Of a DNA stretch of 64,000 bases, positions 1 to 64,000 are shown piece after piece. Source of the DNA: a bacterium (GTDB lineage: Bacteria > UBA8248); contig OZ241875.1 in the NCBI GenBank assembly GCA_965203325.1, positions 2,816,001 to 2,880,000 of the forward strand, in the 5' to 3' direction. The notes under the pieces were generated by a model, which ran no database searches, was not told where the DNA came from, and was given only the letters and a program-made list of their open reading frames with translations. A program made the position numbers and the translations under genes. Position 1 is the stretch's first letter. Every line of letters begins with the position of its first letter.

Positions 1-155
1 TTCTCGATGGCTTCGGGGTCGAAAGCGTAGGCGCACAGCCCGTAAATCGTATCCGTGGGCAAAGCGACGATGTTTCCCGAATTCAGTTCTTCGCCGGCCT
101 GTCGAATTACTTCTTTTTTTGGTGAATCAGGATCCACCGGGAGGATTTTACTCAC
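1..155 (-). CDS. tsaC: L-threonylcarbamoyladenylate synthase (Sua5/YrdC), N-terminal part, runs off the window edge
   Basis: Manual translation from GTG at 155: MSKILPVDPDSPKKEVIRQAGEELNSGNIVALPTDTIYGLCAYAFDPEAIE, containing the YrdC motif (V)ALPTDTIYGL; follows purE on the same strand. Confidence 0.85.
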   Translation of the reverse strand, partial: MSKILPVDPDSPKKEVIRQAGEELNSGNIVALPTDTIYGLCAYAFDPEAIE

Positions 156-158
156 CGT

Positions 159-788
159 CTATTTTTTCCGGTACGTTCTTTTAGTGCGGCTCCGCTTGGG
201 TCTTGTTTTTTGTCCGGAACTTTTTCTGGCGTCATTTTGTGGTTGTTTCGAACCGTCTTTTTGTGTTCGGGCGGGTGACGGAGAAATTTCTTTCTGCAGT
301 TCGGCGTCCGCGGCCAGAACCCTCTCGGTTTGTTGTTGTGCGAAACGCCGGTATTCCTTCGCCAGTTTCGGGTCGGTCAAGGCGAGGATCCGGACGGCGT
401 GAAGGGCCGCATTTCTCGCGCCGGGGCCGCCGATTCCCATCGTCGCCACGGGAATGCCGGGGGGCATTTGCACTGTCGAGAGGAGAGAATCGAGCCCGCC
501 GAGTGAGGAACTGTCGATGGGAACGCCTATCACGGGCAGATCCGTAGCGGCTCCGACGACGCCCGCCAGGTGCGCCGACATGCCCGCGCCCGCGATCAAC
601 ACCCGGATTCCGCGCTCGGGCGCCGTTTTGACGTATTCATGTACGGCGTCGGGCGTGCGGTGAGCCGATAATACTCTCATCTCGGAGGGAATGTTGAAGG
701 TTTCAAACGCCTTCGTGGCTTCTTCCATCACCGGTTTATCCGATGCGCTGCCCATCAGTATCCCGACCAGGGGTGCTCTTGTGGCCAA
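159..788 (-). CDS. purE: N5-carboxyaminoimidazole ribonucleotide mutase with basic C-terminal tail
   Basis: Motifs ILMGSASD, SAHRTP, IAGAGMSAHLAG, SLLSTVQMPPGIPVAT. Confidence 0.95.
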   Translation of the reverse strand: MATRAPLVGILMGSASDKPVMEEATKAFETFNIPSEMRVLSAHRTPDAVHEYVKTAPERGIRVLIAGAGMSAHLAGVVGAATDLPVIGVPIDSSSLGGLDSLLSTVQMPPGIPVATMGIGGPGARNAALHAVRILALTDPKLAKEYRRFAQQQTERVLAADAELQKEISPSPARTQKDGSKQPQNDARKSSGQKTRPKRSRTKRTYRKK

Positions 789-803
789 AAGGTTCTCCTA
801 ATT

Positions 804-1193
804 TTATTGGGGGATGAACGCGAGCAGTTCGATTTCGAGTTTCGCGCCCGCGATGATTTTCGCCGCCTGAAACGTCGTTCGCGCCGGGGGGTCTTCCGTC
901 CCGAAGTACTCCTCGAACACGGCATTCATTTCCCCCAGATCCGCCAGATCTTCCATGAAAATGGTCACTTTTACGGCGTTTTTGAGCGCCGTGCCGCCCG
1001 CCTCGCAAACCGCCTTGAGATTCTCGATGACTTGGCGCGTCTGCTCGGCCACGCCGCCCGGGACGAGTTCCCCCGTCTTAGGGTCGAGGGGCAGCTGCCC
1101 CGAGCAGTGAAGCCACTCCCCCACCTGAACCGCCTGTGAGAGCGGCACCTTGCCCGATGCGGCCTTGTCCGTATGAACCACTCTTTTCTTCAT
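804..1193 (-). CDS. RidA/YjgF family reactive-intermediate deaminase
   Basis: SQAV, SGQLPLDP, VKVTIF, PPART, LEIE motifs; start moved to ATG at 1193. Confidence 0.9.
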   Translation of the reverse strand: MKKRVVHTDKAASGKVPLSQAVQVGEWLHCSGQLPLDPKTGELVPGGVAEQTRQVIENLKAVCEAGGTALKNAVKVTIFMEDLADLGEMNAVFEEYFGTEDPPARTTFQAAKIIAGAKLEIELLAFIPQ

Positions 1194-1745
1194 GATCGCT
1201 CCTGTGCGCCTGAAGCGTGACGCCCCATCAAAACACAAAATGAGGCCCGTGGGTATCTTTCGCGGGGTTTTTCGGCATCCAAAAGGTAACCTTATATTTA
1301 TCAGTCAGTTAGATCGCATCCCCTCCGCTCTCGGGGCGAGGCTCCCCCGCAATTGCCCGCATTTGCCGTTATCGCGTGAGGCGCGAGCATGGCAGAATTC
1401 CCCTGCGCCGCGACCCGGCTGCGTCATTTCCCGAGAATTTAATTTTCATTTATTTATCGAAAAACATCGGGAATTTATCTGATTTTATCGAATTTTTCAG
1501 AAATTCCATCGGCGCCGAACGAGCCGCCCGGCTCCGCCGTCACACCGGAATCCCCCGAACCCGCGCGAACGGCAAATGCGCGAGATTGCGCGCGCGGACT
1601 TCCGGCGAAACGCAACCGATCACCCCTTCCCGCCTCGGCGCCGTCTCTCACAAAAAACTGGCCCCCCGCCGCCACGTTGTGTTATCTTGCTATCTTGGTT
1701 GGCGAGATGTTTTTCAACAGCCTATCACGAGGGAGGACTCAAATC

Positions 1746-2738
1746 ATGGCAGGAGTACGCCATCGGCAGCATCCCTTCGACACCGATTTCCATCTCACCC
1801 CCGAGCACAAGGAGCAATTCCGGCGCGACGGCTTCGTCAAACTGGAAGGGTTCTACAACTCTGAAGTGGTCGAGACGCTGCTTGCTCGTGTCGAAGCCGA
1901 AATGGACCGGGGGGAGGCCGACAGTTTCAAGGCCGATGCAATGTTCAATCGAGCGAAGTATGACTTCGCAGGCGAAATGGGCGACGTCTATGAACTGCTG
2001 GAACGGCCTTACTTGCGAAGGACTCTTACGGATCTGGTCGAATGCGATCTCTTTTTGACTTTCGAGCAGTGCTTTGAAGTCGAAAAGAACGTCAGCAAGG
2101 GGTTTCCCTGGCATGTCGGCGCGCAGAGCTTCGGCTTTCAACCCGCGGAAGAATTCGCGTGCACGCTGTGGGGGCCGCTGCATCCCGTGGATACGAAGGG
2201 CCAGCGGGGCGGGATGGCTTATGTCCCCGATCATGTCATATCGGGCGATTTCATCTTCCACCAGATCGAGCCGGCGATTGTCTCGACGCTGGAGGCCAAG
2301 GAGCAAGCCGGCGTCAGGACGAACGTAAATGAATATTTCGACATGCGTTCGGGGATCCTCAATTCACCGACCATGTGCGAGATACTCGAGAACCACCAGG
2401 TCGAAGACGATTTCGAGCCCGGCGACGCGCTCCTGTTCAACAAAATGGTCGTCCACCGAAGCATCATGCTCGGTGAGGGTGCGCTTCCCAGGCGCGCCGC
2501 CTACGTGATGCGTTTTATCGATGCGGGCTCGCACTACGATCTGGAGCGGGCGCGGATGCTCGAATTCCCCGTGGAAATGTACGGAAAGGGGTTCTTCCCG
2601 TATAAACCTTTCACCCGTCAGCACATCGAGATCGCGGAAGCCGGAGCGAGCGACGGCGACCTTCTCGCGGAATGCGCCTTTTTCGACGAACGTGATCGCC
2701 GCACGATCCGGCGCGAACGCTCTCTCCAGGCCGGTTGA
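1746..2738 (+). CDS. PhyH-fold Fe(II)/2-oxoglutarate enzyme with HxG motif, predicted halogenase (copy 1)
   Basis: N-terminal LTPEHKEQFRRDGFVKL; PWHVG (His-Val-Gly at 2112-2120); CTLWGPL; PGDALLFNKMVVHRS...RRAAY. GGGAGGA RBS before ATG 1746. Confidence 0.8.
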   Translation: MAGVRHRQHPFDTDFHLTPEHKEQFRRDGFVKLEGFYNSEVVETLLARVEAEMDRGEADSFKADAMFNRAKYDFAGEMGDVYELLERPYLRRTLTDLVECDLFLTFEQCFEVEKNVSKGFPWHVGAQSFGFQPAEEFACTLWGPLHPVDTKGQRGGMAYVPDHVISGDFIFHQIEPAIVSTLEAKEQAGVRTNVNEYFDMRSGILNSPTMCEILENHQVEDDFEPGDALLFNKMVVHRSIMLGEGALPRRAAYVMRFIDAGSHYDLERARMLEFPVEMYGKGFFPYKPFTRQHIEIAEAGASDGDLLAECAFFDERDRRTIRRERSLQAG

Positions 2739-2767
2739 ATATCGCCGGCGGAAACGCGCAGGAGGAC

Positions 2768-3781
2768 ATGATGAACAGCCATCCTTTCGACAACGAGTTC
2801 CTCATCACCCCGGAGCAGAAGGAGCAATTCCGGCGCGACGGTTTCGTCAAACTGGAAGGGTTCTTGAACGATAACGTGGTGGAGGCGCTTCTGAATCGTG
2901 TCGAAGTCGAATTGAGCGGAGAAGGGGCCACCAACTTCAACAAATCTCGTTCAGCGGAGCTTCTCGACATACGAACGACGTATGACTTCGAGATCGATAA
3001 ATCGGAAGTCTATGAACTGATGGAACGGCCTTATTTCCGGCGGGCTCTGACGGATCTGGCCGAATGCGATCTCTTTCTGACTGCCGAGTTGTGCTTTGAA
3101 ATCGAAAAGAACGTCAGCAAGGGGCTCCCCTGGCATGTCGGCGTGCAGAGTTTCGGCTTTCAGCCCGCTGAGGAATTCGCGTGCACCATTTGGGCGCCGC
3201 TGCATCCCGTGGATACGAAGGGCCAGCGGGGTGGAATGGCTTATGTCCCCCAGAACGTCATATCGGGCGATTTCGTCTTCCGCCAGATCGAGCCGGCGGT
3301 TGTCTCGACGCTGGAGGCCAAGGAGCGCGCCGGGGTCAGGACGAACGTAAATGAGTACTTCGCCATGCGCGAAGGAATCCTCAATTCGCCGACCATGTGC
3401 GAGATACTCGAGAACCACCAGGTCGAAGACGATTTCGCGCCCGGCGACGCGCTCCTGTTCAACAAGATGGTCGTCCACCGCAGCATCATGCTCGGGGAGG
3501 GAGCGCTCCCCAGGCGCGCCGCCTACGCGATGCGCTTTGTGGATGTTGGGTCGCACTACGATCTTGAGCGGGCGAAAAACCTCGAATACCCCGCGGAACA
3601 GTACGGGAAGGGGTTCTTCCCGTATAAACCGATTACCCGTTTCCACATTGAAATCGCGGAAGCCGGAGCGCGCGACGGAGACGTTCTCGCGGAATGCGCC
3701 TTTTTCGATAACCGAGAGCGCCGCACGATGCGGCGCGAACGGGACTTTCGACCTGAATCAAAGGAGCGCGTGGAACGATGA
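2768..3781 (+). CDS. PhyH-fold Fe(II)/2-oxoglutarate enzyme with HxG motif, predicted halogenase (copy 2)
   Basis: Close paralog of the upstream gene; PWHVG at 3134-3142, VVHRS distal His at 3476-3478; CAGGAGGA RBS before ATG 2768/2771. Confidence 0.8.
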   Translation: MMNSHPFDNEFLITPEQKEQFRRDGFVKLEGFLNDNVVEALLNRVEVELSGEGATNFNKSRSAELLDIRTTYDFEIDKSEVYELMERPYFRRALTDLAECDLFLTAELCFEIEKNVSKGLPWHVGVQSFGFQPAEEFACTIWAPLHPVDTKGQRGGMAYVPQNVISGDFVFRQIEPAVVSTLEAKERAGVRTNVNEYFAMREGILNSPTMCEILENHQVEDDFAPGDALLFNKMVVHRSIMLGEGALPRRAAYAMRFVDVGSHYDLERAKNLEYPAEQYGKGFFPYKPITRFHIEIAEAGARDGDVLAECAFFDNRERRTMRRERDFRPESKERVER

Positions 3782-4965
3782 AACACGACCGTCAGATGGC
3801 GTTGCTCGACAGAATGCTTGAACTCCGCGGGCGACGCGAAGACCAAACGATTTACGACAAGGTCTTGCATCTGCCCCTGGACGCCTATACCAGCCAGGAG
3901 GTCTTCGAACGCGAGCTCGAGACGTTGTTTTTCGACAGCCCGCTCGTAGCCGGGCACATGGACGGCGTTCGTGAGCCTGGCAGTTACATGCTCAGCGACT
4001 GGACGCGACAGCCGTATTTCGTTGTCCGGGGCGAAGACGGCGTCCTTCGGGCATTTCTCAACACCTGCCGCCATCGGGGCGCGCCGCTTATTGTCAGGGA
4101 GAAAGACGAACCGCTGCGGGCGCTGGTTTGCCCGTTTCACGGGTGGACATATGGCCTGGACGGCGCACTGCGGGGTATTCCGCGATCATTCGGCTTTCCT
4201 GACATCGACAAGCGGGACTACGGCCTGAAAGCGTGTTCGGTGGCGGAAAGCGCGGGATTGGTATGGGTTCACCCGACCCGGCAGGAATCGTTCGATCCGG
4301 CGCAGGAACTGGGCGCTTTCGCGGAAGATTTCGCGGAGTTCCGTCTTGAGCGTTTTGTCAGCCACCGAAGGGTCGTGACGGAGAAAAAGGCCAACTGGAA
4401 GCTTCTTATTCAAATGAACCTGGAAGGCTACCACGTTGCGCATCTGCACAAAGGAACCCTGGCTCCGAATTTCCGCGAAGGTTTTTTTTCTCACGACGCG
4501 GAGGGGCCTCATCTGCGCGTTATGGCAGCACAAACGAACTTGCCTGATGCGGAAAACGTCCCGGAGAAACAGAGAAAGCTTATCGACTTCGTAACGCTTT
4601 TTTATGTTCTGTTCCCCAACACGATTTTCATTGTGCGCAAAGACACTATTTTAATCAGCAGGTTCTTGCCGCTGGCCCCGGATCGAACGCTCTGCTCGCA
4701 GGAACTGCTCTATCTTCCCGATAAATACGTCGGGGAGTCGGGGCAGAAAGCGTTGCGCAACCGCCTCCTCTACGCGGAAGTCACTATGGACGACGAAGAT
4801 TACACGATGGCGGAACGGATCCAGGCCAACCTGCTGAACGGAGTGAACGAAACCCACATGCTGGGTCTCGAGGAAGGGCTCGTGATGGTGTTTCAGGAGA
4901 TAGTCAGCAAGAGGTTGGCCGCACGGGAGTCCGCGACCGCAGACAGCTCCCGGCGAGGTTGTTGA
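3778..4965 (+). CDS. Rieske non-heme iron oxygenase, alpha subunit
   Basis: Rieske CRHRG...CPFHGW, mononuclear Fe motif NLEGYHVAHLH and distal DDED; ATGA overlap with upstream stop. Confidence 0.92.
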   Translation: MKHDRQMALLDRMLELRGRREDQTIYDKVLHLPLDAYTSQEVFERELETLFFDSPLVAGHMDGVREPGSYMLSDWTRQPYFVVRGEDGVLRAFLNTCRHRGAPLIVREKDEPLRALVCPFHGWTYGLDGALRGIPRSFGFPDIDKRDYGLKACSVAESAGLVWVHPTRQESFDPAQELGAFAEDFAEFRLERFVSHRRVVTEKKANWKLLIQMNLEGYHVAHLHKGTLAPNFREGFFSHDAEGPHLRVMAAQTNLPDAENVPEKQRKLIDFVTLFYVLFPNTIFIVRKDTILISRFLPLAPDRTLCSQELLYLPDKYVGESGQKALRNRLLYAEVTMDDEDYTMAERIQANLLNGVNETHMLGLEEGLVMVFQEIVSKRLAARESATADSSRRGC

Positions 4966-4980
4966 CCGCCCCTTGACTTG

Positions 4981-5234
4981 AAAAGCACCCCCCCCTACCC
5001 CCCCCCTTAACAGGGGGGTAAAAGCAGCGCCCCCTGACGAAGGTTTGACTCATCCGATGAAAGAGCAAGATACACTCCCCCCACCGACTCGCTTGCGGGC
5101 TTCGCCCTTACCTCGTCGACTCCCCCTCAAGGGGGGAGTGAATAAAATTCTTCTCGGTGGAAAGAAGGTCCTCCCGACAGGGGGGAATAAAAAAGACCCC
5201 CCTGACAAGGGGGGGTAGGGGGGGTTGCTCTTTT
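4981..5234. repeat. MITE/REP-like element with ~40-bp imperfect terminal inverted repeats and a nested smaller inverted-repeat element (5073-5140)
   Basis: Left arm AAAAGCACCCCCCCCTACCCCCCCCCTTAACAGGGGGGT mirrors right arm ACCCCCCTGACAAGGGGGGGTAGGGGGGGTTGCTCTTTT; inner CACTCCCCCC...GGGGGGAGTG. Confidence 0.65.
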
Positions 5235-5269
5235 GAAAAAGGCTTTTTCAACAGTCCTTCGCGCGCGGC

Positions 5270-6169
5270 CTAGCGAATTCCGTGGCTTGCCAGGTATTCC
5301 CGGACCATCGCGGCGCACTCCTCCGGCTTTTCCACCTGCAGGAAGTGCGAAGCCTCGGGCACGAAGTCGTAGTCGACAGCCGTTGCGTGACTCAGGTCGA
5401 AAGTCGGCAGGTACGCGAAGGGCAGCGTGGGATCAGCACCGATGACCTTCGTCGGGCAGGTCAGTATCGTCAGATCCAGCAAAGGCGAGAAGCTCCTCAC
5501 ATATTCCGCGATCTGGGCCTCGTAATCGCGCGGGCAGCGGAGTTCGTAAGCCTCTCCGTCGGCGCTCTTGCGAAGGGTCGACCGCGCTATGAGATCGCGC
5601 ACCCCCGGTAAGACGCGGTTGTATCCGGGAACGATGGCGAGGATTTCGGCTAACTGCTCCCGGCTCTCGAACCGATCCGCCCGCTTCCGGGTCATCGCCG
5701 CTATCCGTTCCGCCGCAGCGTCCCATTCCGCCTCTCTCCCGGCGGGTTTGCACAGCGGCGGATCGAACAGAACCAGCGCGGAATAGGCGTCGGTGAAGGA
5801 GAGGAGCGTCACAAGCGTCGAAAGGGAATGAAACACGCCCACGGTCGGTTTTTCGCCGTATTCCCGGACGATGGCGTCGAGTATGAGGTCATGGTCGGAA
5901 ATCAGCGCCGGAATGTTGTGATCCCGCTGCGCGCCGACGCTGTTCCAGCCATGGTTCCTGAGGTCGTAGACCATCAGGTCGAAATCGTCGGCGAGCAGCG
6001 ACCAGAACGGATAATAGGGATCGACCGCGAGACCGTTGCCGTGGGTCAGGACGAGCCGGGAACCTGCCGGATTGCCGTGTCGCCGCACCGTGGCCATAGC
6101 GTGTTCATCGAGTCGAACCTCGCACGTCGAAACGGGCTTGGGTATCGTCCAATGCGCTTCTTGCGCCAT
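5270..6169 (-). CDS. Alpha/beta hydrolase (SupD-like, putative thioesterase/acyltransferase)
   Basis: HGNG oxyanion loop, DLRNHG, nucleophile elbow variant GVFHSLS, catalytic His in ASHFLQVEKP; lies in the PKS operon. Confidence 0.85.
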   Translation of the reverse strand: MAQEAHWTIPKPVSTCEVRLDEHAMATVRRHGNPAGSRLVLTHGNGLAVDPYYPFWSLLADDFDLMVYDLRNHGWNSVGAQRDHNIPALISDHDLILDAIVREYGEKPTVGVFHSLSTLVTLLSFTDAYSALVLFDPPLCKPAGREAEWDAAAERIAAMTRKRADRFESREQLAEILAIVPGYNRVLPGVRDLIARSTLRKSADGEAYELRCPRDYEAQIAEYVRSFSPLLDLTILTCPTKVIGADPTLPFAYLPTFDLSHATAVDYDFVPEASHFLQVEKPEECAAMVREYLASHGIR

Positions 6170-6210
6170 ATCCGAAGGCCTGGCTGCGCTCGAGCGTCGA
6201 GGAACGCCGA

Positions 6211-6438
6211 TCAGCCGCGCGCGTCGATATGATCTGCAAGTTCCTGCAAAGTCTGGAACTTCGAGAAGTCCTCTATGGCCAACCCGAGGCCGAACTCCTC
6301 GTTGACGAGTTTGAAGAAGGCAACCGCCTCCATCGAGGTAACCTCTATTTCGCCGAGCTGGGCGTTGAAATCCGGCTCATGGCCGATGTCGAAACTGCTC
6401 GCGATGATCTTCTTGATGCGATCCTGTGTTGCCGACAT
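6211..6438 (-). CDS. Discrete acyl carrier protein (second copy)
   Basis: 75 aa, acidic, LGEIEVTSMEAV (Ser attachment site), EEFGL, FQTLQEL; AAGGAG RBS; paralog of 9578..9799. Confidence 0.8.
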   Translation of the reverse strand: MSATQDRIKKIIASSFDIGHEPDFNAQLGEIEVTSMEAVAFFKLVNEEFGLGLAIEDFSKFQTLQELADHIDARG

Positions 6439-6532
6439 GAGTGTTCACTCCTTTTCCAGTGGTAGCGGGCGCGAGCGGTGGCAGCAAGCGCGAGATTCTG
6501 AATTGGATACGTGCCGCAAAACCCGTATCTCA

Positions 6533-6562
6533 ATCATAAGTGAAGCACCCGCATCTTGACAA
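6533..6562 (-). promoter_or_regulatory. Putative sigma70 promoter for ACP2-hydrolase
   Basis: Minus strand TTGTCA-N18-TATGAT about 95 bp upstream of the ACP start. Confidence 0.4.
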
Positions 6563-6665
6563 GCCTCCGGCCCCTAAGGCGCAATCGAGGGCAGCGGCGA
6601 TGAGTTCCGGGGCGAGTTTCCGTAACCTGGCCTCCATTCTTTCTCGTTTGTGCGGGAACGAGCGG

Positions 6666-8396
6666 CTATGGCGCTTCCATGCGGACGGTCACGATGTCCA
6701 CTCCGTGGTATTGCTGGTGGCGAACCGAAGCCGCGAGATCACGCAAAAGCCGGAGCGACACCTCCTGCTCGAGGTGGGCTTCTTCCGTCTGCTCGCCGAG
6801 AAGCGCGACCTGATCCTCGAGGTTCCCTCCCTCGCCTGCCGCGGCGATGAACTCCAGAACGGCTGCGCCGCCGTCTTTTTTCGCGAGCAATACCACCCGT
6901 CGTCCGCTTTGCTCCCCATCCTTGTCTGGCCCGATCAGCGTCAGTAAGACTTCCTCGCAGACGCCGCCCAGACGCCTCGCCATCCCCTCATCCCAGTTGT
7001 ACGTGGAGGCGAACTCGCCGAGAAACTCCCTGAGCTCCGGCAGGGACGAGGTGTCGAGCGCCGTTTCCATCCGGGCGGGGCGGGGTTCGGTGATCTCCAC
7101 GAACAGGGTCATGACGATGGCGACGAGGCCGCCGGCCGTCATCCCGTTGTTCATCAGGCCGCCCGCGAATTCCGAGAAAAACTCCGGGAAGACAACCCCG
7201 CTCTGAAAAGCCACGCCGAGCCAGAACGAGACGCCGACGATCAGGCTCTTGCGGTAGTCGATCCCGTCCTGAACGATCATCTGCACGCCGATCATGAAGA
7301 GGATCGCCATCATCACGACGAGATAGGCGGCGAAGACCGGTCCCGGTATCGCCAGCACCAGGGCGAGCGCTTTAGGCAAAAACGCCAGCGCCGCGAACAT
7401 CGCGCCTGCGGCGATCCCGACGTGGCGGGCGGCGACTCCGGTGAGCTGGGTCAGGGATGCGCCCGTCGTATAGGACGTGTTCGGCACCGTTCCCGCCAGG
7501 CCGGAGAGCAGGTTGCTCAGAGCGTCGGTTGCCACCGCGCCCTGCACCGCCCGGAAATCCACCGCCCGGGGCCGGCGCCAGGAGACGCGCTGAGCGGCGG
7601 CGGCGCTGCTGATCGTCCGGATGGCGCCGATGGTGGCCGCCAGCAGGAACCCGGGAAGAAGCGACCAGAAAAGCGGCCCGAAGCCGAGATCGAGGCCCGG
7701 CCATTCGACCGAAGGCAGTCCGGCCCAGGCGGCCTCCGCGACGCGGGCCGTGTCGTAAATGCCGAAAAAGACGGCGACGAGCGATCCAGCGAGAATGCCG
7801 ATAACAGGCGCCCAGAGGCGAAGCGAGCCCGACGCCTTGAGGGTGAGGCCGCAGATGACGAGCACGGTCGCCAGAGCGCTCAGCGGAGCGCCCGGGGCCG
7901 GGCTGCCCTCCGGCACGTCCTTGAGCAGATTGAGGACGGGCGACATCACCGAAACGGGAATCAGCATGAGCACCGTGCCCGAGACGGCCGGGGTCAGGAT
8001 CCGCCGGAACAGCAAGAGTCTATCGGATATGACGAACTGAAAGAGCGCCGAGACGACGACCAGGGTGGCAAAGGTAGCGGGTCCTCCCTCGGCGAGCGCC
8101 TGAATGGATACTGCGATGAAGGCCCCCGAACTGCCCATCATGAGCACATGACCCATCCCGAAACGCCCGAGACGGAGTGCCTGGAGCATCGTGGCCCCGC
8201 CTCCGATAACGACGGCGGCGAACACGGCCCACGAGAGATAGGCTTCGCCTTGGCCGGCGGCCCGCATCACGACCGTCGTGAGCAAAATCGTGGCGGATAC
8301 GCTGAGTGCGGTGAGCTGCAGACCCAGGCCGAGGGAGATGGCGAGCGGTGGTTTTTCGTCGGCCTGGTAGCGGAGGCCGGAATCGTTCGCACTCAT
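6666..8396 (-). CDS. NCS2 (xanthine/uracil permease family) transporter with C-terminal HATPase/anti-sigma-like domain (SupE-like)
   Basis: YQADEKPP...LGLQ start, many hydrophobic helices, PNTSY...LTGVAAR signature region; ~140-aa soluble tail (LPELREFL...CEEVL...SLRLLRDLA...GVDIVTV). Confidence 0.85.
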   Translation of the reverse strand: MSANDSGLRYQADEKPPLAISLGLGLQLTALSVSATILLTTVVMRAAGQGEAYLSWAVFAAVVIGGGATMLQALRLGRFGMGHVLMMGSSGAFIAVSIQALAEGGPATFATLVVVSALFQFVISDRLLLFRRILTPAVSGTVLMLIPVSVMSPVLNLLKDVPEGSPAPGAPLSALATVLVICGLTLKASGSLRLWAPVIGILAGSLVAVFFGIYDTARVAEAAWAGLPSVEWPGLDLGFGPLFWSLLPGFLLAATIGAIRTISSAAAAQRVSWRRPRAVDFRAVQGAVATDALSNLLSGLAGTVPNTSYTTGASLTQLTGVAARHVGIAAGAMFAALAFLPKALALVLAIPGPVFAAYLVVMMAILFMIGVQMIVQDGIDYRKSLIVGVSFWLGVAFQSGVVFPEFFSEFAGGLMNNGMTAGGLVAIVMTLFVEITEPRPARMETALDTSSLPELREFLGEFASTYNWDEGMARRLGGVCEEVLLTLIGPDKDGEQSGRRVVLLAKKDGGAAVLEFIAAAGEGGNLEDQVALLGEQTEEAHLEQEVSLRLLRDLAASVRHQQYHGVDIVTVRMEAP

Positions 8397-8656
8397 GGCG
8401 CAACCGATGTCCTGAAAACACCGAACGCCCGCTCGACGAAACGGAAACGGCGCAGCACTTGAAGAATTCTCGTTTGGTCAACTCGTTCGAAGGGATAGCC
8501 CGCACCATAATCCGTCATAGACAAATCCCTCGTATCGCGAGTGAATCCATGGCTGAAAGGAACTGTTGAACAACCCCTCAAACCGCCGTCTTCCATGCGA
8601 ATTTCATGGGCGGAGAGCGGTTCGGGTATTTCCCGGACTTTTTCCGAAATCGTCAT
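8393..8656 (-). pseudogene. Internally deleted remnant of a SupD-like alpha/beta hydrolase
   Basis: N-terminus REIPEPLSAHEIRMEDG matches WTIPKPVSTCEVRLDEH of 5270..6169; the rest loosely resembles its C-terminus (TVPFSH, DLS..DY, ILQV); catalytic core absent; ATGA overlaps at both ends. Confidence 0.6.
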
Positions 8657-9393
8657 CGAGCCCCCTCGTTCTCTCCTCGAATGAACGCCTGGTCCGATTC
8701 ATAAGCGATGGCGGCGGCGAAATTTTCGTTCCCCAGATTTTCGAGTCTCCACTCGACTTTCGGTATCCAGGGAAACTGGAACATGCCCTTTCTCGCGCCG
8801 CGCCGTATGGCCTGTGGCACCTCGAACCGGGACGGATCCAGGGAAAACCCCGTGCCCAGAGCCTTTATCAGCGCCTCCTTGAGCGTCCAGAGCGTGAAGA
8901 ACAAGTGAAACTTTTCTCGTCCATGCGTCACTGCGAAGTCGGCTTGTTCGTCCGGACCAAACACGAACTCGCTAATCCCGTCGAGATCGAGGCGGTCGAC
9001 GCGTTCTTCCACGTCCACGCCGAGCCGTCCTCGAGGCGCAAGCGCAACCAGTCCATGTTTGCCGCTGTGAGATACGTTGAAGCTGACGGGAGCCGCTATC
9101 CCGTCCACAAGTGCGAACGGCTTTCCGTGTTCGGAAGCGCCGAACGCGAGTCGTTCGTTCCCGCAACCGAGCCGGCAGCAGAGAATGGAGCGCAACGCCG
9201 CGCGGCACAAGGCGAATTCACGCTTGGGGCGTTCATATTTATATCGCCGCCATCGTGACCGCTCTTCCTCATCTAGCCACGTCAAAGCGTACGCCTCGCG
9301 CTCCTCATGGGGTGTCAGGTCGACATGTATGACGAGAATATCGTCTATTTCACGGAACGTGTGAAACCAGGAATCGACAACCTCAGCAGCCAT
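8653..9393 (-). CDS. Sfp-type 4'-phosphopantetheinyl transferase (SupC-like)
   Basis: HGKP, FNVSHS, LGVDVE, WTLKEALIKALGTG motifs. Confidence 0.95.
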   Translation of the reverse strand: MAAEVVDSWFHTFREIDDILVIHVDLTPHEEREAYALTWLDEEERSRWRRYKYERPKREFALCRAALRSILCCRLGCGNERLAFGASEHGKPFALVDGIAAPVSFNVSHSGKHGLVALAPRGRLGVDVEERVDRLDLDGISEFVFGPDEQADFAVTHGREKFHLFFTLWTLKEALIKALGTGFSLDPSRFEVPQAIRRGARKGMFQFPWIPKVEWRLENLGNENFAAAIAYESDQAFIRGENEGAR

Positions 9394-9449
9394 AGAAACC
9401 AGTCTTTCCGCGAGTGTGGGAGTCGCCGCCTGTGCGCCTTGAAACCAGA

Positions 9450-9471
9450 GGCCAGTCCTGCAGGACTGGCC
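9450..9471. repeat. Perfect 22-bp palindrome between ACP and PPTase (terminator or mRNA-stabilising hairpin)
   Basis: GGCCAGTCCTGCAGGACTGGCC is its own reverse complement. Confidence 0.55.
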
Positions 9472-9577
9472 CCGGCTCCAAAACGAAACTTGTTGTTTAA
9501 TTTCCTGAAAATCGGTGTTCCTGTCTGAAATTTATTACAACTTTCTGATTCCGGGACTGCGCTCAACTACGTTGGCT

Positions 9578-9799
9578 TCAACTACCCAGATAGTTGATCA
9601 AGTCCCTCAAAGTTCTGAAGTCTCTGGCAATTTCTTGTGTAATTTCGACCTCGAATTCCCGATCGACGACCTTGAGAAAGTTCACGGCATCCACCGAGTT
9701 CACGCCGATTTCGCCTAAGTCCGCGTCCAGCATCGCCCGATCCGAGATGCCCAAATGTTTTTCCACAAGGTCTCCCATACGTTCTTCGACACTTGCCAT
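9578..9799 (-). CDS. Discrete acyl carrier protein (SupB-like)
   Basis: MASVEER...LGEIGVNSVDAV...REFEVEI...FRTLRDLINYL; directly downstream of the PKS. Confidence 0.88.
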   Translation of the reverse strand: MASVEERMGDLVEKHLGISDRAMLDADLGEIGVNSVDAVNFLKVVDREFEVEITQEIARDFRTLRDLINYLGS

Positions 9800-9855
9800 C
9801 GTCACGCTGTCTCCCATTTGAAAAATGTCAGAGCGGTGATTAAAACTATAGTGAA

Positions 9856-9883
9856 ATCATAACTTTCCCGATATAGTTGTCAA
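9856..9883 (-). promoter_or_regulatory. Putative internal sigma70 promoter upstream of the discrete ACP
   Basis: Minus strand TTGACA-N16-TATGAT in an AT-rich gap, overlapped by inverted repeat AACTATA(9844-9850)/TATAGTT(9872-9878). Confidence 0.55.
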
Positions 9884-9887
9884 GCAT

Positions 9888-12800
9888 TCAAGGTGCCTCG
9901 AACCAGAAGCGACGGCGTTGGAACGGGTAGCCCGGCAGCGAAATCCGCCGCCTCTCCTCTCCGGCGAACAGCCCGGCGAAGTCGAGCGTGAGTCCCGCCT
10001 CATACGTCCGCGCAACCGCCTCGACAAACCCGACGCCTCTCTCAGACGTCCGGTTCAGGCTCGAAAGCACCACAGGCGGCGCGGCGCCGTTTTCGCTGGC
10101 TCCTGCGTCGCCTGAAAGATCGGGCCAGGCCGAGAGCACCTGCGGGACGAACGCTGCATCCGGCCCGATCTCCACGACGACCTCTACGCCCGATTCCGCG
10201 AGCGTCTTGGCGCATCCTTCGAACGCCGCCGGTTCGCTCGCCTGTCGTCGCCAATATGCCCCATCCATGGTTTCACCCGAGTTGAGGGCCCGGCCCGTCA
10301 CCTGATTCACCAGCGTGAGCGAGGGCAGCGCCGTCACGACGCCCTCGAGCGCCGTTTCCAGATCGTACAGGGCCGCCTCGGCTCCTTCTTCTCTCGAGAC
10401 CGCCTCCATCAGCGCGCCGCGCCGCGCCGCGAAACGCAAGCCCTCCTCCAGCGTGAACACGCCCGCCGCATGCGCCGCCGCTATTTCTCCGGCTCTTGCG
10501 CCGAACACCACGTTCGGTCGAATCCCGATGCTCGACCAAAGCGCCGTGAGTGCGCACTCGAGCGCAAAAGCCGCAGGCTGCGCCCACGCCGGGTCGTCCA
10601 GTTCTCCTTCGCGGTCGAACATCACATCCAGCAGCGAAGCGCCGCGCTCCACCCGGAGCACTTCGTCGCAGCGGTCCAGCACCGCCCGCGCCACCGGCTC
10701 GCTCTCGTAGAGTTCTTGCCCCATGCCGGTCCGTATATCGTCCTCTCCGGCGTAGGCGAAGGCCACCCTCGCCGCCGTCTGCGGCTTCGGCAACTCGTCT
10801 GACTCCGCAAGCGCTCCCAATCCTTCCCGCAGCGACGCGGCGTCCTCGAAGGCGACCCCCGCGCGATGCGCGAAATGACTCCGCCCCACGGCCGCCGTCC
10901 ACGCCATGTCGGAAAGGAGCGGCTCTGCGGCCGCGCCCTCTGCGGAAAGTTCTCCAGCGCACTCATCCAGCCAGGAGAGATACCGCTCCGCCGACTCTCG
11001 AAGCGCATCGCCCGATTTGCCCGATAGGGGCAGCAAACGCGTCCGGCGCGGGCGCAACCCCTCCGCCGCCTGAGACTTCGGGACCGAATCCGGCAGCGTT
11101 ACGGAGACGGGCTGCGCGGAACCTGCGGGGGAACCTCGCCCGGCCTCTGCGACTGAATCTTCCTCCGGCGCGCCGTAGCCCTCCACCAGGACGTGCGCGT
11201 TCGTGCCCGAAAGCGCAAAAGCGCTCACCCCCGCCCGGCGCGGACGATCGGATACGAGCGGCCAGGCCGTCGCCTCGGACGTCACCCGCACCGGAAGCGC
11301 ATCCCAATCCATGTGCGGGTTCGGATCATCGAAATGCAGGTGCTTGGGAATGACCCCATGCTTCATCGCCAGCAACACCTTGATCAGGCCGGCGATCCCC
11401 GCCGCCGACTCCAGGTGGCCGATGTTCGTCTTCACCGTGCCGAGCAGGAGAGGACGGTCCGGAGCGCGGTCGCGCCCGTACACCGCCGCCGACGCGCGCA
11501 CCTCGATGGGGTCGCCCAATTGCGACCCCGTCGCGTGTACTTCCAGATAATCCACCTCCGAGGGCGAAAAGCCGGACCGGGAAAGCGCATCCTCGAGCAC
11601 CTGTTCCTGAGCCGTGCCGTTCGGCACCGTCAGCGCGGCGCTCGCGCCGTTCTGGTTCACCGCCGAGCCCTGCACCAGACCCCAGATGCGGTCGCCGTCC
11701 GTCTCTGCGTCGCTCAGCCGCTTCATGACCACCATCCCGCAGCCTTCACCCCGCACGTAGCCGTCCGCGTCCGCATCGAAGGTCCGGCACCGACCGCTCG
11801 GCGACAACATCCCGAACTCCGCCATGAATTTCGAAACCGGAGGCGAGAGCACCGCGTGCACGCCTCCGGCGAGCGCCAGGTCTACCTCGCCCTCCCGAAG
11901 GGCTGCGGCCGCCTGGTGAACCGCCACCAGCGACGACGCGCAGGTCATGTCCAGCGGCACCGCCGGTCCCATCAGACCAAATGCAAAGGCGATCCGCCCG
12001 ATGGCCACGCTCGGCGCGTTGCCGATATGGCTGTCATCCAGGCCGCCGGCCACGACGAGGTCGCGGTACTCGCTGACGCCCAATCCGACATACGCACCGG
12101 TGCGAGTACCCTTGAGCGGCGCGGGGTCGATGCCTGCGTCCTCGAGCACCTGCCAGGTCGTCTCGAGCAACAGTCTTTGGCGCGGGTCCATCAAGCGCGC
12201 CTCGATCGGCCTGATGCCGAAAAACTTCGCGTCGAACTGGTCGATTCCTTCGATGAACCCGCCTTGCCGGTAGAAGTCTTTTTCGGCGGCGGGATCTCCG
12301 GCAACGCCGCCCCAGGGGCCGGTGCCCCGCCGACCGTCCGTCACCGCGTCGACGCCCGCTTCGAGCAGACGCCAGAAGGCGGCGATATCCGGCGCGCCCG
12401 GAAAGCGGCACGCCATGCCGACGACGGCAATCTGCTCCTCCTCGCGCCGCACCGCCGGCCGCCGCTCCGGTTCGGGTTGCGCCTGCGGGGCGGGCGCGGG
12501 TCCGACGTCACCGAGTTCTTCGGCCAGATGACGGGCGAGCACCGCGATGTCGGGATAGTCGAACACCACCGTGTTCGGGGCCGTGTAGGCGTCCGCGAAC
12601 GCGCGGTTCAGCCGGTTGCGGAGTTCCACGGCCATGAGCGAGTCCATGCCCAGATCGAAAAATCCCACCGTGGGCTCGGGCGCGCTCGGCAGCCGCAGCA
12701 CCGCCTGCAGTTCCTGCTGCAGGAACGAAACCAGCAGGCTCTCGCGCTCCGCAGCGGGCGTCTCCCCCAGACGGGCTATCAGGTCGTCCGCCAAGGCAGG

Positions 12801-15800
12801 GGAGTCGTCCTCTGCGTCTTGAGCGCGGGAAAGCAGGTCTTCGAAAAACGGGGGAATGTTATCCAGGGTCTTTTCGAAAACAGACCAATCCCTCGCCAGC
12901 ACCATGGAATTCGCGGCGTCCTCGCGGACCAGCCGGTCGAATGCCCTGAGTCCCTGCTGCGGTGTCATCCAGTCGATTCCGGTCGCCGTGATGCTTTGGG
13001 AGATCCGCTCCCGCTGTTCCGCCGCTTCGCCGATTTCCGACCACGCGCCCCAGGCGATGGCCTGTCCCGGGAGTCCCAACGCGCGCCGGTGCGCGGCAAG
13101 TTGATCCAGGAACGCGTTGGCCGCCGAGTGGTTCGACTGGCCCGGATTGCCGAGCACGCCGGCCGCGCTCGAGAAGAGGACGAACATGTCCAGATCGCGA
13201 TCCTCCGTCGCGCGGTGCAGATGCCACGCGCCCAGCACCTTCGGCCACAGCACCCCCTCGAACCGCTCCCAGCTCTGGTTCCCGAGCGCGCCGTCAGAAA
13301 GCACCCCCACGCTGTGGATCACGCCGCCCAAAGGCGGCAAATCCGCATCCATCCGCGCCAGCATTTCGTCCACCGCGTCCGGGTCCGTCACGTCCGCGAG
13401 TTCCACCCGGACCGTGAACCCGCGCTTTCGCAACGATTCAACCGCTTCTTCGACCTCGGGGTCCGGGGGCCGCCGCCCATTGAGCACGATAGCTCCGGCC
13501 CCCCGGTCCGCCAGCCAATCGGCCACGGCGCACCCGATGCCGCCCAGACCGCCGGTGACGAGGTAGGTCCTGTCCTCCCGCAACCGCCCCCTGGTGAGCG
13601 GTGAGTTCGTAAAGACGATCTTCCCGATGTGGCGTCCGTCGCGCATGAACTCGACGGCCCGCCGCGCCTCGGCCAGCGGCCACCTGGTGTGGATGAGCGG
13701 CGTCAGTTCTCCCGCCGCCAGCCGCGCCATGATGCCTTTGAGCAGCGCTCCCGGCCGCTCCGGCTCATCATCTTTCATGGCGTCGAGCTTCACGATGTGA
13801 TAGGTCACGTCCGGCCGTACGGCCGCCATCTCTTCTTCGCTCAGAATGTCGCGCGCTGCCAGTTCCACGAAACGGCCGCCTTGCGCCAGACACGACAGGC
13901 TCGCGTCGATGAAGCCCTCCGCCGTCAGGCTGTTCAGGATCAGGTCGACGCCTTCGCCGCCCGTGGCCTCGAGTATCTCCTCCCCGAATTTCGTCTGGCG
14001 GCTGTCGAACACGTGCGCCACGCCGAGCGAGCGGAGATACGCCTGTTTCGGCGCGCTCGCGGTTGCGAACACTTCCGCTCCCGCCGCCTGCGCCAACTGG
14101 ATGGCTGCCAGACCCACGCCGCCCGCGCCTGCGTGAATCAGCACCCGATCACCTGCTTTCAGCCCCGCGAGTTCGTAAGAGAGCGCTGCGGACAAGAACA
14201 CCGTCGGCATCGTGGCGAGCGCCGCGGCCGGCAAATCCGCCGGAGCGGGCGCCACCAACTCCTCATGCGTCACGGACTCCGGGCCGAACATGCCGCGCGC
14301 GCCGCGCTTCACGCCGACCACGCGGTCGCCCACCGAAACGCTCGACACCTCGGAGCCGACTTCGAGGATATGGCCGCACATCTCCGTGCCCAGGAATTTT
14401 TCGTCAATCAGACCGAGCGCCGCGAACACGTCCCAGAAGTTGAGCCCCGCGGCCTCGACCGCCACGCGGACTTCTCTCGGCTCAAGCGGCGGCGACTCCG
14501 CCTGCAGCCCACTGAGCGCGCCGTCTTCGTCGACCCCGAGCAGCCAGTCCGGCTCTTCGGGCAAGGTCAGCCGCTCCGCCCCCTCGCCGGCCCGGACAAG
14601 GCGGGCGACGCGGCGCCTGTTGCCGCGGTGGACGATCTGGTTTTCCGTATCGGGGTAGAGCAGTTCATTGGCGAGATCCACCGGCGGCGCCGTCGGCTCG
14701 GGGTCCAGATCGAGCATCTTCGGCTGCATTTGGGATGTTTCCCGGGCCAAAGCCTTACCGAACCCCCACAGCACCGCACCGGCAAGCTCTCCGCCGCGTT
14801 CGCGCTCCAGCACCTGCGCGCCCCGCGTGAGGAACCAGAATCCCTTCCCGGGCGCCGCATCGGCGTCGGACATGGCTTGCGCCAGCGCCAGTGCGCTCGC
14901 GCCCACCCGTTTCACGTCCTCCGCCATCTCCGCCGTCGTCGCACCCGGCCCGTGGCCGTCGAGTGCGGCGAGATGCACGACGCCGCTGAGCGGCGGATCT
15001 TCGGGCAGGCCCTCCAGCAGCGCGCCCCAGGATTCGCGGCTATCCATCTCAAGAGTCGTATGGATGACTCCGGATTTTTCATCCGCCGGACCCCCGTCCG
15101 CCGAACCCGCCTCGCTCGCCAGCACGACCGTCTGGTTGCGCGACGCCAACTCCTCCGCCAGTTCCTCGGCCGCACCGCCGCGGTCCGCCGCCAGAACCCA
15201 AGCACCTGGACGCTCGGCCACCTCCTCGGACAGCTGCGCCAGAATCACGCCCCTGTCCGGCATCTCGACGGAGTCACCCCAGCCCAGCCCGAGAATCTCC
15301 ACGCCCTCGAAACCCGCGGCATCGAGGGACTGCCGCCATACGTCCGGCCCCGCCAGGGCGTAGGTGGGGCGGCAATCGTCGGAGAACCGCCACCAGCCGT
15401 CCAGTTGCCCGAAAGTCATATCCAGCCAGTCCTGGCCGCAAAGGTTCTCGAGCGCCACGAGGTGCCCCGAGGGCGCGAGAAGACTCCTGCAGTGCGTCAG
15501 CGTCTCCTCCAGGTAGCGCGTGGCGTGCAGCACGTTGGACGCGATCACCAAGTCATAGCCGTGGGAGTCGAAGCCCTGCTCCACCGGGTCTTTTTCGATG
15601 TCCAGCACCCGGTACTCGATGCAGCCGCCGCCGTCGCCGAACAGCCCCTCCGCCTGCGCGAAGAAGCCCGCCGAGATGTCCGTGTAGGTGTAGTCGAACC
15701 GTCCTTCGGGAAGCTCGGGCAGGACGGATTCGGTCGCCGACCCTGTGCCCGCCCCGACCTCGATCACCCGCAGGCGCCGTCCATCGGGCAAGCCGGCCAC

Positions 15801-18800
15801 TAGGGTGCGTATCGCGTCTCTCAGCATCAGATTCGCCGCCCGCCACACCGGCGCTTTGAAGTAGAGGTCCGCGGCGCTGGGCTCTCCACTGCCGAACAGG
15901 AGCGAGAGCGGATCCTCCTCGCCGCGAAGCACTTCCGCCAGGGCGCCCGCGCTTCTGCGGAACAGCCCGATCTCGTTGGAAGCATAAGCGTATCGCTCGA
16001 TCACCCCGGCCGCGAACTCCTCGGGATCCCCCGGCATGCCTTCCGGCAAGGGCTCTCCGGCCCCTACAGCGACGAGGAAACCTTCGCCCTCCGACTTAAG
16101 AACGCCCACCCTCTCCAATAACTCGAGCATCCGGCGGAACAGTTGGCTGTGTTGATCTTGCACCCCCAGGCGCTCCCGCAAATCTTCCGAATCCACGGCC
16201 TCACCCGCCTTCCGCTCCCATCCGAGTTTCTCCAGGGCCGCGAGCGCAAAATGCCGCGCCATGCACGAGAGGTCCGCCAGCACGGCGGGCCTCATTTCGG
16301 CATCGACTCCTTCCGCCGCCAGATAGCTGGAGAACGGCTCCCATCGCTCCGCGACCTCCACCGGACTCGGGAGGAAATCCGCAGGCTGTATTCCCGGCGG
16401 CAGGGCGCTATCGCGCCACACGACCTCGTAGAGAAGGTCGTCCAGCCCTTCCACCGCAGAGAGCAGCGCCGCCCGCGTCGCGCGCTTCACCATGAACCCG
16501 CTCAACTCGCCGATCAGCGTCCCGTTCTCGTCGCAGAGAAGAAAATCCGCGACGAAGACCTCCTGCGATCCGCCCGTTTCGGCGTCCGGTTCCTGGCTCT
16601 TCGGAGCCTCCCGCATGCGCACGTGGCAGAGAAGCCTGTCCGGCAGCTTCTCCGCCAGCCACAGCCGCTCCCAGCCGAACGGCAGGTAGGTGATCCCGTC
16701 CTCGGCCCCGCCCGGATTGCGCGCCGCCCCCATCACCTGAGAGCAGCCGTCGAGCAGGAGCGGGTGCACGTCGAGGGCGTTTTCGCCTAAAGCCTCAGGC
16801 CAGCACACCTCGCCCAGCGCCTCGCCCGCCCGGGACCAGACCGACCCCAGTGTACGGAAAGACGGGCCGAGATCGATTCCCACGGCCGCCTTGGCGCGGT
16901 AATACGCCGGCACGTCCTCGGGCGAAAGAGCGGCTTTCAGGCTTTCCAAATCTATCTGCTCCGCGGATTGCCGTCCGCCCGCTTCTGAGGGCGCGCGGCA
17001 CTCCGCGTGCAGCGTCCAGCCCTCCTCGGCCTCTCCTTTGCTGAATATCCGGACGAGGCGCGAGGGCTCCTCCCCCGGCGCCTCGAGCAGAACCTGTACT
17101 TCCCGACCGTCGCCGCCGTTCTCTGAATCTTCTTCCCCGAAGATCAGCGCGTTGTGGAACTGCATCTCCTCGATGAGCATCGTCCCGCTTCCCTCGGCGG
17201 TGGACGCCGATATCGCCATCGCTCCGTAGAGCGCACCCGGCGCGATGACCCGGCCGAACACCCGGTGATCGTTCATCCACGCCGGATCAGACGGCAGCAC
17301 TTCGGTCTCGAAGGTGATCTCGCCGCCGGCGGACTCATGCCTCTCGCCCAAAAGCGGATGGCCTGCACTCTGCCGCCGCCGCTTCGGTCCCTCGACCCAG
17401 TAGCGTTCGCGCTGGAACGGATAGCCAGGGAGCGAGATGCGACGCCGGGTCTCCCCTGCGAACAATCCCTCGAAGGAAAGATCGACTCCGGCTTCATAGG
17501 CCCCAGCCACAGCGCTCATGAAGCCCGCTTCGAGCTCGTCCGCCGGTTTCTCCTCGTCTTGCGATGGTCTTTGCAGGCTCGACAATACGAGAGGAGCCTC
17601 GATGCCCACACCTGCGGCATCCGCACCTTCATCCGGACCCGGCCAGGTGAGAGACAGCATCGGGCCAAGCACCGCGTGCGGACCGACTTCCACCACCAGG
17701 TCGACGCCCAGATTCGCCAGCGCCCGGACGCCGAGGTCGAACGCCACCGCCTCGCGGGCATGCCGGCGCCAGTACGCTCCGCCGAGTATCTCGTCCGGTT
17801 CCACCACCCGGCCCGTCACGTTGCTCACCAGAGTCGTGAGCGAGGGCGGCGCAATCTCGATTCCTCCAAAAAGTTCTTCCAGCGCATCCAGAGCAGGCTC
17901 CACGAGGGGGCTGTGGAACGCCTGGCTCGTGTGGATCGGTCTCACCCGGACTTCTTCCGATTCGAAGCGCTCCGAGACCGCCTCGACCGCGGAGACCTGG
18001 CCGCTCAACACCTGGTGCGCCCCGTTTCTCGCCGCAATCGCAAGCCTCTCGCTCCCGGCCGCCTCGTTGTATTCACGCACCGCCGCTTCCACTCTTGTGT
18101 AGGGAGCGAAGACGGCCGCCATCGTCCCGGCTTCCGGGACTGATGAGAGTATCTCGCTCCGCCCCATGACGGCCCGCATCCCGTCTTCGAGCCCGAACAC
18201 GCCCGCCGTATGCGCCGCCCCGAACTCCCCGACGCTGTGGCCCACCACCACGTCCGGGCGAACCTCGAGGCTCGCCCAAAGCGCCGTAACCGCGCACTCG
18301 AGCGCGTAGATGGCCGGCTGCGCCCAGACCGTGTCGTAGAGGTCTCCCCCGCCGCGTCCGAACATCACGTCCAGAAGCGAGGCGCCTCTCTCCGCGCGAA
18401 CGACTTCTTCACAGCGAGCGAGAACCGCCCGCGCCACAGGTTCCGTCTCGTACAGGTCCCGCCCCATGCCGACCCACTGGCTTCCCTGCCCGGTGAAGAG
18501 GAAAGCGACCTTGGTCGTCGTTCGCGCCTCCGGCGCTTCAGCTCCTTCGGCCAGGGCGCTCAATCGCTCCCGTAGCCGCTTGGCGTCGCCGAAGAGGAGT
18601 CCCGCGCGGTGCGTGAAATGGCTCCGCCCCACGCCGGCCGTCCACGCCATGTCCGAGAGCAGCGGCTCCGAGGCGGCGCTTTGGGAAGCGAGTTCTTCGC
18701 CGCGCCCATCGAGCCAGGAGAGATACCGCCCGGCTAGGTCCCGAAGCGCGCCCTCGGACTTTCCCGAGAGCGGAAGGAGCCTTGTCTCGCGCTCGATGTG

Positions 18801-20264
18801 CCCGTCTTCCGCCACCGGCTCGGGTAGTGACACGGTGATCGGCAGTGCGGAACCCACGGGTTCAACCATGGAGCCGGCGGTGGAATCCCCCTCCGATTCT
18901 TCGTATCTTTCCACGACGATGTGCGCGTTCGTGCCCGACCAGCCGAACCCGCTTACCCCCGCCCTCGGGGGATGATCGGGATGGCGCGGCCACTCCGTCG
19001 CCTCCGCCGTCACCTGCAGGGACATTTGTTCCCAGTCCACCGCCGGAGTGGGTTCCTGGAAGTGAAGGTGTTTGGGAATCACCCCTTGCTTCAGGGCCAG
19101 CGCCGTCTTGATCACGCCTGCGACCCCCGCCGCAGACTCCAAGTGACCGATGTTCGTCTTCACCGAGCCGATCAGGAGCGGGCGGTCCGCATCGCGGCCC
19201 TTGCCGTAAGCTGCCGCCGCCGCTTCCAGCTCGATGGGGTCGCCCACCTCCGTTCCCGTCCCGTGCGCTTCGAGGTAATCCACTTCATGGGGCCTGATTC
19301 CGGCTTGCGCGAGCGCATCCGCTATCACTCGTTCCTGCGCTGGGCCGCTCGGCACCGTCAGCCCCGGACTCGCGCCGTCCTGGTTGATGGCCGACCCGCG
19401 AATGACGCCCCAGATGCGGTCGCCGTCCGCTTCCGCCTCTGCGAGCCGTTTGAGCGCCACGATCCCGCAGCCCTCGCCCCGTACGTACCCGTTCGCGGCG
19501 GCGTCGAACGTCGCGCACCGCCCGTCGGGCGAGAGCATCCCGGCGTTGCCGCGCAACTCCAGCAGGCGGCCCGAGAGGATCGTGTGCACCCCTCCCGCCA
19601 GGGCCAGATCCGCCTCCCCCCGCTGTAGGCCCGCCACCGCCTGGTGGATCGCGACCAGCGATGAGGAGCAGGCGGTGTCCAGCGCGATCGCCGGCCCCTC
19701 GAATCCCAGCGCGAAGGCGACCCGTCCGACGGCCGTGTTGAATGAAGTGCCGCTCACCGTATACAGGCTCGTGGCGGGTTCCGCGGTATCGCTGACCTCC
19801 ATGATCAGGCTGCGGTATTCGTTGTTGCTGACGCCTCCGTATACGCCGGTGCGGCTGCCCCTGAGCCGTTTCGGGTCCATCCCCGCATCCTCGAGCGCCT
19901 GCCAGCTCGTCTCCAGCATGAGCCGCTGCTGGGGATCCAGGAGTTGGGCCTCGACTGGCGAAATGCGGAAAAACGCGGCGTCGAACCGGTCGATCTCGTC
20001 GAGATAGGCGCCGAAGCGGCAGGCCGGGCTCTGGATTTCGGCGTCGGGGAACAGCACGCCCACGCGCCCGATGCCTGAACCCGGAACGCCCTCGGTCACC
20101 GCGTTCTCTCCGGCCTCGAGCAGACGCCAGAAGGCCGGAATGCCGACGGCATTGGGAAAGCGGCACGCCATGCCCACAATCGCTATGGGATCTCCTCGCC
20201 GGGAAGCTTCCGGCGCGCCGACGTCAGATCCCTCGGAAGGATCGAAATTTCCGTCCGCGTTCAT
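9888..20264 (-). CDS. supA: Type I PKS/FAS, KS-AT-DH-cMT-ER-KR-ACP-KS-AT(inactive), SupA-type
   Basis: KS1 DTACSSS/HGTGT/NIGHLE; AT1 GHSVG, QAFHS; DH HRVFGRVIAP; MT VIEVGAGTG; ER LIHAGAGGVG; KR TGGLGGIG; ACP GMDSL; KS2 DMTCASS; AT2 GARAG. Domain order and downstream ACP-PPTase-hydrolase-permease match the sup operon. Alternative TTG start at 20279. Confidence 0.9.
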   Translation of the reverse strand: MNADGNFDPSEGSDVGAPEASRRGDPIAIVGMACRFPNAVGIPAFWRLLEAGENAVTEGVPGSGIGRVGVLFPDAEIQSPACRFGAYLDEIDRFDAAFFRISPVEAQLLDPQQRLMLETSWQALEDAGMDPKRLRGSRTGVYGGVSNNEYRSLIMEVSDTAEPATSLYTVSGTSFNTAVGRVAFALGFEGPAIALDTACSSSLVAIHQAVAGLQRGEADLALAGGVHTILSGRLLELRGNAGMLSPDGRCATFDAAANGYVRGEGCGIVALKRLAEAEADGDRIWGVIRGSAINQDGASPGLTVPSGPAQERVIADALAQAGIRPHEVDYLEAHGTGTEVGDPIELEAAAAAYGKGRDADRPLLIGSVKTNIGHLESAAGVAGVIKTALALKQGVIPKHLHFQEPTPAVDWEQMSLQVTAEATEWPRHPDHPPRAGVSGFGWSGTNAHIVVERYEESEGDSTAGSMVEPVGSALPITVSLPEPVAEDGHIERETRLLPLSGKSEGALRDLAGRYLSWLDGRGEELASQSAASEPLLSDMAWTAGVGRSHFTHRAGLLFGDAKRLRERLSALAEGAEAPEARTTTKVAFLFTGQGSQWVGMGRDLYETEPVARAVLARCEEVVRAERGASLLDVMFGRGGGDLYDTVWAQPAIYALECAVTALWASLEVRPDVVVGHSVGEFGAAHTAGVFGLEDGMRAVMGRSEILSSVPEAGTMAAVFAPYTRVEAAVREYNEAAGSERLAIAARNGAHQVLSGQVSAVEAVSERFESEEVRVRPIHTSQAFHSPLVEPALDALEELFGGIEIAPPSLTTLVSNVTGRVVEPDEILGGAYWRRHAREAVAFDLGVRALANLGVDLVVEVGPHAVLGPMLSLTWPGPDEGADAAGVGIEAPLVLSSLQRPSQDEEKPADELEAGFMSAVAGAYEAGVDLSFEGLFAGETRRRISLPGYPFQRERYWVEGPKRRRQSAGHPLLGERHESAGGEITFETEVLPSDPAWMNDHRVFGRVIAPGALYGAMAISASTAEGSGTMLIEEMQFHNALIFGEEDSENGGDGREVQVLLEAPGEEPSRLVRIFSKGEAEEGWTLHAECRAPSEAGGRQSAEQIDLESLKAALSPEDVPAYYRAKAAVGIDLGPSFRTLGSVWSRAGEALGEVCWPEALGENALDVHPLLLDGCSQVMGAARNPGGAEDGITYLPFGWERLWLAEKLPDRLLCHVRMREAPKSQEPDAETGGSQEVFVADFLLCDENGTLIGELSGFMVKRATRAALLSAVEGLDDLLYEVVWRDSALPPGIQPADFLPSPVEVAERWEPFSSYLAAEGVDAEMRPAVLADLSCMARHFALAALEKLGWERKAGEAVDSEDLRERLGVQDQHSQLFRRMLELLERVGVLKSEGEGFLVAVGAGEPLPEGMPGDPEEFAAGVIERYAYASNEIGLFRRSAGALAEVLRGEEDPLSLLFGSGEPSAADLYFKAPVWRAANLMLRDAIRTLVAGLPDGRRLRVIEVGAGTGSATESVLPELPEGRFDYTYTDISAGFFAQAEGLFGDGGGCIEYRVLDIEKDPVEQGFDSHGYDLVIASNVLHATRYLEETLTHCRSLLAPSGHLVALENLCGQDWLDMTFGQLDGWWRFSDDCRPTYALAGPDVWRQSLDAAGFEGVEILGLGWGDSVEMPDRGVILAQLSEEVAERPGAWVLAADRGGAAEELAEELASRNQTVVLASEAGSADGGPADEKSGVIHTTLEMDSRESWGALLEGLPEDPPLSGVVHLAALDGHGPGATTAEMAEDVKRVGASALALAQAMSDADAAPGKGFWFLTRGAQVLERERGGELAGAVLWGFGKALARETSQMQPKMLDLDPEPTAPPVDLANELLYPDTENQIVHRGNRRRVARLVRAGEGAERLTLPEEPDWLLGVDEDGALSGLQAESPPLEPREVRVAVEAAGLNFWDVFAALGLIDEKFLGTEMCGHILEVGSEVSSVSVGDRVVGVKRGARGMFGPESVTHEELVAPAPADLPAAALATMPTVFLSAALSYELAGLKAGDRVLIHAGAGGVGLAAIQLAQAAGAEVFATASAPKQAYLRSLGVAHVFDSRQTKFGEEILEATGGEGVDLILNSLTAEGFIDASLSCLAQGGRFVELAARDILSEEEMAAVRPDVTYHIVKLDAMKDDEPERPGALLKGIMARLAAGELTPLIHTRWPLAEARRAVEFMRDGRHIGKIVFTNSPLTRGRLREDRTYLVTGGLGGIGCAVADWLADRGAGAIVLNGRRPPDPEVEEAVESLRKRGFTVRVELADVTDPDAVDEMLARMDADLPPLGGVIHSVGVLSDGALGNQSWERFEGVLWPKVLGAWHLHRATEDRDLDMFVLFSSAAGVLGNPGQSNHSAANAFLDQLAAHRRALGLPGQAIAWGAWSEIGEAAEQRERISQSITATGIDWMTPQQGLRAFDRLVREDAANSMVLARDWSVFEKTLDNIPPFFEDLLSRAQDAEDDSPALADDLIARLGETPAAERESLLVSFLQQELQAVLRLPSAPEPTVGFFDLGMDSLMAVELRNRLNRAFADAYTAPNTVVFDYPDIAVLARHLAEELGDVGPAPAPQAQPEPERRPAVRREEEQIAVVGMACRFPGAPDIAAFWRLLEAGVDAVTDGRRGTGPWGGVAGDPAAEKDFYRQGGFIEGIDQFDAKFFGIRPIEARLMDPRQRLLLETTWQVLEDAGIDPAPLKGTRTGAYVGLGVSEYRDLVVAGGLDDSHIGNAPSVAIGRIAFAFGLMGPAVPLDMTCASSLVAVHQAAAALREGEVDLALAGGVHAVLSPPVSKFMAEFGMLSPSGRCRTFDADADGYVRGEGCGMVVMKRLSDAETDGDRIWGLVQGSAVNQNGASAALTVPNGTAQEQVLEDALSRSGFSPSEVDYLEVHATGSQLGDPIEVRASAAVYGRDRAPDRPLLLGTVKTNIGHLESAAGIAGLIKVLLAMKHGVIPKHLHFDDPNPHMDWDALPVRVTSEATAWPLVSDRPRRAGVSAFALSGTNAHVLVEGYGAPEEDSVAEAGRGSPAGSAQPVSVTLPDSVPKSQAAEGLRPRRTRLLPLSGKSGDALRESAERYLSWLDECAGELSAEGAAAEPLLSDMAWTAAVGRSHFAHRAGVAFEDAASLREGLGALAESDELPKPQTAARVAFAYAGEDDIRTGMGQELYESEPVARAVLDRCDEVLRVERGASLLDVMFDREGELDDPAWAQPAAFALECALTALWSSIGIRPNVVFGARAGEIAAAHAAGVFTLEEGLRFAARRGALMEAVSREEGAEAALYDLETALEGVVTALPSLTLVNQVTGRALNSGETMDGAYWRRQASEPAAFEGCAKTLAESGVEVVVEIGPDAAFVPQVLSAWPDLSGDAGASENGAAPPVVLSSLNRTSERGVGFVEAVARTYEAGLTLDFAGLFAGEERRRISLPGYPFQRRRFWFEAP

Positions 20265-20341
20265 CAATTTCTCCCTCAAGTTCAGATTTCTCCCGGCAAA
20301 TACCCCGCCACGCCGTCATCACATCGCTCTGGAACGAATCC

Positions 20342-20371
20342 ATCATATAGCGCACCCACAGGGCGGCTCAA
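20342..20371 (-). promoter_or_regulatory. Putative sigma70 promoter of the PKS operon
   Basis: Minus strand TTGAGC-N18-TATGAT about 80 bp upstream of the PKS start. Confidence 0.35.
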
Positions 20372-20724
20372 CAATTTTTTTCCCGGCTGAATAAATTGCC
20401 GATTAAAAGCGCCCGGCGGCAATGCTTCGGAAACGGTGATTGCGCTTCAGGTTTCCATGAAGTGCGCGGCGGGCCGGAGGTTCGTCTCTTGTTTTTCCCG
20501 ACAGGTCTTTTTTCTTCCTTCCTGTATTGGAACCCTGGCAAGGGGGCAGGGGAGTTGTTCTCGGGATGCGCGGAGATGCGCCGGGGCGGGTGGACGACAG
20601 TGGGTGTGATTTCGTGGAGGCAGGCTCTGGAATCACCCCTCCGTTCGCTCAAAGTGAAAAAAGGTTTCGAAAAGGCGAAAAACGGATGCTACAATGAGGC
20701 GTTTTCACCGAAAAGGAGCGCACC

Positions 20725-22167
20725 TTGGAGAGAAGCCTGTTTGACCGGACAGAAGACGACGATAGCGGAGCGCAATCACCCCGAGTCGATCCGGGGGCGC
20801 CTTTGGCCGAGCGCATGCGTCCCCGAACGCTCGATGAGGTCTTGGGTCAGGATCACCTCATCGGCCCGGGCCGCGTGTTGAGGCGCGCCGTGGAGGAAGA
20901 TTCCTTGCGCCCGCTCATCTTCTGGGGGCCGCCCGGCACGGGCAAGACGACGCTTGCGCGCATCATCGCGGGAAAGACGAACGCGCACTTCATCACGCTG
21001 AGCGCGGTGCTCCACGGAGTGAAGGAGTTGCGCGCCGCCGTGGACGAGGCGAAGCGCATGCGGCTGAGAAAGGTGCGGACGATTCTGTTCATCGACGAGA
21101 TTCACCGCTTCAACAAGGCCCAGCAGGACGGCCTCCTGCCCCACGTGGAAAACGGCACGCTGACGCTCATCGGCGCCACGACGGAAAATCCCTCTTTCGA
21201 GGTCATACCGCCCCTGCTCTCCCGCGCGCGCGTTTTCGTGCTCGAGGGATTGAAGGAAGAGCACATTGTTGCACTGCTCCGCCGCGCCCTGGAGGATGCC
21301 GAACGCGGACTTGGGGCCTTGAAACTGGATGCGGAAGAAGACGCCCTGCGCCGCGTCGCGGTACTCAGCAGCGGAGATGCGCGCTCCGCCTTGAACATCC
21401 TGGAAGCCGCGGCCGCTCTCGCCGGCGAGAACCGCCGTATCGACTCCAAGCTGGTGGGCGAGGCCGCCCAGCGCAAGACGCTGCTCTACGACAAGGCGGG
21501 CGAGGAGCACTACAACCTCATCTCGGCCCTCCACAAGACCTTGCGGGCTTCCGACCCCGACGCCGCCCTCTACTGGCTCGCGCGCATGCTCGAAGGCGGC
21601 GAGGACCCCATGTACATCCTGAGGCGTCTCGTGCGCTTCGCCTCGGAAGACGTCGGCATGGCGGACCCGAACGCGCTCGCCGTGGCGACCGCCGCCCAGG
21701 GGGCGTTCCACTTCATCGGGCTCCCCGAGGGGAAGCTCGCCATCGCGCAGGCGGTGGTCTATCTCGCCCAGGCGCCCAAGAGCGATGCGGTCTACCGGGG
21801 CTTCGGGGCCGCCGAGCGCGCCGTGCGCGAGCGCGACGCCGCGCCCGTCCCGCATCATTTGAGGAACGCGCCGACCGGCCTGATGCGCGACCTGGGCTAC
21901 GGGGAGGGCTACAAGCACGCGCACGAGTTCGACGACGCGGTCGTGGAGATGGAGGGCATGCCCGAAGGGCTGCAGGGGACGCGGTTTTACCACCCCACCT
22001 CCCGGGGATTCGAGGCGGAGGTCCAGAAGAGGCTCGCCATGCGCGAGGAGATACTGAACGAACGCCTGGGCGAGCGCCTGAACGTGCCCGATGAACGGTC
22101 CATGGACGACCGCCGCCCTTCCGACCCCGCCATGCCGGGAAGAAGGGCGCGAAGGAAGGATAGGTGA
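20725..22167 (+). CDS. rarA: Replication-associated recombination protein A (MgsA/RarA AAA+ ATPase)
   Basis: [49 protein letters not shown]. Confidence 0.95.
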
Positions 22168-22214
22168 GGGAGGACTATTCCATAAGCAATTCTCTAGTGA
22201 AGGCGATTTTCTTT

Positions 22215-22234
22215 CGTCATTCCGGCGAATGACG
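22215..22234. repeat. CGTC-type REP-like hairpin
   Basis: CGTCATTC-CGGC-GAATGACG between convergent rarA and pyrF. Confidence 0.4.
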
Positions 22235-22293
22235 GCTCTTTGAGCGAACTCTACCAATCAGGGAAGAATAATCTTCACTGTGGCGGCCAACTT

Positions 22294-22321
22294 GTAGGGA
22301 CAGGTCGCGACCTGTCCCTAC
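22294..22321. repeat. GTAG-type REP palindrome
   Basis: Perfect palindrome GTAGGGACAGGTCGCGACCTGTCCCTAC; near-identical copy at 63871. Confidence 0.75.
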
Positions 22322-22390
22322 GATAACAGTCTCGCATCTCCTGACTGCTGGCAAACAATATCCCACCAAGAAGGTGTGTTTCCTGAAAGA

Positions 22391-23170
22391 CTAACCCGCC
22401 GCCGAGACGGACCTCCTGGATTCGAGCGCTTCGTCCATCTCTACGATAATCGCCTTCGCCGCGCCGAACGGCTCGTCGCTTTTCGTGATGGGCCTGCCCA
22501 CGACGAGATAGTCCGAACCCATGCGGATGGCATCCGCCGGCGTGGTGATTCGTTTGTGATCATCAGACGCGGCCCACGTCGGCCGGACTCCGGGGCTCAC
22601 GATATCGGCGTTCGGGAACCTTTCCCGGCAGGCCTTGATGGCGTCGCCTGAAACGATCAACCCGTCACAACCCTCATTGAGCAGCTTCTCTCCCCGGTCG
22701 AGGATGTATTGCGTCGAATCCGCGCCTTTTATCCCTTCGCTTCGCAGATCATCATCGCTCAGACTCGAAAGAAGCGGCACCATCAGGAGCTTGGGGTGCG
22801 CCGCATCCCCGCGGGTTTTGAGCGCGGTTTGAATCGTCCTGGTCGTCATGGCGTAAGGCATGGACTCGGTGAGCGTGATGAACCTGACGTTAAGCGCCAT
22901 GCAGCCCTCGATGAACCCGGCTATCGTGTTGCCGATGTCTCCCGAGAGCTTGAGATCGACGAACACCCCGCCTTCGCCTGCGCGGCGCTCCTGAAGCTCC
23001 TTGATGAACCCGAGCAGGTCCCCCGCCAGAAACAATTCGAGCCCGACCTTGAAGAAAGAGACGTTCTCGAGTTTTTCGACCAGCCCGAGCGCTTCCTCGT
23101 GCGCCGGCACGTCCAGCGCAACGATGAGGCGGTCCTTGCCGCTCAGGTTCGCCGCGGGTCTCTTCCCCAT
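22391..23170 (-). CDS. pyrF: Orotidine 5'-phosphate decarboxylase (divergent)
   Basis: RLIVALD, FFKVGLELF, DLKLSGDIGNT, SPGVRP, DDHKR, VVGRPI; start moved to ATG 23170. Confidence 0.85.
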   Translation of the reverse strand: MGKRPAANLSGKDRLIVALDVPAHEEALGLVEKLENVSFFKVGLELFLAGDLLGFIKELQERRAGEGGVFVDLKLSGDIGNTIAGFIEGCMALNVRFITLTESMPYAMTTRTIQTALKTRGDAAHPKLLMVPLLSSLSDDDLRSEGIKGADSTQYILDRGEKLLNEGCDGLIVSGDAIKACRERFPNADIVSPGVRPTWAASDDHKRITTPADAIRMGSDYLVVGRPITKSDEPFGAAKAIIVEMDEALESRRSVSAAG

Positions 23171-23400
23171 CGACGCTCCTCCTGTTTTCTCGGGCGGGTA
23201 ATTCAGCAATTCATATGCGAAATCGCAAAGCCCTTATCTTATATTTTCCGAGGGAAATCAAAGGCTCATCCTTGATGCTGTGAAAGCCTGGTAAGGTCTG
23301 GTGTCAAGGGTTGCCCCGAACAGCCGGATACTTGAAAATCAGGAAAAACAACCCCCTGAAATGCCTCCTGAACAACCTGGCAGGCAATCTTTTCGTCTAG

Positions 23401-23799
<399 letters not shown>

Positions 23800-23878
23800 T
23801 GAATCGCCCTGCCGGATTCCTCGCCAGAGGGGGTTGTCGAAAAGAATTTCTCAATGAGGGAGTAACCCCCCAACCCCC

Positions 23879-24748
23879 CTAGCGAAACAACTCTATCTCG
23901 GCTTCCGCCTCTCCGTGGTAGACGGCCTTTGCCTTGAGCAGATCGTCGAGCACCAGCTTTTTGTCGCGCGGGTTTCTCAAGAGATACGCGGGATGGTACG
24001 TCGATAGGCAGGGGACTCCCTGGTAGCGCCCGAATTTGCCCCGCAGCCTGCCGATGGGCGTCTTCGTCTGGAGAAGCCACTGCGCGGCGAATTTTCCGAG
24101 CGCTAGGATGAGCCTGGGCTGGATGATGGCGAGTTGCTTGTGGAGATACGGCTCGCAGCAGTCTATCTCGTCCGGCTCGGGGTTGCGGTTGCCCGGCGGG
24201 CGGCATTTCAGGATGTTGCAGATGTAGACCTCCTGGCGCGGGACTTCGATGACGTTTTCGATCATCTTGGTCAGCATCTGGCCCGCGCGGCCCACGAAGG
24301 GAATCCCCTCCGCGTCTTCGTTTGCTCCCGGCGCTTCGCCGACGATGACGAGGTTCGCCGCCGGGTTCCCCACCCCGAACACGAGGTTCGTCCGGCCCGC
24401 TCCGAGCTTGCACCGCAAACAGCCGTCCACGGCGGCCTGGAGTTGGTCGAGCGACATCTCCGCTTCGGGGTCGAAGGGAAGCGGCGGCGGCTCGGGGCCG
24501 GGGTCTCTGCGTTTCGCCATGGGAGCCAGGGTAGGTGAAGATACGGGTGCTGCTTCAGGAATCAGGGCCTGCTGCTCGGGGTTGGGCGCGATTTCGGTTT
24601 CATGCGCTTGTGCGGGCGGGGCCGCCACCGGATGCGCCGTCTCGGGAAGCGTCTCCTGCGGAGTTCCCAGAGTCACGTAACCGATACCTGCGGCTCGCTG
24701 GTTTTGCAGATGCACCAGTAATTCTCTGGCGAGCTCAGAACGGTTCAT
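23879..24748 (-). CDS. Uracil-DNA glycosylase family 4 (4Fe-4S) with Pro-rich N-terminal linker
   Basis: CLRCKL, VGEAPGANED, PFVGRAG, KCRPPGNRNP, TYHPAYLLR; start at MNRSEL (24748), not 25189. Confidence 0.92.
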   Translation of the reverse strand: MNRSELARELLVHLQNQRAAGIGYVTLGTPQETLPETAHPVAAPPAQAHETEIAPNPEQQALIPEAAPVSSPTLAPMAKRRDPGPEPPPLPFDPEAEMSLDQLQAAVDGCLRCKLGAGRTNLVFGVGNPAANLVIVGEAPGANEDAEGIPFVGRAGQMLTKMIENVIEVPRQEVYICNILKCRPPGNRNPEPDEIDCCEPYLHKQLAIIQPRLILALGKFAAQWLLQTKTPIGRLRGKFGRYQGVPCLSTYHPAYLLRNPRDKKLVLDDLLKAKAVYHGEAEAEIELFR

Positions 24749-24782
24749 CGTCTTGGACCGGCGGGCGCTTCGGAAATAGGAT

Positions 24783-26021
24783 TCAGGTGTTGATACTCTG
24801 CCACATTTTGGCGAGGCGGTCGAGGATGCGCCCCGCCAGAATCCCTTTTTCGAGGACGGGGAGCGCTTCCGTCGCGTTTGAGTCGATGATCCAGGCGCGC
24901 GAGGCGTCCGCACCCATCGCGTCCTCATTGCCCGAGACCCTGTTCGCCACGATGAGGTCCAGCCTTTTTCGCGCGAGCTTCTCCTTCGCGCGATCGACCA
25001 CATCATCAGTCTCGGCGGCGAAGCCGACGAGGATTCTGTCTCCCTTTTCGCTTGAGAGCTCGGCGAGTATGTCCGTCGTCCGTTCGAGTTCCACCGCAAG
25101 AGGCGCGTCGCCTTTTTTGCGCTTCTGGGCCGATGGGTCGACTGGGCGGTAGTCCGCCACGGCGGCGGCCATGACGAGGGCGTGCGCATCCGCCCATTCG
25201 CTCTTCACCGCCTCGTACATCTCGGCGGCGGACTCCACGCGGACGACGCGCACTCCCGGCGGGTCGGCAAGAGCGGCAGGGCCGCTTACCAGAACGGCGT
25301 CCGCGCCGCGCCTCGCGGCCTCTCCCGCGATAGCGAAGCCCATCTTGCCGCTTGAGCGGTTCGAGAGATAACGCACGGCGTCCCATCTCTCCCGCGTGGG
25401 ACCCGCCGTGACCACCAGCTTCATGCCCGAAAGGTCCGGCTCGGGAAGCAGAATCCGGCGGGCGGCGAGAAGAATCTCCCCCGGCTCGGGCATGCGCCCC
25501 CGGCCGGTTCCCTCCTCGGCGCGTGCCATGCGTCCCACGCCCGGCGCCATGACGACGTGGCCCCTCTCGCGCAGGACGGCGACGTTCTCCTGAACGGCGG
25601 GCGAAGCCCACATGCGCGGGTTCATCGCGGGGGCGACGAGGGTGGGCGGCCTGGCGGAGAGCAAGAGCGTGGAGAGAAAATCATCCCCCACCCCTTGCGC
25701 GAATTTCCCGATGATGTTCGCCGTGGCCGGCGCGATGATGATGAGGTCTGCGCTCTCCGTCAGGGAGATGTGCGGCATGTCACCCGTGGATCCGCCCCCC
25801 TCGATGGGGAACATTTTTTGGATGGGCGTCACCCCCGTGAGCACCTCGAAGGGCAGCGGCTGCACGAACGAGGCGGCGCTCTCCGTCAGGACCGTCTGCA
25901 CGTCGGCGCCGTCCAGGACGAGCAGGCGCGCCAGGTCTATCGATTTATACGAGGCGATGCCGCCGGACACGCCGAGGACGGTTTTTTTGCCGGAAAGGGG
26001 GGCCGGGGCATTTTCGCTCAC
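24783..26021 (-). CDS. coaBC: Phosphopantothenoylcysteine decarboxylase/synthetase
   Basis: GVSGGIASYK, APATAN, PAMN, TAGPTRE, SNRSSGKMG, AAVADY, VGFAAET. Confidence 0.96.
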   Translation of the reverse strand: MSENAPAPLSGKKTVLGVSGGIASYKSIDLARLLVLDGADVQTVLTESAASFVQPLPFEVLTGVTPIQKMFPIEGGGSTGDMPHISLTESADLIIIAPATANIIGKFAQGVGDDFLSTLLLSARPPTLVAPAMNPRMWASPAVQENVAVLRERGHVVMAPGVGRMARAEEGTGRGRMPEPGEILLAARRILLPEPDLSGMKLVVTAGPTRERWDAVRYLSNRSSGKMGFAIAGEAARRGADAVLVSGPAALADPPGVRVVRVESAAEMYEAVKSEWADAHALVMAAAVADYRPVDPSAQKRKKGDAPLAVELERTTDILAELSSEKGDRILVGFAAETDDVVDRAKEKLARKRLDLIVANRVSGNEDAMGADASRAWIIDSNATEALPVLEKGILAGRILDRLAKMWQSINT

Positions 26022-26599
26022 GGGGAATCGACCTCCCCGCGATGCAAAAGGATTATTTTTTTGAGTTCGCAGAATGCGGCGTCCAGGTCGTCGTTGATGA
26101 TGACGTGATCGTACCGGTGGCTTTGCGCCATCTCTTCTTCGGCTCTCGAGAGCCGGAACTCGACGTCCTCCCCGGTTTCAGACGCCCGGTGCGCGAGGCG
26201 TTTGGCCAACTCGTCCAGCGAGGGCGGCATGACGAATATGAGGCTCGCTTCGGCTCGCTTCTGCTTGACCTGCAGGGCGCCCTGGACGTCGAGGTCCATG
26301 ATCACGTCATCTCCCCCGGCCAGATGCGTGTCGACCGCCTCTGCGGGCGTTCCGTAGCATTCCTCGAAAACCCGCGCCCATTCGAGAAGCTCGTTTCCGG
26401 CGATCATCTCCTCGAACCGCGTCTGTTCCATGAAATAATAATGAACCCCGTCCTGTTCATAGTCGCGCCTCGGACGCGTGGTCGCGCTTATCGAGTGCCA
26501 GATGTCGGGCAGTTCCCGGCAGGAGCGGTCGATGAGCGTGGATTTGCCCGCCCCCGAGGGTGCGGAGAGAACGAAGAGATGGCCCCGGCTTCCCATCAT
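26018..26599 (-). CDS. gmk: Guanylate kinase
   Basis: SAPSGAGKST, SATTRPRR, YGTP, DLDVQGA. Confidence 0.96.
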   Translation of the reverse strand: MMGSRGHLFVLSAPSGAGKSTLIDRSCRELPDIWHSISATTRPRRDYEQDGVHYYFMEQTRFEEMIAGNELLEWARVFEECYGTPAEAVDTHLAGGDDVIMDLDVQGALQVKQKRAEASLIFVMPPSLDELAKRLAHRASETGEDVEFRLSRAEEEMAQSHRYDHVIINDDLDAAFCELKKIILLHRGEVDSP

Positions 26600-27468
26600 T
26601 CCACGTTCTGCACTTGTTCGCGGATTTTCTCGATGGCGCTCTTCACCTCGACCGCGCTCTGGGTGAGGGTCAGGTCGATGGATTTGGACGAAATCGTGTT
26701 GGCCTCGCGGTTCATCTCCTGGGTGAGGAAATCGAGTTTACGGCCGATGGGGCCTTCGCTCTCGAGCATCTCGCGAAACTGGACGACGTGGCTGTCGAGA
26801 CGGCTGAGTTCCTCGCTGATATCGCCGCGTTCGGCGGCGTAGATCATCTCCTGCTCGAGCCTCCCCTCGTCCAACTCGACACCGTCGGCGATTTCGAGAA
26901 TCCGCTCGCGTATCCGCTCGGTGAGGAGCCTGCGCGCCTCGGGCAGGCGTTCGCGTATCTCTTCGCACCCCTCTTTCACCGTGGCGAGGTGTTCGCGGAT
27001 GTCTTTGGCGAGCGCATCCCCTTCTTTTGCGCGCATCTCTCCCAGGGCGCCCAGTGCATTGCCGAGCGACTCCATCAGCACGGCCTTCAAGTCGTCCTTG
27101 TCGGGTTCGGGCTCCGCTGTTTTGAGCAGGTCGCGGAAGCCCGTGAGTATCGAAAGGTCGACCTCGCCCGCGATTCCCAGCTCGTCTTTCAGGGATTTCA
27201 GGGTAGAGAGCAGGGATTTCGCGGCTTCTGCGTCGATGGGCGACGCGTGGTTCCCCTCCTCGCCCCAGCGGATATAGATGTCGAAACGCCCGCGGGAGAA
27301 ACGCTTTTTCACCGCATCGCGCACCTCATTCTCAAGAGCCAGCGACCAGCGCGGCCCCCGGCAGGAGACCTCCAGATAGCGGTGGTTCACCGAGCGCGCC
27401 TCCACGTTGACCGAAGCCTCGCCCAGCAGCCTCTCTCCCGCGCCGTAACCCGTCATGCTGTCTATCAT
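26596..27468 (-). CDS. yicC: YicC/YloC family endoribonuclease
   Basis: SMTGYG, RSVNHRYLE, DISEELSRL, GRKLDFLTQEMNREANT, EQVQNVE. Confidence 0.95.
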   Translation of the reverse strand: MIDSMTGYGAGERLLGEASVNVEARSVNHRYLEVSCRGPRWSLALENEVRDAVKKRFSRGRFDIYIRWGEEGNHASPIDAEAAKSLLSTLKSLKDELGIAGEVDLSILTGFRDLLKTAEPEPDKDDLKAVLMESLGNALGALGEMRAKEGDALAKDIREHLATVKEGCEEIRERLPEARRLLTERIRERILEIADGVELDEGRLEQEMIYAAERGDISEELSRLDSHVVQFREMLESEGPIGRKLDFLTQEMNREANTISSKSIDLTLTQSAVEVKSAIEKIREQVQNVE

Positions 27469-27583
27469 GCTCCGCCTCATGAAGAGTCATTAACAGTCCA
27501 CCGGAAAGAGTCTACAATAATTTTCCGCACAGGGCGTGTCAATTTATGCGCTTGGCGAAGATGTTTCCGTTTCGGGGTGATTC

Positions 27584-29356
27584 ATGGACACTTTCGTGCT
27601 TCAGGCGATTGCGGCGGAATTGAGCGGGAATCTTCTCGGCGCGCGCCTGGATAGAATCTCCCAGACCGACGCGCACACGGTCGTCCTTTTTCTCTCGGGC
27701 GCGGGAAGAGAAAAACGCGCCCTCCTGATAAGCACGGAGCCTGCGCACCCCCGCGTTCACCTGACGTCGGACCCGCCCAGGAGCCTGCCCGAGGCGCCCA
27801 CGTTCTGCCGCGCGCTCAGAAAACACTTGAGCGGCCTTCGCCTCACCCGCGCGGCGGCGGGAGAGTGGGAGCGCGTTCTCCAGTTCTCCTTCGAGCGGGG
27901 GGGAGGCTCCGGCAGCGGCGATTCCTTCGCGCTCATGGCGGAGGTGATGGGGCGGTGGAGCAATCTCGTGCTCCTGAGCGGCGCGACGGGAGAGATATTG
28001 GAAGCCAAACGGCTGGTTCCGCCCGGCCCGCACACGCCGCGTCCTCTGGAGAGAGGGGGCCGGTATCAGCTGCCGCCCGAGCAGAAAAAGGCCAATCCCG
28101 CCGACCTCACCAAAGAAGTTCTTCTGGAGATGATTCACGGGGCGAAGCTCGACTCCGCCGACCAGGAGGAGTTCGCGCGGTGGCTGGTACGCTCGGTGGC
28201 GGGCGTGAGCCCGGCCCTGGCGCGTGAGATATCGGGTATTTCCAGACCCGATGAGGAGTGGTCGGGCGCGGTGGATGCGCTGATGGGGGCAATCGAAAAC
28301 TACCGGAAAAAAGAATTCGCACCCGCCTGGATTCTGGACGGGGGTGGAAACCCGGTCGGCCTGAATGCGGCTCAAATTCCCGAGGCGCGCTCGGCCTCAT
28401 ACCGCGCGTTCGGATCCATGAACGAGGCGGCGGATGCGTTTTACGGAAGCCTCGTCAATGACGACCGGCTTGATGAGCAGAAAAAAAGAGTCTCGAAGAT
28501 ACTCCGTCGCGCGGGGGATCGTGTGCGCGCCTCCATCGAGGCGGTGCGGGGGGATCTGGCTTCCGCCGAGGAGGCGGATGCGGTGTTGCGGAAAGGTGAG
28601 CTTCTGCTCGCGCATCTGGACGAGGTGGAGGAGAAGGCGAGTGCCGTTGCCGTTACTGTGGAGGATGTGCCTGTCGAAATCGCGCTCGACCCCAGGCTCA
28701 CGCCTTCTGAGAACGCGCAGAAGTATTTCCGCCGTTACAAGAAGCTCAAGCGCCGCGCCTCGACCGGGCTGGCGCGTCTCCAGGAGATGGAAGAAGAGGA
28801 GAGGTTCATCGCCGCGCTGGCCTTCGACCTGGAAACGGCGGATGAGGTCGGAGACGTCTTGAGTGTGGAAGAAGCGCTGGCGCAGACGGGCTATGCCTGG
28901 CGCGGGCGAGAGAAAAAGGCAAAAGACGCGCGCCCGAAGGGCAGGCAGGCGGCGCGCGCCAGGCCCTACAGGCGGTTCGTATCCCCCGCGGGCTGGGAGG
29001 TGGTCGTCGGCAAGAATGCCATGGGCAACGACGAGATGCTGAGAAGCGTGGGCCGGGCGAGCGATACATGGCTTCACGCGCGCGGGGTTCCGGGCAGCCA
29101 CGTGCTCTTGCGCCGCACGGATGGGGAGCCTGCAGCGCCGGATTCGGAAATGCTCGCCCAGGCGGCGGCGTTCGCGGCCTATTTCAGCCGGGGCCGGACG
29201 GACTCCAAGCTCCCGGTCGCCCATCTCCCGTTTTCGCGCCTGAGAAAACCCAAGGGGCGGCGTCCCGGGCAGGTCCTGCTCGGCGCGCACGAGACGATAC
29301 TCGTCGACCCGGATATGGGGCGTCGCCTGTGCGAGGAATGGGAGGAGGTCGGCTGA
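27584..29356 (+). CDS. rqcH: Ribosome quality control RqcH / NFACT (FbpA) family protein
   Basis: FCRALRKHL, EVMGRWSN, ENAQKYFRRYKK, VGKNAMGND, WLHARGVPGSHV, AAYFS. Confidence 0.9.
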   Translation: MDTFVLQAIAAELSGNLLGARLDRISQTDAHTVVLFLSGAGREKRALLISTEPAHPRVHLTSDPPRSLPEAPTFCRALRKHLSGLRLTRAAAGEWERVLQFSFERGGGSGSGDSFALMAEVMGRWSNLVLLSGATGEILEAKRLVPPGPHTPRPLERGGRYQLPPEQKKANPADLTKEVLLEMIHGAKLDSADQEEFARWLVRSVAGVSPALAREISGISRPDEEWSGAVDALMGAIENYRKKEFAPAWILDGGGNPVGLNAAQIPEARSASYRAFGSMNEAADAFYGSLVNDDRLDEQKKRVSKILRRAGDRVRASIEAVRGDLASAEEADAVLRKGELLLAHLDEVEEKASAVAVTVEDVPVEIALDPRLTPSENAQKYFRRYKKLKRRASTGLARLQEMEEEERFIAALAFDLETADEVGDVLSVEEALAQTGYAWRGREKKAKDARPKGRQAARARPYRRFVSPAGWEVVVGKNAMGNDEMLRSVGRASDTWLHARGVPGSHVLLRRTDGEPAAPDSEMLAQAAAFAAYFSRGRTDSKLPVAHLPFSRLRKPKGRRPGQVLLGAHETILVDPDMGRRLCEEWEEVG

Positions 29357-29384
29357 GGAAGGTTATCGAATGTTTTTCTGGCCT

Positions 29385-29412
29385 GTAGGGGCGGTTCGCG
29401 AACCGCCCCTGC
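29385..29412. repeat. GTAG-type REP palindrome
   Basis: GTAGGGGCGGTTCGCGAACCGCCCCTGC just after the rqcH stop. Confidence 0.65.
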
Positions 29413-29586
29413 GACTATTTGAACCATCCGTTTTGGCGCATAGGTTCCGTTTACATATTGGTGCAGATACAACCCGGCTACAAAGAGGAGCAGAGTTGCG
29501 CATCTGACTCCTGGTCGATAGATTTACTTCTCACTACAGGTTCTGTTATTATACGTATGGTAAAGTTGCCTGTGGGGAGGAGCCAG

Positions 29587-29778
29587 ATGGACAATGAAGC
29601 CAGGCAGGCGTTCAAAAAGATTCATGATCGGTTCGATAGCTTGGAATCGAAAATGGATGAAGGGTTTGAAGAAGTGAAGAACATGATGGATCACGGGTTT
29701 AGCCAGTTACTCCCGGAAGAACAATGGCCCCCGAACGAACACGATCTCCAAAGGGCAGAAATTAGAAGGAAGCTATAA
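29587..29778 (+). CDS. Small hypothetical coiled-coil protein (63 aa)
   Basis: GGGGAGG RBS before ATG; DRFDSLESKMDEGFEEVK heptad pattern. Confidence 0.55.
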   Translation: MDNEARQAFKKIHDRFDSLESKMDEGFEEVKNMMDHGFSQLLPEEQWPPNEHDLQRAEIRRKL

Positions 29779-29835
29779 CGCCAAGAATTCTCAGTTTCTA
29801 CGAGGCTTCTCCCAAGGAACTGTAATCTCAACAGC

Positions 29836-30255
29836 CTACTCCCCTTCCAGAATCCGCTTCAGATTCGCCAGTTCGCGTATGTTCCGGAGCGTGCCGTCGC
29901 GGTGTTTGGCCTGGTTCTCGTATTCATCGCACTCCACCGTGTGGAGCACGTGCGTGTAGGGGCCTTCTTCCTCGAAGTAGTAGCTGATGATCATGACGGG
30001 CGTTTTCGAGTCGCCCTCGAAGTTGTGCCAGACAATCTTTTTATACGGCTCCCATACCATCATCTCTGAAACATGCTCGGCCCCACTCGTGTAGACCTGG
30101 TGGAATCGGGTGCCCACCCCTGTTTTCTTCCCGGAAATGATTTTCACGCTCTGGCTGAAATCCGCGATTTGCGGATGCGTTTCCACGTGGCCGATGAAGT
30201 TAAACACCTCTTGGGCCTGTGCGCGTATTTTTTCGATGACAGCCACGGGAGGCAT
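29836..30255 (-). CDS. SRPBCC/START-like (polyketide cyclase) family protein
   Basis: IRAQAQEVFNFI, GVGTRF, WEPYKKIVW, C-terminal ELANLKRILE helix. Confidence 0.75.
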   Translation of the reverse strand: MPPVAVIEKIRAQAQEVFNFIGHVETHPQIADFSQSVKIISGKKTGVGTRFHQVYTSGAEHVSEMMVWEPYKKIVWHNFEGDSKTPVMIISYYFEEEGPYTHVLHTVECDEYENQAKHRDGTLRNIRELANLKRILEGE

Positions 30256-30267
30256 GAGCGTTCTCCT

Positions 30268-31431
30268 TTATAGAAATTTCGCCAGGACCTGATTGGCCAG
30301 AAGGGTTCCCTTATCCGATAGACGAAGCCGGCCGTTCTCCCTCGCTATGAGACCTGCGTTTTCCAGTTCGCAGAACAGTTCCCCGAAAGACTCTTCGGGG
30401 TCTGCACCGCATTCGCGCTCAATGTGCGCGAGTGAGACGCCCTCTTTCACCCGCAGGCCGAGCATCAGGGTCTCACCGATTGCTTTTTGCGGCTCATCCA
30501 CGCGCTCGGAGTTCGCGGTGGGGTCGCTTGCGCTGCGCGCATATATGTCGGGTCTGGCATGGTTCCAGAAGCGTTCCCCCTCGATGAGGGAATGCGCACC
30601 TGCGCCCAGTCCCAGGTAATCCCCCCGCCGCCAGTAGTTCAGGTTGTGCCTGCACGCGAAACCGGGCCTTGCGAAATTGCTGATCTCGTAACGCTCGTAG
30701 CCGGCCTCGGCGAGAGCCGCATCCCTGAGCTCCCACATGCGAAGCGCCGTCTCCTCATCGGGCAGGCCGTTCAACTCCCCTCGCCCTTGCCGTGCATGAA
30801 ACGCCGTGCCCGGCTCGATGGTCAGCTCATACGCGGAGAGATGCTCCGGCCCCAAATCGAGGGCGCGCTCGATGTCGCGCTCGGCCATGTCTATCGTCTG
30901 ATACGGAATACCGAACATGAGGTCGAGCGAGACGTTGGCGAAGCCCGCCTCGCGCGCGGAGCGAAACGCTTCTTGTGCGTCATCGCCCGTGTGCACCCGG
31001 TCGAGCCTTTTCAGCGCCGCATCGTCGAACGTCTGCACGCCGATGCTGATGCGGTTGACGCCCGCCTCTCTCAGCGCGCCGAAGCGCTCGGCCTCCGCCG
31101 CGCCGGGGTTCGCCTCCAAGGTGATCTCGCAATCTGAATCTAAATCGAACGTCGCGGTAACGAGGTCCAGAATCCGCCTTGTTTCTTCCGCCGGGAACAG
31201 CGAGGGCGTTCCCCCGCCGAAAAATATCGTGCCGACCTCCCGGCCCTCCAAAGAGAACTGCTCGACGCGGCTTTTGATTTCCTCGGTCAGCGCGTCCGCA
31301 TAGCGGCGCGCCCAGTCCTCGGGTGCATGGCCTTTTTCCAGGAGCGTGTCCAGGGCGTAGGAGTTGAAATCGCAATAGCCGCACTTGGCGATGCAGAAGG
31401 GAATATGGACGTAGAGCGATAGCGGTTTCAT
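30268..31431 (-). CDS. hemW: Radical SAM heme chaperone (HemN-like)
   Basis: LYVHIPFC, CIAKCGYCDF, FFGGGTPS, YEISNFA, HNLNYW. Confidence 0.93.
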   Translation of the reverse strand: MKPLSLYVHIPFCIAKCGYCDFNSYALDTLLEKGHAPEDWARRYADALTEEIKSRVEQFSLEGREVGTIFFGGGTPSLFPAEETRRILDLVTATFDLDSDCEITLEANPGAAEAERFGALREAGVNRISIGVQTFDDAALKRLDRVHTGDDAQEAFRSAREAGFANVSLDLMFGIPYQTIDMAERDIERALDLGPEHLSAYELTIEPGTAFHARQGRGELNGLPDEETALRMWELRDAALAEAGYERYEISNFARPGFACRHNLNYWRRGDYLGLGAGAHSLIEGERFWNHARPDIYARSASDPTANSERVDEPQKAIGETLMLGLRVKEGVSLAHIERECGADPEESFGELFCELENAGLIARENGRLRLSDKGTLLANQVLAKFL

Positions 31432-31525
31432 GGCGCGGTATTTTCCCGGTAAATTATAAGCCCCAAATTCTTTGTTGATATGATACCCTTCCTTTCCATC
31501 ATTTGGGAGATCAGGAGGAACAGGG

Positions 31526-33088
31526 GTGGTCGTTCACACGCTGTCCACCGAAGAGAGGCTGCGCGTCATCCAGCGGGTGGGGCACGTGCTCAACTCGAGC
31601 CTGGACATGGAAGTCGTCTTAAGCCGCGTGGCGCACGAGGCGAAGGCGATATTCCCGCTGGATCATTTCGTCCTCTATCTCGTGAACCCCGACAAGAAGA
31701 CCTACACCATGCGGGCGCTCGTATCGAGCGACGAAATACTCGAAGCCCCCCATGAGGACATCCCGCTCGAAGGCGGCACGCTGGGCTGGCTCATCGAGCA
31801 CCGCGAAGCGCCGTATGTGATTTACAAGGATTTGGACTTGGAGCGCCCCTTCGCGGAGGATGAAGATGTTTTCCGGCGCGGGATGAGAAGCGGGATCCGC
31901 GCGCCGCTCGTCATCGGCGATGACGTTTTCGGCGAGGTCGCCGTGGCCAGCACCATGCCCGATCAGTTCACCGAGGAGATGGCGGAGTTTCTCTGCGAAC
32001 TCACGCCGGCCATCGCCACGGCGGTGGCGAACGCGCGGACATACGCCGAACTCGAAGGCATCAAGGACGGCTTTCACCAGGAGACGCTTCATCTGCGGGA
32101 TCAGATCAAGGAGATTCACAACCCGGACGAACTCACCGGTTCGAGTCCGGCGGTGGAGGACATCCGGGAACTGATCGCCCGCGTGGCGCCCACCGAAGCC
32201 ACGGTGCTCGTCCTGGGCGAGACGGGAACGGGCAAAGAGCTGGTCGCGCGCGGCATCCACCACCTGAGCGATCGCAGAGACCGCGTGCTGGTGAAGGTGA
32301 ACTGCGCGGCGCTGCAGGAGACGCTTTTGCTGAGCGAATTGTTCGGCCACGAAAAGGGCGCGTTCACTGGCGCGGTGGGCAGAAAACCGGGCCGATTCGA
32401 GATCGCGGACAGGGGCACGATTTTTCTCGACGAGATCGGGGAGATATCTCCCGAGGCGCAGGTGAAGATTCTGAGAGTCATGCAGGAGAGGGAATTCGAG
32501 AGAGTCGGCGGCACCGAGACGATCCGGGTGGACGTGCGGATCATCGCCGCCACGAACCGGAATCTGGAGGAAGAGGTTCGCCTGGGCCGGTTCCGCGACG
32601 ATCTCTACTTCCGCCTGAACGTCATCCCCATCGAAACGCCTCCGCTCAGGGAGCGCAAGGAGGACATTCCGGAACTGGTCGATTATTTTGTAAGTAAGCA
32701 TGGCCCCCGCATGAACCGGCGCATCGAATCCGTGGACCCCCGGGCGCTGGATCGGCTCATGCGGTACGACTGGCCCGGCAACATCCGTGAACTCGAGAAC
32801 GTGGTGGAGCGCGGGCTCGTCCTGGGGCGCGGTCGGGTTCTCCGGTTCGACAGGCAGCTTCTGGGCGAGGCGCCACCCTCAGCGAGAGAGAGCGAGTTCA
32901 CCTCGCTCGAGGAATACGAAAGACGCTATATCCTGCGGGTGCTCGAGCATGCGGGAGGCCGCGTATCCGGAGAGCGGGGCGCCGCCCGCATTCTGGGGAT
33001 GAAGCCCACGACGCTTCAGAGCCGGATGAAGAAGCTGGGCATCGAGCCCCGCCGCGAGTTCAGGAGAGTGAACGGCAAGGGGAAATGA
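31526..33088 (+). CDS. GAF-domain sigma54-dependent transcriptional activator (FhlA/NifA type)
   Basis: N-terminal GAF, GETGTGKE, ELFGHEKGAFTGA, FLDEIGE, WPGNIRELEN, C-terminal HTH GAARILGMKPTTLQSRMKKLGI. Confidence 0.93.
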   Translation: MVVHTLSTEERLRVIQRVGHVLNSSLDMEVVLSRVAHEAKAIFPLDHFVLYLVNPDKKTYTMRALVSSDEILEAPHEDIPLEGGTLGWLIEHREAPYVIYKDLDLERPFAEDEDVFRRGMRSGIRAPLVIGDDVFGEVAVASTMPDQFTEEMAEFLCELTPAIATAVANARTYAELEGIKDGFHQETLHLRDQIKEIHNPDELTGSSPAVEDIRELIARVAPTEATVLVLGETGTGKELVARGIHHLSDRRDRVLVKVNCAALQETLLLSELFGHEKGAFTGAVGRKPGRFEIADRGTIFLDEIGEISPEAQVKILRVMQEREFERVGGTETIRVDVRIIAATNRNLEEEVRLGRFRDDLYFRLNVIPIETPPLRERKEDIPELVDYFVSKHGPRMNRRIESVDPRALDRLMRYDWPGNIRELENVVERGLVLGRGRVLRFDRQLLGEAPPSARESEFTSLEEYERRYILRVLEHAGGRVSGERGAARILGMKPTTLQSRMKKLGIEPRREFRRVNGKGK

Positions 33089-33125
33089 ATCATTGCTCAA
33101 GATATGAGGCGCAAGGAGAAATTTG

Positions 33126-33857
33126 ATGGACAGAGCAATCTGGGCGACTTGGTACGACCTGCCCGAGGCGGGGGCGAACGAGTACATCGCATGGCTGCAT
33201 GAGGTGCATCTGCCCGAGATGCTGGAGCGCACGGGCTACCTTTGGGCGGCGCACGTGGACAACGACAAGAGCGAGGAGCGAAAAGAGAACGTGAACAGGC
33301 GCCTCACGCACACCGACGACCCTTCCGTGCCGACCGGCAACGGGTATCTGATGCTCTTCGGGGCCGAGAGCGTCCACACGTTTCTGAATCCCTCTCCTGC
33401 GCAACTGGCCGAGAAGTGGGGGCCCGATGAGCGCGAGATGCTGGGGATGCGCATCGGATGCCGCGAATGCGTATTTGTGGAGACGGGGCGGATCGACGGC
33501 CCCGAGATTGCGCAGCGCGCGCCGGGCATCACGCCGGGCCCGAGAATCCAGATGGGGAGTTTCAACATCAACGCGCTCGTGAACGAAGAGGGCATGGGCG
33601 CGTGGTACGTCCAGCTTCGCTTTCCCCGGATGCAGACCCTGGAGGGCTGCGTGGGAATGCGCAAGCTGGTTTCGGTATACGGCTGGGCCAAGCACGCCGT
33701 GCTCTATGAGTTCGACCTGAACACTTCCGTCGAGCATTATTTCCAGAAAGAACTCGAGAGCGAGGAATGGTCGCGCGAAATGGTGGGCAGCCTCGTGCAT
33801 GTGCCCGGTTCGCCCAGCACGGGGCGGCGCATCTGGCCGCCTGTGGCGGATTCCTGA
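33126..33857 (+). CDS. Hypothetical protein with two EthD/DUF4286-like dimeric alpha/beta-barrel repeats
   Basis: EYIAWLHEVHLPEML and GMGAWYVQLRFPRMQTLEG internal repeat; AAGGAG RBS. Confidence 0.6.
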   Translation: MDRAIWATWYDLPEAGANEYIAWLHEVHLPEMLERTGYLWAAHVDNDKSEERKENVNRRLTHTDDPSVPTGNGYLMLFGAESVHTFLNPSPAQLAEKWGPDEREMLGMRIGCRECVFVETGRIDGPEIAQRAPGITPGPRIQMGSFNINALVNEEGMGAWYVQLRFPRMQTLEGCVGMRKLVSVYGWAKHAVLYEFDLNTSVEHYFQKELESEEWSREMVGSLVHVPGSPSTGRRIWPPVADS

Positions 33858-33869
33858 AGCCTTACAATG

Positions 33870-33908
33870 AAACCGCCGGAGCCTCGTGCGAGACCCCGGC
33901 GGTTTTTT
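33870..33908 (+). terminator. Rho-independent terminator
   Basis: AAACCGCCGG...CCGGCGGTTTTTT hairpin plus T tract. Confidence 0.7.
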
Positions 33909-34082
33909 CTATGAAACTTACTTCTTCTTCACGCCGATGCCGGCGAAAATCTTCCCGAAGCGTTCGTACCCACGGCGATATATTTTCTCTTTATGGGAAA
34001 TAATGTATCTTCATTGCTCGTTTCGCGCAATCAAGATGAGGAGGTCGGCTCCTTTTCGGGGTGCGCCAATGAGGAGAGGGAT

Positions 34083-34523
34083 ATGTTCGAGACCACGCGC
34101 GGCGGCGTGGACGTGGGACTTTCCACGAGGAACATCGCCGCGATGAAGAAGTTCTACACCGAGGTGCTCGGCCTGGAAGAAGCGGCGGTTATCGAGGTGC
34201 CGGGCGATTTCGTGCGCGCGGCGGGTTTCGCCAAAGGCGGCGTGAAGCTCCACGCCCTGAAATCGGGTGAGGTGCTCATCAAGCTGCTCGAATTCCCCGA
34301 AAGCCCCGCTGCCTCGGGAGATGCGCTGGCGGATTCAGCCGTCGGGTTCCGCTACCTCACCTTCTGGGTGAAGGACATGGAGGCGGCCGTGGCGCACCTG
34401 CGCGATGCAGGCGTGGAACTGCTCTCCGGCATATTGTCCCGCGTGCCCGAGAGAAAGACGATTTTTTTCAAGGACCCCGACGGCAATCTGCTCGAACTCA
34501 ACTGGGTGGACCCGGCGGTTTGA
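34083..34523 (+). CDS. VOC family protein
   Basis: KFYTEVLGL, LTFWVKD, FFKDPDGNLLEL; start moved to ATG 34083 (GGAGAGGG RBS). Confidence 0.85.
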   Translation: MFETTRGGVDVGLSTRNIAAMKKFYTEVLGLEEAAVIEVPGDFVRAAGFAKGGVKLHALKSGEVLIKLLEFPESPAASGDALADSAVGFRYLTFWVKDMEAAVAHLRDAGVELLSGILSRVPERKTIFFKDPDGNLLELNWVDPAV

Positions 34524-34574
34524 GATAAAACGGATGCACAGGCTTTTTCAATCCATACCCAACAGGAGAAAGAA

Positions 34575-34958
34575 ATGAAGCTGACGTACGATCACATTCA
34601 TTGCGTTCACACCGACGTGGACGAGGCGGTAGGTTTTTATGTGAACGTTTTCGGGGCGACCGAGACCAACCGCATCGACAGGGGCGGCGCACCGCAGGTC
34701 TATCTCGACGTGCACGGGGCGAGCGTCATCATTCGCGGCAAGCGCGACGGCGAGGAACTGGCGGCGGGGCCGGGCGGCTGGCCCCGCTACAGCATCGATC
34801 ACTACGCGTTCTGCGTGGAAGGCAAACTCGCCGATGCGGTCGCCGAGGTCCGCGCGAACGGCGGAAACGTCATCGCCGAAGGCGAGGCGGATGAGCTCTG
34901 GTTCGCCTACGTCGAAGGCCCCGACGGCGTCGTCGTCGAACTGATGGAGATGAAGTAG
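34575..34958 (+). CDS. VOC family protein
   Basis: DHIH, FYVNVFGA, DHYAF, YVEGPDGVVVELME. Confidence 0.85.
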   Translation: MKLTYDHIHCVHTDVDEAVGFYVNVFGATETNRIDRGGAPQVYLDVHGASVIIRGKRDGEELAAGPGGWPRYSIDHYAFCVEGKLADAVAEVRANGGNVIAEGEADELWFAYVEGPDGVVVELMEMK

Positions 34959-34998
34959 AAGACCGACACTGTGGCCGAGAGCGAGCGGGGGAGCAGGC

Positions 34999-35658
34999 AT
35001 GTTTCAGAGAATCTTTTTCGCAGCTGTCGTCTCGGGCGTGATCGCGGGGCTTTTCGCCACCGCCGTCCAATCGACTCAAGTCATCCCCCTGATATACGAA
35101 GCCGAAAAATACGAGCGGCGAGAACCTGTCCCCATCCCGCAAACCCATGAGGATCACCCGGAAGAGGGAGGGGATTTCTCGCGCCTCGCGCTCACCCTGG
35201 TCTCGAACGTCGTCTCGGGCGTCGGCTTCGCGCTTTTGCTCGTCGGTTGTTTCGCCCTTCACGGGGAGGTGGACTGGCGGCGGGGGATCCTCTGGGGGGT
35301 GGGCGGCTTCATCGTCTTCTCTCTCTCGCCCGCCATCGGATTGCCGCCCGAACTCCCAGGCGTCGAAGCGGCCCCTTTACCGCACAGGCAACTCTGGTGG
35401 ATTCTCACAGTCGTGTGTACAGCGGCGGGCCTGATGCTGCTGGTCTTCAAGCCGGGAGCGTTCTTCAAGGCGCTGGGGGTCGGCCTCATCGTCTTGCCGC
35501 ACGTCATCGGCGCCCCCCATCCTGAAGCGGGCGGCGGCTTGGTTCCCCGGGCGCTTCTCGAGAGGTTCATCCTCACGGCGCTCATGGCCTCGGCCGCCTT
35601 CTGGGTCGTCCTGGGCCTTTGCGCGGGCTATTTCTTCAACCGCTTGAAGGGAGAATAA
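34999..35658 (+). CDS. cbtA: Putative cobalt transporter subunit CbtA
   Basis: PLIYEAEKYE, PAIGLPPELPG, RQLWW, PHVIGAPHP. Confidence 0.88.
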   Translation: MFQRIFFAAVVSGVIAGLFATAVQSTQVIPLIYEAEKYERREPVPIPQTHEDHPEEGGDFSRLALTLVSNVVSGVGFALLLVGCFALHGEVDWRRGILWGVGGFIVFSLSPAIGLPPELPGVEAAPLPHRQLWWILTVVCTAAGLMLLVFKPGAFFKALGVGLIVLPHVIGAPHPEAGGGLVPRALLERFILTALMASAAFWVVLGLCAGYFFNRLKGE

Positions 35659-35774
35659 TTCGTTCCGAATGTCGGAGTAGCCGAGGAATTCGGCTCCCGC
35701 CGCGGATTCCTCGCCGAACGCCGAGACGCTCGCCGAGGAATCTTCGGAGAAGTCGCGACCGAAGCCGGGGCGTT

Positions 35775-36095
35775 TTAGGGAGGGGGTGCCTGGTTTTGTT
35801 TTTCGATGAGATGTCTGATGCCGGCGGAGGCCTCACGAATGCCGGCGGAGGCCTCACGAATGCCGGCGGACGCCTCGCGAATGCCGGCGCCGATGTCCGC
35901 GAACATTTCGCCTTGTTGCCTGATCATTTCCTCCAGATTATCGAGGTGGCGGTTTCTTTCCTTCGACGCCTCCTGCATCTGTATCAATCCGGCCCGAATG
36001 AAATAGCACTGCGCAAAGGCGGCGCACACGATGGCCAGAGGCGTCAGGAATACGCCCAGCACTTCGAGGATGGTGACGTCGTTGGGGACGCCCAT
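35775..36095 (-). CDS. Hypothetical single-TM coiled-coil protein with AGIREAS repeats
   Basis: One hydrophobic helix then heptad repeats; start at ATG 36095. Confidence 0.55.
   Translation of the reverse strand: MGVPNDVTILEVLGVFLTPLAIVCAAFAQCYFIRAGLIQMQEASKERNRHLDNLEEMIRQQGEMFADIGAGIREASAGIREASAGIREASAGIRHLIEKQNQAPPP
35818..35889. repeat. 21-bp tandem repeat, about 3.4 copies
   Basis: ATGCCGGCGGAGGCCTCACGA at 35818 and 35839, variant at 35860, partial at 35881. Confidence 0.9.
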
Positions 36096-36372
36096 GGTTT
36101 CTCGATCCTTTCCCCTCGTGTGAATGACGGCGTCTGAATTGTAGGAGAAGCGCGAAGCGGCGGCAACCCCTTGGTCGCTTCGGCCCGGTCGTCTTCGCCA
36201 TTCACTGCCGCCGTCTTTCTCGTTTTCTCCGGCGAAAGACCCCGGCAGGGATGACGACAAATCGTATAATTACGATATATCGAATAATTCTTGCCTCTTT
36301 ATTAACATCTCCTTTCAGCATCCGCTTTCCTAACCCCTTGTAAATTTGATGGTTCGTTAGGTTTTCATATTA

Positions 36373-36388
36373 TGGCACGCATTTTGCT
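36373..36388 (+). promoter_or_regulatory. Sigma54 (-24/-12) promoter
   Basis: TGGCACG-CATT-TTGCT, exact consensus, in an AT-rich intergenic region 57 bp before ATG 36446. Confidence 0.85.
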
Positions 36389-36445
36389 TAGAATATAGAT
36401 AAGTAGTTTCCTGAGTACCGCAGTATGAGGGAAAGGAGGCGCGAG

Positions 36446-36646
36446 ATGGAATTTCTCAAGATGTACGCAGTGGCGGGGCTTCCGGTTTTCTTCGCATTCG
36501 CCGCGATTTGGTGGTTCATGACCTCCAGCATCATCCATCAGCCTCCGGCGAAAACAGCACAGACGAAAGACGCCAGGATAGCCTTGGTCGAAACGAAACT
36601 GCTGGACGCCATTGACCCCCAATTGGAATTGCGGAAAGCCGCCTAG
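36446..36646 (+). CDS. Small single-TM hypothetical protein (66 aa)
   Basis: AAAGGAGG RBS, N-terminal hydrophobic helix, first gene after the sigma54 promoter. Confidence 0.65.
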   Translation: MEFLKMYAVAGLPVFFAFAAIWWFMTSSIIHQPPAKTAQTKDARIALVETKLLDAIDPQLELRKAA

Positions 36647-36683
36647 AAACATGGCTCAGGAATTCGGGAAACGGAGAGAAACG

Positions 36684-37154
36684 ATGTATGAGCGGATACT
36701 GATTCCACTGGACGGTTCGGAAGAGGCGGAAGCCGCCGCCCATGAGGTGGTTCACCTCTCGATGAACCCGCAAGTCGTTCATCTGCAATTGGTGGAAAAC
36801 GGCGTCATGCAGTCGAGGCAGCTGGAAGGCTACACGATGTACGCCGATCAGATTCACGATGCGCGCAAGCGCTCGGGCGAGGCGTATCTGCAGCCCTTGC
36901 GTCGCAAGCTGGAAGCCAGGGGCCTGCGCGTCGAGGTTTCGGTGACGAGCGGCGACCCCTTGGGTGAGGTGATCGAGAGAGCCGGGAAATTGGACGCCGA
37001 CCTCGTTCTCCTCGGCGCCGGAGAGGGCGGATGGCTGAGGCGGCGCATCGGATTGGCGCACATCGCCCCGCATCTCGCGAAGAAGGTGAAAGCCCACGTC
37101 CTGCTGGTTCAGGGGCTGTTGAAATCCGAAAAGGCTCTCCAGAGAGCCGCATAG
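36684..37154 (+). CDS. Universal stress protein
   Basis: MYERILIPLDGS, GDP, ADLVLLGA, HVLLV. Confidence 0.88.
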   Translation: MYERILIPLDGSEEAEAAAHEVVHLSMNPQVVHLQLVENGVMQSRQLEGYTMYADQIHDARKRSGEAYLQPLRRKLEARGLRVEVSVTSGDPLGEVIERAGKLDADLVLLGAGEGGWLRRRIGLAHIAPHLAKKVKAHVLLVQGLLKSEKALQRAA

Positions 37155-37335
37155 AAAATCCTGCCGTGGCCCAACCACTGGGCCGCGCCCCACATACCTC
37201 CCCCTCGGTGGCCCGCGCCATCCGGCAAGGGGCCGCCGGGAGGGGAATCCTCACTTTCCATTTTAGAGTCGTTCCGAAGCCGGCGCCCGGATGGTAGAAT
37301 TTCGCCTCGTCCATGATTCGCGCGAGGAGTGAGCA

Positions 37336-38232
37336 TTGAGAATCGGAATCCTGTGTCGCGATGCGACCCTACACGGCGTCCGGAGAATCTCGGAGACCGC
37401 CAGGCGCAGAAAACACCGGGTGCGCGTGCTGGATCCGTACCGCTTCCTGCTGAAGCTGGACGAGGGAGAGATATCGCTCGAATTCAGGGGCAAACCCTTC
37501 GCGGGTGCGGACGTATTTCTTCCGCGTCTGGGGGCGAACATCTCCGAGCATTCCCTGGCCCTCATCCGCCACTTGGAAGCCTCAGGCGCGCTGGTGATCA
37601 ACAACTCGCGCGCGATAGAGACGGCGCGGGACAAGCTCCGCACCCTACAGCTTCTGGCGCAAGAAGGACTTCCGGTGCCGAAGACGGCGTTCGCGCCGGA
37701 CCCGGCGTATCTTCGCGCGGCGCTCGAAAGCGTGGGCGGCGCGCCCGTCGTCATGAAACTCCCGCGCGGTACGCAGGGCAAGGGTGTCATGCGCGCCCAC
37801 GACGTCGAAGAAGCGCAGGCCATCTCCGAGGTGATGTGGAACTTACAGCGCGACGCCATCGTCCAGGAATACGTCGAAGAAGCCAGGAAGGGGGATTCGC
37901 GCGTCATCGTCGTGGGCGGCGAAATGGCGGCCGCCGTGAGAAGGCGCGCCTCGCGGGATGAGTTTCGCACGAATCTTCATCGCGGCGGTTCGGTCCGCAA
38001 AGTCACCCCTAACAGGCGAGTCTCCGAACTCGCCATCAGCGCCGCGAGGCTGTGCGGGCTCGAAATCGCGGGCGTCGACCTGCTGGAGACGAAAAGGGGG
38101 CCTCTGGTTCTGGAGGTGAACGCCGCTCCCGGCTTCGAAGGCGTGGAGCGCGCCGGCGGACCCGATGTGGCGCCCTTGATTATCGATCACGTCGAGCGGC
38201 GTTTTGAGGAGTGGAAGCAGAAAAAGGGGTGA
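37336..38232 (+). CDS. rimK: RimK family alpha-L-glutamate ligase (ATP-grasp)
   Basis: ARDKLRTLQLL, GTQGKGV, FRTNLHRGG, AGVDLL, VLEVNAAPG. Confidence 0.85.
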   Translation: MRIGILCRDATLHGVRRISETARRRKHRVRVLDPYRFLLKLDEGEISLEFRGKPFAGADVFLPRLGANISEHSLALIRHLEASGALVINNSRAIETARDKLRTLQLLAQEGLPVPKTAFAPDPAYLRAALESVGGAPVVMKLPRGTQGKGVMRAHDVEEAQAISEVMWNLQRDAIVQEYVEEARKGDSRVIVVGGEMAAAVRRRASRDEFRTNLHRGGSVRKVTPNRRVSELAISAARLCGLEIAGVDLLETKRGPLVLEVNAAPGFEGVERAGGPDVAPLIIDHVERRFEEWKQKKG

Positions 38233-38305
38233 TTCGTTTGCCGGTCTTTGCGCCCCGGCCTATAATCCACAACCGGTTTTCAAGAACTGATGAGGGAGAT
38301 TCGAA

Positions 38306-39619
38306 TTGAGCGACATCGACGCCATATGCCTTGCGGCGAGGAGCGCCGCGCTCGCGCTGGCGCCACTTACGAACGAGGTGCGGAACCGCGTCCTGGCCGC
38401 CATGGCGGATGCGATTGACGAAAACTCAGGAGCTATCCTGGATGCGAACGCACAAGACGTAACCGCTGCGGAACCGCTCGTGGCGAGCGGGGAGATGTCC
38501 GAGCCTTTGCTGAGACGTCTGGAACTCAGCGAGCGCAAGGTGGCGCAGATGGCGGACGGCGTGCGCGCCGTGGCCGCCCTGCCCGATCCGCTGGGCGTGG
38601 CGCGTATGGCGACGCTCCTCGATGAGGAGTTGACGCTCAGGCGGGTCACATGTCCTTTGGGCGTGATTGCCGCCGTGTTCGAATCCCGTCCCGACGCGCT
38701 GGTACAGATCGCCTCGCTTTGTCTCAAATCCGGCAACGCCGCCATCCTGAAAGGGGGGCGCGAGGCGACGCACACGAACCGCCTGATGACCGAGCTTATA
38801 AGAGACGCGGCGTCATCGACGGGCGAGGTTCCCGCCGACGCGCTGCAGCTCGTCGAGGCGCGTGAGGACGTGCAGGCTTTACTTGCGCGAGATGACGCGG
38901 TCGACCTGCTTATACCGCGCGGGAGCAACGAGTTCGTCCGCTACATCAAGGAGCACTCGAACATCCCGGTGCTCGGCCACGCGGACGGCATCTGTCATCT
39001 CTACGTGGACGAGGCGGCGGAGACGGAGATGGCCGTGCGCCTCACTTTCGACGCCAAGACGCAATACCCCGCCGTCTGCAACGCCATCGAGACGCTCCTG
39101 GTGCACGAGAAAAAAGCGGGCGAGTTCCTCCCGCGGGCCGCCGAGGCGCTTGCGGAGAAGGGAGTCGCCATCCGGGGCTGCGATGCCACGCGGGCGATTC
39201 TGGCGAGTGCGGGCGCGGCAACGGAGGAAGATTGGGAGACCGAATATCTGGACCTCATCCTCTCCGTCCGGGTGGTGGAATCCTTGGCCCAAGCCGTCGA
39301 TCACATCAACCGCTACGGCTCGCGCCACACCGACGCCATCGTGACAAAGGATGAGGCGGCGGCGCGGACGTTTCTCTCCAGAGTCGACGCCGCAAGCGTC
39401 ATGTGGAACGCCTCCACGCGCCTGGCGGACGGCTTCCGCTACGGCTTCGGCGCCGAGGTGGGCATCGCCACCGACAAGATCCACGCGCGCGGCCCCGTGG
39501 GTCTCGAAGGTTTGGTGACCTACAAATACCAGCTTGAGGGAAACGGCCACTTGGTCTCGGACTATGAGGGAGCCGATGCGCGCCCCTTCCTCCACTGCCC
39601 GATTCCCTTAAACGAATAG
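38306..39619 (+). CDS. proA: Gamma-glutamyl phosphate reductase
   Basis: FESRP, LKSGNAAILKGG, IPRGS, CNAIETLLVH, HARGPVGL. Confidence 0.96.
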   Translation: MSDIDAICLAARSAALALAPLTNEVRNRVLAAMADAIDENSGAILDANAQDVTAAEPLVASGEMSEPLLRRLELSERKVAQMADGVRAVAALPDPLGVARMATLLDEELTLRRVTCPLGVIAAVFESRPDALVQIASLCLKSGNAAILKGGREATHTNRLMTELIRDAASSTGEVPADALQLVEAREDVQALLARDDAVDLLIPRGSNEFVRYIKEHSNIPVLGHADGICHLYVDEAAETEMAVRLTFDAKTQYPAVCNAIETLLVHEKKAGEFLPRAAEALAEKGVAIRGCDATRAILASAGAATEEDWETEYLDLILSVRVVESLAQAVDHINRYGSRHTDAIVTKDEAAARTFLSRVDAASVMWNASTRLADGFRYGFGAEVGIATDKIHARGPVGLEGLVTYKYQLEGNGHLVSDYEGADARPFLHCPIPLNE

Positions 39620-39632
39620 AGTTCTCCTAAGT

Positions 39633-39956
39633 TTGGGCAAGTGGGTCGTCGCCTCGTTCCTCGTTCTGGGCGGTGCGCTCGTTGTCTTTTTATTCATCTT
39701 CCAGAATCCCAAACAAGAAGAAACGATTATCACCACGGGTGAAGGTGCTGCGGTCTACGCGCAAACCTGCGCCGCCTGCCACGGGGAGCGCGGCGAGGGC
39801 AGGCGTGAACTGGGAAACCCCCTGCGCGGCCGCGCGCTTCCTCTCGCCTATATCAAAGAGGTCATCCGGCGGGGCAGGAACAGGATGCCCGCCCTGCCCC
39901 ACATCCGGGGCGAGGCGCTCGAGAACGTGTCGAGATACGTGAATCGCCTGCCGTGA
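39633..39956 (+). CDS. Membrane-anchored monoheme cytochrome c
   Basis: N-terminal TM, CAACHG, distal MP. Confidence 0.85.
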   Translation: MGKWVVASFLVLGGALVVFLFIFQNPKQEETIITTGEGAAVYAQTCAACHGERGEGRRELGNPLRGRALPLAYIKEVIRRGRNRMPALPHIRGEALENVSRYVNRLP

Positions 39957-39985
39957 TTTCGAGGTGCTGGCTTTTTCTCTCGCCT

Positions 39986-40765
39986 TTATCCCTCGCTTCG
40001 CTCGGCGGTCCTCACCGCGAAAGTGAAGCAGACGCCGCTGAAGATGATCATGATGAGGAGGGAGAGCCAGAGCCCCGGCAGGTTGGCCACGGCGTCCGGC
40101 GCGCTCAGGTAGAGCGTTCTCCTTAGAGCCGCCACGCCGTAGGTGAGCGGGTTCACCTGCATGACGAGGCCGATGAGCGGGTGCGCCCCCGCGACCGGGA
40201 ACACCGCGCCCGAGAGCAGCCACAAGGGGATGAGCAGGAGGTTCATGATGGAGTGGAACCCCTGGGTGGATTCGATCCGCCAGGCCAGCAGCAGGCCGAG
40301 CGCGGTGAGCGCGAAGCCGATCAGGCCCATCACCAGCACCGAGGCGAGGGCGGCCTCCAAATTGAGCGGTACGCCCGCCAGGGGCGTGGCGATGAGCAGG
40401 AGGACGCCTTGCAGCAGCGCGAGCGTCGCCCCGCCCATCACTTGCCCCAGCACGATGGCCGAACGCGGAACGGGGGCTGCGAGCACGCCCTGTAAGAAGC
40501 GCGCTTTTCTGTCGTCCACCACGGCGAATGTCGAGAAGATGGCCGTGAAGAGCACCACCATGGCGATGATGCCCGGATAGAAGTATTCGAGATAGCCCTC
40601 TCCCCCTCCGCCCGCGTAGCGGAAGTTCCGCCCGAAGCCGCTGCCCAGCAGGAGCCAGAACAGGATGGGCTGGCCGAACGCGCCGATGATGCGGCTGCGC
40701 TGGCGCACGAAGCGCACGATCTCGCGCTGCCAGATCGTCCCCATGCAAAGGAGATAGGGCGTCAT
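39986..40765 (-). CDS. ABC-2 type transporter permease
   Basis: Six hydrophobic segments, LSGAVFP, NPLTYGV. Confidence 0.9.
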   Translation of the reverse strand: MTPYLLCMGTIWQREIVRFVRQRSRIIGAFGQPILFWLLLGSGFGRNFRYAGGGGEGYLEYFYPGIIAMVVLFTAIFSTFAVVDDRKARFLQGVLAAPVPRSAIVLGQVMGGATLALLQGVLLLIATPLAGVPLNLEAALASVLVMGLIGFALTALGLLLAWRIESTQGFHSIMNLLLIPLWLLSGAVFPVAGAHPLIGLVMQVNPLTYGVAALRRTLYLSAPDAVANLPGLWLSLLIMIIFSGVCFTFAVRTAERSEG

Positions 40766-41727
40766 GATTTCTGCGCCTCGGGGAGGTCTTCGTCCGCGTC
40801 GATGAAGCGCTTGCCCGTCTTGTTGATGAACACATCCTCGAGCGTGGGCTTGCCCAGCGTAATGGAGCGCACCTTGCCGGGAAACGCCTCTGCGATTTTG
40901 GGTATGGCCGCGTGGGCGTCGCTCATCTCGGCGCGTAGGGAACCGTCCACACTCTTCACCTCACACGCGAACATCTCCTCCAGCTTCGCGCGCAGGGATT
41001 CGGGGTCTCCCGCCTCGATGGTGAGCACCTCGCCGCCCACTTCTTTTTTGAGCGCATCGGGCGCGCCGATGGCGACGAGGTCCCCCTCGTGGATGACGCC
41101 GACGCGATCCGCATGGTCGGCTTCTTCGATGAAGTGCGTGGTGAGCACGACCGTTGTGTTCGTCTCGCTTCTCAGGCGCTTGAGTTCGTTTCTGAAATCG
41201 ATTCTGGCGCCGGGGTCGAGGCCCGTGCTGGGTTCATCGAGAAACAATATCTCGGGCCGGGGCAGGAGCGCCTTGGCGAGCTCCACCCTGCGTTGAAGCC
41301 CGCCCGAGAGGGTTTCGACATAATCCTTTTTCCTGTCGCTGATTCCGAATTGCGCGAGGAGCGCGTCGGCTGCGTTTCGCAGGGTGCTCCCGAGCATCCC
41401 GTGCAGCCTCCCGTGGTGGATCATGTTCTCGAACACGGTTAGCTTGGGGTCCAGGCCGGGCTGCTGAAAGACGACGCCGATTTTCCTGCGCACCGCATGG
41501 GGCGCATCGCGCACCGAATGGCCGAATACCTGCGCGTCGCCCGCGGTCGGGCGCATGAGGGTGGTGATGATGCGGAACAGGGTGGTCTTGCCGCCTCCGT
41601 TCGGGCCCAGGAGCGCGAATATCTCGCCCTCTGAAACCTCGAAGCACACATCCTTGAGCGCGACGCGGCTTCCGTAGCGGTGGGTGACGCCTTGGACGTC
41701 CAGGGCGGGTCCGAGGTCTGAGTTCAA
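40762..41727 (-). CDS. ABC transporter ATP-binding protein (DrrA-like)
   Basis: GPNGGGKT, LSGG, LDEPSTGLDP, TLEDVF. Confidence 0.93.
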   Translation of the reverse strand: MNSDLGPALDVQGVTHRYGSRVALKDVCFEVSEGEIFALLGPNGGGKTTLFRIITTLMRPTAGDAQVFGHSVRDAPHAVRRKIGVVFQQPGLDPKLTVFENMIHHGRLHGMLGSTLRNAADALLAQFGISDRKKDYVETLSGGLQRRVELAKALLPRPEILFLDEPSTGLDPGARIDFRNELKRLRSETNTTVVLTTHFIEEADHADRVGVIHEGDLVAIGAPDALKKEVGGEVLTIEAGDPESLRAKLEEMFACEVKSVDGSLRAEMSDAHAAIPKIAEAFPGKVRSITLGKPTLEDVFINKTGKRFIDADEDLPEAQKS

Positions 41728-41732
41728 TTCAA

Positions 41733-42101
41733 TCAGTCCCCATCATCTTCGGGTGAGAGTTTCCGGTTGAAAAAGTAATCCGCGTTCAGCCAGATGGCGC
41801 GGGAGTAGCGAAACGAGAATAGCGGAATCAGGATGCAAAGCCCACCCCAGACGATGAGTTGCGCCGCGAGACCCGGCGCCAGGAAGATTTCGGTGAGCAG
41901 ATAACCGCCCAGGCAGATGATGACCGTGATGGCGTAGTTGATGTAGATGGCGCCGACGAAATAGCCCTGCTCGCGCTCGATGAGATAGCCGCAGCCCGGG
42001 CACCTCTCGTGCATGCGAAAAGGACCCGTGAAGAGGGGTTCAGGACATCTCGGGCACATCAGGGCGCACCCGCGTCTCAGGGCGCGCAGGAGTTCTTTCA
42101 T
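41733..42101 (-). CDS. DUF983-like membrane protein with two CxxC motifs
   Basis: CPRC, CPGCG, REQGYFVGAIY, two TM helices; ATGA overlap with upstream gene. Confidence 0.75.
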   Translation of the reverse strand: MKELLRALRRGCALMCPRCPEPLFTGPFRMHERCPGCGYLIEREQGYFVGAIYINYAITVIICLGGYLLTEIFLAPGLAAQLIVWGGLCILIPLFSFRYSRAIWLNADYFFNRKLSPEDDGD

Positions 42102-42523
42102 GCCCTCGGGTAGAGAACGTAGAGGAGCAGGTAGACCATGACGCCCGTCCAGGAAACGTAGAGCCAGATGGGGTAGGTCCAGCGGGCGATGCGGCGGTGG
42201 CGCTCGAAATCCCCCCGCCACGCCCGGTAAAGGGTGATGATCGCCATGGGCGGCACGAGGACGGCCAGGGCCGAATGCGTGATGAGGATGAAGAAATACA
42301 CCTTGCGGATCCAGCCCTCGCCGGTGAAGCCGACCGAGCCTACGTTGAAATGATAGATGAGATAGGAGATGAGGAACAAAGTGGAGACCGCGAACGCGCT
42401 CACCATCAGGCGTTTATGGACTTCCACGTTCTTGGCGTAGATTTGCCGCACCCCCGCCATGAGCAGGACCGCGCTCGTGGTGTTCAACAAGGCGTTCAGG
42501 GTGGGCAGATCTCGAAGCGACAT
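42098..42523 (-). CDS. DUF420 (CtaM-like) oxidase assembly membrane protein
   Basis: LPTLNALLN, HKRLM, FLISYLIYH, HRRIAR, PIWLYVS.TGV.VY. Confidence 0.88.
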   Translation of the reverse strand: MSLRDLPTLNALLNTTSAVLLMAGVRQIYAKNVEVHKRLMVSAFAVSTLFLISYLIYHFNVGSVGFTGEGWIRKVYFFILITHSALAVLVPPMAIITLYRAWRGDFERHRRIARWTYPIWLYVSWTGVMVYLLLYVLYPRA

Positions 42524-42569
42524 GAGTTTCGTGTTTTTTTAGGAACGTCTGGCGGCGAGCAGGAACGGC

Positions 42570-42866
42570 CTAGAAATCCGGCAGCACCATCAGCACGACG
42601 AACACGCACAGCACGAGCGGAATCATGGCGATGAAGCCCAGCGTCAGCTTCTCGAACTTCAGGTGCATGAAGTAGAGCCCCACGAGCGCCGCCTTGGCAA
42701 CGGCCATGATGACGAGGAGCGCGCCCTTCAGGAGTTGCGGATAGGCGGGGCTCGCCTCGGGTATGCCGGCCAGAACCTCGAGAATCGTGAGCGCCAGGAG
42801 CCACCAGAAGATGGCCATGTAGTTCACGTGATGGTCGTCGTGTTGCGCGTGGCTTTCACTTGCCAT
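42570..42866 (-). CDS. Cytochrome c oxidase subunit IV
   Basis: LTILEV, KAALVGLYFMHLKFE. Confidence 0.88.
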   Translation of the reverse strand: MASESHAQHDDHHVNYMAIFWWLLALTILEVLAGIPEASPAYPQLLKGALLVIMAVAKAALVGLYFMHLKFEKLTLGFIAMIPLVLCVFVVLMVLPDF

Positions 42867-42923
42867 GATGTATGTGCTCTCCCTCGAACGAACCGGGCGC
42901 GCCGGGGGGCGCGCCCGAGATGG

Positions 42924-43547
42924 TTACAACAGATAGATGAACGTGAACACGAGGATCCAGACGAGGTCCACGAAGTGCCAGTAGAGGCCCGCGATTTCCA
43001 CCTCGTTCCAGTTCGTTGCCGAATAGACGCCCTTTTTGCCGCGAATCGCGATGACGGCCAGATAGATGACGCCGCCGGTCACGTGCATGCCGTGGAAGCC
43101 CGTGATGATATAGAAGGTGGTGCCGAAGAGGCTGTCGCCCCACTTGTTGGCGGCGAGGCCCAGTCCCACGTTGATCAGGTGGGTCCACTCATAGGCCTGC
43201 AATGCCAGGAAGATAAGGCCGCCGCCTACGGTGAGCCACATGTACTTGACCAGTCCGTCCTGGTCGCCTCTCTTGATGGCGTCCAGGCCCTTCACCATCG
43301 TCACGCTGCTGCATATGAGCAGGAACGTCATGAACGCGGTGAGCGAGATACCCAGCACCTCGGTGGGGTTCGGCCAGTTCGCGCTGTTGCCCCGCATGAT
43401 GGCGTAACCCGCCAGCAAGGTTCCGAACGACATGGCGTCGCCCGCCAGAAATACCCACATCCCCAGCTTGCCCCAGCTTTCTGGGGTAAGCGGCGTTTCC
43501 GCTGGTTCCACTCCGTGGGCGTGATCCACGGCGGCGGCTTCACTCAC
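42924..43547 (-). CDS. ctaE: Cytochrome c oxidase subunit III
   Basis: KLGMWVFL, TGFHGMHV, GLYWHFVDLVW. Confidence 0.92.
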   Translation of the reverse strand: MSEAAAVDHAHGVEPAETPLTPESWGKLGMWVFLAGDAMSFGTLLAGYAIMRGNSANWPNPTEVLGISLTAFMTFLLICSSVTMVKGLDAIKRGDQDGLVKYMWLTVGGGLIFLALQAYEWTHLINVGLGLAANKWGDSLFGTTFYIITGFHGMHVTGGVIYLAVIAIRGKKGVYSATNWNEVEIAGLYWHFVDLVWILVFTFIYLL

Positions 43548-43562
43548 TTCGCCTTCTCCTTC

Positions 43563-43799
43563 TCAATCAGTAAAAATGCCTTTGTTCACCGGCCCTTTTT
43601 TCGCGCGCCGGGAATTGTATACGAAATAACCGCCCGTCACCGTGGCGATCACGAACGGCATGCTGATCAGAAAACCCATGCTCCAGAGAAAACCGGGCTC
43701 GCTGTCCACCCCGCACACCGCGCAGGCGAAGGCGTAGTCCTGGACAGACAGGACGAGGCCCAAAGCTGTGGCGATGAGAACGGCAACGACTGGTTTCAC
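43563..43799 (-). CDS. Small exported/membrane protein with ACAVC motif
   Basis: AAGGAG RBS before GTG 43799; signal-like helix, AFA|CAVC, second TM; inside the cox operon. Confidence 0.65.
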   Translation of the reverse strand: MKPVVAVLIATALGLVLSVQDYAFACAVCGVDSEPGFLWSMGFLISMPFVIATVTGGYFVYNSRRAKKGPVNKGIFTD

Positions 43800-43870
43800 C
43801 TGAATCTCCTTGGAGCGAGTATGCCACCCGCTTCGCGAAAGTGTCAACGTTTCAAGCCTTTCCTGCGTCA

Positions 43871-44569
43871 TCAGAGCAGGTAGACCAGATAGAACAGAAT
43901 CGGCCAAAGCCCCACTACGAGATGCCAGTACATCGCGCATGCGACTACCCCGTTGGGATTGCGGGCGGAGTATTTTCCCATATGCGCGCGAACGAGAACA
44001 GCGACCAGCCAGACGACCGCGCTCAACACGTGAAACCCGTGCGTTCCGATGATGGAGTAGAAGAGCGAGCCGTACACGTTCGCCGAAGCGGTGAGCCCGA
44101 AGCTGACCAGCCGCACCCATTCATATCCCTGGATGGCGAGGAAGACGACGCCCAGAACGCCGGTGACCGTGAGCAGGCGCGGCAGGACCTTCGCGTCGCC
44201 TCTTTTGAGCGCAAGCTGCGCGCGGACCATCGTGTAGCTGCTCAGCAGCAGGAGGGCCGTGTTGACGGCGGTCACTTCCACCGGCAGGCGTGGCTGAAAG
44301 GGCGGCGGCCAGGGTTTCCCGCTGAAGCGGAAGACCAGGAAGGCCCCAATCAGGCCCGAGAAGAACATGATTTCGGCCGCGATCAGGACCAGCATGGCGA
44401 GTTGGGTGTTTCCGATCAAAGGTTTTCCGGAGGGTGAAGATTCCCGGGAATCGTCTCCGTTTCCCGCTCCCCCGTTGTCATCGGGTGGTTCGGGCGGAGG
44501 CGGAGGTGGCGGCGCGCCTTCCCATCGCTCCAGTTTTTCTTTCGGCGGCGCTTCGAGTACCGGATTCAA
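43871..44569 (-). CDS. Cytochrome c oxidase subunit III (second, Pro-rich N-terminus)
   Basis: AEIMFFSGL, NTALLLLSS, GTHGFHV, MYWHLV. Confidence 0.9.
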   Translation of the reverse strand: MNPVLEAPPKEKLERWEGAPPPPPPPEPPDDNGGAGNGDDSRESSPSGKPLIGNTQLAMLVLIAAEIMFFSGLIGAFLVFRFSGKPWPPPFQPRLPVEVTAVNTALLLLSSYTMVRAQLALKRGDAKVLPRLLTVTGVLGVVFLAIQGYEWVRLVSFGLTASANVYGSLFYSIIGTHGFHVLSAVVWLVAVLVRAHMGKYSARNPNGVVACAMYWHLVVGLWPILFYLVYLL

Positions 44570-44584
44570 CGAATCTCCTCCCGC

Positions 44585-44707
44585 CTAGTTCTTGATGATG
44601 GCTACTGTCCACGCGAAGGCGGCCAGGCACACGATGAAGAGAAACAGCAAAACCCCGGTAAGTCGGATTTTGTTCTTCTTATGTGTCTTGTCCATCGTTT
44701 CGTTCAT
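44585..44707 (-). CDS. 40-aa single-TM peptide inside the cox operon
   Basis: MNETMDKTHKKNKIRLTGVLLFLFIVCLAAFAWTVAIIKN; ATG overlaps the ctaB stop (ATGA). Confidence 0.55.
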   Translation of the reverse strand: MNETMDKTHKKNKIRLTGVLLFLFIVCLAAFAWTVAIIKN

Positions 44708-45594
44708 CCGAAAATCATGGCCAGCAAGAGAGCCGGCAGATACACCAGCGAGTAGTAGAACAGACGCCTCGCGGATGCGGGGCCTTTTTCTCTGGCCATG
44801 TGAACGCCATACCCCAGGTAGATGAACCCCAGGATAGTAGAGAGAGCGAAATAAAGGGGACCCGCCATGCCGATGAGTGCCGGGGCCATGCCGGCGGGAA
44901 TGAGCGCCAGGCAATAGGAGACGACCTGTCTGCCCGTGCTCGCGCCGCCGGGGTCCTCGACGGGCAGAAGCTTGATGTCGGCTCTCGCGAAATCCTCGCG
45001 GTACATCACGGCGATCGCCAGCGCGTGGGGAATCTGCCAGAGGAACATGATGCAGAACACCACGAACGCCTCGATCGAGAGCGCGCCCGTAGCCGCCGCC
45101 CAGCCGATGACCGGCGGCATGGCGCCCGGAATCGCGCCCACCACGCTGTTCAGCGAGGTCGTGCGCTTGAGCGGTGTATACAGGAACAGGTAAAGCCCAC
45201 CGGTGGCCGCGATGAGAAGCGCCGTAAACGGGTTCACGAAAACGGCGAGATAGGCCACGCCCGAAAGCATGACGGCGGAGCCGAACAGGAGCGCATCGAA
45301 CTTCAGAAGACGGCCATCGGGCAGCGGGCGTTTTTGCGTGCGGATCATCCGCGCGTCCAGGTCTTCTTCGGATGCCTGGTTGAGCGCCAGCGCGCCGCCC
45401 GTCGCAAGGGCCGAGCCGATGAGCGTGTGCATGAGCAGGAAAATATCGAGGCCAGCGCCCGAGGCGAGGTAGAAGCCCGCCGCGGTGACGACGAGCACCA
45501 TCGGCAGAATGCGCGGTTTCGTGAGTTCCAGGTAATCCACCGCTCTTCGCTTGGCGGCGTCGATGTTCATCGCATCCGTGCGAAGATTCGTCAT
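44704..45594 (-). CDS. ctaB: Protoheme IX farnesyltransferase (heme O synthase)
   Basis: ELTKPRI, DARMIRTQKRPLP, YTPLKR, GAIPGAMPPVIGW, WQIPH. Confidence 0.95.
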   Translation of the reverse strand: MTNLRTDAMNIDAAKRRAVDYLELTKPRILPMVLVVTAAGFYLASGAGLDIFLLMHTLIGSALATGGALALNQASEEDLDARMIRTQKRPLPDGRLLKFDALLFGSAVMLSGVAYLAVFVNPFTALLIAATGGLYLFLYTPLKRTTSLNSVVGAIPGAMPPVIGWAAATGALSIEAFVVFCIMFLWQIPHALAIAVMYREDFARADIKLLPVEDPGGASTGRQVVSYCLALIPAGMAPALIGMAGPLYFALSTILGFIYLGYGVHMAREKGPASARRLFYYSLVYLPALLLAMIFG

Positions 45595-46535
45595 GCGCGC
45601 GCGCCTCCCGCCGCAACGGGCGTTTCGGTGGCCTTTAAGGCGAAGGGGCCGCCTTTATTGAGACGAAGGGCCACGACGAGTGAGGCCGCGAAGAGCATCG
45701 CGCCCACCAAGACGTGGGTGGAGGTGACAGCGATGATGAGTCCGGGAGTGAAGGCCTCGCCCATGGCGGCGTATTTGCCGATCCACGAAGCAAATCCGAG
45801 CGCAAGCTGGACGAGCAGCAAGACCCACAGGAAGTTCGCCTCTTTGGCGAGCGCGCCCGGATTCGGTAGCTTCAGTATCTTGTAAGAGAGCAGGATGACG
45901 TGGATGGTGCTCAACGCCGCGAAGAGCAGATGGGCGTCGAGCCTGTTCCCGGTGTGGCGCAGCACCGCGCCGAAGATGATCTGGACGTAGAGCAGAAAGA
46001 CCGTGATGAGACTCAGCCTGGCCAGCCGTCTGTCGTCAACGGTGTCTGCCTCCTCATGCCAGCCTCGTGAGGTAAACAGCGCCAAACTCACCATGAGGCC
46101 GAAGAAAACCTGCGCGACGCAGGCATGGACGATGGCCAGATTGAGCTTGATGAGCACAACCCGCATGCCGCCGAGCACGCCCTGTAAAATCACCAGACCG
46201 ACCGCGAACGCACCCAGCCGGCGCATCCATTTCCGCTCATCGGTTTTCCAGATGGCGGCGGCCGTCAGGATGGTGAGGATCCCCACCAGCGAGCCGAGCA
46301 GGCGGTGGGAGTGTTCGATGAAGACGCCGCCCACCATCTTCGACCAGGGAAATAAGAACATGTTGTAGCCGAACGTGGTGGGCCAGTCGGGAACGGCGAG
46401 ACCCGAACCCGTGCTCGTCACCAGACCGCCGGCGAGGATGAGTACGACGGTGAAGACGCAGGTCAGCAGGGCGAAACGATGGGGCCAGCCTCCCCCTTTC
46501 ACGGCGGGAAGGCCGGCACGGCGGTCAGATGCCAT
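45591..46535 (-). CDS. ctaA: Heme A synthase (COX15/CtaA)
   Basis: GGLVTSTGSGLAVPDWP, EHSHR, QGVLGG, conserved His residues. Confidence 0.92.
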   Translation of the reverse strand: MASDRRAGLPAVKGGGWPHRFALLTCVFTVVLILAGGLVTSTGSGLAVPDWPTTFGYNMFLFPWSKMVGGVFIEHSHRLLGSLVGILTILTAAAIWKTDERKWMRRLGAFAVGLVILQGVLGGMRVVLIKLNLAIVHACVAQVFFGLMVSLALFTSRGWHEEADTVDDRRLARLSLITVFLLYVQIIFGAVLRHTGNRLDAHLLFAALSTIHVILLSYKILKLPNPGALAKEANFLWVLLLVQLALGFASWIGKYAAMGEAFTPGLIIAVTSTHVLVGAMLFAASLVVALRLNKGGPFALKATETPVAAGGARA

Positions 46536-46571
46536 GCGCGTTCTCTCCCGGGGTAGTTTGCGTCGGCGGCG

Positions 46572-48545
46572 CTAGTGGCCGGCTTCGGCGTACTTGGGAT
46601 CGATGGCTTCGGTCTGCGGCGCCCAGTCCGCTTCCTCGCCGGGGACGCTGTACTCATAGGGTCCGCGCTGGACCACCGGCAGCGTGGGGCCGAAGTTCCC
46701 GTGCGGCGCCGGCGTAGGCGCCACCCACTCGAGCGTGTTGGCGTCCCAGGGATTCTGGGGCGCGTCGGCTCCCAGCGGAGCCATGTTCTTCTCGAGATAG
46801 CGGTAGATCCAGGCCGCGAGCGCGATGGCGACAATCGTGCCCACGATGCGCCCGCCCATCGAGAGTTCGGGCTCCATCATGCCCTCGAACAACACCGCCA
46901 CGCTCTTGTAGCCGATGAAGCCGACCACGATGGCCGAGACCGCCTGGGTGAGCACGCGGAACCACTTCGCGTTCCAGCGGAAGACGGTGGCGAAGAAGTT
47001 GAATACGAAGGGAATCTGCGAGAGTCCCAGCGCCAGTGCGGAGAGGGTGATCATCACGTTGATCGGCTGCATCCCCTGCAGGAATTCATACTGCATGGGG
47101 TTGTAGATGCGCCGCATGTGGCCGCCCACGCCCAGGATGTGCATCGGGAAGAACACCATGTTGAAGAAGATGAACGTGAGCCAGAAGTGCACCTTGCCCA
47201 GCGCCTCGTCCATGGCCCTTCCGAACATTTTCGGGAACCAGTGCTGTATGCCGCCGAAGAGCGCAAAGACGCTGCCGCCGAAGATGACGTAGTGGAAATG
47301 CGCCACGATGAAGTAGGTGTCGTGGATATAGATGTCCACCACGTTCGACGCCATGAAGATGCCGCTCAGCCCGCCGATGACGAACAGGATGACGAACGCC
47401 AGGGCGTGGAGCATCGGCACGGTGAAGCGGATCGAGCCCCCCCACAGGGTGCCCAGCCAGTTGAAGGTCTTGATGGCCGATGGTATCGCGATGACGAGCG
47501 TCGTCATCATGAAGGCCGAACCAAGTGCCGGGTTCATGCCGGACTGGAACATGTGGTGGCCCCAGACGATCCAGGACAGGAAGGCGATGGCGAGCATGGC
47601 GTATACCATGGCCCGGTAGCCGAAAATCGGCTTTCTGCAGTAAACCGGCAACAACTCCGAAGCGATGCCCATGCCCGGAAGGATGAGAATGTAGACCTCC
47701 GGGTGGCCGAAGTACCAGAACAGGTGCTGCCACAGGAGGGGTTCACCCCCCTTCGCGGGATTGAAGAAGTTGGTCTCGAACACGCGGTCGAATATCATCA
47801 TCGCGCCGGCGGAACCTAAGATAGGCAGGGCCAGCAGACCCAGAATGGCGGTGACGAAGAGCGACCACACGACGAGCGGCACGCGGAACCAGGTCATGCC
47901 CTCGGTACGCATGTTGATGAGCGTCGTGATGTAGTTGATCGAGCCCATGAGCGAGGAGAAACTGAGCACGAACAGACTTAGCGCCCATAACGTCTGCCCC
48001 ATGAAGACGCCGGTGTATTCAGGCACGGTGGATAACGGCGCGTAGCCGGTCCAGCCGGAAGCGGCGTGTCCTCCCTCGACGAAAAATCCGGCGGTCATGA
48101 TGACGGCGCCCAGAACGGCGACCCAGAACGAGAGCATGTTGAGCAGCGGGAACGCCATGTCGCGCGCCCCGATCATCAGCGGGATGAGGAAGTTGCCGAA
48201 ACAGCCCACCAGAATCGGCATCACGACGAGGAACACCATGATCGTCGCGTGCATGGTGACCGCCATGTTGTAGAAGTTCGGCGTGACGTAGCCCTCGGGC
48301 ATGCCCTCGCTCTCGTCCGATATCCACTCGAAGCCCCAGACCTGGGTCTCCGGCCAGGCGAGCTGCCAGCGGAAGATCAGGGCGAGAATTCCGCCGACGA
48401 CCATCATGATGAGGCCGAGCCAGAGGAACTGCCTGGCGATCATCTTGTGGTCCAGCGAGAAGACGTATGTGCTCCAGAACCCACCCTCGTGGTGGTCGTG
48501 AGCGCCGTGTGCGTCTGCCGTGGTTTCGCTCATGGTTTCCTGCAT
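46572..48545 (-). CDS. ctaD: Cytochrome c oxidase subunit I, type A1
   Basis: DHKMI, TMHATIM, FGHPEVY, WGHHMF, HDTYFIVAHFHY, MRR. Confidence 0.96.
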   Translation of the reverse strand: MQETMSETTADAHGAHDHHEGGFWSTYVFSLDHKMIARQFLWLGLIMMVVGGILALIFRWQLAWPETQVWGFEWISDESEGMPEGYVTPNFYNMAVTMHATIMVFLVVMPILVGCFGNFLIPLMIGARDMAFPLLNMLSFWVAVLGAVIMTAGFFVEGGHAASGWTGYAPLSTVPEYTGVFMGQTLWALSLFVLSFSSLMGSINYITTLINMRTEGMTWFRVPLVVWSLFVTAILGLLALPILGSAGAMMIFDRVFETNFFNPAKGGEPLLWQHLFWYFGHPEVYILILPGMGIASELLPVYCRKPIFGYRAMVYAMLAIAFLSWIVWGHHMFQSGMNPALGSAFMMTTLVIAIPSAIKTFNWLGTLWGGSIRFTVPMLHALAFVILFVIGGLSGIFMASNVVDIYIHDTYFIVAHFHYVIFGGSVFALFGGIQHWFPKMFGRAMDEALGKVHFWLTFIFFNMVFFPMHILGVGGHMRRIYNPMQYEFLQGMQPINVMITLSALALGLSQIPFVFNFFATVFRWNAKWFRVLTQAVSAIVVGFIGYKSVAVLFEGMMEPELSMGGRIVGTIVAIALAAWIYRYLEKNMAPLGADAPQNPWDANTLEWVAPTPAPHGNFGPTLPVVQRGPYEYSVPGEEADWAPQTEAIDPKYAEAGH

Positions 48546-48635
48546 CCCTCGTAAGTTTGGTTTATCGGAGGAAAACTCCCGCCGATACGTTCAAAATATG
48601 AAAGAGGGTGCGCGCACCCTCGTGAATACGGTCGT

Positions 48636-49304
48636 TTACTTGTCCTTCTCCTCCCAGGCCTTCTTTCGCCACTTCGCGTAGTCCGCCTCGGAGTGGACGA
48701 TGAGTTCCCCGTTCATGCCCGAATGCCCGAAGCCGCAAAGCTCCGCGCAGGGAATCTCGTATTTGCCCACCTTGGTCGGCGTGAACCACAGCGGAATCGT
48801 GCGGCCGGGCACCACGTCCTGTTTCATGCGGGTCTGGGGAATGAAGAAGCTGTGGATGACGTCCGCGCCCTTGAGCGAGATGAACACCTGCTTATTGACG
48901 GGGACGTTCAACTGATTGTCGAGCACGAGGTCGTCCTTGGTGCCGAACTTCCTGTCGTCTCCGGGATAGCGGACGATCCAGTTGAACTGTTTGCCGGTCA
49001 CCTCCACGCGAACGTGGGGGTTCTGGGGGATCGCCAGCTTGAGCTTCGCCCATGAGGTTTGCGTCATTAGGACGAAGACGAGCAGGATGAAGGTGGGGAT
49101 CACCGTCCAGAGGATCTCCAGCGTGTTGTTGCCGTGCGTGTATTTCGCCTTCACGCCCGGCTTGGCGCGGTATTTGATGATGAAATACGCCATGACGACG
49201 GCGACGGCGATGAAGACGACCACTGTCAGGTAATAGGAGATATAGAAGAGAAAATCGATTTCCTCTCCTTCGATGGAGATGTTCTCCGGGAGCCAACTCA
49301 TCAT
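48636..49304 (-). CDS. ctaC: Cytochrome c oxidase subunit II (CuA)
   Basis: LEILWT, QFNW, DVIHSF, CAELCGFGHSGM; start at ATG 49304 (GGAGGA RBS). Confidence 0.95.
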   Translation of the reverse strand: MMSWLPENISIEGEEIDFLFYISYYLTVVVFIAVAVVMAYFIIKYRAKPGVKAKYTHGNNTLEILWTVIPTFILLVFVLMTQTSWAKLKLAIPQNPHVRVEVTGKQFNWIVRYPGDDRKFGTKDDLVLDNQLNVPVNKQVFISLKGADVIHSFFIPQTRMKQDVVPGRTIPLWFTPTKVGKYEIPCAELCGFGHSGMNGELIVHSEADYAKWRKKAWEEKDK

Positions 49305-49487
49305 GATGAAGCGTATCCTCCGGGCCATGCAGCGTGAAGGCGGAGCGGAAGCGCTCCCCCGATAACCGCGAAAATTATATGGTTTTCTTATAACCGCAGA
49401 GGGAGTCTAAAGGATAAGCGAGAGAGTTTTCAAGCGCGCGCAGGAAAATAATTTGCATTAAAGGCGGGGGTAGTTTCCCCGTTTTGT

Positions 49488-49517
49488 TTGCAAGATGCGC
49501 GTCTTGCGGGCTATAAA
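49488..49517 (+). promoter_or_regulatory. Putative sigma70 promoter of the tRNA
   Basis: TTGCAA-N18-TATAAA 8 bp before the tRNA. Confidence 0.5.
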
Positions 49518-49525
49518 GAAAGAGC

Positions 49526-49602
<77 letters not shown>

Positions 49603-49614
49603 CCGGACACGAGA

Positions 49615-49641
49615 GCCGGGGCCTTGCGGCCCCGGCCTTTT
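49615..49641 (+). terminator. Rho-independent terminator after the tRNA
   Basis: GCCGGGGCC-TTGC-GGCCCCGGC followed by CTTTT. Confidence 0.7.
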
Positions 49642-50144
49642 GCTTCGGATTACTCCTTTGGTTCCCAATGCTCCCAAAAATCTCTTATTGCAGAATGTCT
49701 CTACAATATCTCTGTATTCTTCATCGCCCCGGCGTGCGCCCTACGCTGGTCTCTGGCCTCGCCCCCTTCGCCAGTGAAGGATTTTCACCAAATCCGCCTG
49801 AGAACCAAAGGCCGCTCCCCGGGAAATCCTCCACCGGCCACCCCCTCGCGAGAGGATTGTTTTTACTGGAAATAACGCTATATGGAGGATTCCGGGGTAA
49901 TGCCCCGTTTTTTTATGTTTTGCATTTTGTTACGGAAGGGTTACAATACGGGATATATGCAAGAACGTATTTATATATGCGCCAATAAAAATTTCGCCCT
50001 GTGGATGTTCGGTGTTTTCATCAAGTAGGGAGGAATCTTTATCGGAGGATGCTCAATGTTTGCGGCGCGGGATGTGACTCCTGACTCCCGCGTTCAGGAT
50101 GTGCGGCATATTGGGTTGTTTCCTATCAATAAGGAGGCGCTTGT

Positions 50145-52118
50145 ATGAATGCGAAGATCTTCTGGCTATTCGCCTTCGTCGTGCTCTATTGGGCCTACTG
50201 CATTTTCTGGGGCATCAAGTGCGCGAGGATGGCGAGAACGGCCGGCGACTATTTCATTGCGGGTCGCCAGCTATCCATGTGGGTGTTCGTCCTGGCGGCG
50301 ACGGCGACGTCGTTTTCCGGGTGGACGTTCATGGGACACCCGGGACTCATCTATCGAGACGGGTTCCAGTACGCCTACGCTTCGTTCTACACCATCACCA
50401 TTCCCTTTACCGGGGTGATATTCCTGAAGCGCCAGTGGATGCTGGGCAAACGCTACGGATACGTCACGCCCGGTGAAATGTTCGCCGACTACTTCCAGGG
50501 CGACGCCATCCGCATCCTCACGGTGATCGTGGCCATGTTGTTCTCGATTCCCTACCTCGGCGTTCAGCTCGGGGCCTCGGGCTTCTTGTTCAACGTGCTG
50601 ACCGACGGCGCATTCAGCGTAAACGTGGGCATGTGGCTGCTCTCGGCCGTCGTGCTCATCTACGTGGCAGCCGGGGGTCTGCGCGCCGTGGCCTACGTGG
50701 ATACGCTCCAGTGCATTCTGCTTGCGCTGGGCATCGTGATCACCGGCTTTATCGCGCTGAGCATCGCCGGCGGATGGGGCGCGCTGAACGAAGGCCTCGC
50801 CAAGCTGGCGGCCTCCCCGGTGGGCAAGTGGGGAACGACGAAAGGATACGGTGGTGGCGACTACAACGCCTATTTCGCCATCCCTGGCGTCATCCAGTTC
50901 ACGGCCGGCCTGGGCAAGCAGACGCCCGTGGGTGGTCTGTGGACGGGCATCATGTGCCTGACCTACATGTTCGCGCTCATGGGGATTCAGTCTTCCCCGG
51001 CGTTCTCCATGTGGGCGTTCTCGAACAACAACCCGCGCCCCTTCGCGCCCCAGCAGGTCTGGGCGTCTTCGGCGGGCATCGGGTTCATCCTGTTCTTCTT
51101 CACCGCGTCCCAGGGAATGGGCGCGCACCTTCTCGGCGCGAACCCGGCGGTGACCAAAGCGGGACTTGCGATATCGGACGTGCTGGCCGCGTCCATTGCG
51201 AAAAAGCCCGACTCGCTGGTTCCGTATTATTTCAACTACATTGCGGATGCGGCGCCGTGGCTGGTCGGACTCCTGGCCGTCTGCGCCCTGGCCGCCATGC
51301 AGTCTACGGGTGCGGCGTACATGTCCACGGCGGGCGGCATGCTTACCCGCGATCTCTACAAGAGATATCTGAACCCCGGCGCCTCGCATGAAACCCAGAA
51401 GGTGGCGGGACGGATAGGCGTTTTGATCATCGTGGTCTCTGCGCTCCTTGTGGCGACGTTCTCGAGAGACGCGCTCGTGTTGCTTGGAGGACTCGCCGTC
51501 GCCTTCGGCTTCCAGATGTGGCCGGCGCTGGCGGCGGTGTGCTGGATGCCGAAAATCACGAGGCAAGGCGCCACGTGGGGTTTGGCGGCCGGTCTTTTGG
51601 CCGTCATCTTCACGGAGAACTTCGGCCTCACCATTCTCAAGGGAATCGGCATCGACGTCTGGGGCCGCTGGCCGTGGACGATTCACTCCGCCGGCTGGGG
51701 CATCATCTTCAACGTGGCGGTCTGCTGGATCGTCTCTGCGCAAACGCAGGACGCGGCGGCGGCGGCGCACCGGCAGAAGTATCACGACTTCCTGGCCGAG
51801 CACGCTTCGCTCTCGCCGGAGAAACAGGGCCTCGTCCCCATGGCGTGGGGCGTTACGCTGGCCTGGATGTTCTTCGGCATCGGCCCGGGCGCCGTTATCG
51901 GCAACTGGATTTTCGGCGCCCCGAACGCTGGTTACGCGGCATGGACTTTCGGCATACCCTCCATTTGGGCCTGGCAGATTCTATTCTGGGCCCTTGGCGT
52001 CGGCATGATGTGGCTGCTCGCCTACAAGATGGAGATGTCGACGGTGCCCGAAACGGAGATCGAGGCGCTCGTGGAGGACATCGGCGACGTGGCCGCGCAG
52101 CAGGCGGGATCGTCCTAG
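50145..52118 (+). CDS. Sodium:solute symporter (SSS) family transporter
   Basis: DYFIAGR, ATSFSGWTFMGHPG, GGLRAVAYVDTLQ, AAMQST; many TM helices; TAAGGAGG RBS. Confidence 0.93.
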   Translation: MNAKIFWLFAFVVLYWAYCIFWGIKCARMARTAGDYFIAGRQLSMWVFVLAATATSFSGWTFMGHPGLIYRDGFQYAYASFYTITIPFTGVIFLKRQWMLGKRYGYVTPGEMFADYFQGDAIRILTVIVAMLFSIPYLGVQLGASGFLFNVLTDGAFSVNVGMWLLSAVVLIYVAAGGLRAVAYVDTLQCILLALGIVITGFIALSIAGGWGALNEGLAKLAASPVGKWGTTKGYGGGDYNAYFAIPGVIQFTAGLGKQTPVGGLWTGIMCLTYMFALMGIQSSPAFSMWAFSNNNPRPFAPQQVWASSAGIGFILFFFTASQGMGAHLLGANPAVTKAGLAISDVLAASIAKKPDSLVPYYFNYIADAAPWLVGLLAVCALAAMQSTGAAYMSTAGGMLTRDLYKRYLNPGASHETQKVAGRIGVLIIVVSALLVATFSRDALVLLGGLAVAFGFQMWPALAAVCWMPKITRQGATWGLAAGLLAVIFTENFGLTILKGIGIDVWGRWPWTIHSAGWGIIFNVAVCWIVSAQTQDAAAAAHRQKYHDFLAEHASLSPEKQGLVPMAWGVTLAWMFFGIGPGAVIGNWIFGAPNAGYAAWTFGIPSIWAWQILFWALGVGMMWLLAYKMEMSTVPETEIEALVEDIGDVAAQQAGSS

Positions 52119-52148
52119 ACGAGACCGCAATGATGTAGGTATTACTAT

Positions 52149-52187
52149 GCGGGGGAGGGGTATGTGTCCCTCCCCCGCGTTGTTTTT
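52149..52187 (+). terminator. Rho-independent terminator
   Basis: GCGGGGGAGGG...CCCTCCCCCGC then GTTGTTTTT. Confidence 0.7.
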
Positions 52188-52213
52188 CCGCCGCCCTGAT
52201 GGCTGAACGACCG

Positions 52214-52447
52214 ATGGCTGAACTGTTCACCGCAAAATACATGCTGCTATGGGTTCTCGCGCTGGCCGCCGCTCTCTTTCTGCCCGTGCGCCAGCTCATC
52301 TGGGTTCTCTACGTCAGGCGGGCGGAGAGAGACGGTTCCGAAACCTCGGGCGAGGAACGCCTCGCACTCAAAAATCGCGCCGGAATGACGGCGATGCTGC
52401 TCTGCTTCGTTTTCTCCTATTTCTATATGAACCATCTTTTCAGGTAG
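52214..52447 (+). CDS. Small two-TM hypothetical protein
   Basis: Two hydrophobic helices separated by a charged loop. Confidence 0.6.
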   Translation: MAELFTAKYMLLWVLALAAALFLPVRQLIWVLYVRRAERDGSETSGEERLALKNRAGMTAMLLCFVFSYFYMNHLFR

Positions 52448-52452
52448 CCCTG

Positions 52453-53064
52453 ATGAATCCGCGCGTGCTCAAGCGCTTCATCAAGAATATGGCGATACTC
52501 ATTTTCGTCATGTTCTCCGCGTGGGCGCTGTGGGAGATGTACGCCAAGGAAGCGCCGGGGGATTACGCCACCAGGGAGGGCGACATCCGGCTCACTGAGG
52601 GGAACTACGAGGAGGCGCTCGCGAGCTTCAACCGGGCGCTGCGCGAGCGGCCCAACCACCGGGGCGCGCTGATGGGCCGCGCGCTGGTGTACATCAAGAC
52701 GAAGCAATACGAGGAGGCTTTGGCCGAACTCACCTATCTCATCGACTATCTCAGAAAAAATCTCGAACCCGACGACCCGACAGGCGCAGGCGTCATGGCG
52801 GCGGCATACGCCAACCGGGGCATCGTCCACGACACGAAGGGCCGCTACAAGGAAGCGCTTGCCGATTACATCGAAGCGCTCAGGACCGACGAGGGAGCGC
52901 TGGACGGGCCCGGAATCATCGACAAGGTGATCTACGGCACGCCGAACCCGTCCACGGTGCGAGATCGAGCGATTTATCTAAAGGAACAACTCGCCCTCCC
53001 GCCGGAAAAACGCCTGCTGCGCGTACCGGAGATCGACGCGGCGCAGCGGATGCACAAACCCTGA
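52453..53064 (+). CDS. Membrane-anchored tetratricopeptide repeat protein
   Basis: N-terminal TM; YEEALASFNRAL, ALMGRALVY, AYANRGIV...YKEALADY. Confidence 0.85.
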   Translation: MNPRVLKRFIKNMAILIFVMFSAWALWEMYAKEAPGDYATREGDIRLTEGNYEEALASFNRALRERPNHRGALMGRALVYIKTKQYEEALAELTYLIDYLRKNLEPDDPTGAGVMAAAYANRGIVHDTKGRYKEALADYIEALRTDEGALDGPGIIDKVIYGTPNPSTVRDRAIYLKEQLALPPEKRLLRVPEIDAAQRMHKP

Positions 53065-53107
53065 AGTCTATACGGAAACGATTTGGCGATTCAGCGGGCG
53101 TGACGCT

Positions 53108-53308
53108 CTAGAAACGCACGATGCCGAGCACGTCCTGGAACAGGACCAGAAAGAAGAATACCGCGGCGATGCAGCCGAAGAGCAGGTGGACGAAATCGGC
53201 TCCCCCGTCGGGGTTTTTCGTGCGGATGGCCTTGATGGCGATGAAACCCGTGACGAACAAGAAGATGAAGTTCACGGCTTGCTGGTTCTCGCCTGCGAAA
53301 TCGAACAT
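53108..53308 (-). CDS. Small two-TM hypothetical protein
   Basis: Two hydrophobic helices; GAGG before ATG. Confidence 0.6.
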   Translation of the reverse strand: MFDFAGENQQAVNFIFLFVTGFIAIKAIRTKNPDGGADFVHLLFGCIAAVFFFLVLFQDVLGIVRF

Positions 53309-53339
53309 GACCAACCTCGGCTTGGAAGTTTAATCCACG

Positions 53340-53855
53340 CTATCTGTTGTAGCGGCCCGGCACCAGGGATGTATCCTCTATATTGCGTTCCTTCTCCGTC
53401 CCCTTTATTTCTTTTTTCTCGAAGTAGGGCGGCAGGAAAGAGGTGCTCTCCCCGGCGACGAGGTGACTCAGCCAGACGATGCCGGTCATGATCGACACCA
53501 TGAGGGTGGCGGTCACGATGAAGCGCTTGATGTCAGCGGGGAGTTTTTTGCCGTAATCCTTGTCGTACCTGTGATAGGCGGGATCATTCTCATCCAGCTC
53601 ACCCTGTTTATCGAGAGCCAGTATCTGGTGCGCATGGCGGCGCGCCCAGAAGGGCACTTGATCGTAAAGCATATAGGCCATGAAGAGTTGATTGATGAGT
53701 TCTTCTGACATCTCCTCGCCGTACCATTCACTGTAGGCGAGTTGGAGGAACTGGAACTCTCCCACCTGCAGCAGATTCGCCGCCTTGGCGACTTCGGCGC
53801 GCTGGGCGCTTTCCTCCCGATCGGGACGGATGAGCGTCTGAAAGAAAGTAACCAT
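53340..53855 (-). CDS. Hypothetical protein with one TM helix
   Basis: GAGGA RBS, natural composition, GEFQFLQLAY...VPFWARR. Confidence 0.65.
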   Translation of the reverse strand: MVTFFQTLIRPDREESAQRAEVAKAANLLQVGEFQFLQLAYSEWYGEEMSEELINQLFMAYMLYDQVPFWARRHAHQILALDKQGELDENDPAYHRYDKDYGKKLPADIKRFIVTATLMVSIMTGIVWLSHLVAGESTSFLPPYFEKKEIKGTEKERNIEDTSLVPGRYNR

Positions 53856-54017
53856 GTCGATTCCTCGACAAATTGAGTTCCCAGCGGCATTTGCGTTGAA
53901 GACCGAAGATGCACCGCCAGCCTAAGCCCTTTACCGGCCTGCGTCAATTTTGCGTTTGGAGGGAGATTTTCGCACAAAAGAACGTGCCCGGCGATAGCCA
54001 TCGTGTTGGATGATGTG

Positions 54018-55634
54018 CTACTTGACGGCCTCTTTTTTTGTTTCCTCGACTTCCTGTGGAAAGAGCGCGGCGTGGGTCTCCTCGAAAAGATGTTTCCCCA
54101 CGGCGAGTTGCATGGTGGCGGGCATGACCTTTTTCGCCAACCTGATCATTTGCGTGGATTTATCGCGAATGTCCCACTGGGCGTGGGGGTCTTCCCTGAG
54201 CCTCGATACGTGGTAGAGCTCGCGCGCGTTCGATGAGAACAGTACGCGCCGTTTGTGCGCGTTCGTGAGCACGTAGGGGGCGGCCAGCAGGGTTTGCCCG
54301 GCGATTTTCTCGTACGCGGCGTTGGTTTCATCCACGGTTGCCTGAAACTCGGGCGCTGCGCCCGCCTCGGGGATAGCCGAGGGCACCGTCACGCCCAATG
54401 TGATGTCATAGGGCTGGGTGTTCAGAGTAGACATGCGGTGGCGTTTTAACTGCCCGAAACACGCGGCGGAGAGCGTCACCTCGAACACGCAGCGCACGTT
54501 CTCGAATTCGCGGAGCACGGCGTCGTGTCCGCGCATGAGACGGAACGTAGAGGCGATGAAGCGCGCGCGCTCATCCTCGCTCATCTCCTTGGCCGCCGCC
54601 TTACAATGCGACATTGTTTTCCCTGAGGATGAATGGAGGAGCGCCGCGGCGATGAGCGCATCCGCGTCCGGGGTGACGTCGATCAAGGAGACGTCTTTCT
54701 CTTCGGCGATGGGCGGAACCGGCTCGGTCTCCTCGTCCACTCGCCCCAAGACGTCGGAGGCCGCCTCGCGAAGTGCCGCCCGGGTGTGGGTGTTGTATTC
54801 GGTGGGGTCGGTGTATTTCACCAGAGAGGGCGCGACGCCCTCGACGCACTCATACAGACGGCGCGCGTATTCCCTGATTTCCGCGAGGGGATGTGAGGCG
54901 CAGCGGCAGATGACGTGCTCGAGGCTCCTCGCGCTGAGCGTCATGCCGATTTGCGATTCGGTGGCGAAAGAGACGATGTAGCGCGCATCCTCCTTGGCCC
55001 AGCCCTCCAGCGTCTTGTGGTTTCTTTTCTTGGCGGCGAGTTCGGGGTTTTTCTCGAACACCCAGGGCCTGAGCTTCTCGTACAGCGCGTGATAGCAGGC
55101 GTTCTGGGCCTTTATCGTCTGGATGAAAAGGCTCTTCATGCCCGCTTTTTCGATTTCCTCAGGTATCACGAAATCATCTTCTAACAGGATGTAGCGCTGG
55201 CTCTTCTCGGTGTAGGCCAGGAGCCTGAATTTCTGGATCTCCTCCACCGCGTAGCGGCTCACGCCGATGACGTCGATGTTGAAGCTCGCGTGCTCGGCCA
55301 CGGAACTGTGCCCGTAGCCGAAGATGATGGTCTGGTTGCTCTTTCGCGCCTTTTCCACCTCAAGGCGCGCGATGGCGCGGAGCTCGTCAATCGGCCGCGG
55401 ATCGCGGCTGATGCGCGCGTAGGACGCGCTGATGGGCTCGGGCGTCAGGTTGTCGCGTTCGAGGAAATCGGCGGCCCTGCGCTGAAGTTCCGCCGCCTGC
55501 GCGCGCAGTTCGGCCTCGCTCATGGCGTCGAGGCGGCTCTCCTCCCAGCCGCGGGCGGCGGGCTCGATGATCTCTTTTTTCATCTGGCGGAGTACGTCGA
55601 CGTCGACGTTGTGACCGGCGAGAACGATGCGCAT
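54018..55634 (-). CDS. thyX: FAD-dependent thymidylate synthase, tandem two-domain form
   Basis: YARISR, GYGHSSVAEH, YTEKSQRY, EDARY, LKRHRM, NARELYH...LRE...AQWDIR. Confidence 0.88.
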   Translation of the reverse strand: MRIVLAGHNVDVDVLRQMKKEIIEPAARGWEESRLDAMSEAELRAQAAELQRRAADFLERDNLTPEPISASYARISRDPRPIDELRAIARLEVEKARKSNQTIIFGYGHSSVAEHASFNIDVIGVSRYAVEEIQKFRLLAYTEKSQRYILLEDDFVIPEEIEKAGMKSLFIQTIKAQNACYHALYEKLRPWVFEKNPELAAKKRNHKTLEGWAKEDARYIVSFATESQIGMTLSARSLEHVICRCASHPLAEIREYARRLYECVEGVAPSLVKYTDPTEYNTHTRAALREAASDVLGRVDEETEPVPPIAEEKDVSLIDVTPDADALIAAALLHSSSGKTMSHCKAAAKEMSEDERARFIASTFRLMRGHDAVLREFENVRCVFEVTLSAACFGQLKRHRMSTLNTQPYDITLGVTVPSAIPEAGAAPEFQATVDETNAAYEKIAGQTLLAAPYVLTNAHKRRVLFSSNARELYHVSRLREDPHAQWDIRDKSTQMIRLAKKVMPATMQLAVGKHLFEETHAALFPQEVEETKKEAVK

Positions 55635-55861
55635 GTGAAAGGCCGTTTCCCGAGCGGCGGGCGTTGCTTCTGGTTCATTGAATTTTTGGAAGCGCCATTA
55701 TGAACCTTGAGCCCTGAAAGAACAAGCGGAAAGTTTCTGGAGGGTGCCCACGCTGTGTTTGCTCTAGAGGGTTTAACTTCTTAGTTGCGGTTTTTCAAGG
55801 GTTTTGGGATGATATTTCCGATCATGGCCGCTGAAGGCGCGGCGCGCGACGCGCGCCCCTC

Positions 55862-57214
55862 ATGAAAAAGAGGAGACACGTGAACTCTCTCATCGCCCGG
55901 ACCATTCCCGTTCTCATCATTCTTGCATCTTTCGGCTTGAATATCGCCGCTTCCGAAGCCGGGCGTCCGCGCAAGCGTCCTCCGCCGCTGGTATCCGTGG
56001 CGAAGGTGATCGAACGCGAGGTGAGAAACCGCCTCACCGCCGTGGGCAGCGTGGCGCCTTACCGCCGCTCGGTCGTGAGCAGCGAGCTCGAGGGCCGGGT
56101 GCAGTCCGCACCGCTCAAGGTGGGTGATTTCGTCCGCGCGAACAAGACGGTGCTCGCCACGGTGGGGCGTTCGGGGCTCCAGATTGACCTGCGCATCCTG
56201 CGGGCGGAACTCGAGAAGGCGCGACAGGACCTTCTGCGCCTGGAGCGCGGAAAACGCCCCGAGGAAATAGCGGCGCTCCAAGCCAAGGTGCGCGAGCGCG
56301 AAGCGCAGATGAGGAACAACGAGCTTGAACTCAACCGCGCGCGGGATCTGTATGAGAAAAAAATTCTGGACAAGGCCAGCCTCGATCGCGCCGAAGCCGC
56401 CTACGAGGCCAGCTGGCAGTTGTTCGAAGAGGCCTCCCGAAATCTCGAGCTCGCCAGACTCGGCCCCCGGCGGGAGGAGAAGGCTCGCGCCAAGGCGGAA
56501 GTGGACAGGGTGCGGGCGCGCGTCGCCCGGGTGCGCGACGATCTGGCCAAGACGAAAATTCGTTCCCCGCTGACCGGCTTTATCACCCAGGAGTGGGTGG
56601 AGGTCGGCCAGTGGCTCACCAAGGGCGGCCGCGTGGCCGAGGTCATCGAGCTCGACAGGGTGCTGGTGCAGGCCCCGATTGCGGAGCGGCGCATATCCCT
56701 GGTGCGCGTGGGCGGTGAAGCGCGCGTCGTCGTCGACGCGCTGGGAAGCCGGGCGTTCAAGGGCCGGGTGCGGGGGGTTATCCCCAAGGCGGACCCCAAG
56801 AGCCGCACCTTCCCGGTGGAAGTCGAAATTAAAAACACCGAGTCCTACGACCTCAAGGCCGGCATGTTCGCCCGCCTGAGCCTCGAGTACGGTAAAGCGG
56901 CCAGAATGGTTCTGGTGCCCAAGGATGCGTTGATCTTGAGAGCGCGAGGGCCTTCGGTCTTCGTCTTCGAGAAAGGGCGCGTTCGCGAGGTTTCCTTCGC
57001 GCAGGGCAGAAGCGTGGATTCTTTTATGGAGGTAACGGGCGGCGCACTCAGGGCCGGCATGCAGGTGGTTGTGAAAGGTAATGAAAACTTGAGAGCCGGG
57101 ATGCCCGTTCGTCTTCAGGGCCGGGGCGGCCGGCCCGGCGCGCGAGGCCGCGGAGGCGCTCCGCGCAGAGGCGGAAAGCCCGCAGCGAGTTCCCGGCGCG
57201 GAACCGGGGGATGA
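55862..57214 (+). CDS. RND efflux periplasmic adaptor (MFP)
   Basis: Lipoyl-like halves, long coiled coil, IRSPLTG, SRTFPV, LKAGMF, LVPKDAL; Gly/Arg-rich tail. Confidence 0.92.
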   Translation: MKKRRHVNSLIARTIPVLIILASFGLNIAASEAGRPRKRPPPLVSVAKVIEREVRNRLTAVGSVAPYRRSVVSSELEGRVQSAPLKVGDFVRANKTVLATVGRSGLQIDLRILRAELEKARQDLLRLERGKRPEEIAALQAKVREREAQMRNNELELNRARDLYEKKILDKASLDRAEAAYEASWQLFEEASRNLELARLGPRREEKARAKAEVDRVRARVARVRDDLAKTKIRSPLTGFITQEWVEVGQWLTKGGRVAEVIELDRVLVQAPIAERRISLVRVGGEARVVVDALGSRAFKGRVRGVIPKADPKSRTFPVEVEIKNTESYDLKAGMFARLSLEYGKAARMVLVPKDALILRARGPSVFVFEKGRVREVSFAQGRSVDSFMEVTGGALRAGMQVVVKGNENLRAGMPVRLQGRGGRPGARGRGGAPRRGGKPAASSRRGTGG

Positions 57215-57331
57215 AGCGCATCCGCCTGATGCCGATTTGTTGTGTGTATGTAAAGGCTTGAATGCGGTGGAGAGGGATGAACGCCGCTTTATCTTGCCAG
57301 ACAACGCAGAGCCGCCGATGAAGGAGAGGGC

Positions 57332-60300
57332 ATGAATCTGCCCCGCGCGAGTGTCAAATATCCGGTCACGACCACCGTCGGGGTCATTCTGGCGGTGCTC
57401 TTCGGCGCCATCAGCCTCTACTGGATTCCGGTGCAGATGACGCCCACGATCGACAGGCCCGTCATCACGGTGGAGACCGAATACAGGGGCGCTGCGCCGC
57501 TGGAGGTGGAAGAAGAGGTGTCGAAGCCCATCGAGGAGAAGCTCACCTCGGTGGAGGGCCTGAACCGGATGACCTCGCGCAGCGAGGAGGGCAAGTCGCG
57601 CGTCTTTCTCGAATTCGACTGGGACGTGAACAAGGACGTGGCCCGCCTCGACGTCTCGGAAAAGCTGGGCCTCGTGCGCAACCTGCCCGATGATTCGGAC
57701 CGCTCCACCATCAACGCGCTCAACTCGGATTCCGAGAACCCCATCGCCTGGATGGTCGTCGAGACAAAGCTGCCCATCAACGAGGTTCGTATAGAGGCGG
57801 ATAACGTCATCCGCCCCAAGCTCGAGCGCGTAGAAGGCGTGGGTCAGGTGTGGATGTTCGGCGGCCAGGAAAGGGAGGTGCGCGTTACGCTCGATTACGC
57901 GGCCATGAGCGCGCGCGGAATCACGGTTTCCGCCCTGAGGGCGGCATTGCAGCGCGAGAACAAGAACACGAAGGCGGGGAAGATCGACGAGGGCAAGCGC
58001 AGCTATTCGGTGCGCACGGTGGGCAATTTCACCCGTCTCGAGCAGTTGCGCAACACCATCATCGCGCAAAACGCGAGCGGGGCCGTCTACCTGCGCGACG
58101 TCGCGAAGGTTTCATTCGACTACGGCGACCTCCAGCGGCGGATCCGCCTCCGGCAAGTGCCTACCATGGCTTTCGGAGCCTTGAGAAAAACCGGGGCCAA
58201 CACCATCGAGGTGATGGCGGGGGTCAAAAAGGCGATAGCCGAGATCAACGAAGTCTACGCGGGGCGCGGCATCAGGCTCAGGCAGGTCTATGACGAGACC
58301 GTCTACATCGACCAGTCCCGCTCCCTGGTAACAAACAACATCTTCATAGGCGGCATATTGGCGATAGGCGTGCTGCTCCTGTTCCTGGGCAGTCTTTCGA
58401 GCGTCATGATCATCGGCGTCGCGATCCCGGTCACCGTAGTCTCCACGTTCATCTTTATCTTCGTGCTGGGCCGCTCCATCAACATCATCTCGCTCGCGGG
58501 CATGGCGTTCGCCGTCGGCATGGTGGTGGACAACTCCGTCGTGGTGCTGGAGAACATCTTCCGCCACCGCGAGATGGGAAAAAGCAAGTGGGACGCCGCC
58601 GTGGACGGCGCGCAGGAGGTCTGGGGGGCGGTGCTGGCCTCGACACTGACCACGCTGGCCGTCTTCGTCCCCGTGGTGTTCGTCCAGGACGAATCCGGCC
58701 AGCTCTTCCGCGACATCGCCATCGCTATCAGCGTGGCGGTGGCGCTATCCCTCGTCGTGTCGATATCCGTGGTGCCCATGCTGAGTTCGCGCATCCTGAG
58801 CGGCGCAGGGAAGATATCACCGCTGACCCACTTTTTCCGCATCCTGGGGGTGTACGCGCTGGGCAGGCTTTGCCGGCGAATCTACGTGGCCACCCTGGGC
58901 TGGCTCCTTCGCGGGGTGGTGAGGCGCGTCTTCGTGGCCGCGCTCATCACGGCGGGCGCGGTCGCCGTGGCGGTCTTGTCCTTTCCTCCCATCGACTATC
59001 TGCCCAAGGGAAACCGCAATCTCCTGTTCGTGATCGTGCGCACGCCCGCGGGCCTGAACCTGGAAGAAGTGGACAAGGTCGCGCGAACCCTGGAGGCGAA
59101 GCTCGAGCACGTCAAGGAAATCGACCGGTATTTCGCCGTGGTGCGTACGCAGAATCCTATTTTCGGCATCATCGCCAAGAAGGAATACTCCGATCTCGAC
59201 TCCATGCGCGGTCTTGTGCGCAAGTTGTTCAGAGACCTACAGGGAACGCCCGGGGTGCGCACGTTCGTCACCCAGGCACCACTGTTCCGGCGGCGCGGTT
59301 CGGGCTTCATCGGCGGGATCAATCTTAAGGTTGACATCACGGGAGACAGCTTGAGCGAGATTCAGCGCATCGCCGCCGACGTGGGCGCCAGGGCGCGCGG
59401 GCTCGGGGGCGTTCGCTTCGTCAATTCGAGCTTCGACCTTGGAAACCCCGAGCTCCAGGTGCACGTGGATCGACAGAGGGCGGCGGATTTTGGCGTGTCG
59501 GTCTCGGAACTCGGGAGCGTCGTGGAGACGCTCGTGAACGGAACCAAGGCGGGCATTTTCCGGGATCGCGGAGAGGAACTCGACATCATCCTGCGCGGAC
59601 CGCTTTCGGATTTCACCCAGACGCAGCGGATCGAGGAACTCAAGCTGCACACGCCCGAGGGGCAGATCGTCTCGCTCGGGGATATCGCCCGGGTACAGGC
59701 GGCGCTCGGGCCAACGAAGGTCGAGCACATCGACCGCGACCGCTCCGTGACGCTCACGGTCAACATCGGGAGCGAACTGCCGCTTCAGGTGGCGATCGAC
59801 AGGATGAAGAAAGAGGTCATCGAACCGATGCGCCAGACGCTTCCGCTCGGCTATTCGCTGGGCGTGAGCGGACGGGCGAAGGATCTGGAGCGGACCTGGG
59901 GGTCGCTCAAGTGGTCGCTGCTGCTTGCGCTCCTGATCACCTATCTGCTGATGGCGGCCCTGTTCGAGGCGTGGAGCTATCCGTTCATCATCATGTTCAG
60001 CGTGCCCTTCGCCGCCACGGGCGGCATCCTGATGGTGAGCCTGATGAACACGATAGAACCCTCGGTGAAGATGGACACGCTCACCATGCTGGGCTTCATC
60101 ATCCTGACGGGCATCGTGGTGAACAACGCAATTCTGCTTGTTCACCAGGCGCTGAACCATTTCCGCGCCGGCCTCCCCATGCGCGAGGCGATTCTGGAGA
60201 GCGCGCGCGACAGAATGCGCCCCATCTTCATGACGACCACGACGACCGTGCTCGGCATGTTGCCTCTCGTGATCTCCTCGGGTTCGGGCAGCGAACTCTA

Positions 60301-60523
60301 CCGGGGGCTGGGCTCGGCCGTCCTGGGCGGGCTGGCCATGTCCACGATCTTCACCCTGCTGCTGATCCCGGTCGTCTTCTCGCTGTGGGTGGATTTCCTG
60401 GCGCTCATCCGGCCGGCCAGCTTCGCCGCTGCGCCGGCAGCTGCGCCGAGCGGCGCAAGCGGCGCGCCTTCTGAGCGCGTGAGACCGCGAAAATCCGTCA
60501 ACCTCATCGGAGACGAGGACTAA
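57332..60523 (+). CDS. RND efflux transporter (AcrB/AcrD/AcrF family)
   Basis: GMVVDNSVVVLENI, ASTLTT, GIVVNNAILL, RMRPIFMTT; 1063 aa. Confidence 0.95.
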   Translation: MNLPRASVKYPVTTTVGVILAVLFGAISLYWIPVQMTPTIDRPVITVETEYRGAAPLEVEEEVSKPIEEKLTSVEGLNRMTSRSEEGKSRVFLEFDWDVNKDVARLDVSEKLGLVRNLPDDSDRSTINALNSDSENPIAWMVVETKLPINEVRIEADNVIRPKLERVEGVGQVWMFGGQEREVRVTLDYAAMSARGITVSALRAALQRENKNTKAGKIDEGKRSYSVRTVGNFTRLEQLRNTIIAQNASGAVYLRDVAKVSFDYGDLQRRIRLRQVPTMAFGALRKTGANTIEVMAGVKKAIAEINEVYAGRGIRLRQVYDETVYIDQSRSLVTNNIFIGGILAIGVLLLFLGSLSSVMIIGVAIPVTVVSTFIFIFVLGRSINIISLAGMAFAVGMVVDNSVVVLENIFRHREMGKSKWDAAVDGAQEVWGAVLASTLTTLAVFVPVVFVQDESGQLFRDIAIAISVAVALSLVVSISVVPMLSSRILSGAGKISPLTHFFRILGVYALGRLCRRIYVATLGWLLRGVVRRVFVAALITAGAVAVAVLSFPPIDYLPKGNRNLLFVIVRTPAGLNLEEVDKVARTLEAKLEHVKEIDRYFAVVRTQNPIFGIIAKKEYSDLDSMRGLVRKLFRDLQGTPGVRTFVTQAPLFRRRGSGFIGGINLKVDITGDSLSEIQRIAADVGARARGLGGVRFVNSSFDLGNPELQVHVDRQRAADFGVSVSELGSVVETLVNGTKAGIFRDRGEELDIILRGPLSDFTQTQRIEELKLHTPEGQIVSLGDIARVQAALGPTKVEHIDRDRSVTLTVNIGSELPLQVAIDRMKKEVIEPMRQTLPLGYSLGVSGRAKDLERTWGSLKWSLLLALLITYLLMAALFEAWSYPFIIMFSVPFAATGGILMVSLMNTIEPSVKMDTLTMLGFIILTGIVVNNAILLVHQALNHFRAGLPMREAILESARDRMRPIFMTTTTTVLGMLPLVISSGSGSELYRGLGSAVLGGLAMSTIFTLLLIPVVFSLWVDFLALIRPASFAAAPAAAPSGASGAPSERVRPRKSVNLIGDED

Positions 60524-61317
60524 CCGTCCGCCTCAGCCAGAAACGCATCCACGGCCGCGTTCCACTCGGTGTGTGAGCGGCGGTAGCTGTAGTGGCCACC
60601 TTCCTCCAGAATCACGAGCTCAGAACCCGCTATCGCCTTTTGTAAGTCCTGGGCGAAATAGGGCGGGGTGAGGGCGTCGTCCTTGGCGGCGATGATGAGC
60701 GAAGGCTTGTCGATCTTGTGAATCTCGGACGTTCTGTCGTGGGTGAGCGTCATGTCGAGCCGCGCGGTGATGACGTCCACCGGCGCGATGGTGTCTTTCT
60801 GGCGCGCTTCGAGCTCCAGGAGGTTCTCGTACATGTTCACGAACTGCGTCCACCCGCACGTCCAGAGCGAACTGAACTTGATGTATTCCTCGAGCCCGTA
60901 AGCCTCGGCGATCTGCTTGCGCGAGGTCTGGAGGCGCGTCATGTAGGGGTCCGCCGTCGTCCATGTATTGGTGAAAACGCAGCAGCCTATCCGGTCGGGA
61001 TAATCGAGCGCCAGGTTTTGCAGAATGCAGCCTCCAGTTGATGTGCCCGCCACGTGGGCCTTCTCGATTCCCAGCGTGTCGAGCAGGGCGACCGCGTCCT
61101 GCGCGATGATGCCTGTGGAGTAGGCGTCCCTGGGCTTGTCGCTCTCGCCCGTCCCCCGGTGGTCGAAGGTGATGCAGCGGTAGCGCTCCGAGAAATGAGG
61201 CATCTGGAAATCCCAGGCGTCGAGGAGACCCATGAGGCCGGGGATGAACAAAAACGCCTCCCCCTCTCCTCGTTCCGCGTAGTTAAGCTGCACTTCACCG
61301 GCTTGAATGCGTGGCAT
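60520..61317 (-). CDS. Alpha/beta hydrolase (RutD/PcaD-like)
   Basis: FDHRGTGES, GTSTGG nucleophile, DALTP, GGH. Confidence 0.88.
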   Translation of the reverse strand: MPRIQAGEVQLNYAERGEGEAFLFIPGLMGLLDAWDFQMPHFSERYRCITFDHRGTGESDKPRDAYSTGIIAQDAVALLDTLGIEKAHVAGTSTGGCILQNLALDYPDRIGCCVFTNTWTTADPYMTRLQTSRKQIAEAYGLEEYIKFSSLWTCGWTQFVNMYENLLELEARQKDTIAPVDVITARLDMTLTHDRTSEIHKIDKPSLIIAAKDDALTPPYFAQDLQKAIAGSELVILEEGGHYSYRRSHTEWNAAVDAFLAEADG

Positions 61318-61334
61318 GACTTCTCCTTATCGGT

Positions 61335-62348
61335 TTATTCGTTCTCGTCGTTCAGGATTTCAGCCACCTCCACCCGGCGTCCCTCTTTCGCTGAGCGCAC
61401 GCCCGCGCGGATGACGGCGAGTGAGGATGTGGCGGCATCGCCTTCCATCTCGGGCGCAGCACCTCCGCGAACGGCGTCCGCGAACTCCTCAAGCTCCTCC
61501 TTGATGGTGTCGTTTTTCTCACACGCCACCGCTTGGGGCGCCTTCTCGCCCCGGTAGAGGACGCGCAGGCCGTCGAAGAGCGTGTAGGAGGCCGTGGCCG
61601 TCTTCCCGTAGATGTTCATGAGGTAGTACTCGGACGCCGAGGCGTAGCTCGCCGTCAGGTTCGAGATGGCGCCCGATTCGTGCTCGAGGATAAGGTTCGC
61701 CACGTCGGGGTTGTCACCGGGCAGGACGAGTTGCGCCGTGCGGCCCGAGACGGCGGCGATGGGACCCATGATGTAGGTCAGCACGTCGGCGTAGTGGATG
61801 CCGATCTGGAGCATGACGCCGCCCGGCATGGCGTCAGCCTGGTAGCGCCAGTGGCCGAGTTCGAACTGGCCCTCCCTGTCCCTGCTGATGTTGCACTCCG
61901 CCTGCACGAGTCTGCCGAATTCACCTGCGTCTATCTTCTCCTTGATCCAGCGGAAGTGGTTCTCCCGCCGCCTCTGGTAGCCGATGGCGAGCACCACGCC
62001 GGCCTCCGCGCAGGCGCGGGTGAGGGCCTTCCCGTCGGAGACGGTGTGGGCGATGGGTTTGTCGAGAAAAACGTGCTTGCCCGCCTCGGCCGCCGCTTTC
62101 GTGGATTCGAGGTGCACGTGGTTCGGCGTGGTGTTGATGATGGCCTCGATAGAGTCATCCGCCAGAATTTCCTCATAGCTCCCCGCCGGCTCGCAACCGT
62201 ATTTTTTGGCGAAGGCCGCGCGCTTGTCTTCCGAACGCGTGAAGCAGGCGGCGATCTCGATCTTGTCGGTTCGGCCGATAGCGTCCGCCAGAACGTCCGA
62301 CCACCAGCCCATGCCGAGCGAGGCCACCCTCAGGGGTTTGGAACTCAT
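61335..62348 (-). CDS. Gfo/Idh/MocA family oxidoreductase
   Basis: GMGWW, TPNHVH, GKHVFLDKP, GYQRR, GIHYAD. Confidence 0.92.
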   Translation of the reverse strand: MSSKPLRVASLGMGWWSDVLADAIGRTDKIEIAACFTRSEDKRAAFAKKYGCEPAGSYEEILADDSIEAIINTTPNHVHLESTKAAAEAGKHVFLDKPIAHTVSDGKALTRACAEAGVVLAIGYQRRRENHFRWIKEKIDAGEFGRLVQAECNISRDREGQFELGHWRYQADAMPGGVMLQIGIHYADVLTYIMGPIAAVSGRTAQLVLPGDNPDVANLILEHESGAISNLTASYASASEYYLMNIYGKTATASYTLFDGLRVLYRGEKAPQAVACEKNDTIKEELEEFADAVRGGAAPEMEGDAATSSLAVIRAGVRSAKEGRRVEVAEILNDENE

Positions 62349-62439
62349 TGTCGGTATGACTCCTTATATAAGCAGATTGAAAAGATGAATCATGTTTTTC
62401 CGGGTATCCTGAAAAGCGGCACGAAGCGATGTCCTGTAA

Positions 62440-62877
62440 TCAGAAAGAAGCGCCCACGGCTTCCACGGCCACGCGCGCGATGGCTTCGTCCTGCTCCCAG
62501 TCGCCCCCGCTCACGCCGATGCCGCCCAGACACTCGCCCTCATAGAGAATCGGGAACCCGCCCTCCATCGCCGTCCATCGATCGGGACCCGCGGCGAGGG
62601 CCAGACCCAGGGCATGGGCGGTGTCGAGATGTTGCGCCTGCGCGCCCTGCGTGGTGGTGGGCCGCTTGTTCGAGGCCGAACAGACCGCCTTGGTGGTGGA
62701 TGAGTGAACGGTATGAAAGCGCCCACCGTCCATGCGCTCGAGCAGGACGAGGTGTCCGCCCGCGTCGGCGATGGCCACGGTGACGGGGATGCCGAACTCC
62801 TCCGCCTTGGCGATGGCGGCGGCCATCATCTGCTTGGCCCCCTTGGTGGTGAGTCGATGGGTACGGGCGAATGGCAT
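62440..62877 (-). CDS. GlcG/HbpS family heme-binding protein
   Basis: VAIADAGGH, ERMDG, KA..SA, GGFPI, GGIGVSGG, DEAIA. Confidence 0.9.
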   Translation of the reverse strand: MPFARTHRLTTKGAKQMMAAAIAKAEEFGIPVTVAIADAGGHLVLLERMDGGRFHTVHSSTTKAVCSASNKRPTTTQGAQAQHLDTAHALGLALAAGPDRWTAMEGGFPILYEGECLGGIGVSGGDWEQDEAIARVAVEAVGASF

Positions 62878-63044
62878 GTGTACATCTCCTGTATCTGTGG
62901 GCTACCCGTGAAGCGAGCGAAATTTTCCTCTTTTAACAATTCATCCGTCTTTTGTCGACGATTCGGGTCTTGCGTCCGCACAGCCCTTGCGACGGAGCAA
63001 GGCCTCCTCCATGATGCGCGCACTTGCGGAAGAGGAGAACAGGA

Positions 63045-63818
63045 GTGTCAGGCGTCGTTTCGTTCATCGAAGAGATTGCGCACAAGGCGGGCGCGCGCGC
63101 AGTGGAGTTGTTCGGCTGCGTGGAGGCGGAACCCAAAGGGCGCAGCATCGTCTCGCGCGCCGACAGGGAGGTCGAGCGCATGATCATCGGAGAGATTCGC
63201 GCGGCGTATCCAGATGATCCTGTCTTGGCGGAGGAAAGCGGCGTGAGCGGCGCGGGCGATATTGGGCCGGATACCCGCTGGTGGGCGATAGACCCCATCG
63301 ACGGCACGGGCCCCTATCTCAAGGGACTTCCCTTCTGGGCGGTGTCCATCGCGTGTCTGAGAGGCTCGCGCGTCGAGGCGGGCGTCGTCCACATGCCCGC
63401 GATGGGGGAGACCTTCACGGGAGACGCCAAAGGCCCCGCACTGAGAAACGGCGCGCCGCTGCCGCAAGTCGGCCAGGAAGTACCCGGCGCGCACGATTAT
63501 CTCTTCGTGCCGTGCGCCGAGGTGGAAGGCCTCTCGCACCGATACCCCGGGCGCTTTCTGGCGCTGGCCTCCGCCGCCTGCCATATCTGCCTCACGGCGG
63601 CGGGTTCGGCATTCGGTACGCTGATGGAGCCGATACGCGCCTATGACTTCGCCGCCGGGGCGCTCATCTGCGAGCGCGCAGGGGGTGCTGTGCGCTATCT
63701 CTCGGGAGCGGAGATCGACTACGCCGCGCTGGCCGACGGACGCCGCGCGCCCGAACCCGTCCTCGCCGCGCCTGAAGGGCAGTTCGACTGGCTTAAGAGC
63801 AAGGTTTCCTGGGGGTAA
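63045..63818 (+). CDS. Inositol monophosphatase family protein
   Basis: ADREVE, LAEE, WAIDPIDGT, YDFAAG; start at GTG 63045 after GAGGAG. Confidence 0.9.
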   Translation: MSGVVSFIEEIAHKAGARAVELFGCVEAEPKGRSIVSRADREVERMIIGEIRAAYPDDPVLAEESGVSGAGDIGPDTRWWAIDPIDGTGPYLKGLPFWAVSIACLRGSRVEAGVVHMPAMGETFTGDAKGPALRNGAPLPQVGQEVPGAHDYLFVPCAEVEGLSHRYPGRFLALASAACHICLTAAGSAFGTLMEPIRAYDFAAGALICERAGGAVRYLSGAEIDYAALADGRRAPEPVLAAPEGQFDWLKSKVSWG

Positions 63819-63819
63819 T

Positions 63820-63898
63820 GTGGGGGGAGGACACACAGGTCCTCCCCTACGAATGCGGAGCGTTCTCGCCGTAGGGACAGGTCGCGACCTGCCCCTAC
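63820..63898. repeat. Pair of GTAG-type REP palindromes
   Basis: 63820-63850 reads GTAGGGGAGGACCTGTGTGTCCTCCCCCCAC on minus; 63871-63898 GTAGGGACAGGTCGCGACCTGCCCCTAC on plus (1 mismatch to 22294). Confidence 0.75.
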
Positions 63899-63957
63899 AA
63901 TTCCTCTACTTGCAGGGGGTCTTATACGGACTTTTTCAGCAACCCCTTACGCCAAGT

Positions 63958-64000
63958 CTACATCCACATGCCCGCGCGCTGCATCATCTGGTCGAGCTGG
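63958..64000 (-). CDS. 3' end of an unidentified gene entering from the right edge
   Basis: Minus frame QLDQMMQRAGMWM-stop, convergent on the REP pair; too short to identify. Confidence 0.35.
   Translation of the reverse strand, partial: QLDQMMQRAGMWM

Follow-up and report, generated by a model that had tools for sequence, protein, structure and literature searches.

Two genes for halogenase-like proteins and a gene for a Rieske oxygenase lie next to a polyketide synthase (PKS) of the sup type in this bacterium of the Nitrospinota. This raises the question whether both gene sets belong to one pathway and on which substrate the halogenases would act. On balance, we lean towards reading the locus as a sup-type fatty-acid PKS pathway with radical halogenases of the BtnX type as tailoring enzymes, and its released methyl-branched acid would most likely be halogenated at C-2. 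The first-pass annotation had proposed a three-gene tailoring unit that halogenates an acyl chain tethered to an acyl carrier protein (ACP). Its halogenase type and its link to the PKS stood, while the ACP-tethered mechanism and the three-gene unit did not. The window mentioned below is the whole stretch of 64,000 nucleotides that was analysed.

Gene content and organisation of the locus

ORF calls and Pfam bore out the gene content and coordinates noted earlier (Table 1). Hal1, Hal2 and the Rieske gene on the plus strand converge on the gene set from hydrolase to PKS on the minus strand. The stop codon of Hal2 and the start of the Rieske gene overlap by 4 nt, and the ACP genes are located 2.4 and 5.8 kb from the halogenases on the opposite strand. 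Within the convergent intergenic region, four overlapping matches to a hairpin pattern were counted at two sites (0.04 expected) and none outside it, and metagenome contigs showed a depth spike over the same region. A terminator-like site for the minus-strand operon at 5216-5196 was the only one worth naming from a promoter and terminator scan, the sites of which were not above shuffled controls.

Table 1. Features of the locus and its flanks (positions in the window).
Feature	Position	Strand or side	Description
purE	159..788	flank on Hal1 side	Pfam
RidA	804..1238	flank on Hal1 side	Pfam
Hal1	1746..2738	+	330 aa; Pfam PhyH; ATG 3' of GAGGGAGG ribosome-binding site
Hal2	about 2768..3781	+	Pfam PhyH; paralogue of Hal1
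Rieske non-haem iron oxygenase alpha subunit	3778..4965	+	395 aa; Pfam Rieske and Ring_hydroxyl_A
Convergent intergenic region	4966..5269		C6...G6 hairpins
Alpha/beta-hydrolase	5270..6169	-	Pfam Abhydrolase_6
ACP2, discrete acyl carrier protein	6211..6438	-	Pfam PP-binding; Ser in EVTSME
NCS2 (xanthine/uracil permease family) transporter	6666..8396	-	576 aa; Pfam Xan_ur_permease, E 4e-38
Putative hydrolase B relic, 87-codon ORF	8393..8656	-	similarity to start of L020 hydrolase
Sfp/HetI-type 4'-phosphopantetheinyl transferase (PPTase)	8653..9393	-	Pfam ACPS and AASDHPPT_N
ACP1, discrete ACP directly behind PKS	9578..9817	-	Pfam PP-binding; Ser in GVNSVD
sup-type type I PKS	9888..20264	-	3458 aa; Pfam domains; ATG at 20264 behind GAGGGAG
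rarA/MgsA	20725..22167	flank on PKS side	Pfam

The PKS has the domain order KS-AT-DH-cMT-ER-KR-ACP-KS-AT0, as read from Pfam domains and motifs. Its first KS contains Cys/His/His and DPQQ, and its first AT reads GHSVG. The second KS retains Cys/His/His (TCASS, HATGS, NIGH), and the second AT is degenerate, having lost GQGSQ, GHSxG and about 80 residues. With one reducing module and a C-methyltransferase, the enzyme matches the small mono-modular type I PKSs that are classed as sup, and it possesses the extra KS-AT0 in addition. This C-terminal KS with its degenerate AT was absent from the first-pass description. More than 100 of the 120 protein clusters listed as PKS homologs were 3.3-3.7 kaa in size and shared its set of Pfam domains, most of them with 63-70% identity. 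None of these 120 and none of seven PKS clusters looked up carried the name SupA. PKS homologs were present in MAGs of eight phyla, and positions 1500-10000 of the window were found at a share of at least 0.5 in seven runs, three of them labelled sponge metagenome.

ACP1 is kept behind the PKS in relatives and is likely the partner of the terminal KS-AT0 didomain. The α/β-hydrolase, presumed to be the thioesterase that frees the acid, was the commonest accessory gene together with halogenase and PKS: outside the genus, 17 of the 20 loci with an adjacent PKS have a homolog of 48-64% identity. The PPTase scored under the NCBIfam cut-off for HetI and the transporter under those for ncs2 and pbuX. 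Homologs of the NCS2 transporter are encoded in the PKS-halogenase loci L035/36/38, L041, L042, L046, L055, L073 and L080. The ORF at 8393-8656 was rejected as a gene in its own right, as it has no Pfam or NCBIfam match and a hydrolase-like start. In L020, a hydrolase gene is located between PPTase and permease, and its start matches the first 23 codons of the ORF with 78% identity; by this comparison, the ORF is what remains of a second hydrolase gene ('hydrolase B') after its deletion.

RNA-seq contigs from two libraries of one sponge study matched Hal1, the Hal1-Hal2 junction, Rieske, hydrolase-ACP2, ACP1 and parts of the PKS with 90-97% identity. This coverage counts as weak evidence for the favoured pathway, with DNA carry-over being possible. 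Parts of the permease and the PKS were left uncovered by these contigs, which cannot show absence or rank expression.

Relatives of the halogenases and of the Rieske protein

The best solved relative of Hal1 is PDB 9PV1, 'Biotin halogenase BtnX' (E 1.2e-136, residues 7-323), followed by CurA Hal with E 7.5e-25. BtnX is Dshi_3684 from the 'killer plasmid' pDSHI01 of Dinoroseobacter shibae (PDB 9PV1/9Q04; Kipouros & Chang, Nature 2026, PMC13489965), and Hal1 was 66% identical to the D. shibae plasmid gene in tblastn (NC_009955 89192-90076). In the accessible text of that paper, BtnX is described as a radical halogenase that α-chlorinates free carboxylic acids, including fatty acids, at C-2 and does not act on carrier-bound substrates. 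A propionate head group is its minimum substrate. G117 leaves room for chloride, and Y64, Q119, S120 and R248 grip the carboxylate (PMC13489965, same portions); a structure exists at 1.2 Å. Biotin was named as substrate on the basis of the BioY/ECF neighbourhood.

The earlier reading of both PhyH proteins as halogenase-type with an HxG motif was confirmed. They read PWHVG(A/V)QSFG with the second His in FNKMVVHRS, which gives a 2-His-1-Gly site instead of the HxD/E of hydroxylases. This iron site consists of H123-V-G125 and H237 in Hal1, is identical in Hal2 and aligned to H115, G117 and the distal His of BtnX. The carboxylate network of BtnX is likewise matched in the alignment by Y72, Q127, S128 and R256 of Hal1 and by the same residues in Hal2. 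As judged from their sequences, both halogenases are close relatives of BtnX. They are 78% identical to each other, and Hal2 departs from Hal1 in the loop preceding the conserved Tyr. Within the genus, the orthologs of Hal1 and those of Hal2 each grouped in a clade of their own with good support (99 and 100), and Hal2 arose there by duplication. Double halogenation is possible, with the gene duplication as its sole basis. HxG was present in 51 of the 56 sequences examined. HxD/HxE variants, predicted to be hydroxylases from the G117D/E experiment on BtnX, also occur beside the PKS (L027, L042 and L045), as would be expected if the family serves to functionalise the acid made by the PKS at C-2.

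The Rieske protein contains the motifs CRHRG...CPFHGW and EGYHVAHLH for the Rieske cluster ligands and the His-x4-His catalytic domain (PF00355, E 6e-14; PF00848, E 1.5e-29). Its nearest solved relatives were 3N0Q, carnitine monooxygenase CntA and the stachydrine demethylase type with E of about 1e-26, aligned over the N-terminal half only (residues about 30-227). It reached 113 bits against NCBIfam GbcA with a cut-off of 670, and its matches in a protein atlas were generic ring-hydroxylating oxygenase clusters only. No β-subunit or reductase gene was found next to it. Close homologs (>80% identity) were detected in the genus alone, and distant Rieske genes were observed near the halogenase in Actinomycetota. 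'1 TGA' flags in the orthologs were rejected as breaks or recoding, the natural stop being four codons earlier. Both halogenase genes and the Rieske gene are under purifying selection, with dN/dS against orthologs of 0.20-0.26 (Hal1), 0.13-0.14 (Hal2) and 0.37-0.55 (Rieske).

Pairing of halogenase and PKS in other genomes

Within the genus, halogenase, Rieske and PKS genes are colinear in five genomes, namely G000 (window), G002, G010, G012 and G020, and are split over two contigs in G011. G016 has a PKS ortholog without halogenase. A lone halogenase without PKS or Rieske in G014 is truncated and carries TAG. The 'three-gene operon' did not hold as a unit: the close Rieske gene is restricted to the genus, Hal2 is a genus-level duplication, and the related Nitrospinota contig L073 contains a single halogenase and no Rieske gene. 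Besides G016, the halogenase is missing from the second sup-type locus of the window genome and from two of three PKS-bearing Acidimicrobiales genomes. Given these PKS loci, the halogenase can be considered as accessory and not core to the pathway. Among 121 Acidimicrobiales genomes sampled, three had the PKS and one of those three the halogenase, i.e. the background frequency in that order is low.

A contig search of GTDB representative genomes yielded 54 loci, 48 with a full-length halogenase and 42 of these outside the genus. A colinear sup-type PKS inside the 10-kb flank was counted as adjacency. The same 3,400-aa PKS was found within 10 kb in 20 of the 42 full-length BtnX-like loci outside the genus, BioY-ECF in four, neither PKS nor BioY in 17, and ACP, PPTase and permease within the flank in the remaining one (L055). 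Seven phyla besides the Nitrospinota of the window genome are represented by the 20 PKS-adjacent loci (Gemmatimonadota, Pseudomonadota, Chloroflexota, Dadabacteria, Binatota, Acidobacteriota and Actinomycetota), with about nine gene orders. The halogenase is located immediately upstream of the PKS on the same strand in L021, L024, L045, L053, L054 and L079; it is flanked by hydrolase and ACP-PPTase genes in L043 and by the PKS end and ACP-PPTase genes in L044 and L080. Nine loci on JGI metagenome contigs comprised three with PKS, one partial, three with BioY and two that were too short. ORF clustering of 19 of the 26 PKS-linked loci and the window, blurred by antisense ORFs in GC-rich DNA, gave a DUF5916 protein (three loci) as the only extra family.

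Twelve of 15 tested genomes from the 'neither' group have the PKS elsewhere; the genomes of L059 and L062 have a BtnX-like gene but no PKS was found in them, and that of L064 gave a partial 40% match only. Since sup-type PKSs are common in sponge symbionts, lifestyle confounds the finding of both genes in one genome, and adjacency alone is informative. A single convergent pair in one genome could be chance, but its recurrence across genomes is not. Adjacency at this one locus had been named as the only link, which is no longer the case with a pairing that recurs in eight phyla and many gene orders. The halogenase and PKS trees concur in one cross-phylum grouping (L049 with L052) and clash in at least three well-supported places; the pair was not inherited as a fixed unit.

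The two gene sets could also be unrelated neighbours, which we regard as unlikely. The halogenases would then act on biotin or a small free carboxylate, and the PKS would lie nearby via islands shared among sponge symbionts; possibly, a betaine-type substrate is shared with the CntA/GbcA-like Rieske enzyme and the product is an antimetabolite. For biotin, the Km of BtnX is <2 µM, and octanoate is bound over ten times more weakly (PMC13489965, accessible text), and given this preference biotin or another small carboxylate could be the true substrate here. The partly incongruent trees and the 17 of 42 loci without PKS within 10 kb agree with this explanation, as do the nearest characterised relatives of the Rieske protein, which take carnitine, glycine betaine and stachydrine, i.e. 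small betaines and not lipids. However, by simple inference, two genes in a genome of 3-4 Mb would fall within 10 kb of each other by chance in about 1% of cases, compared to the 20 of 42 observed, and in L043, L044 and L080 the halogenase is situated inside the accessory gene set with gaps of <100 nt. A biotin context is rare as well. BioY/ECF neighbours occurred only in L031, L039, L040, L060, L075-L077 and two plasmids. No BioY, EcfA or EcfT homolog was detected in the first 24 kb of the window, in the loci of the genus or, by tblastn, in the 38 non-BioY loci outside the genus, where EcfA-like matches of 30% identity about 5 kb off in L026 and L056 were left uncounted. Pfam revealed no biotin gene among the neighbours of the 17 'neither' loci.

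Halogenation of a chain or intermediate on ACP2 in the manner of CurA Hal, SyrB2 and HctB, with subsequent oxidation and hydrolysis, was in outline the mechanism proposed in the first-pass annotation. It now appears improbable, as the closest characterised relative is a free-acid enzyme whose carboxylate residues are kept. A thioester would not offer the group that these four residues bond, and compared to the 66% identity between Hal1 and BtnX, the BtnX subfamily is about 25-30% identical to CurA Hal according to the accessible text of PMC13489965. CurA Hal is still the second-best solved relative, and a pair of discrete ACPs is encoded in the cluster together with a dedicated PPTase. All loci of the genus with ACP2 or the permease also have the halogenase; ACP2 is present in L015, L016, L018, L019 and L020 and was not detected in L069 (G016) and L071, neither of which has the halogenase. 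This restriction would also fit a carrier-bound substrate, but the pattern comes from close kin and may be a single event, and most PKS-linked loci elsewhere show one discrete ACP, as expected for an ACP-less KS-AT0. It is more doubtful still, and in our opinion very improbable, that no net halogenation takes place in vivo, be it that the enzymes hydroxylate or desaturate despite HxG or that a cryptic halide is lost later, for example via the Rieske enzyme or by spontaneous substitution to a 2-hydroxy acid. We know of no α-halo acids from sponges. The HxD/HxE members in the same PKS context imply that the pathway tolerates hydroxylation, and α-methoxylated fatty acids are known from sponges, as stated in excerpts of PMC3826128. 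The prevalence of HxG among the sequences examined speaks against it, as do the halogenating HxG of BtnX and its hydroxylating G117D/E variants (PMC13489965, accessible text) and the lack of an obvious dehalogenating partner enzyme in the cluster.

Proposed pathway and comparison with known systems

In the favoured pathway of fatty-acid synthesis and C-2 halogenation, the iterative KS-AT-DH-cMT-ER-KR-ACP module would produce a saturated methyl-branched acyl chain. The terminal KS-AT0 would work with ACP1, activated by the PPTase of the cluster, and the α/β-hydrolase would yield the free acid, all as suggested by the domain set. By homology, Hal1 and Hal2 would hold the free carboxylate via Tyr/Gln/Ser/Arg and, with Fe(II), 2-oxoglutarate, O2 and halide, swap a C-2 hydrogen for Cl or Br to give an α-halo methyl-branched fatty acid. 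The two paralogues may prefer different chains or halides, or may work in sequence. A further oxidation of this product probably falls to the Rieske monooxygenase, which is co-translated with Hal2; this step is the weakest and specific to the lineage.

The pairing of halogenase and PKS in many unrelated phyla points to an undescribed class of halogenated lipids, and no published description of it was found. In PKS surveys of sponges with high microbial abundance, sup genes are the dominant type, and their products are still at the stage of proposals (PMC4245539 and PMC9426513). A concrete prediction can be made for the product, which should be a branched fatty acid with chlorine or bromine at C-2, or the 2-hydroxy acid in the case of an HxD/E enzyme. 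More tentatively, and with more doubt than confidence, the native job of BtnX enzymes in most lineages may be C-2 functionalisation of fatty acids from sup-type PKSs of sponge symbionts, with HxG halogenating and HxD/E hydroxylating. If this is true, sup clusters in some symbionts lead to α-halo or α-hydroxy methyl-branched fatty acids, which could feed the α-functionalised (2-hydroxy, 2-methoxy) lipids of sponges, and biotin halogenation beside BioY in Roseobacter-type bacteria is a separate specialisation of the scaffold. Outside the genus, four of 42 contexts of the BtnX family are biotin-related and 20 of 42 PKS-related. The loci also provide natural variants of this promiscuous C-H halogenase by the dozen, and such an enzyme is of interest for biocatalysis.

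Concerning the literature, a search retrieved no paper in which sup clusters are connected with halogenases or PhyH enzymes. A combined search for 2-hydroxy, 2-methoxy and brominated fatty acids of sponges gave none and a simpler one α-methoxy papers only. The supplement text of the BtnX paper does not contain 'sponge', 'PKS' or 'fatty acid'; its Supplementary Fig. 2 may show gene clusters.

Sup ('sponge symbiont ubiquitous PKS') clusters were reportedly described by Fieseler in 2007 and Hochmuth in 2010. Their supB-E genes encode ACP, PPTase, hydrolase and permease. The locus resembles them in its single reducing module with C-methyltransferase, its KS with DPQQ and HGTGT, a domain order like the one reported for sup PKSs, the ACP, PPTase, hydrolase and permease genes alongside the PKS, the DNA in sponge metagenomes and a spread independent of taxonomy. 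The terminal KS-AT0 may or may not belong to the published description. The sup PKS is described as small and monomodular in excerpts of PMC4245539, the clusters are also described in those of PMC3908369, and SUP families are distributed independently of taxonomy according to those of PMC9426513. The locus differs in its halogenases, as no halogenase, PhyH protein or dioxygenase is mentioned with sup in the accessible portions of the literature searched.

The Rieske protein shares the Rieske [2Fe-2S] and His-x4-His catalytic domain with the β-subunit-less monooxygenases of the CntA, GbcA and stachydrine demethylase type (PDB 6Y8J, 3VCA, 3N0Q), and also lacks an adjoining β-subunit gene. In contrast to these, it is co-translated with a halogenase and has no reductase gene nearby. 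ACP-dependent halogenases (CurA Hal, PDB 3NNF; SyrB2, HctB) have the cupin/PhyH fold, an HxG/HxA site, a PKS context and carriers in common with the locus. However, CurA Hal is distant (E 7.5e-25 vs 1e-136), the carrier is neither fused nor directly adjacent to Hal1 and Hal2, and these have the carboxylate-binding residues of a free-acid enzyme.

BtnX is the closest of the known systems. The 66% identity, the 2-His-1-Gly iron site and the Tyr/Gln/Ser/Arg carboxylate network are common to it and Hal1/Hal2. While BtnX and its alphaproteobacterial orthologs are located directly upstream of bioY-ecfA-ecfT, a sup-type PKS and no biotin gene is found here, and the halogenase gene is duplicated. The PKS-linked clade further differs by two short insertions near the C-terminus and by group-specific residues, which in BtnX numbering are mostly M instead of Y226, Y instead of F245, P instead of A275 and Q instead of S279. 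From this likeness, Fe/2OG-dependent halogenation of a free carboxylic acid at C-2 would be expected here.

Gene content of the locus

All genes of the halogenase-PKS locus lie within the first 24 kb of the window. Coordinates and gene calls of the first-pass annotation proved correct, both start codons included, and a GAGGGAG-type ribosome-binding site precedes each start.

Features of the halogenase-PKS locus (window positions) and of related loci (locus or genome positions)
Feature	Position	Strand	Remark
Flank, purE and RidA	159-1238		one side
Hal1, PhyH family	1746-2738	+	ORF, Pfam
Hal2, PhyH family	about 2768-3781	+	ORF, Pfam
Rieske/ring-hydroxylating alpha-subunit gene	3778-4965	+	start overlaps Hal2 stop
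Convergent intergenic region	4966-5269
Alpha/beta-hydrolase	5270-6169	-
Second ACP (ACP2)	6211-6438	-
NCS2-family permease	6666-8396	-
Relic of hydrolase B gene	8393-8656	-	87-codon ORF
Sfp/HetI-type PPTase	8653-9393	-
ACP (ACP1)	9578-9817	-	directly behind PKS
Type I PKS, 3458 aa	9888-20264	-	converges on plus-strand genes
Terminal PKS part	9888-12480	-	residues about 2600-3458
Flank, rarA/MgsA and pyrF			other side
Second sup-type PKS locus of the window genome (L071, L072)	G000:C1:about 455,000-468,500
Truncated halogenase (L034)	G014:C1:3313516-3314244		residues 8-249
DUF5916 genes	L021:5287-7884; L037:7352-9835; L045:6408-8813

The first module of the PKS contains KS1 with a Cys/His/His triad and DPQQ and AT1 with GHSVG, followed by DH, C-MT, ER, KR and ACP. 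In the terminal part, a second KS keeps Cys/His/His, and the AT is degenerate: GQGSQ is lost, GHSVG is changed to GARAG and ∼80 residues are deleted. With a discrete ACP gene directly behind it, this ACP-less end probably depends on ACP1 and, in trans, on AT1. More than 100 of the 120 protein clusters listed have 3.3-3.7 kaa and the same Pfam set, mostly with 63-70% identity. The label sup-type ('sponge symbiont ubiquitous PKS') is provisional, as it rests on architecture, habitat and accessory genes, which we take to be sup cluster content. The sup family has reportedly been known since 2007. Half or more of the sampled words of positions 1500-10000 were present in seven runs, of which three carry the label sponge metagenome, and smaller shares in further runs (10 studies in all). 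SUP-like families occur in several phyla, independent of taxonomy, as described by Loureiro et al. (2022, PMC9426513).

The relic ORF lies between the PPTase and permease genes, and over its first 23 codons it corresponds to the beginning of hydrolase B. This second hydrolase type is 57% identical to the alpha/beta-hydrolase of the window, and its gene is intact at the same position in L020 (a full locus of the genus), in the related genome G016 and in the second sup-type locus. The convergent intergenic region carries several C6...G6 hairpins, a pattern absent from the rest of the 64-kb window. Metagenome contig depth rises ∼40-fold there (3890 vs about 100 in X15), which suggests a short repeat common to many loci or genomes.

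The Rieske protein has its cluster ligands and a His-x4-His iron site; no beta-subunit or reductase gene was found near its gene. Its nearest characterised relatives are of the CntA, GbcA and stachydrine-demethylase type, matching in the N-terminal half only. Close homologs (>80%) occur only in the genus of the window, and distant ones (28% identity) were found close to the halogenase in five loci of Actinomycetota type (L042, L043, L046, L055, L080). With a dN/dS of 0.37-0.55, the Rieske gene is looser than the halogenases (0.13-0.26). In one sponge study, two RNA-seq libraries contained contigs over Hal1, the Hal1-Hal2 junction, the Rieske gene, hydrolase-ACP2, ACP1 and PKS pieces. These come from related strains (90-97% identity to the window), DNA carry-over is possible and genes cannot be ranked from them, so they give a weak hint of expression.

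Pairing of halogenase and PKS within and outside the genus

Twenty-two other species genomes of the genus were examined, which are kin and so not independent cases. Halogenase, Rieske gene and PKS are colinear as in the window in four of them (G002, G010, G012, G020) and split over two contigs in G011. G016 has a PKS ortholog with 80% identity, adjoining rarA, together with ACP, PPTase and hydrolase; halogenase, Rieske gene, ACP2 and permease were not found there. The second sup-type locus of the window genome also has no halogenase. It carries ACP, PPTase and hydrolase B, and its PKS is 58% identical to that of the window in the MT-ER segment and 57-70% in the KS-AT segments. G014 retains only a truncated halogenase with one TAG, and neither PKS nor Rieske gene was found in it. 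The halogenase is therefore accessory to a subset of the PKS operons and decays where the operon is lost. In G017 (79% complete), Hal1 is frameshifted, Hal2 is intact, the Rieske gene is present in two copies and the accessory genes begin at a contig end.

The halogenase end of the cluster lies at a synteny break. In none of four full genus loci (L015, L016, L018, L020) was the purE/RidA flank seen in the 10 kb upstream, and G016 retains the rarA flank of the PKS side. A permease fragment truncated to its first 174 residues (89% identical to the window permease) adjoins the second sup-type locus and hints at recombination between the two sup-type loci.

A 17-member alignment of the family served to scan GTDB representative genomes. 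The resulting 54 loci with 10-kb flanks (six fragments-only or truncated pseudogene, six full-length in the genus, 42 other full-length) were compared with all window proteins and the BioY/ECF proteins of Dinoroseobacter shibae. Among the 42, 20 have a PKS colinear with that of the window in all four segments tested (in the order KS-AT, DH-MT, ER-KR-ACP, KS-AT; 45-70% identity). One (L055) has ACP, PPTase and permease and no PKS in the sequence covered, four have BioY-ECF and 17 have neither within the flanks. The 20 loci with a PKS are spread over Gemmatimonadota, Pseudomonadota (alpha and gamma), Chloroflexota, Dadabacteria, Binatota, Acidobacteriota and Actinomycetota, so that the pairing is found in eight phyla with Nitrospinota counted. 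The halogenase lies immediately upstream of the PKS in the same orientation (L021, L024, L045, L053, L054), downstream of PKS-PPTase-hydrolase (L023), between hydrolase and ACP-PPTase (L043) or between the PKS end and ACP-PPTase (L044), the latter two with gaps <100 nt. In Arenicellales both genes are divergent, in the window convergent. We infer that two single genes would come to lie <10 kb apart in a 3-4 Mb genome with a chance of ∼1%. Recurrence in 20 of 42 loci in many arrangements is a classic signature of functional coupling. Contrary to the first-pass annotation, adjacency in the window is not the only link.

Pfam scans of the 17 remaining loci revealed no biotin genes and no shared theme among the neighbours, and 12 of 15 genomes tested have the same PKS type at another place. 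As a measure of background frequency, the PKS was found in three of 121 Acidimicrobiales genomes and the halogenase in one, the latter being one of the three. Nine loci on JGI metagenome contigs comprise three with PKS, one partial, three with BioY-ECF and two that are too short. On a related 372-kb Nitrospinota-type metagenome contig (L073), a single Hal1-like gene (89% identity) converges directly on permease-hydrolase B-PPTase-ACP-PKS, with neither Rieske gene nor second ACP. A DUF5916 protein of 800-865 aa is encoded upstream of the halogenase in three Gemmatimonadota/Acidobacteriota loci, in one with CBM9.

A quick maximum-likelihood analysis of 56 halogenase sequences gave a tree that was rooted, weakly, on the most distant, long-branched row. 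Under this root, BioY-linked alphaproteobacterial halogenases make up a basal grade. One clade (47 rows, SH-aLRT 96) contains all PKS-adjacent and 'orphan' MAG halogenases, with Hal1 and Hal2 as sister lineages inside the genus. Neither this tree nor the PKS ER-KR-ACP tree tracks taxonomy. They agree on one cross-phylum group (Bryobacterales L049 and gammaproteobacterial L052) and disagree at three or more well-supported points (L041/L045, L042/L046, L043/L044), which weakens a simple co-transfer argument. The pair is exchanged among symbionts and is not a fixed unit; we read the pattern as repeated re-association of halogenase and PKS.

Halogenase type and proposed pathway

Hal1 and Hal2 (78% identity) both read PWHVG(A/V)QSFG and FNKMVVHRS, i.e. 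HxG and the distal His. In a sequence search, the best solved-structure match of Hal1 was 'Biotin halogenase BtnX' (PDB 9PV1/9Q04, E 1.2e-136, nearly full length); CurA Hal matched far more weakly (E 7.5e-25). The D. shibae plasmid gene is 66% identical to Hal1 (tblastn). The enzyme family has been known since 2026, when BtnX (Dshi_3684) was described to convert biotin to 2R-chlorobiotin, to take Br- and N3- as well and to chlorinate many acids, free fatty acids among them, with a propionate head group as minimum (Kipouros & Chang, Nature 2026, PMC13489965). According to the same article, the substrate carboxylate is held by Y64, Q119, S120 and R248, and G117 gives space for chloride. Because the seven key BtnX residues (two His, Gly, Tyr, Gln, Ser, Arg; numbering offset checked) are identical in the alignment, Hal1 and Hal2 are BtnX-type enzymes, fitted to bind a free carboxylate.

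We lean, with slightly better than even confidence, towards a pathway in which the PKS would build a saturated methyl-branched chain, the hydrolase would set the acid free, Hal1 and Hal2 would halogenate it at C-2 and a further oxidation of the product by the Rieske enzyme may follow. Of all parts of the model, the role of the Rieske enzyme is the least certain. The first-pass annotation had proposed SyrB2- or HctB-like action on a thioester-tethered chain. This was not borne out by the match to BtnX with its carboxylate residues kept, and halogenation on ACP2 seems rather improbable. Within the genus, ACP2 and permease occur only where the halogenase does, but this may reflect a single event.

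It is unlikely, if less so, that the halogenases are unrelated neighbours of the PKS, with biotin or some other small carboxylate as their substrate. Biotin was proposed as BtnX substrate because bioY-ecfA-ecfT follows immediately downstream of the gene in D. shibae and on a Pseudosulfitobacter plasmid; the pairing with the PKS points away from biotin as the substrate of most members of the family. We give very little credence to a cryptic or absent halogenation. The pairing was not found in the literature searched, including the text of the BtnX supplement, though Supplementary Fig. 2 of the BtnX article could show such clusters. Through the pairing, the sup products, which have long lacked an assignment, gain a chemical signature that can be tested, C-2 halogenation being the step expected in the favoured pathway.

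Five of the 56 halogenase sequences have HxD or HxE in place of HxG (L027, L042, L045, L057, L030). The first three are PKS-adjacent, and L030 has an HVD and an HVG copy in tandem. Since G117D and G117E turn BtnX into a hydroxylase (PMC13489965), these members should by analogy hydroxylate the same substrate at C-2; they are natural counterparts of the engineered enzyme.
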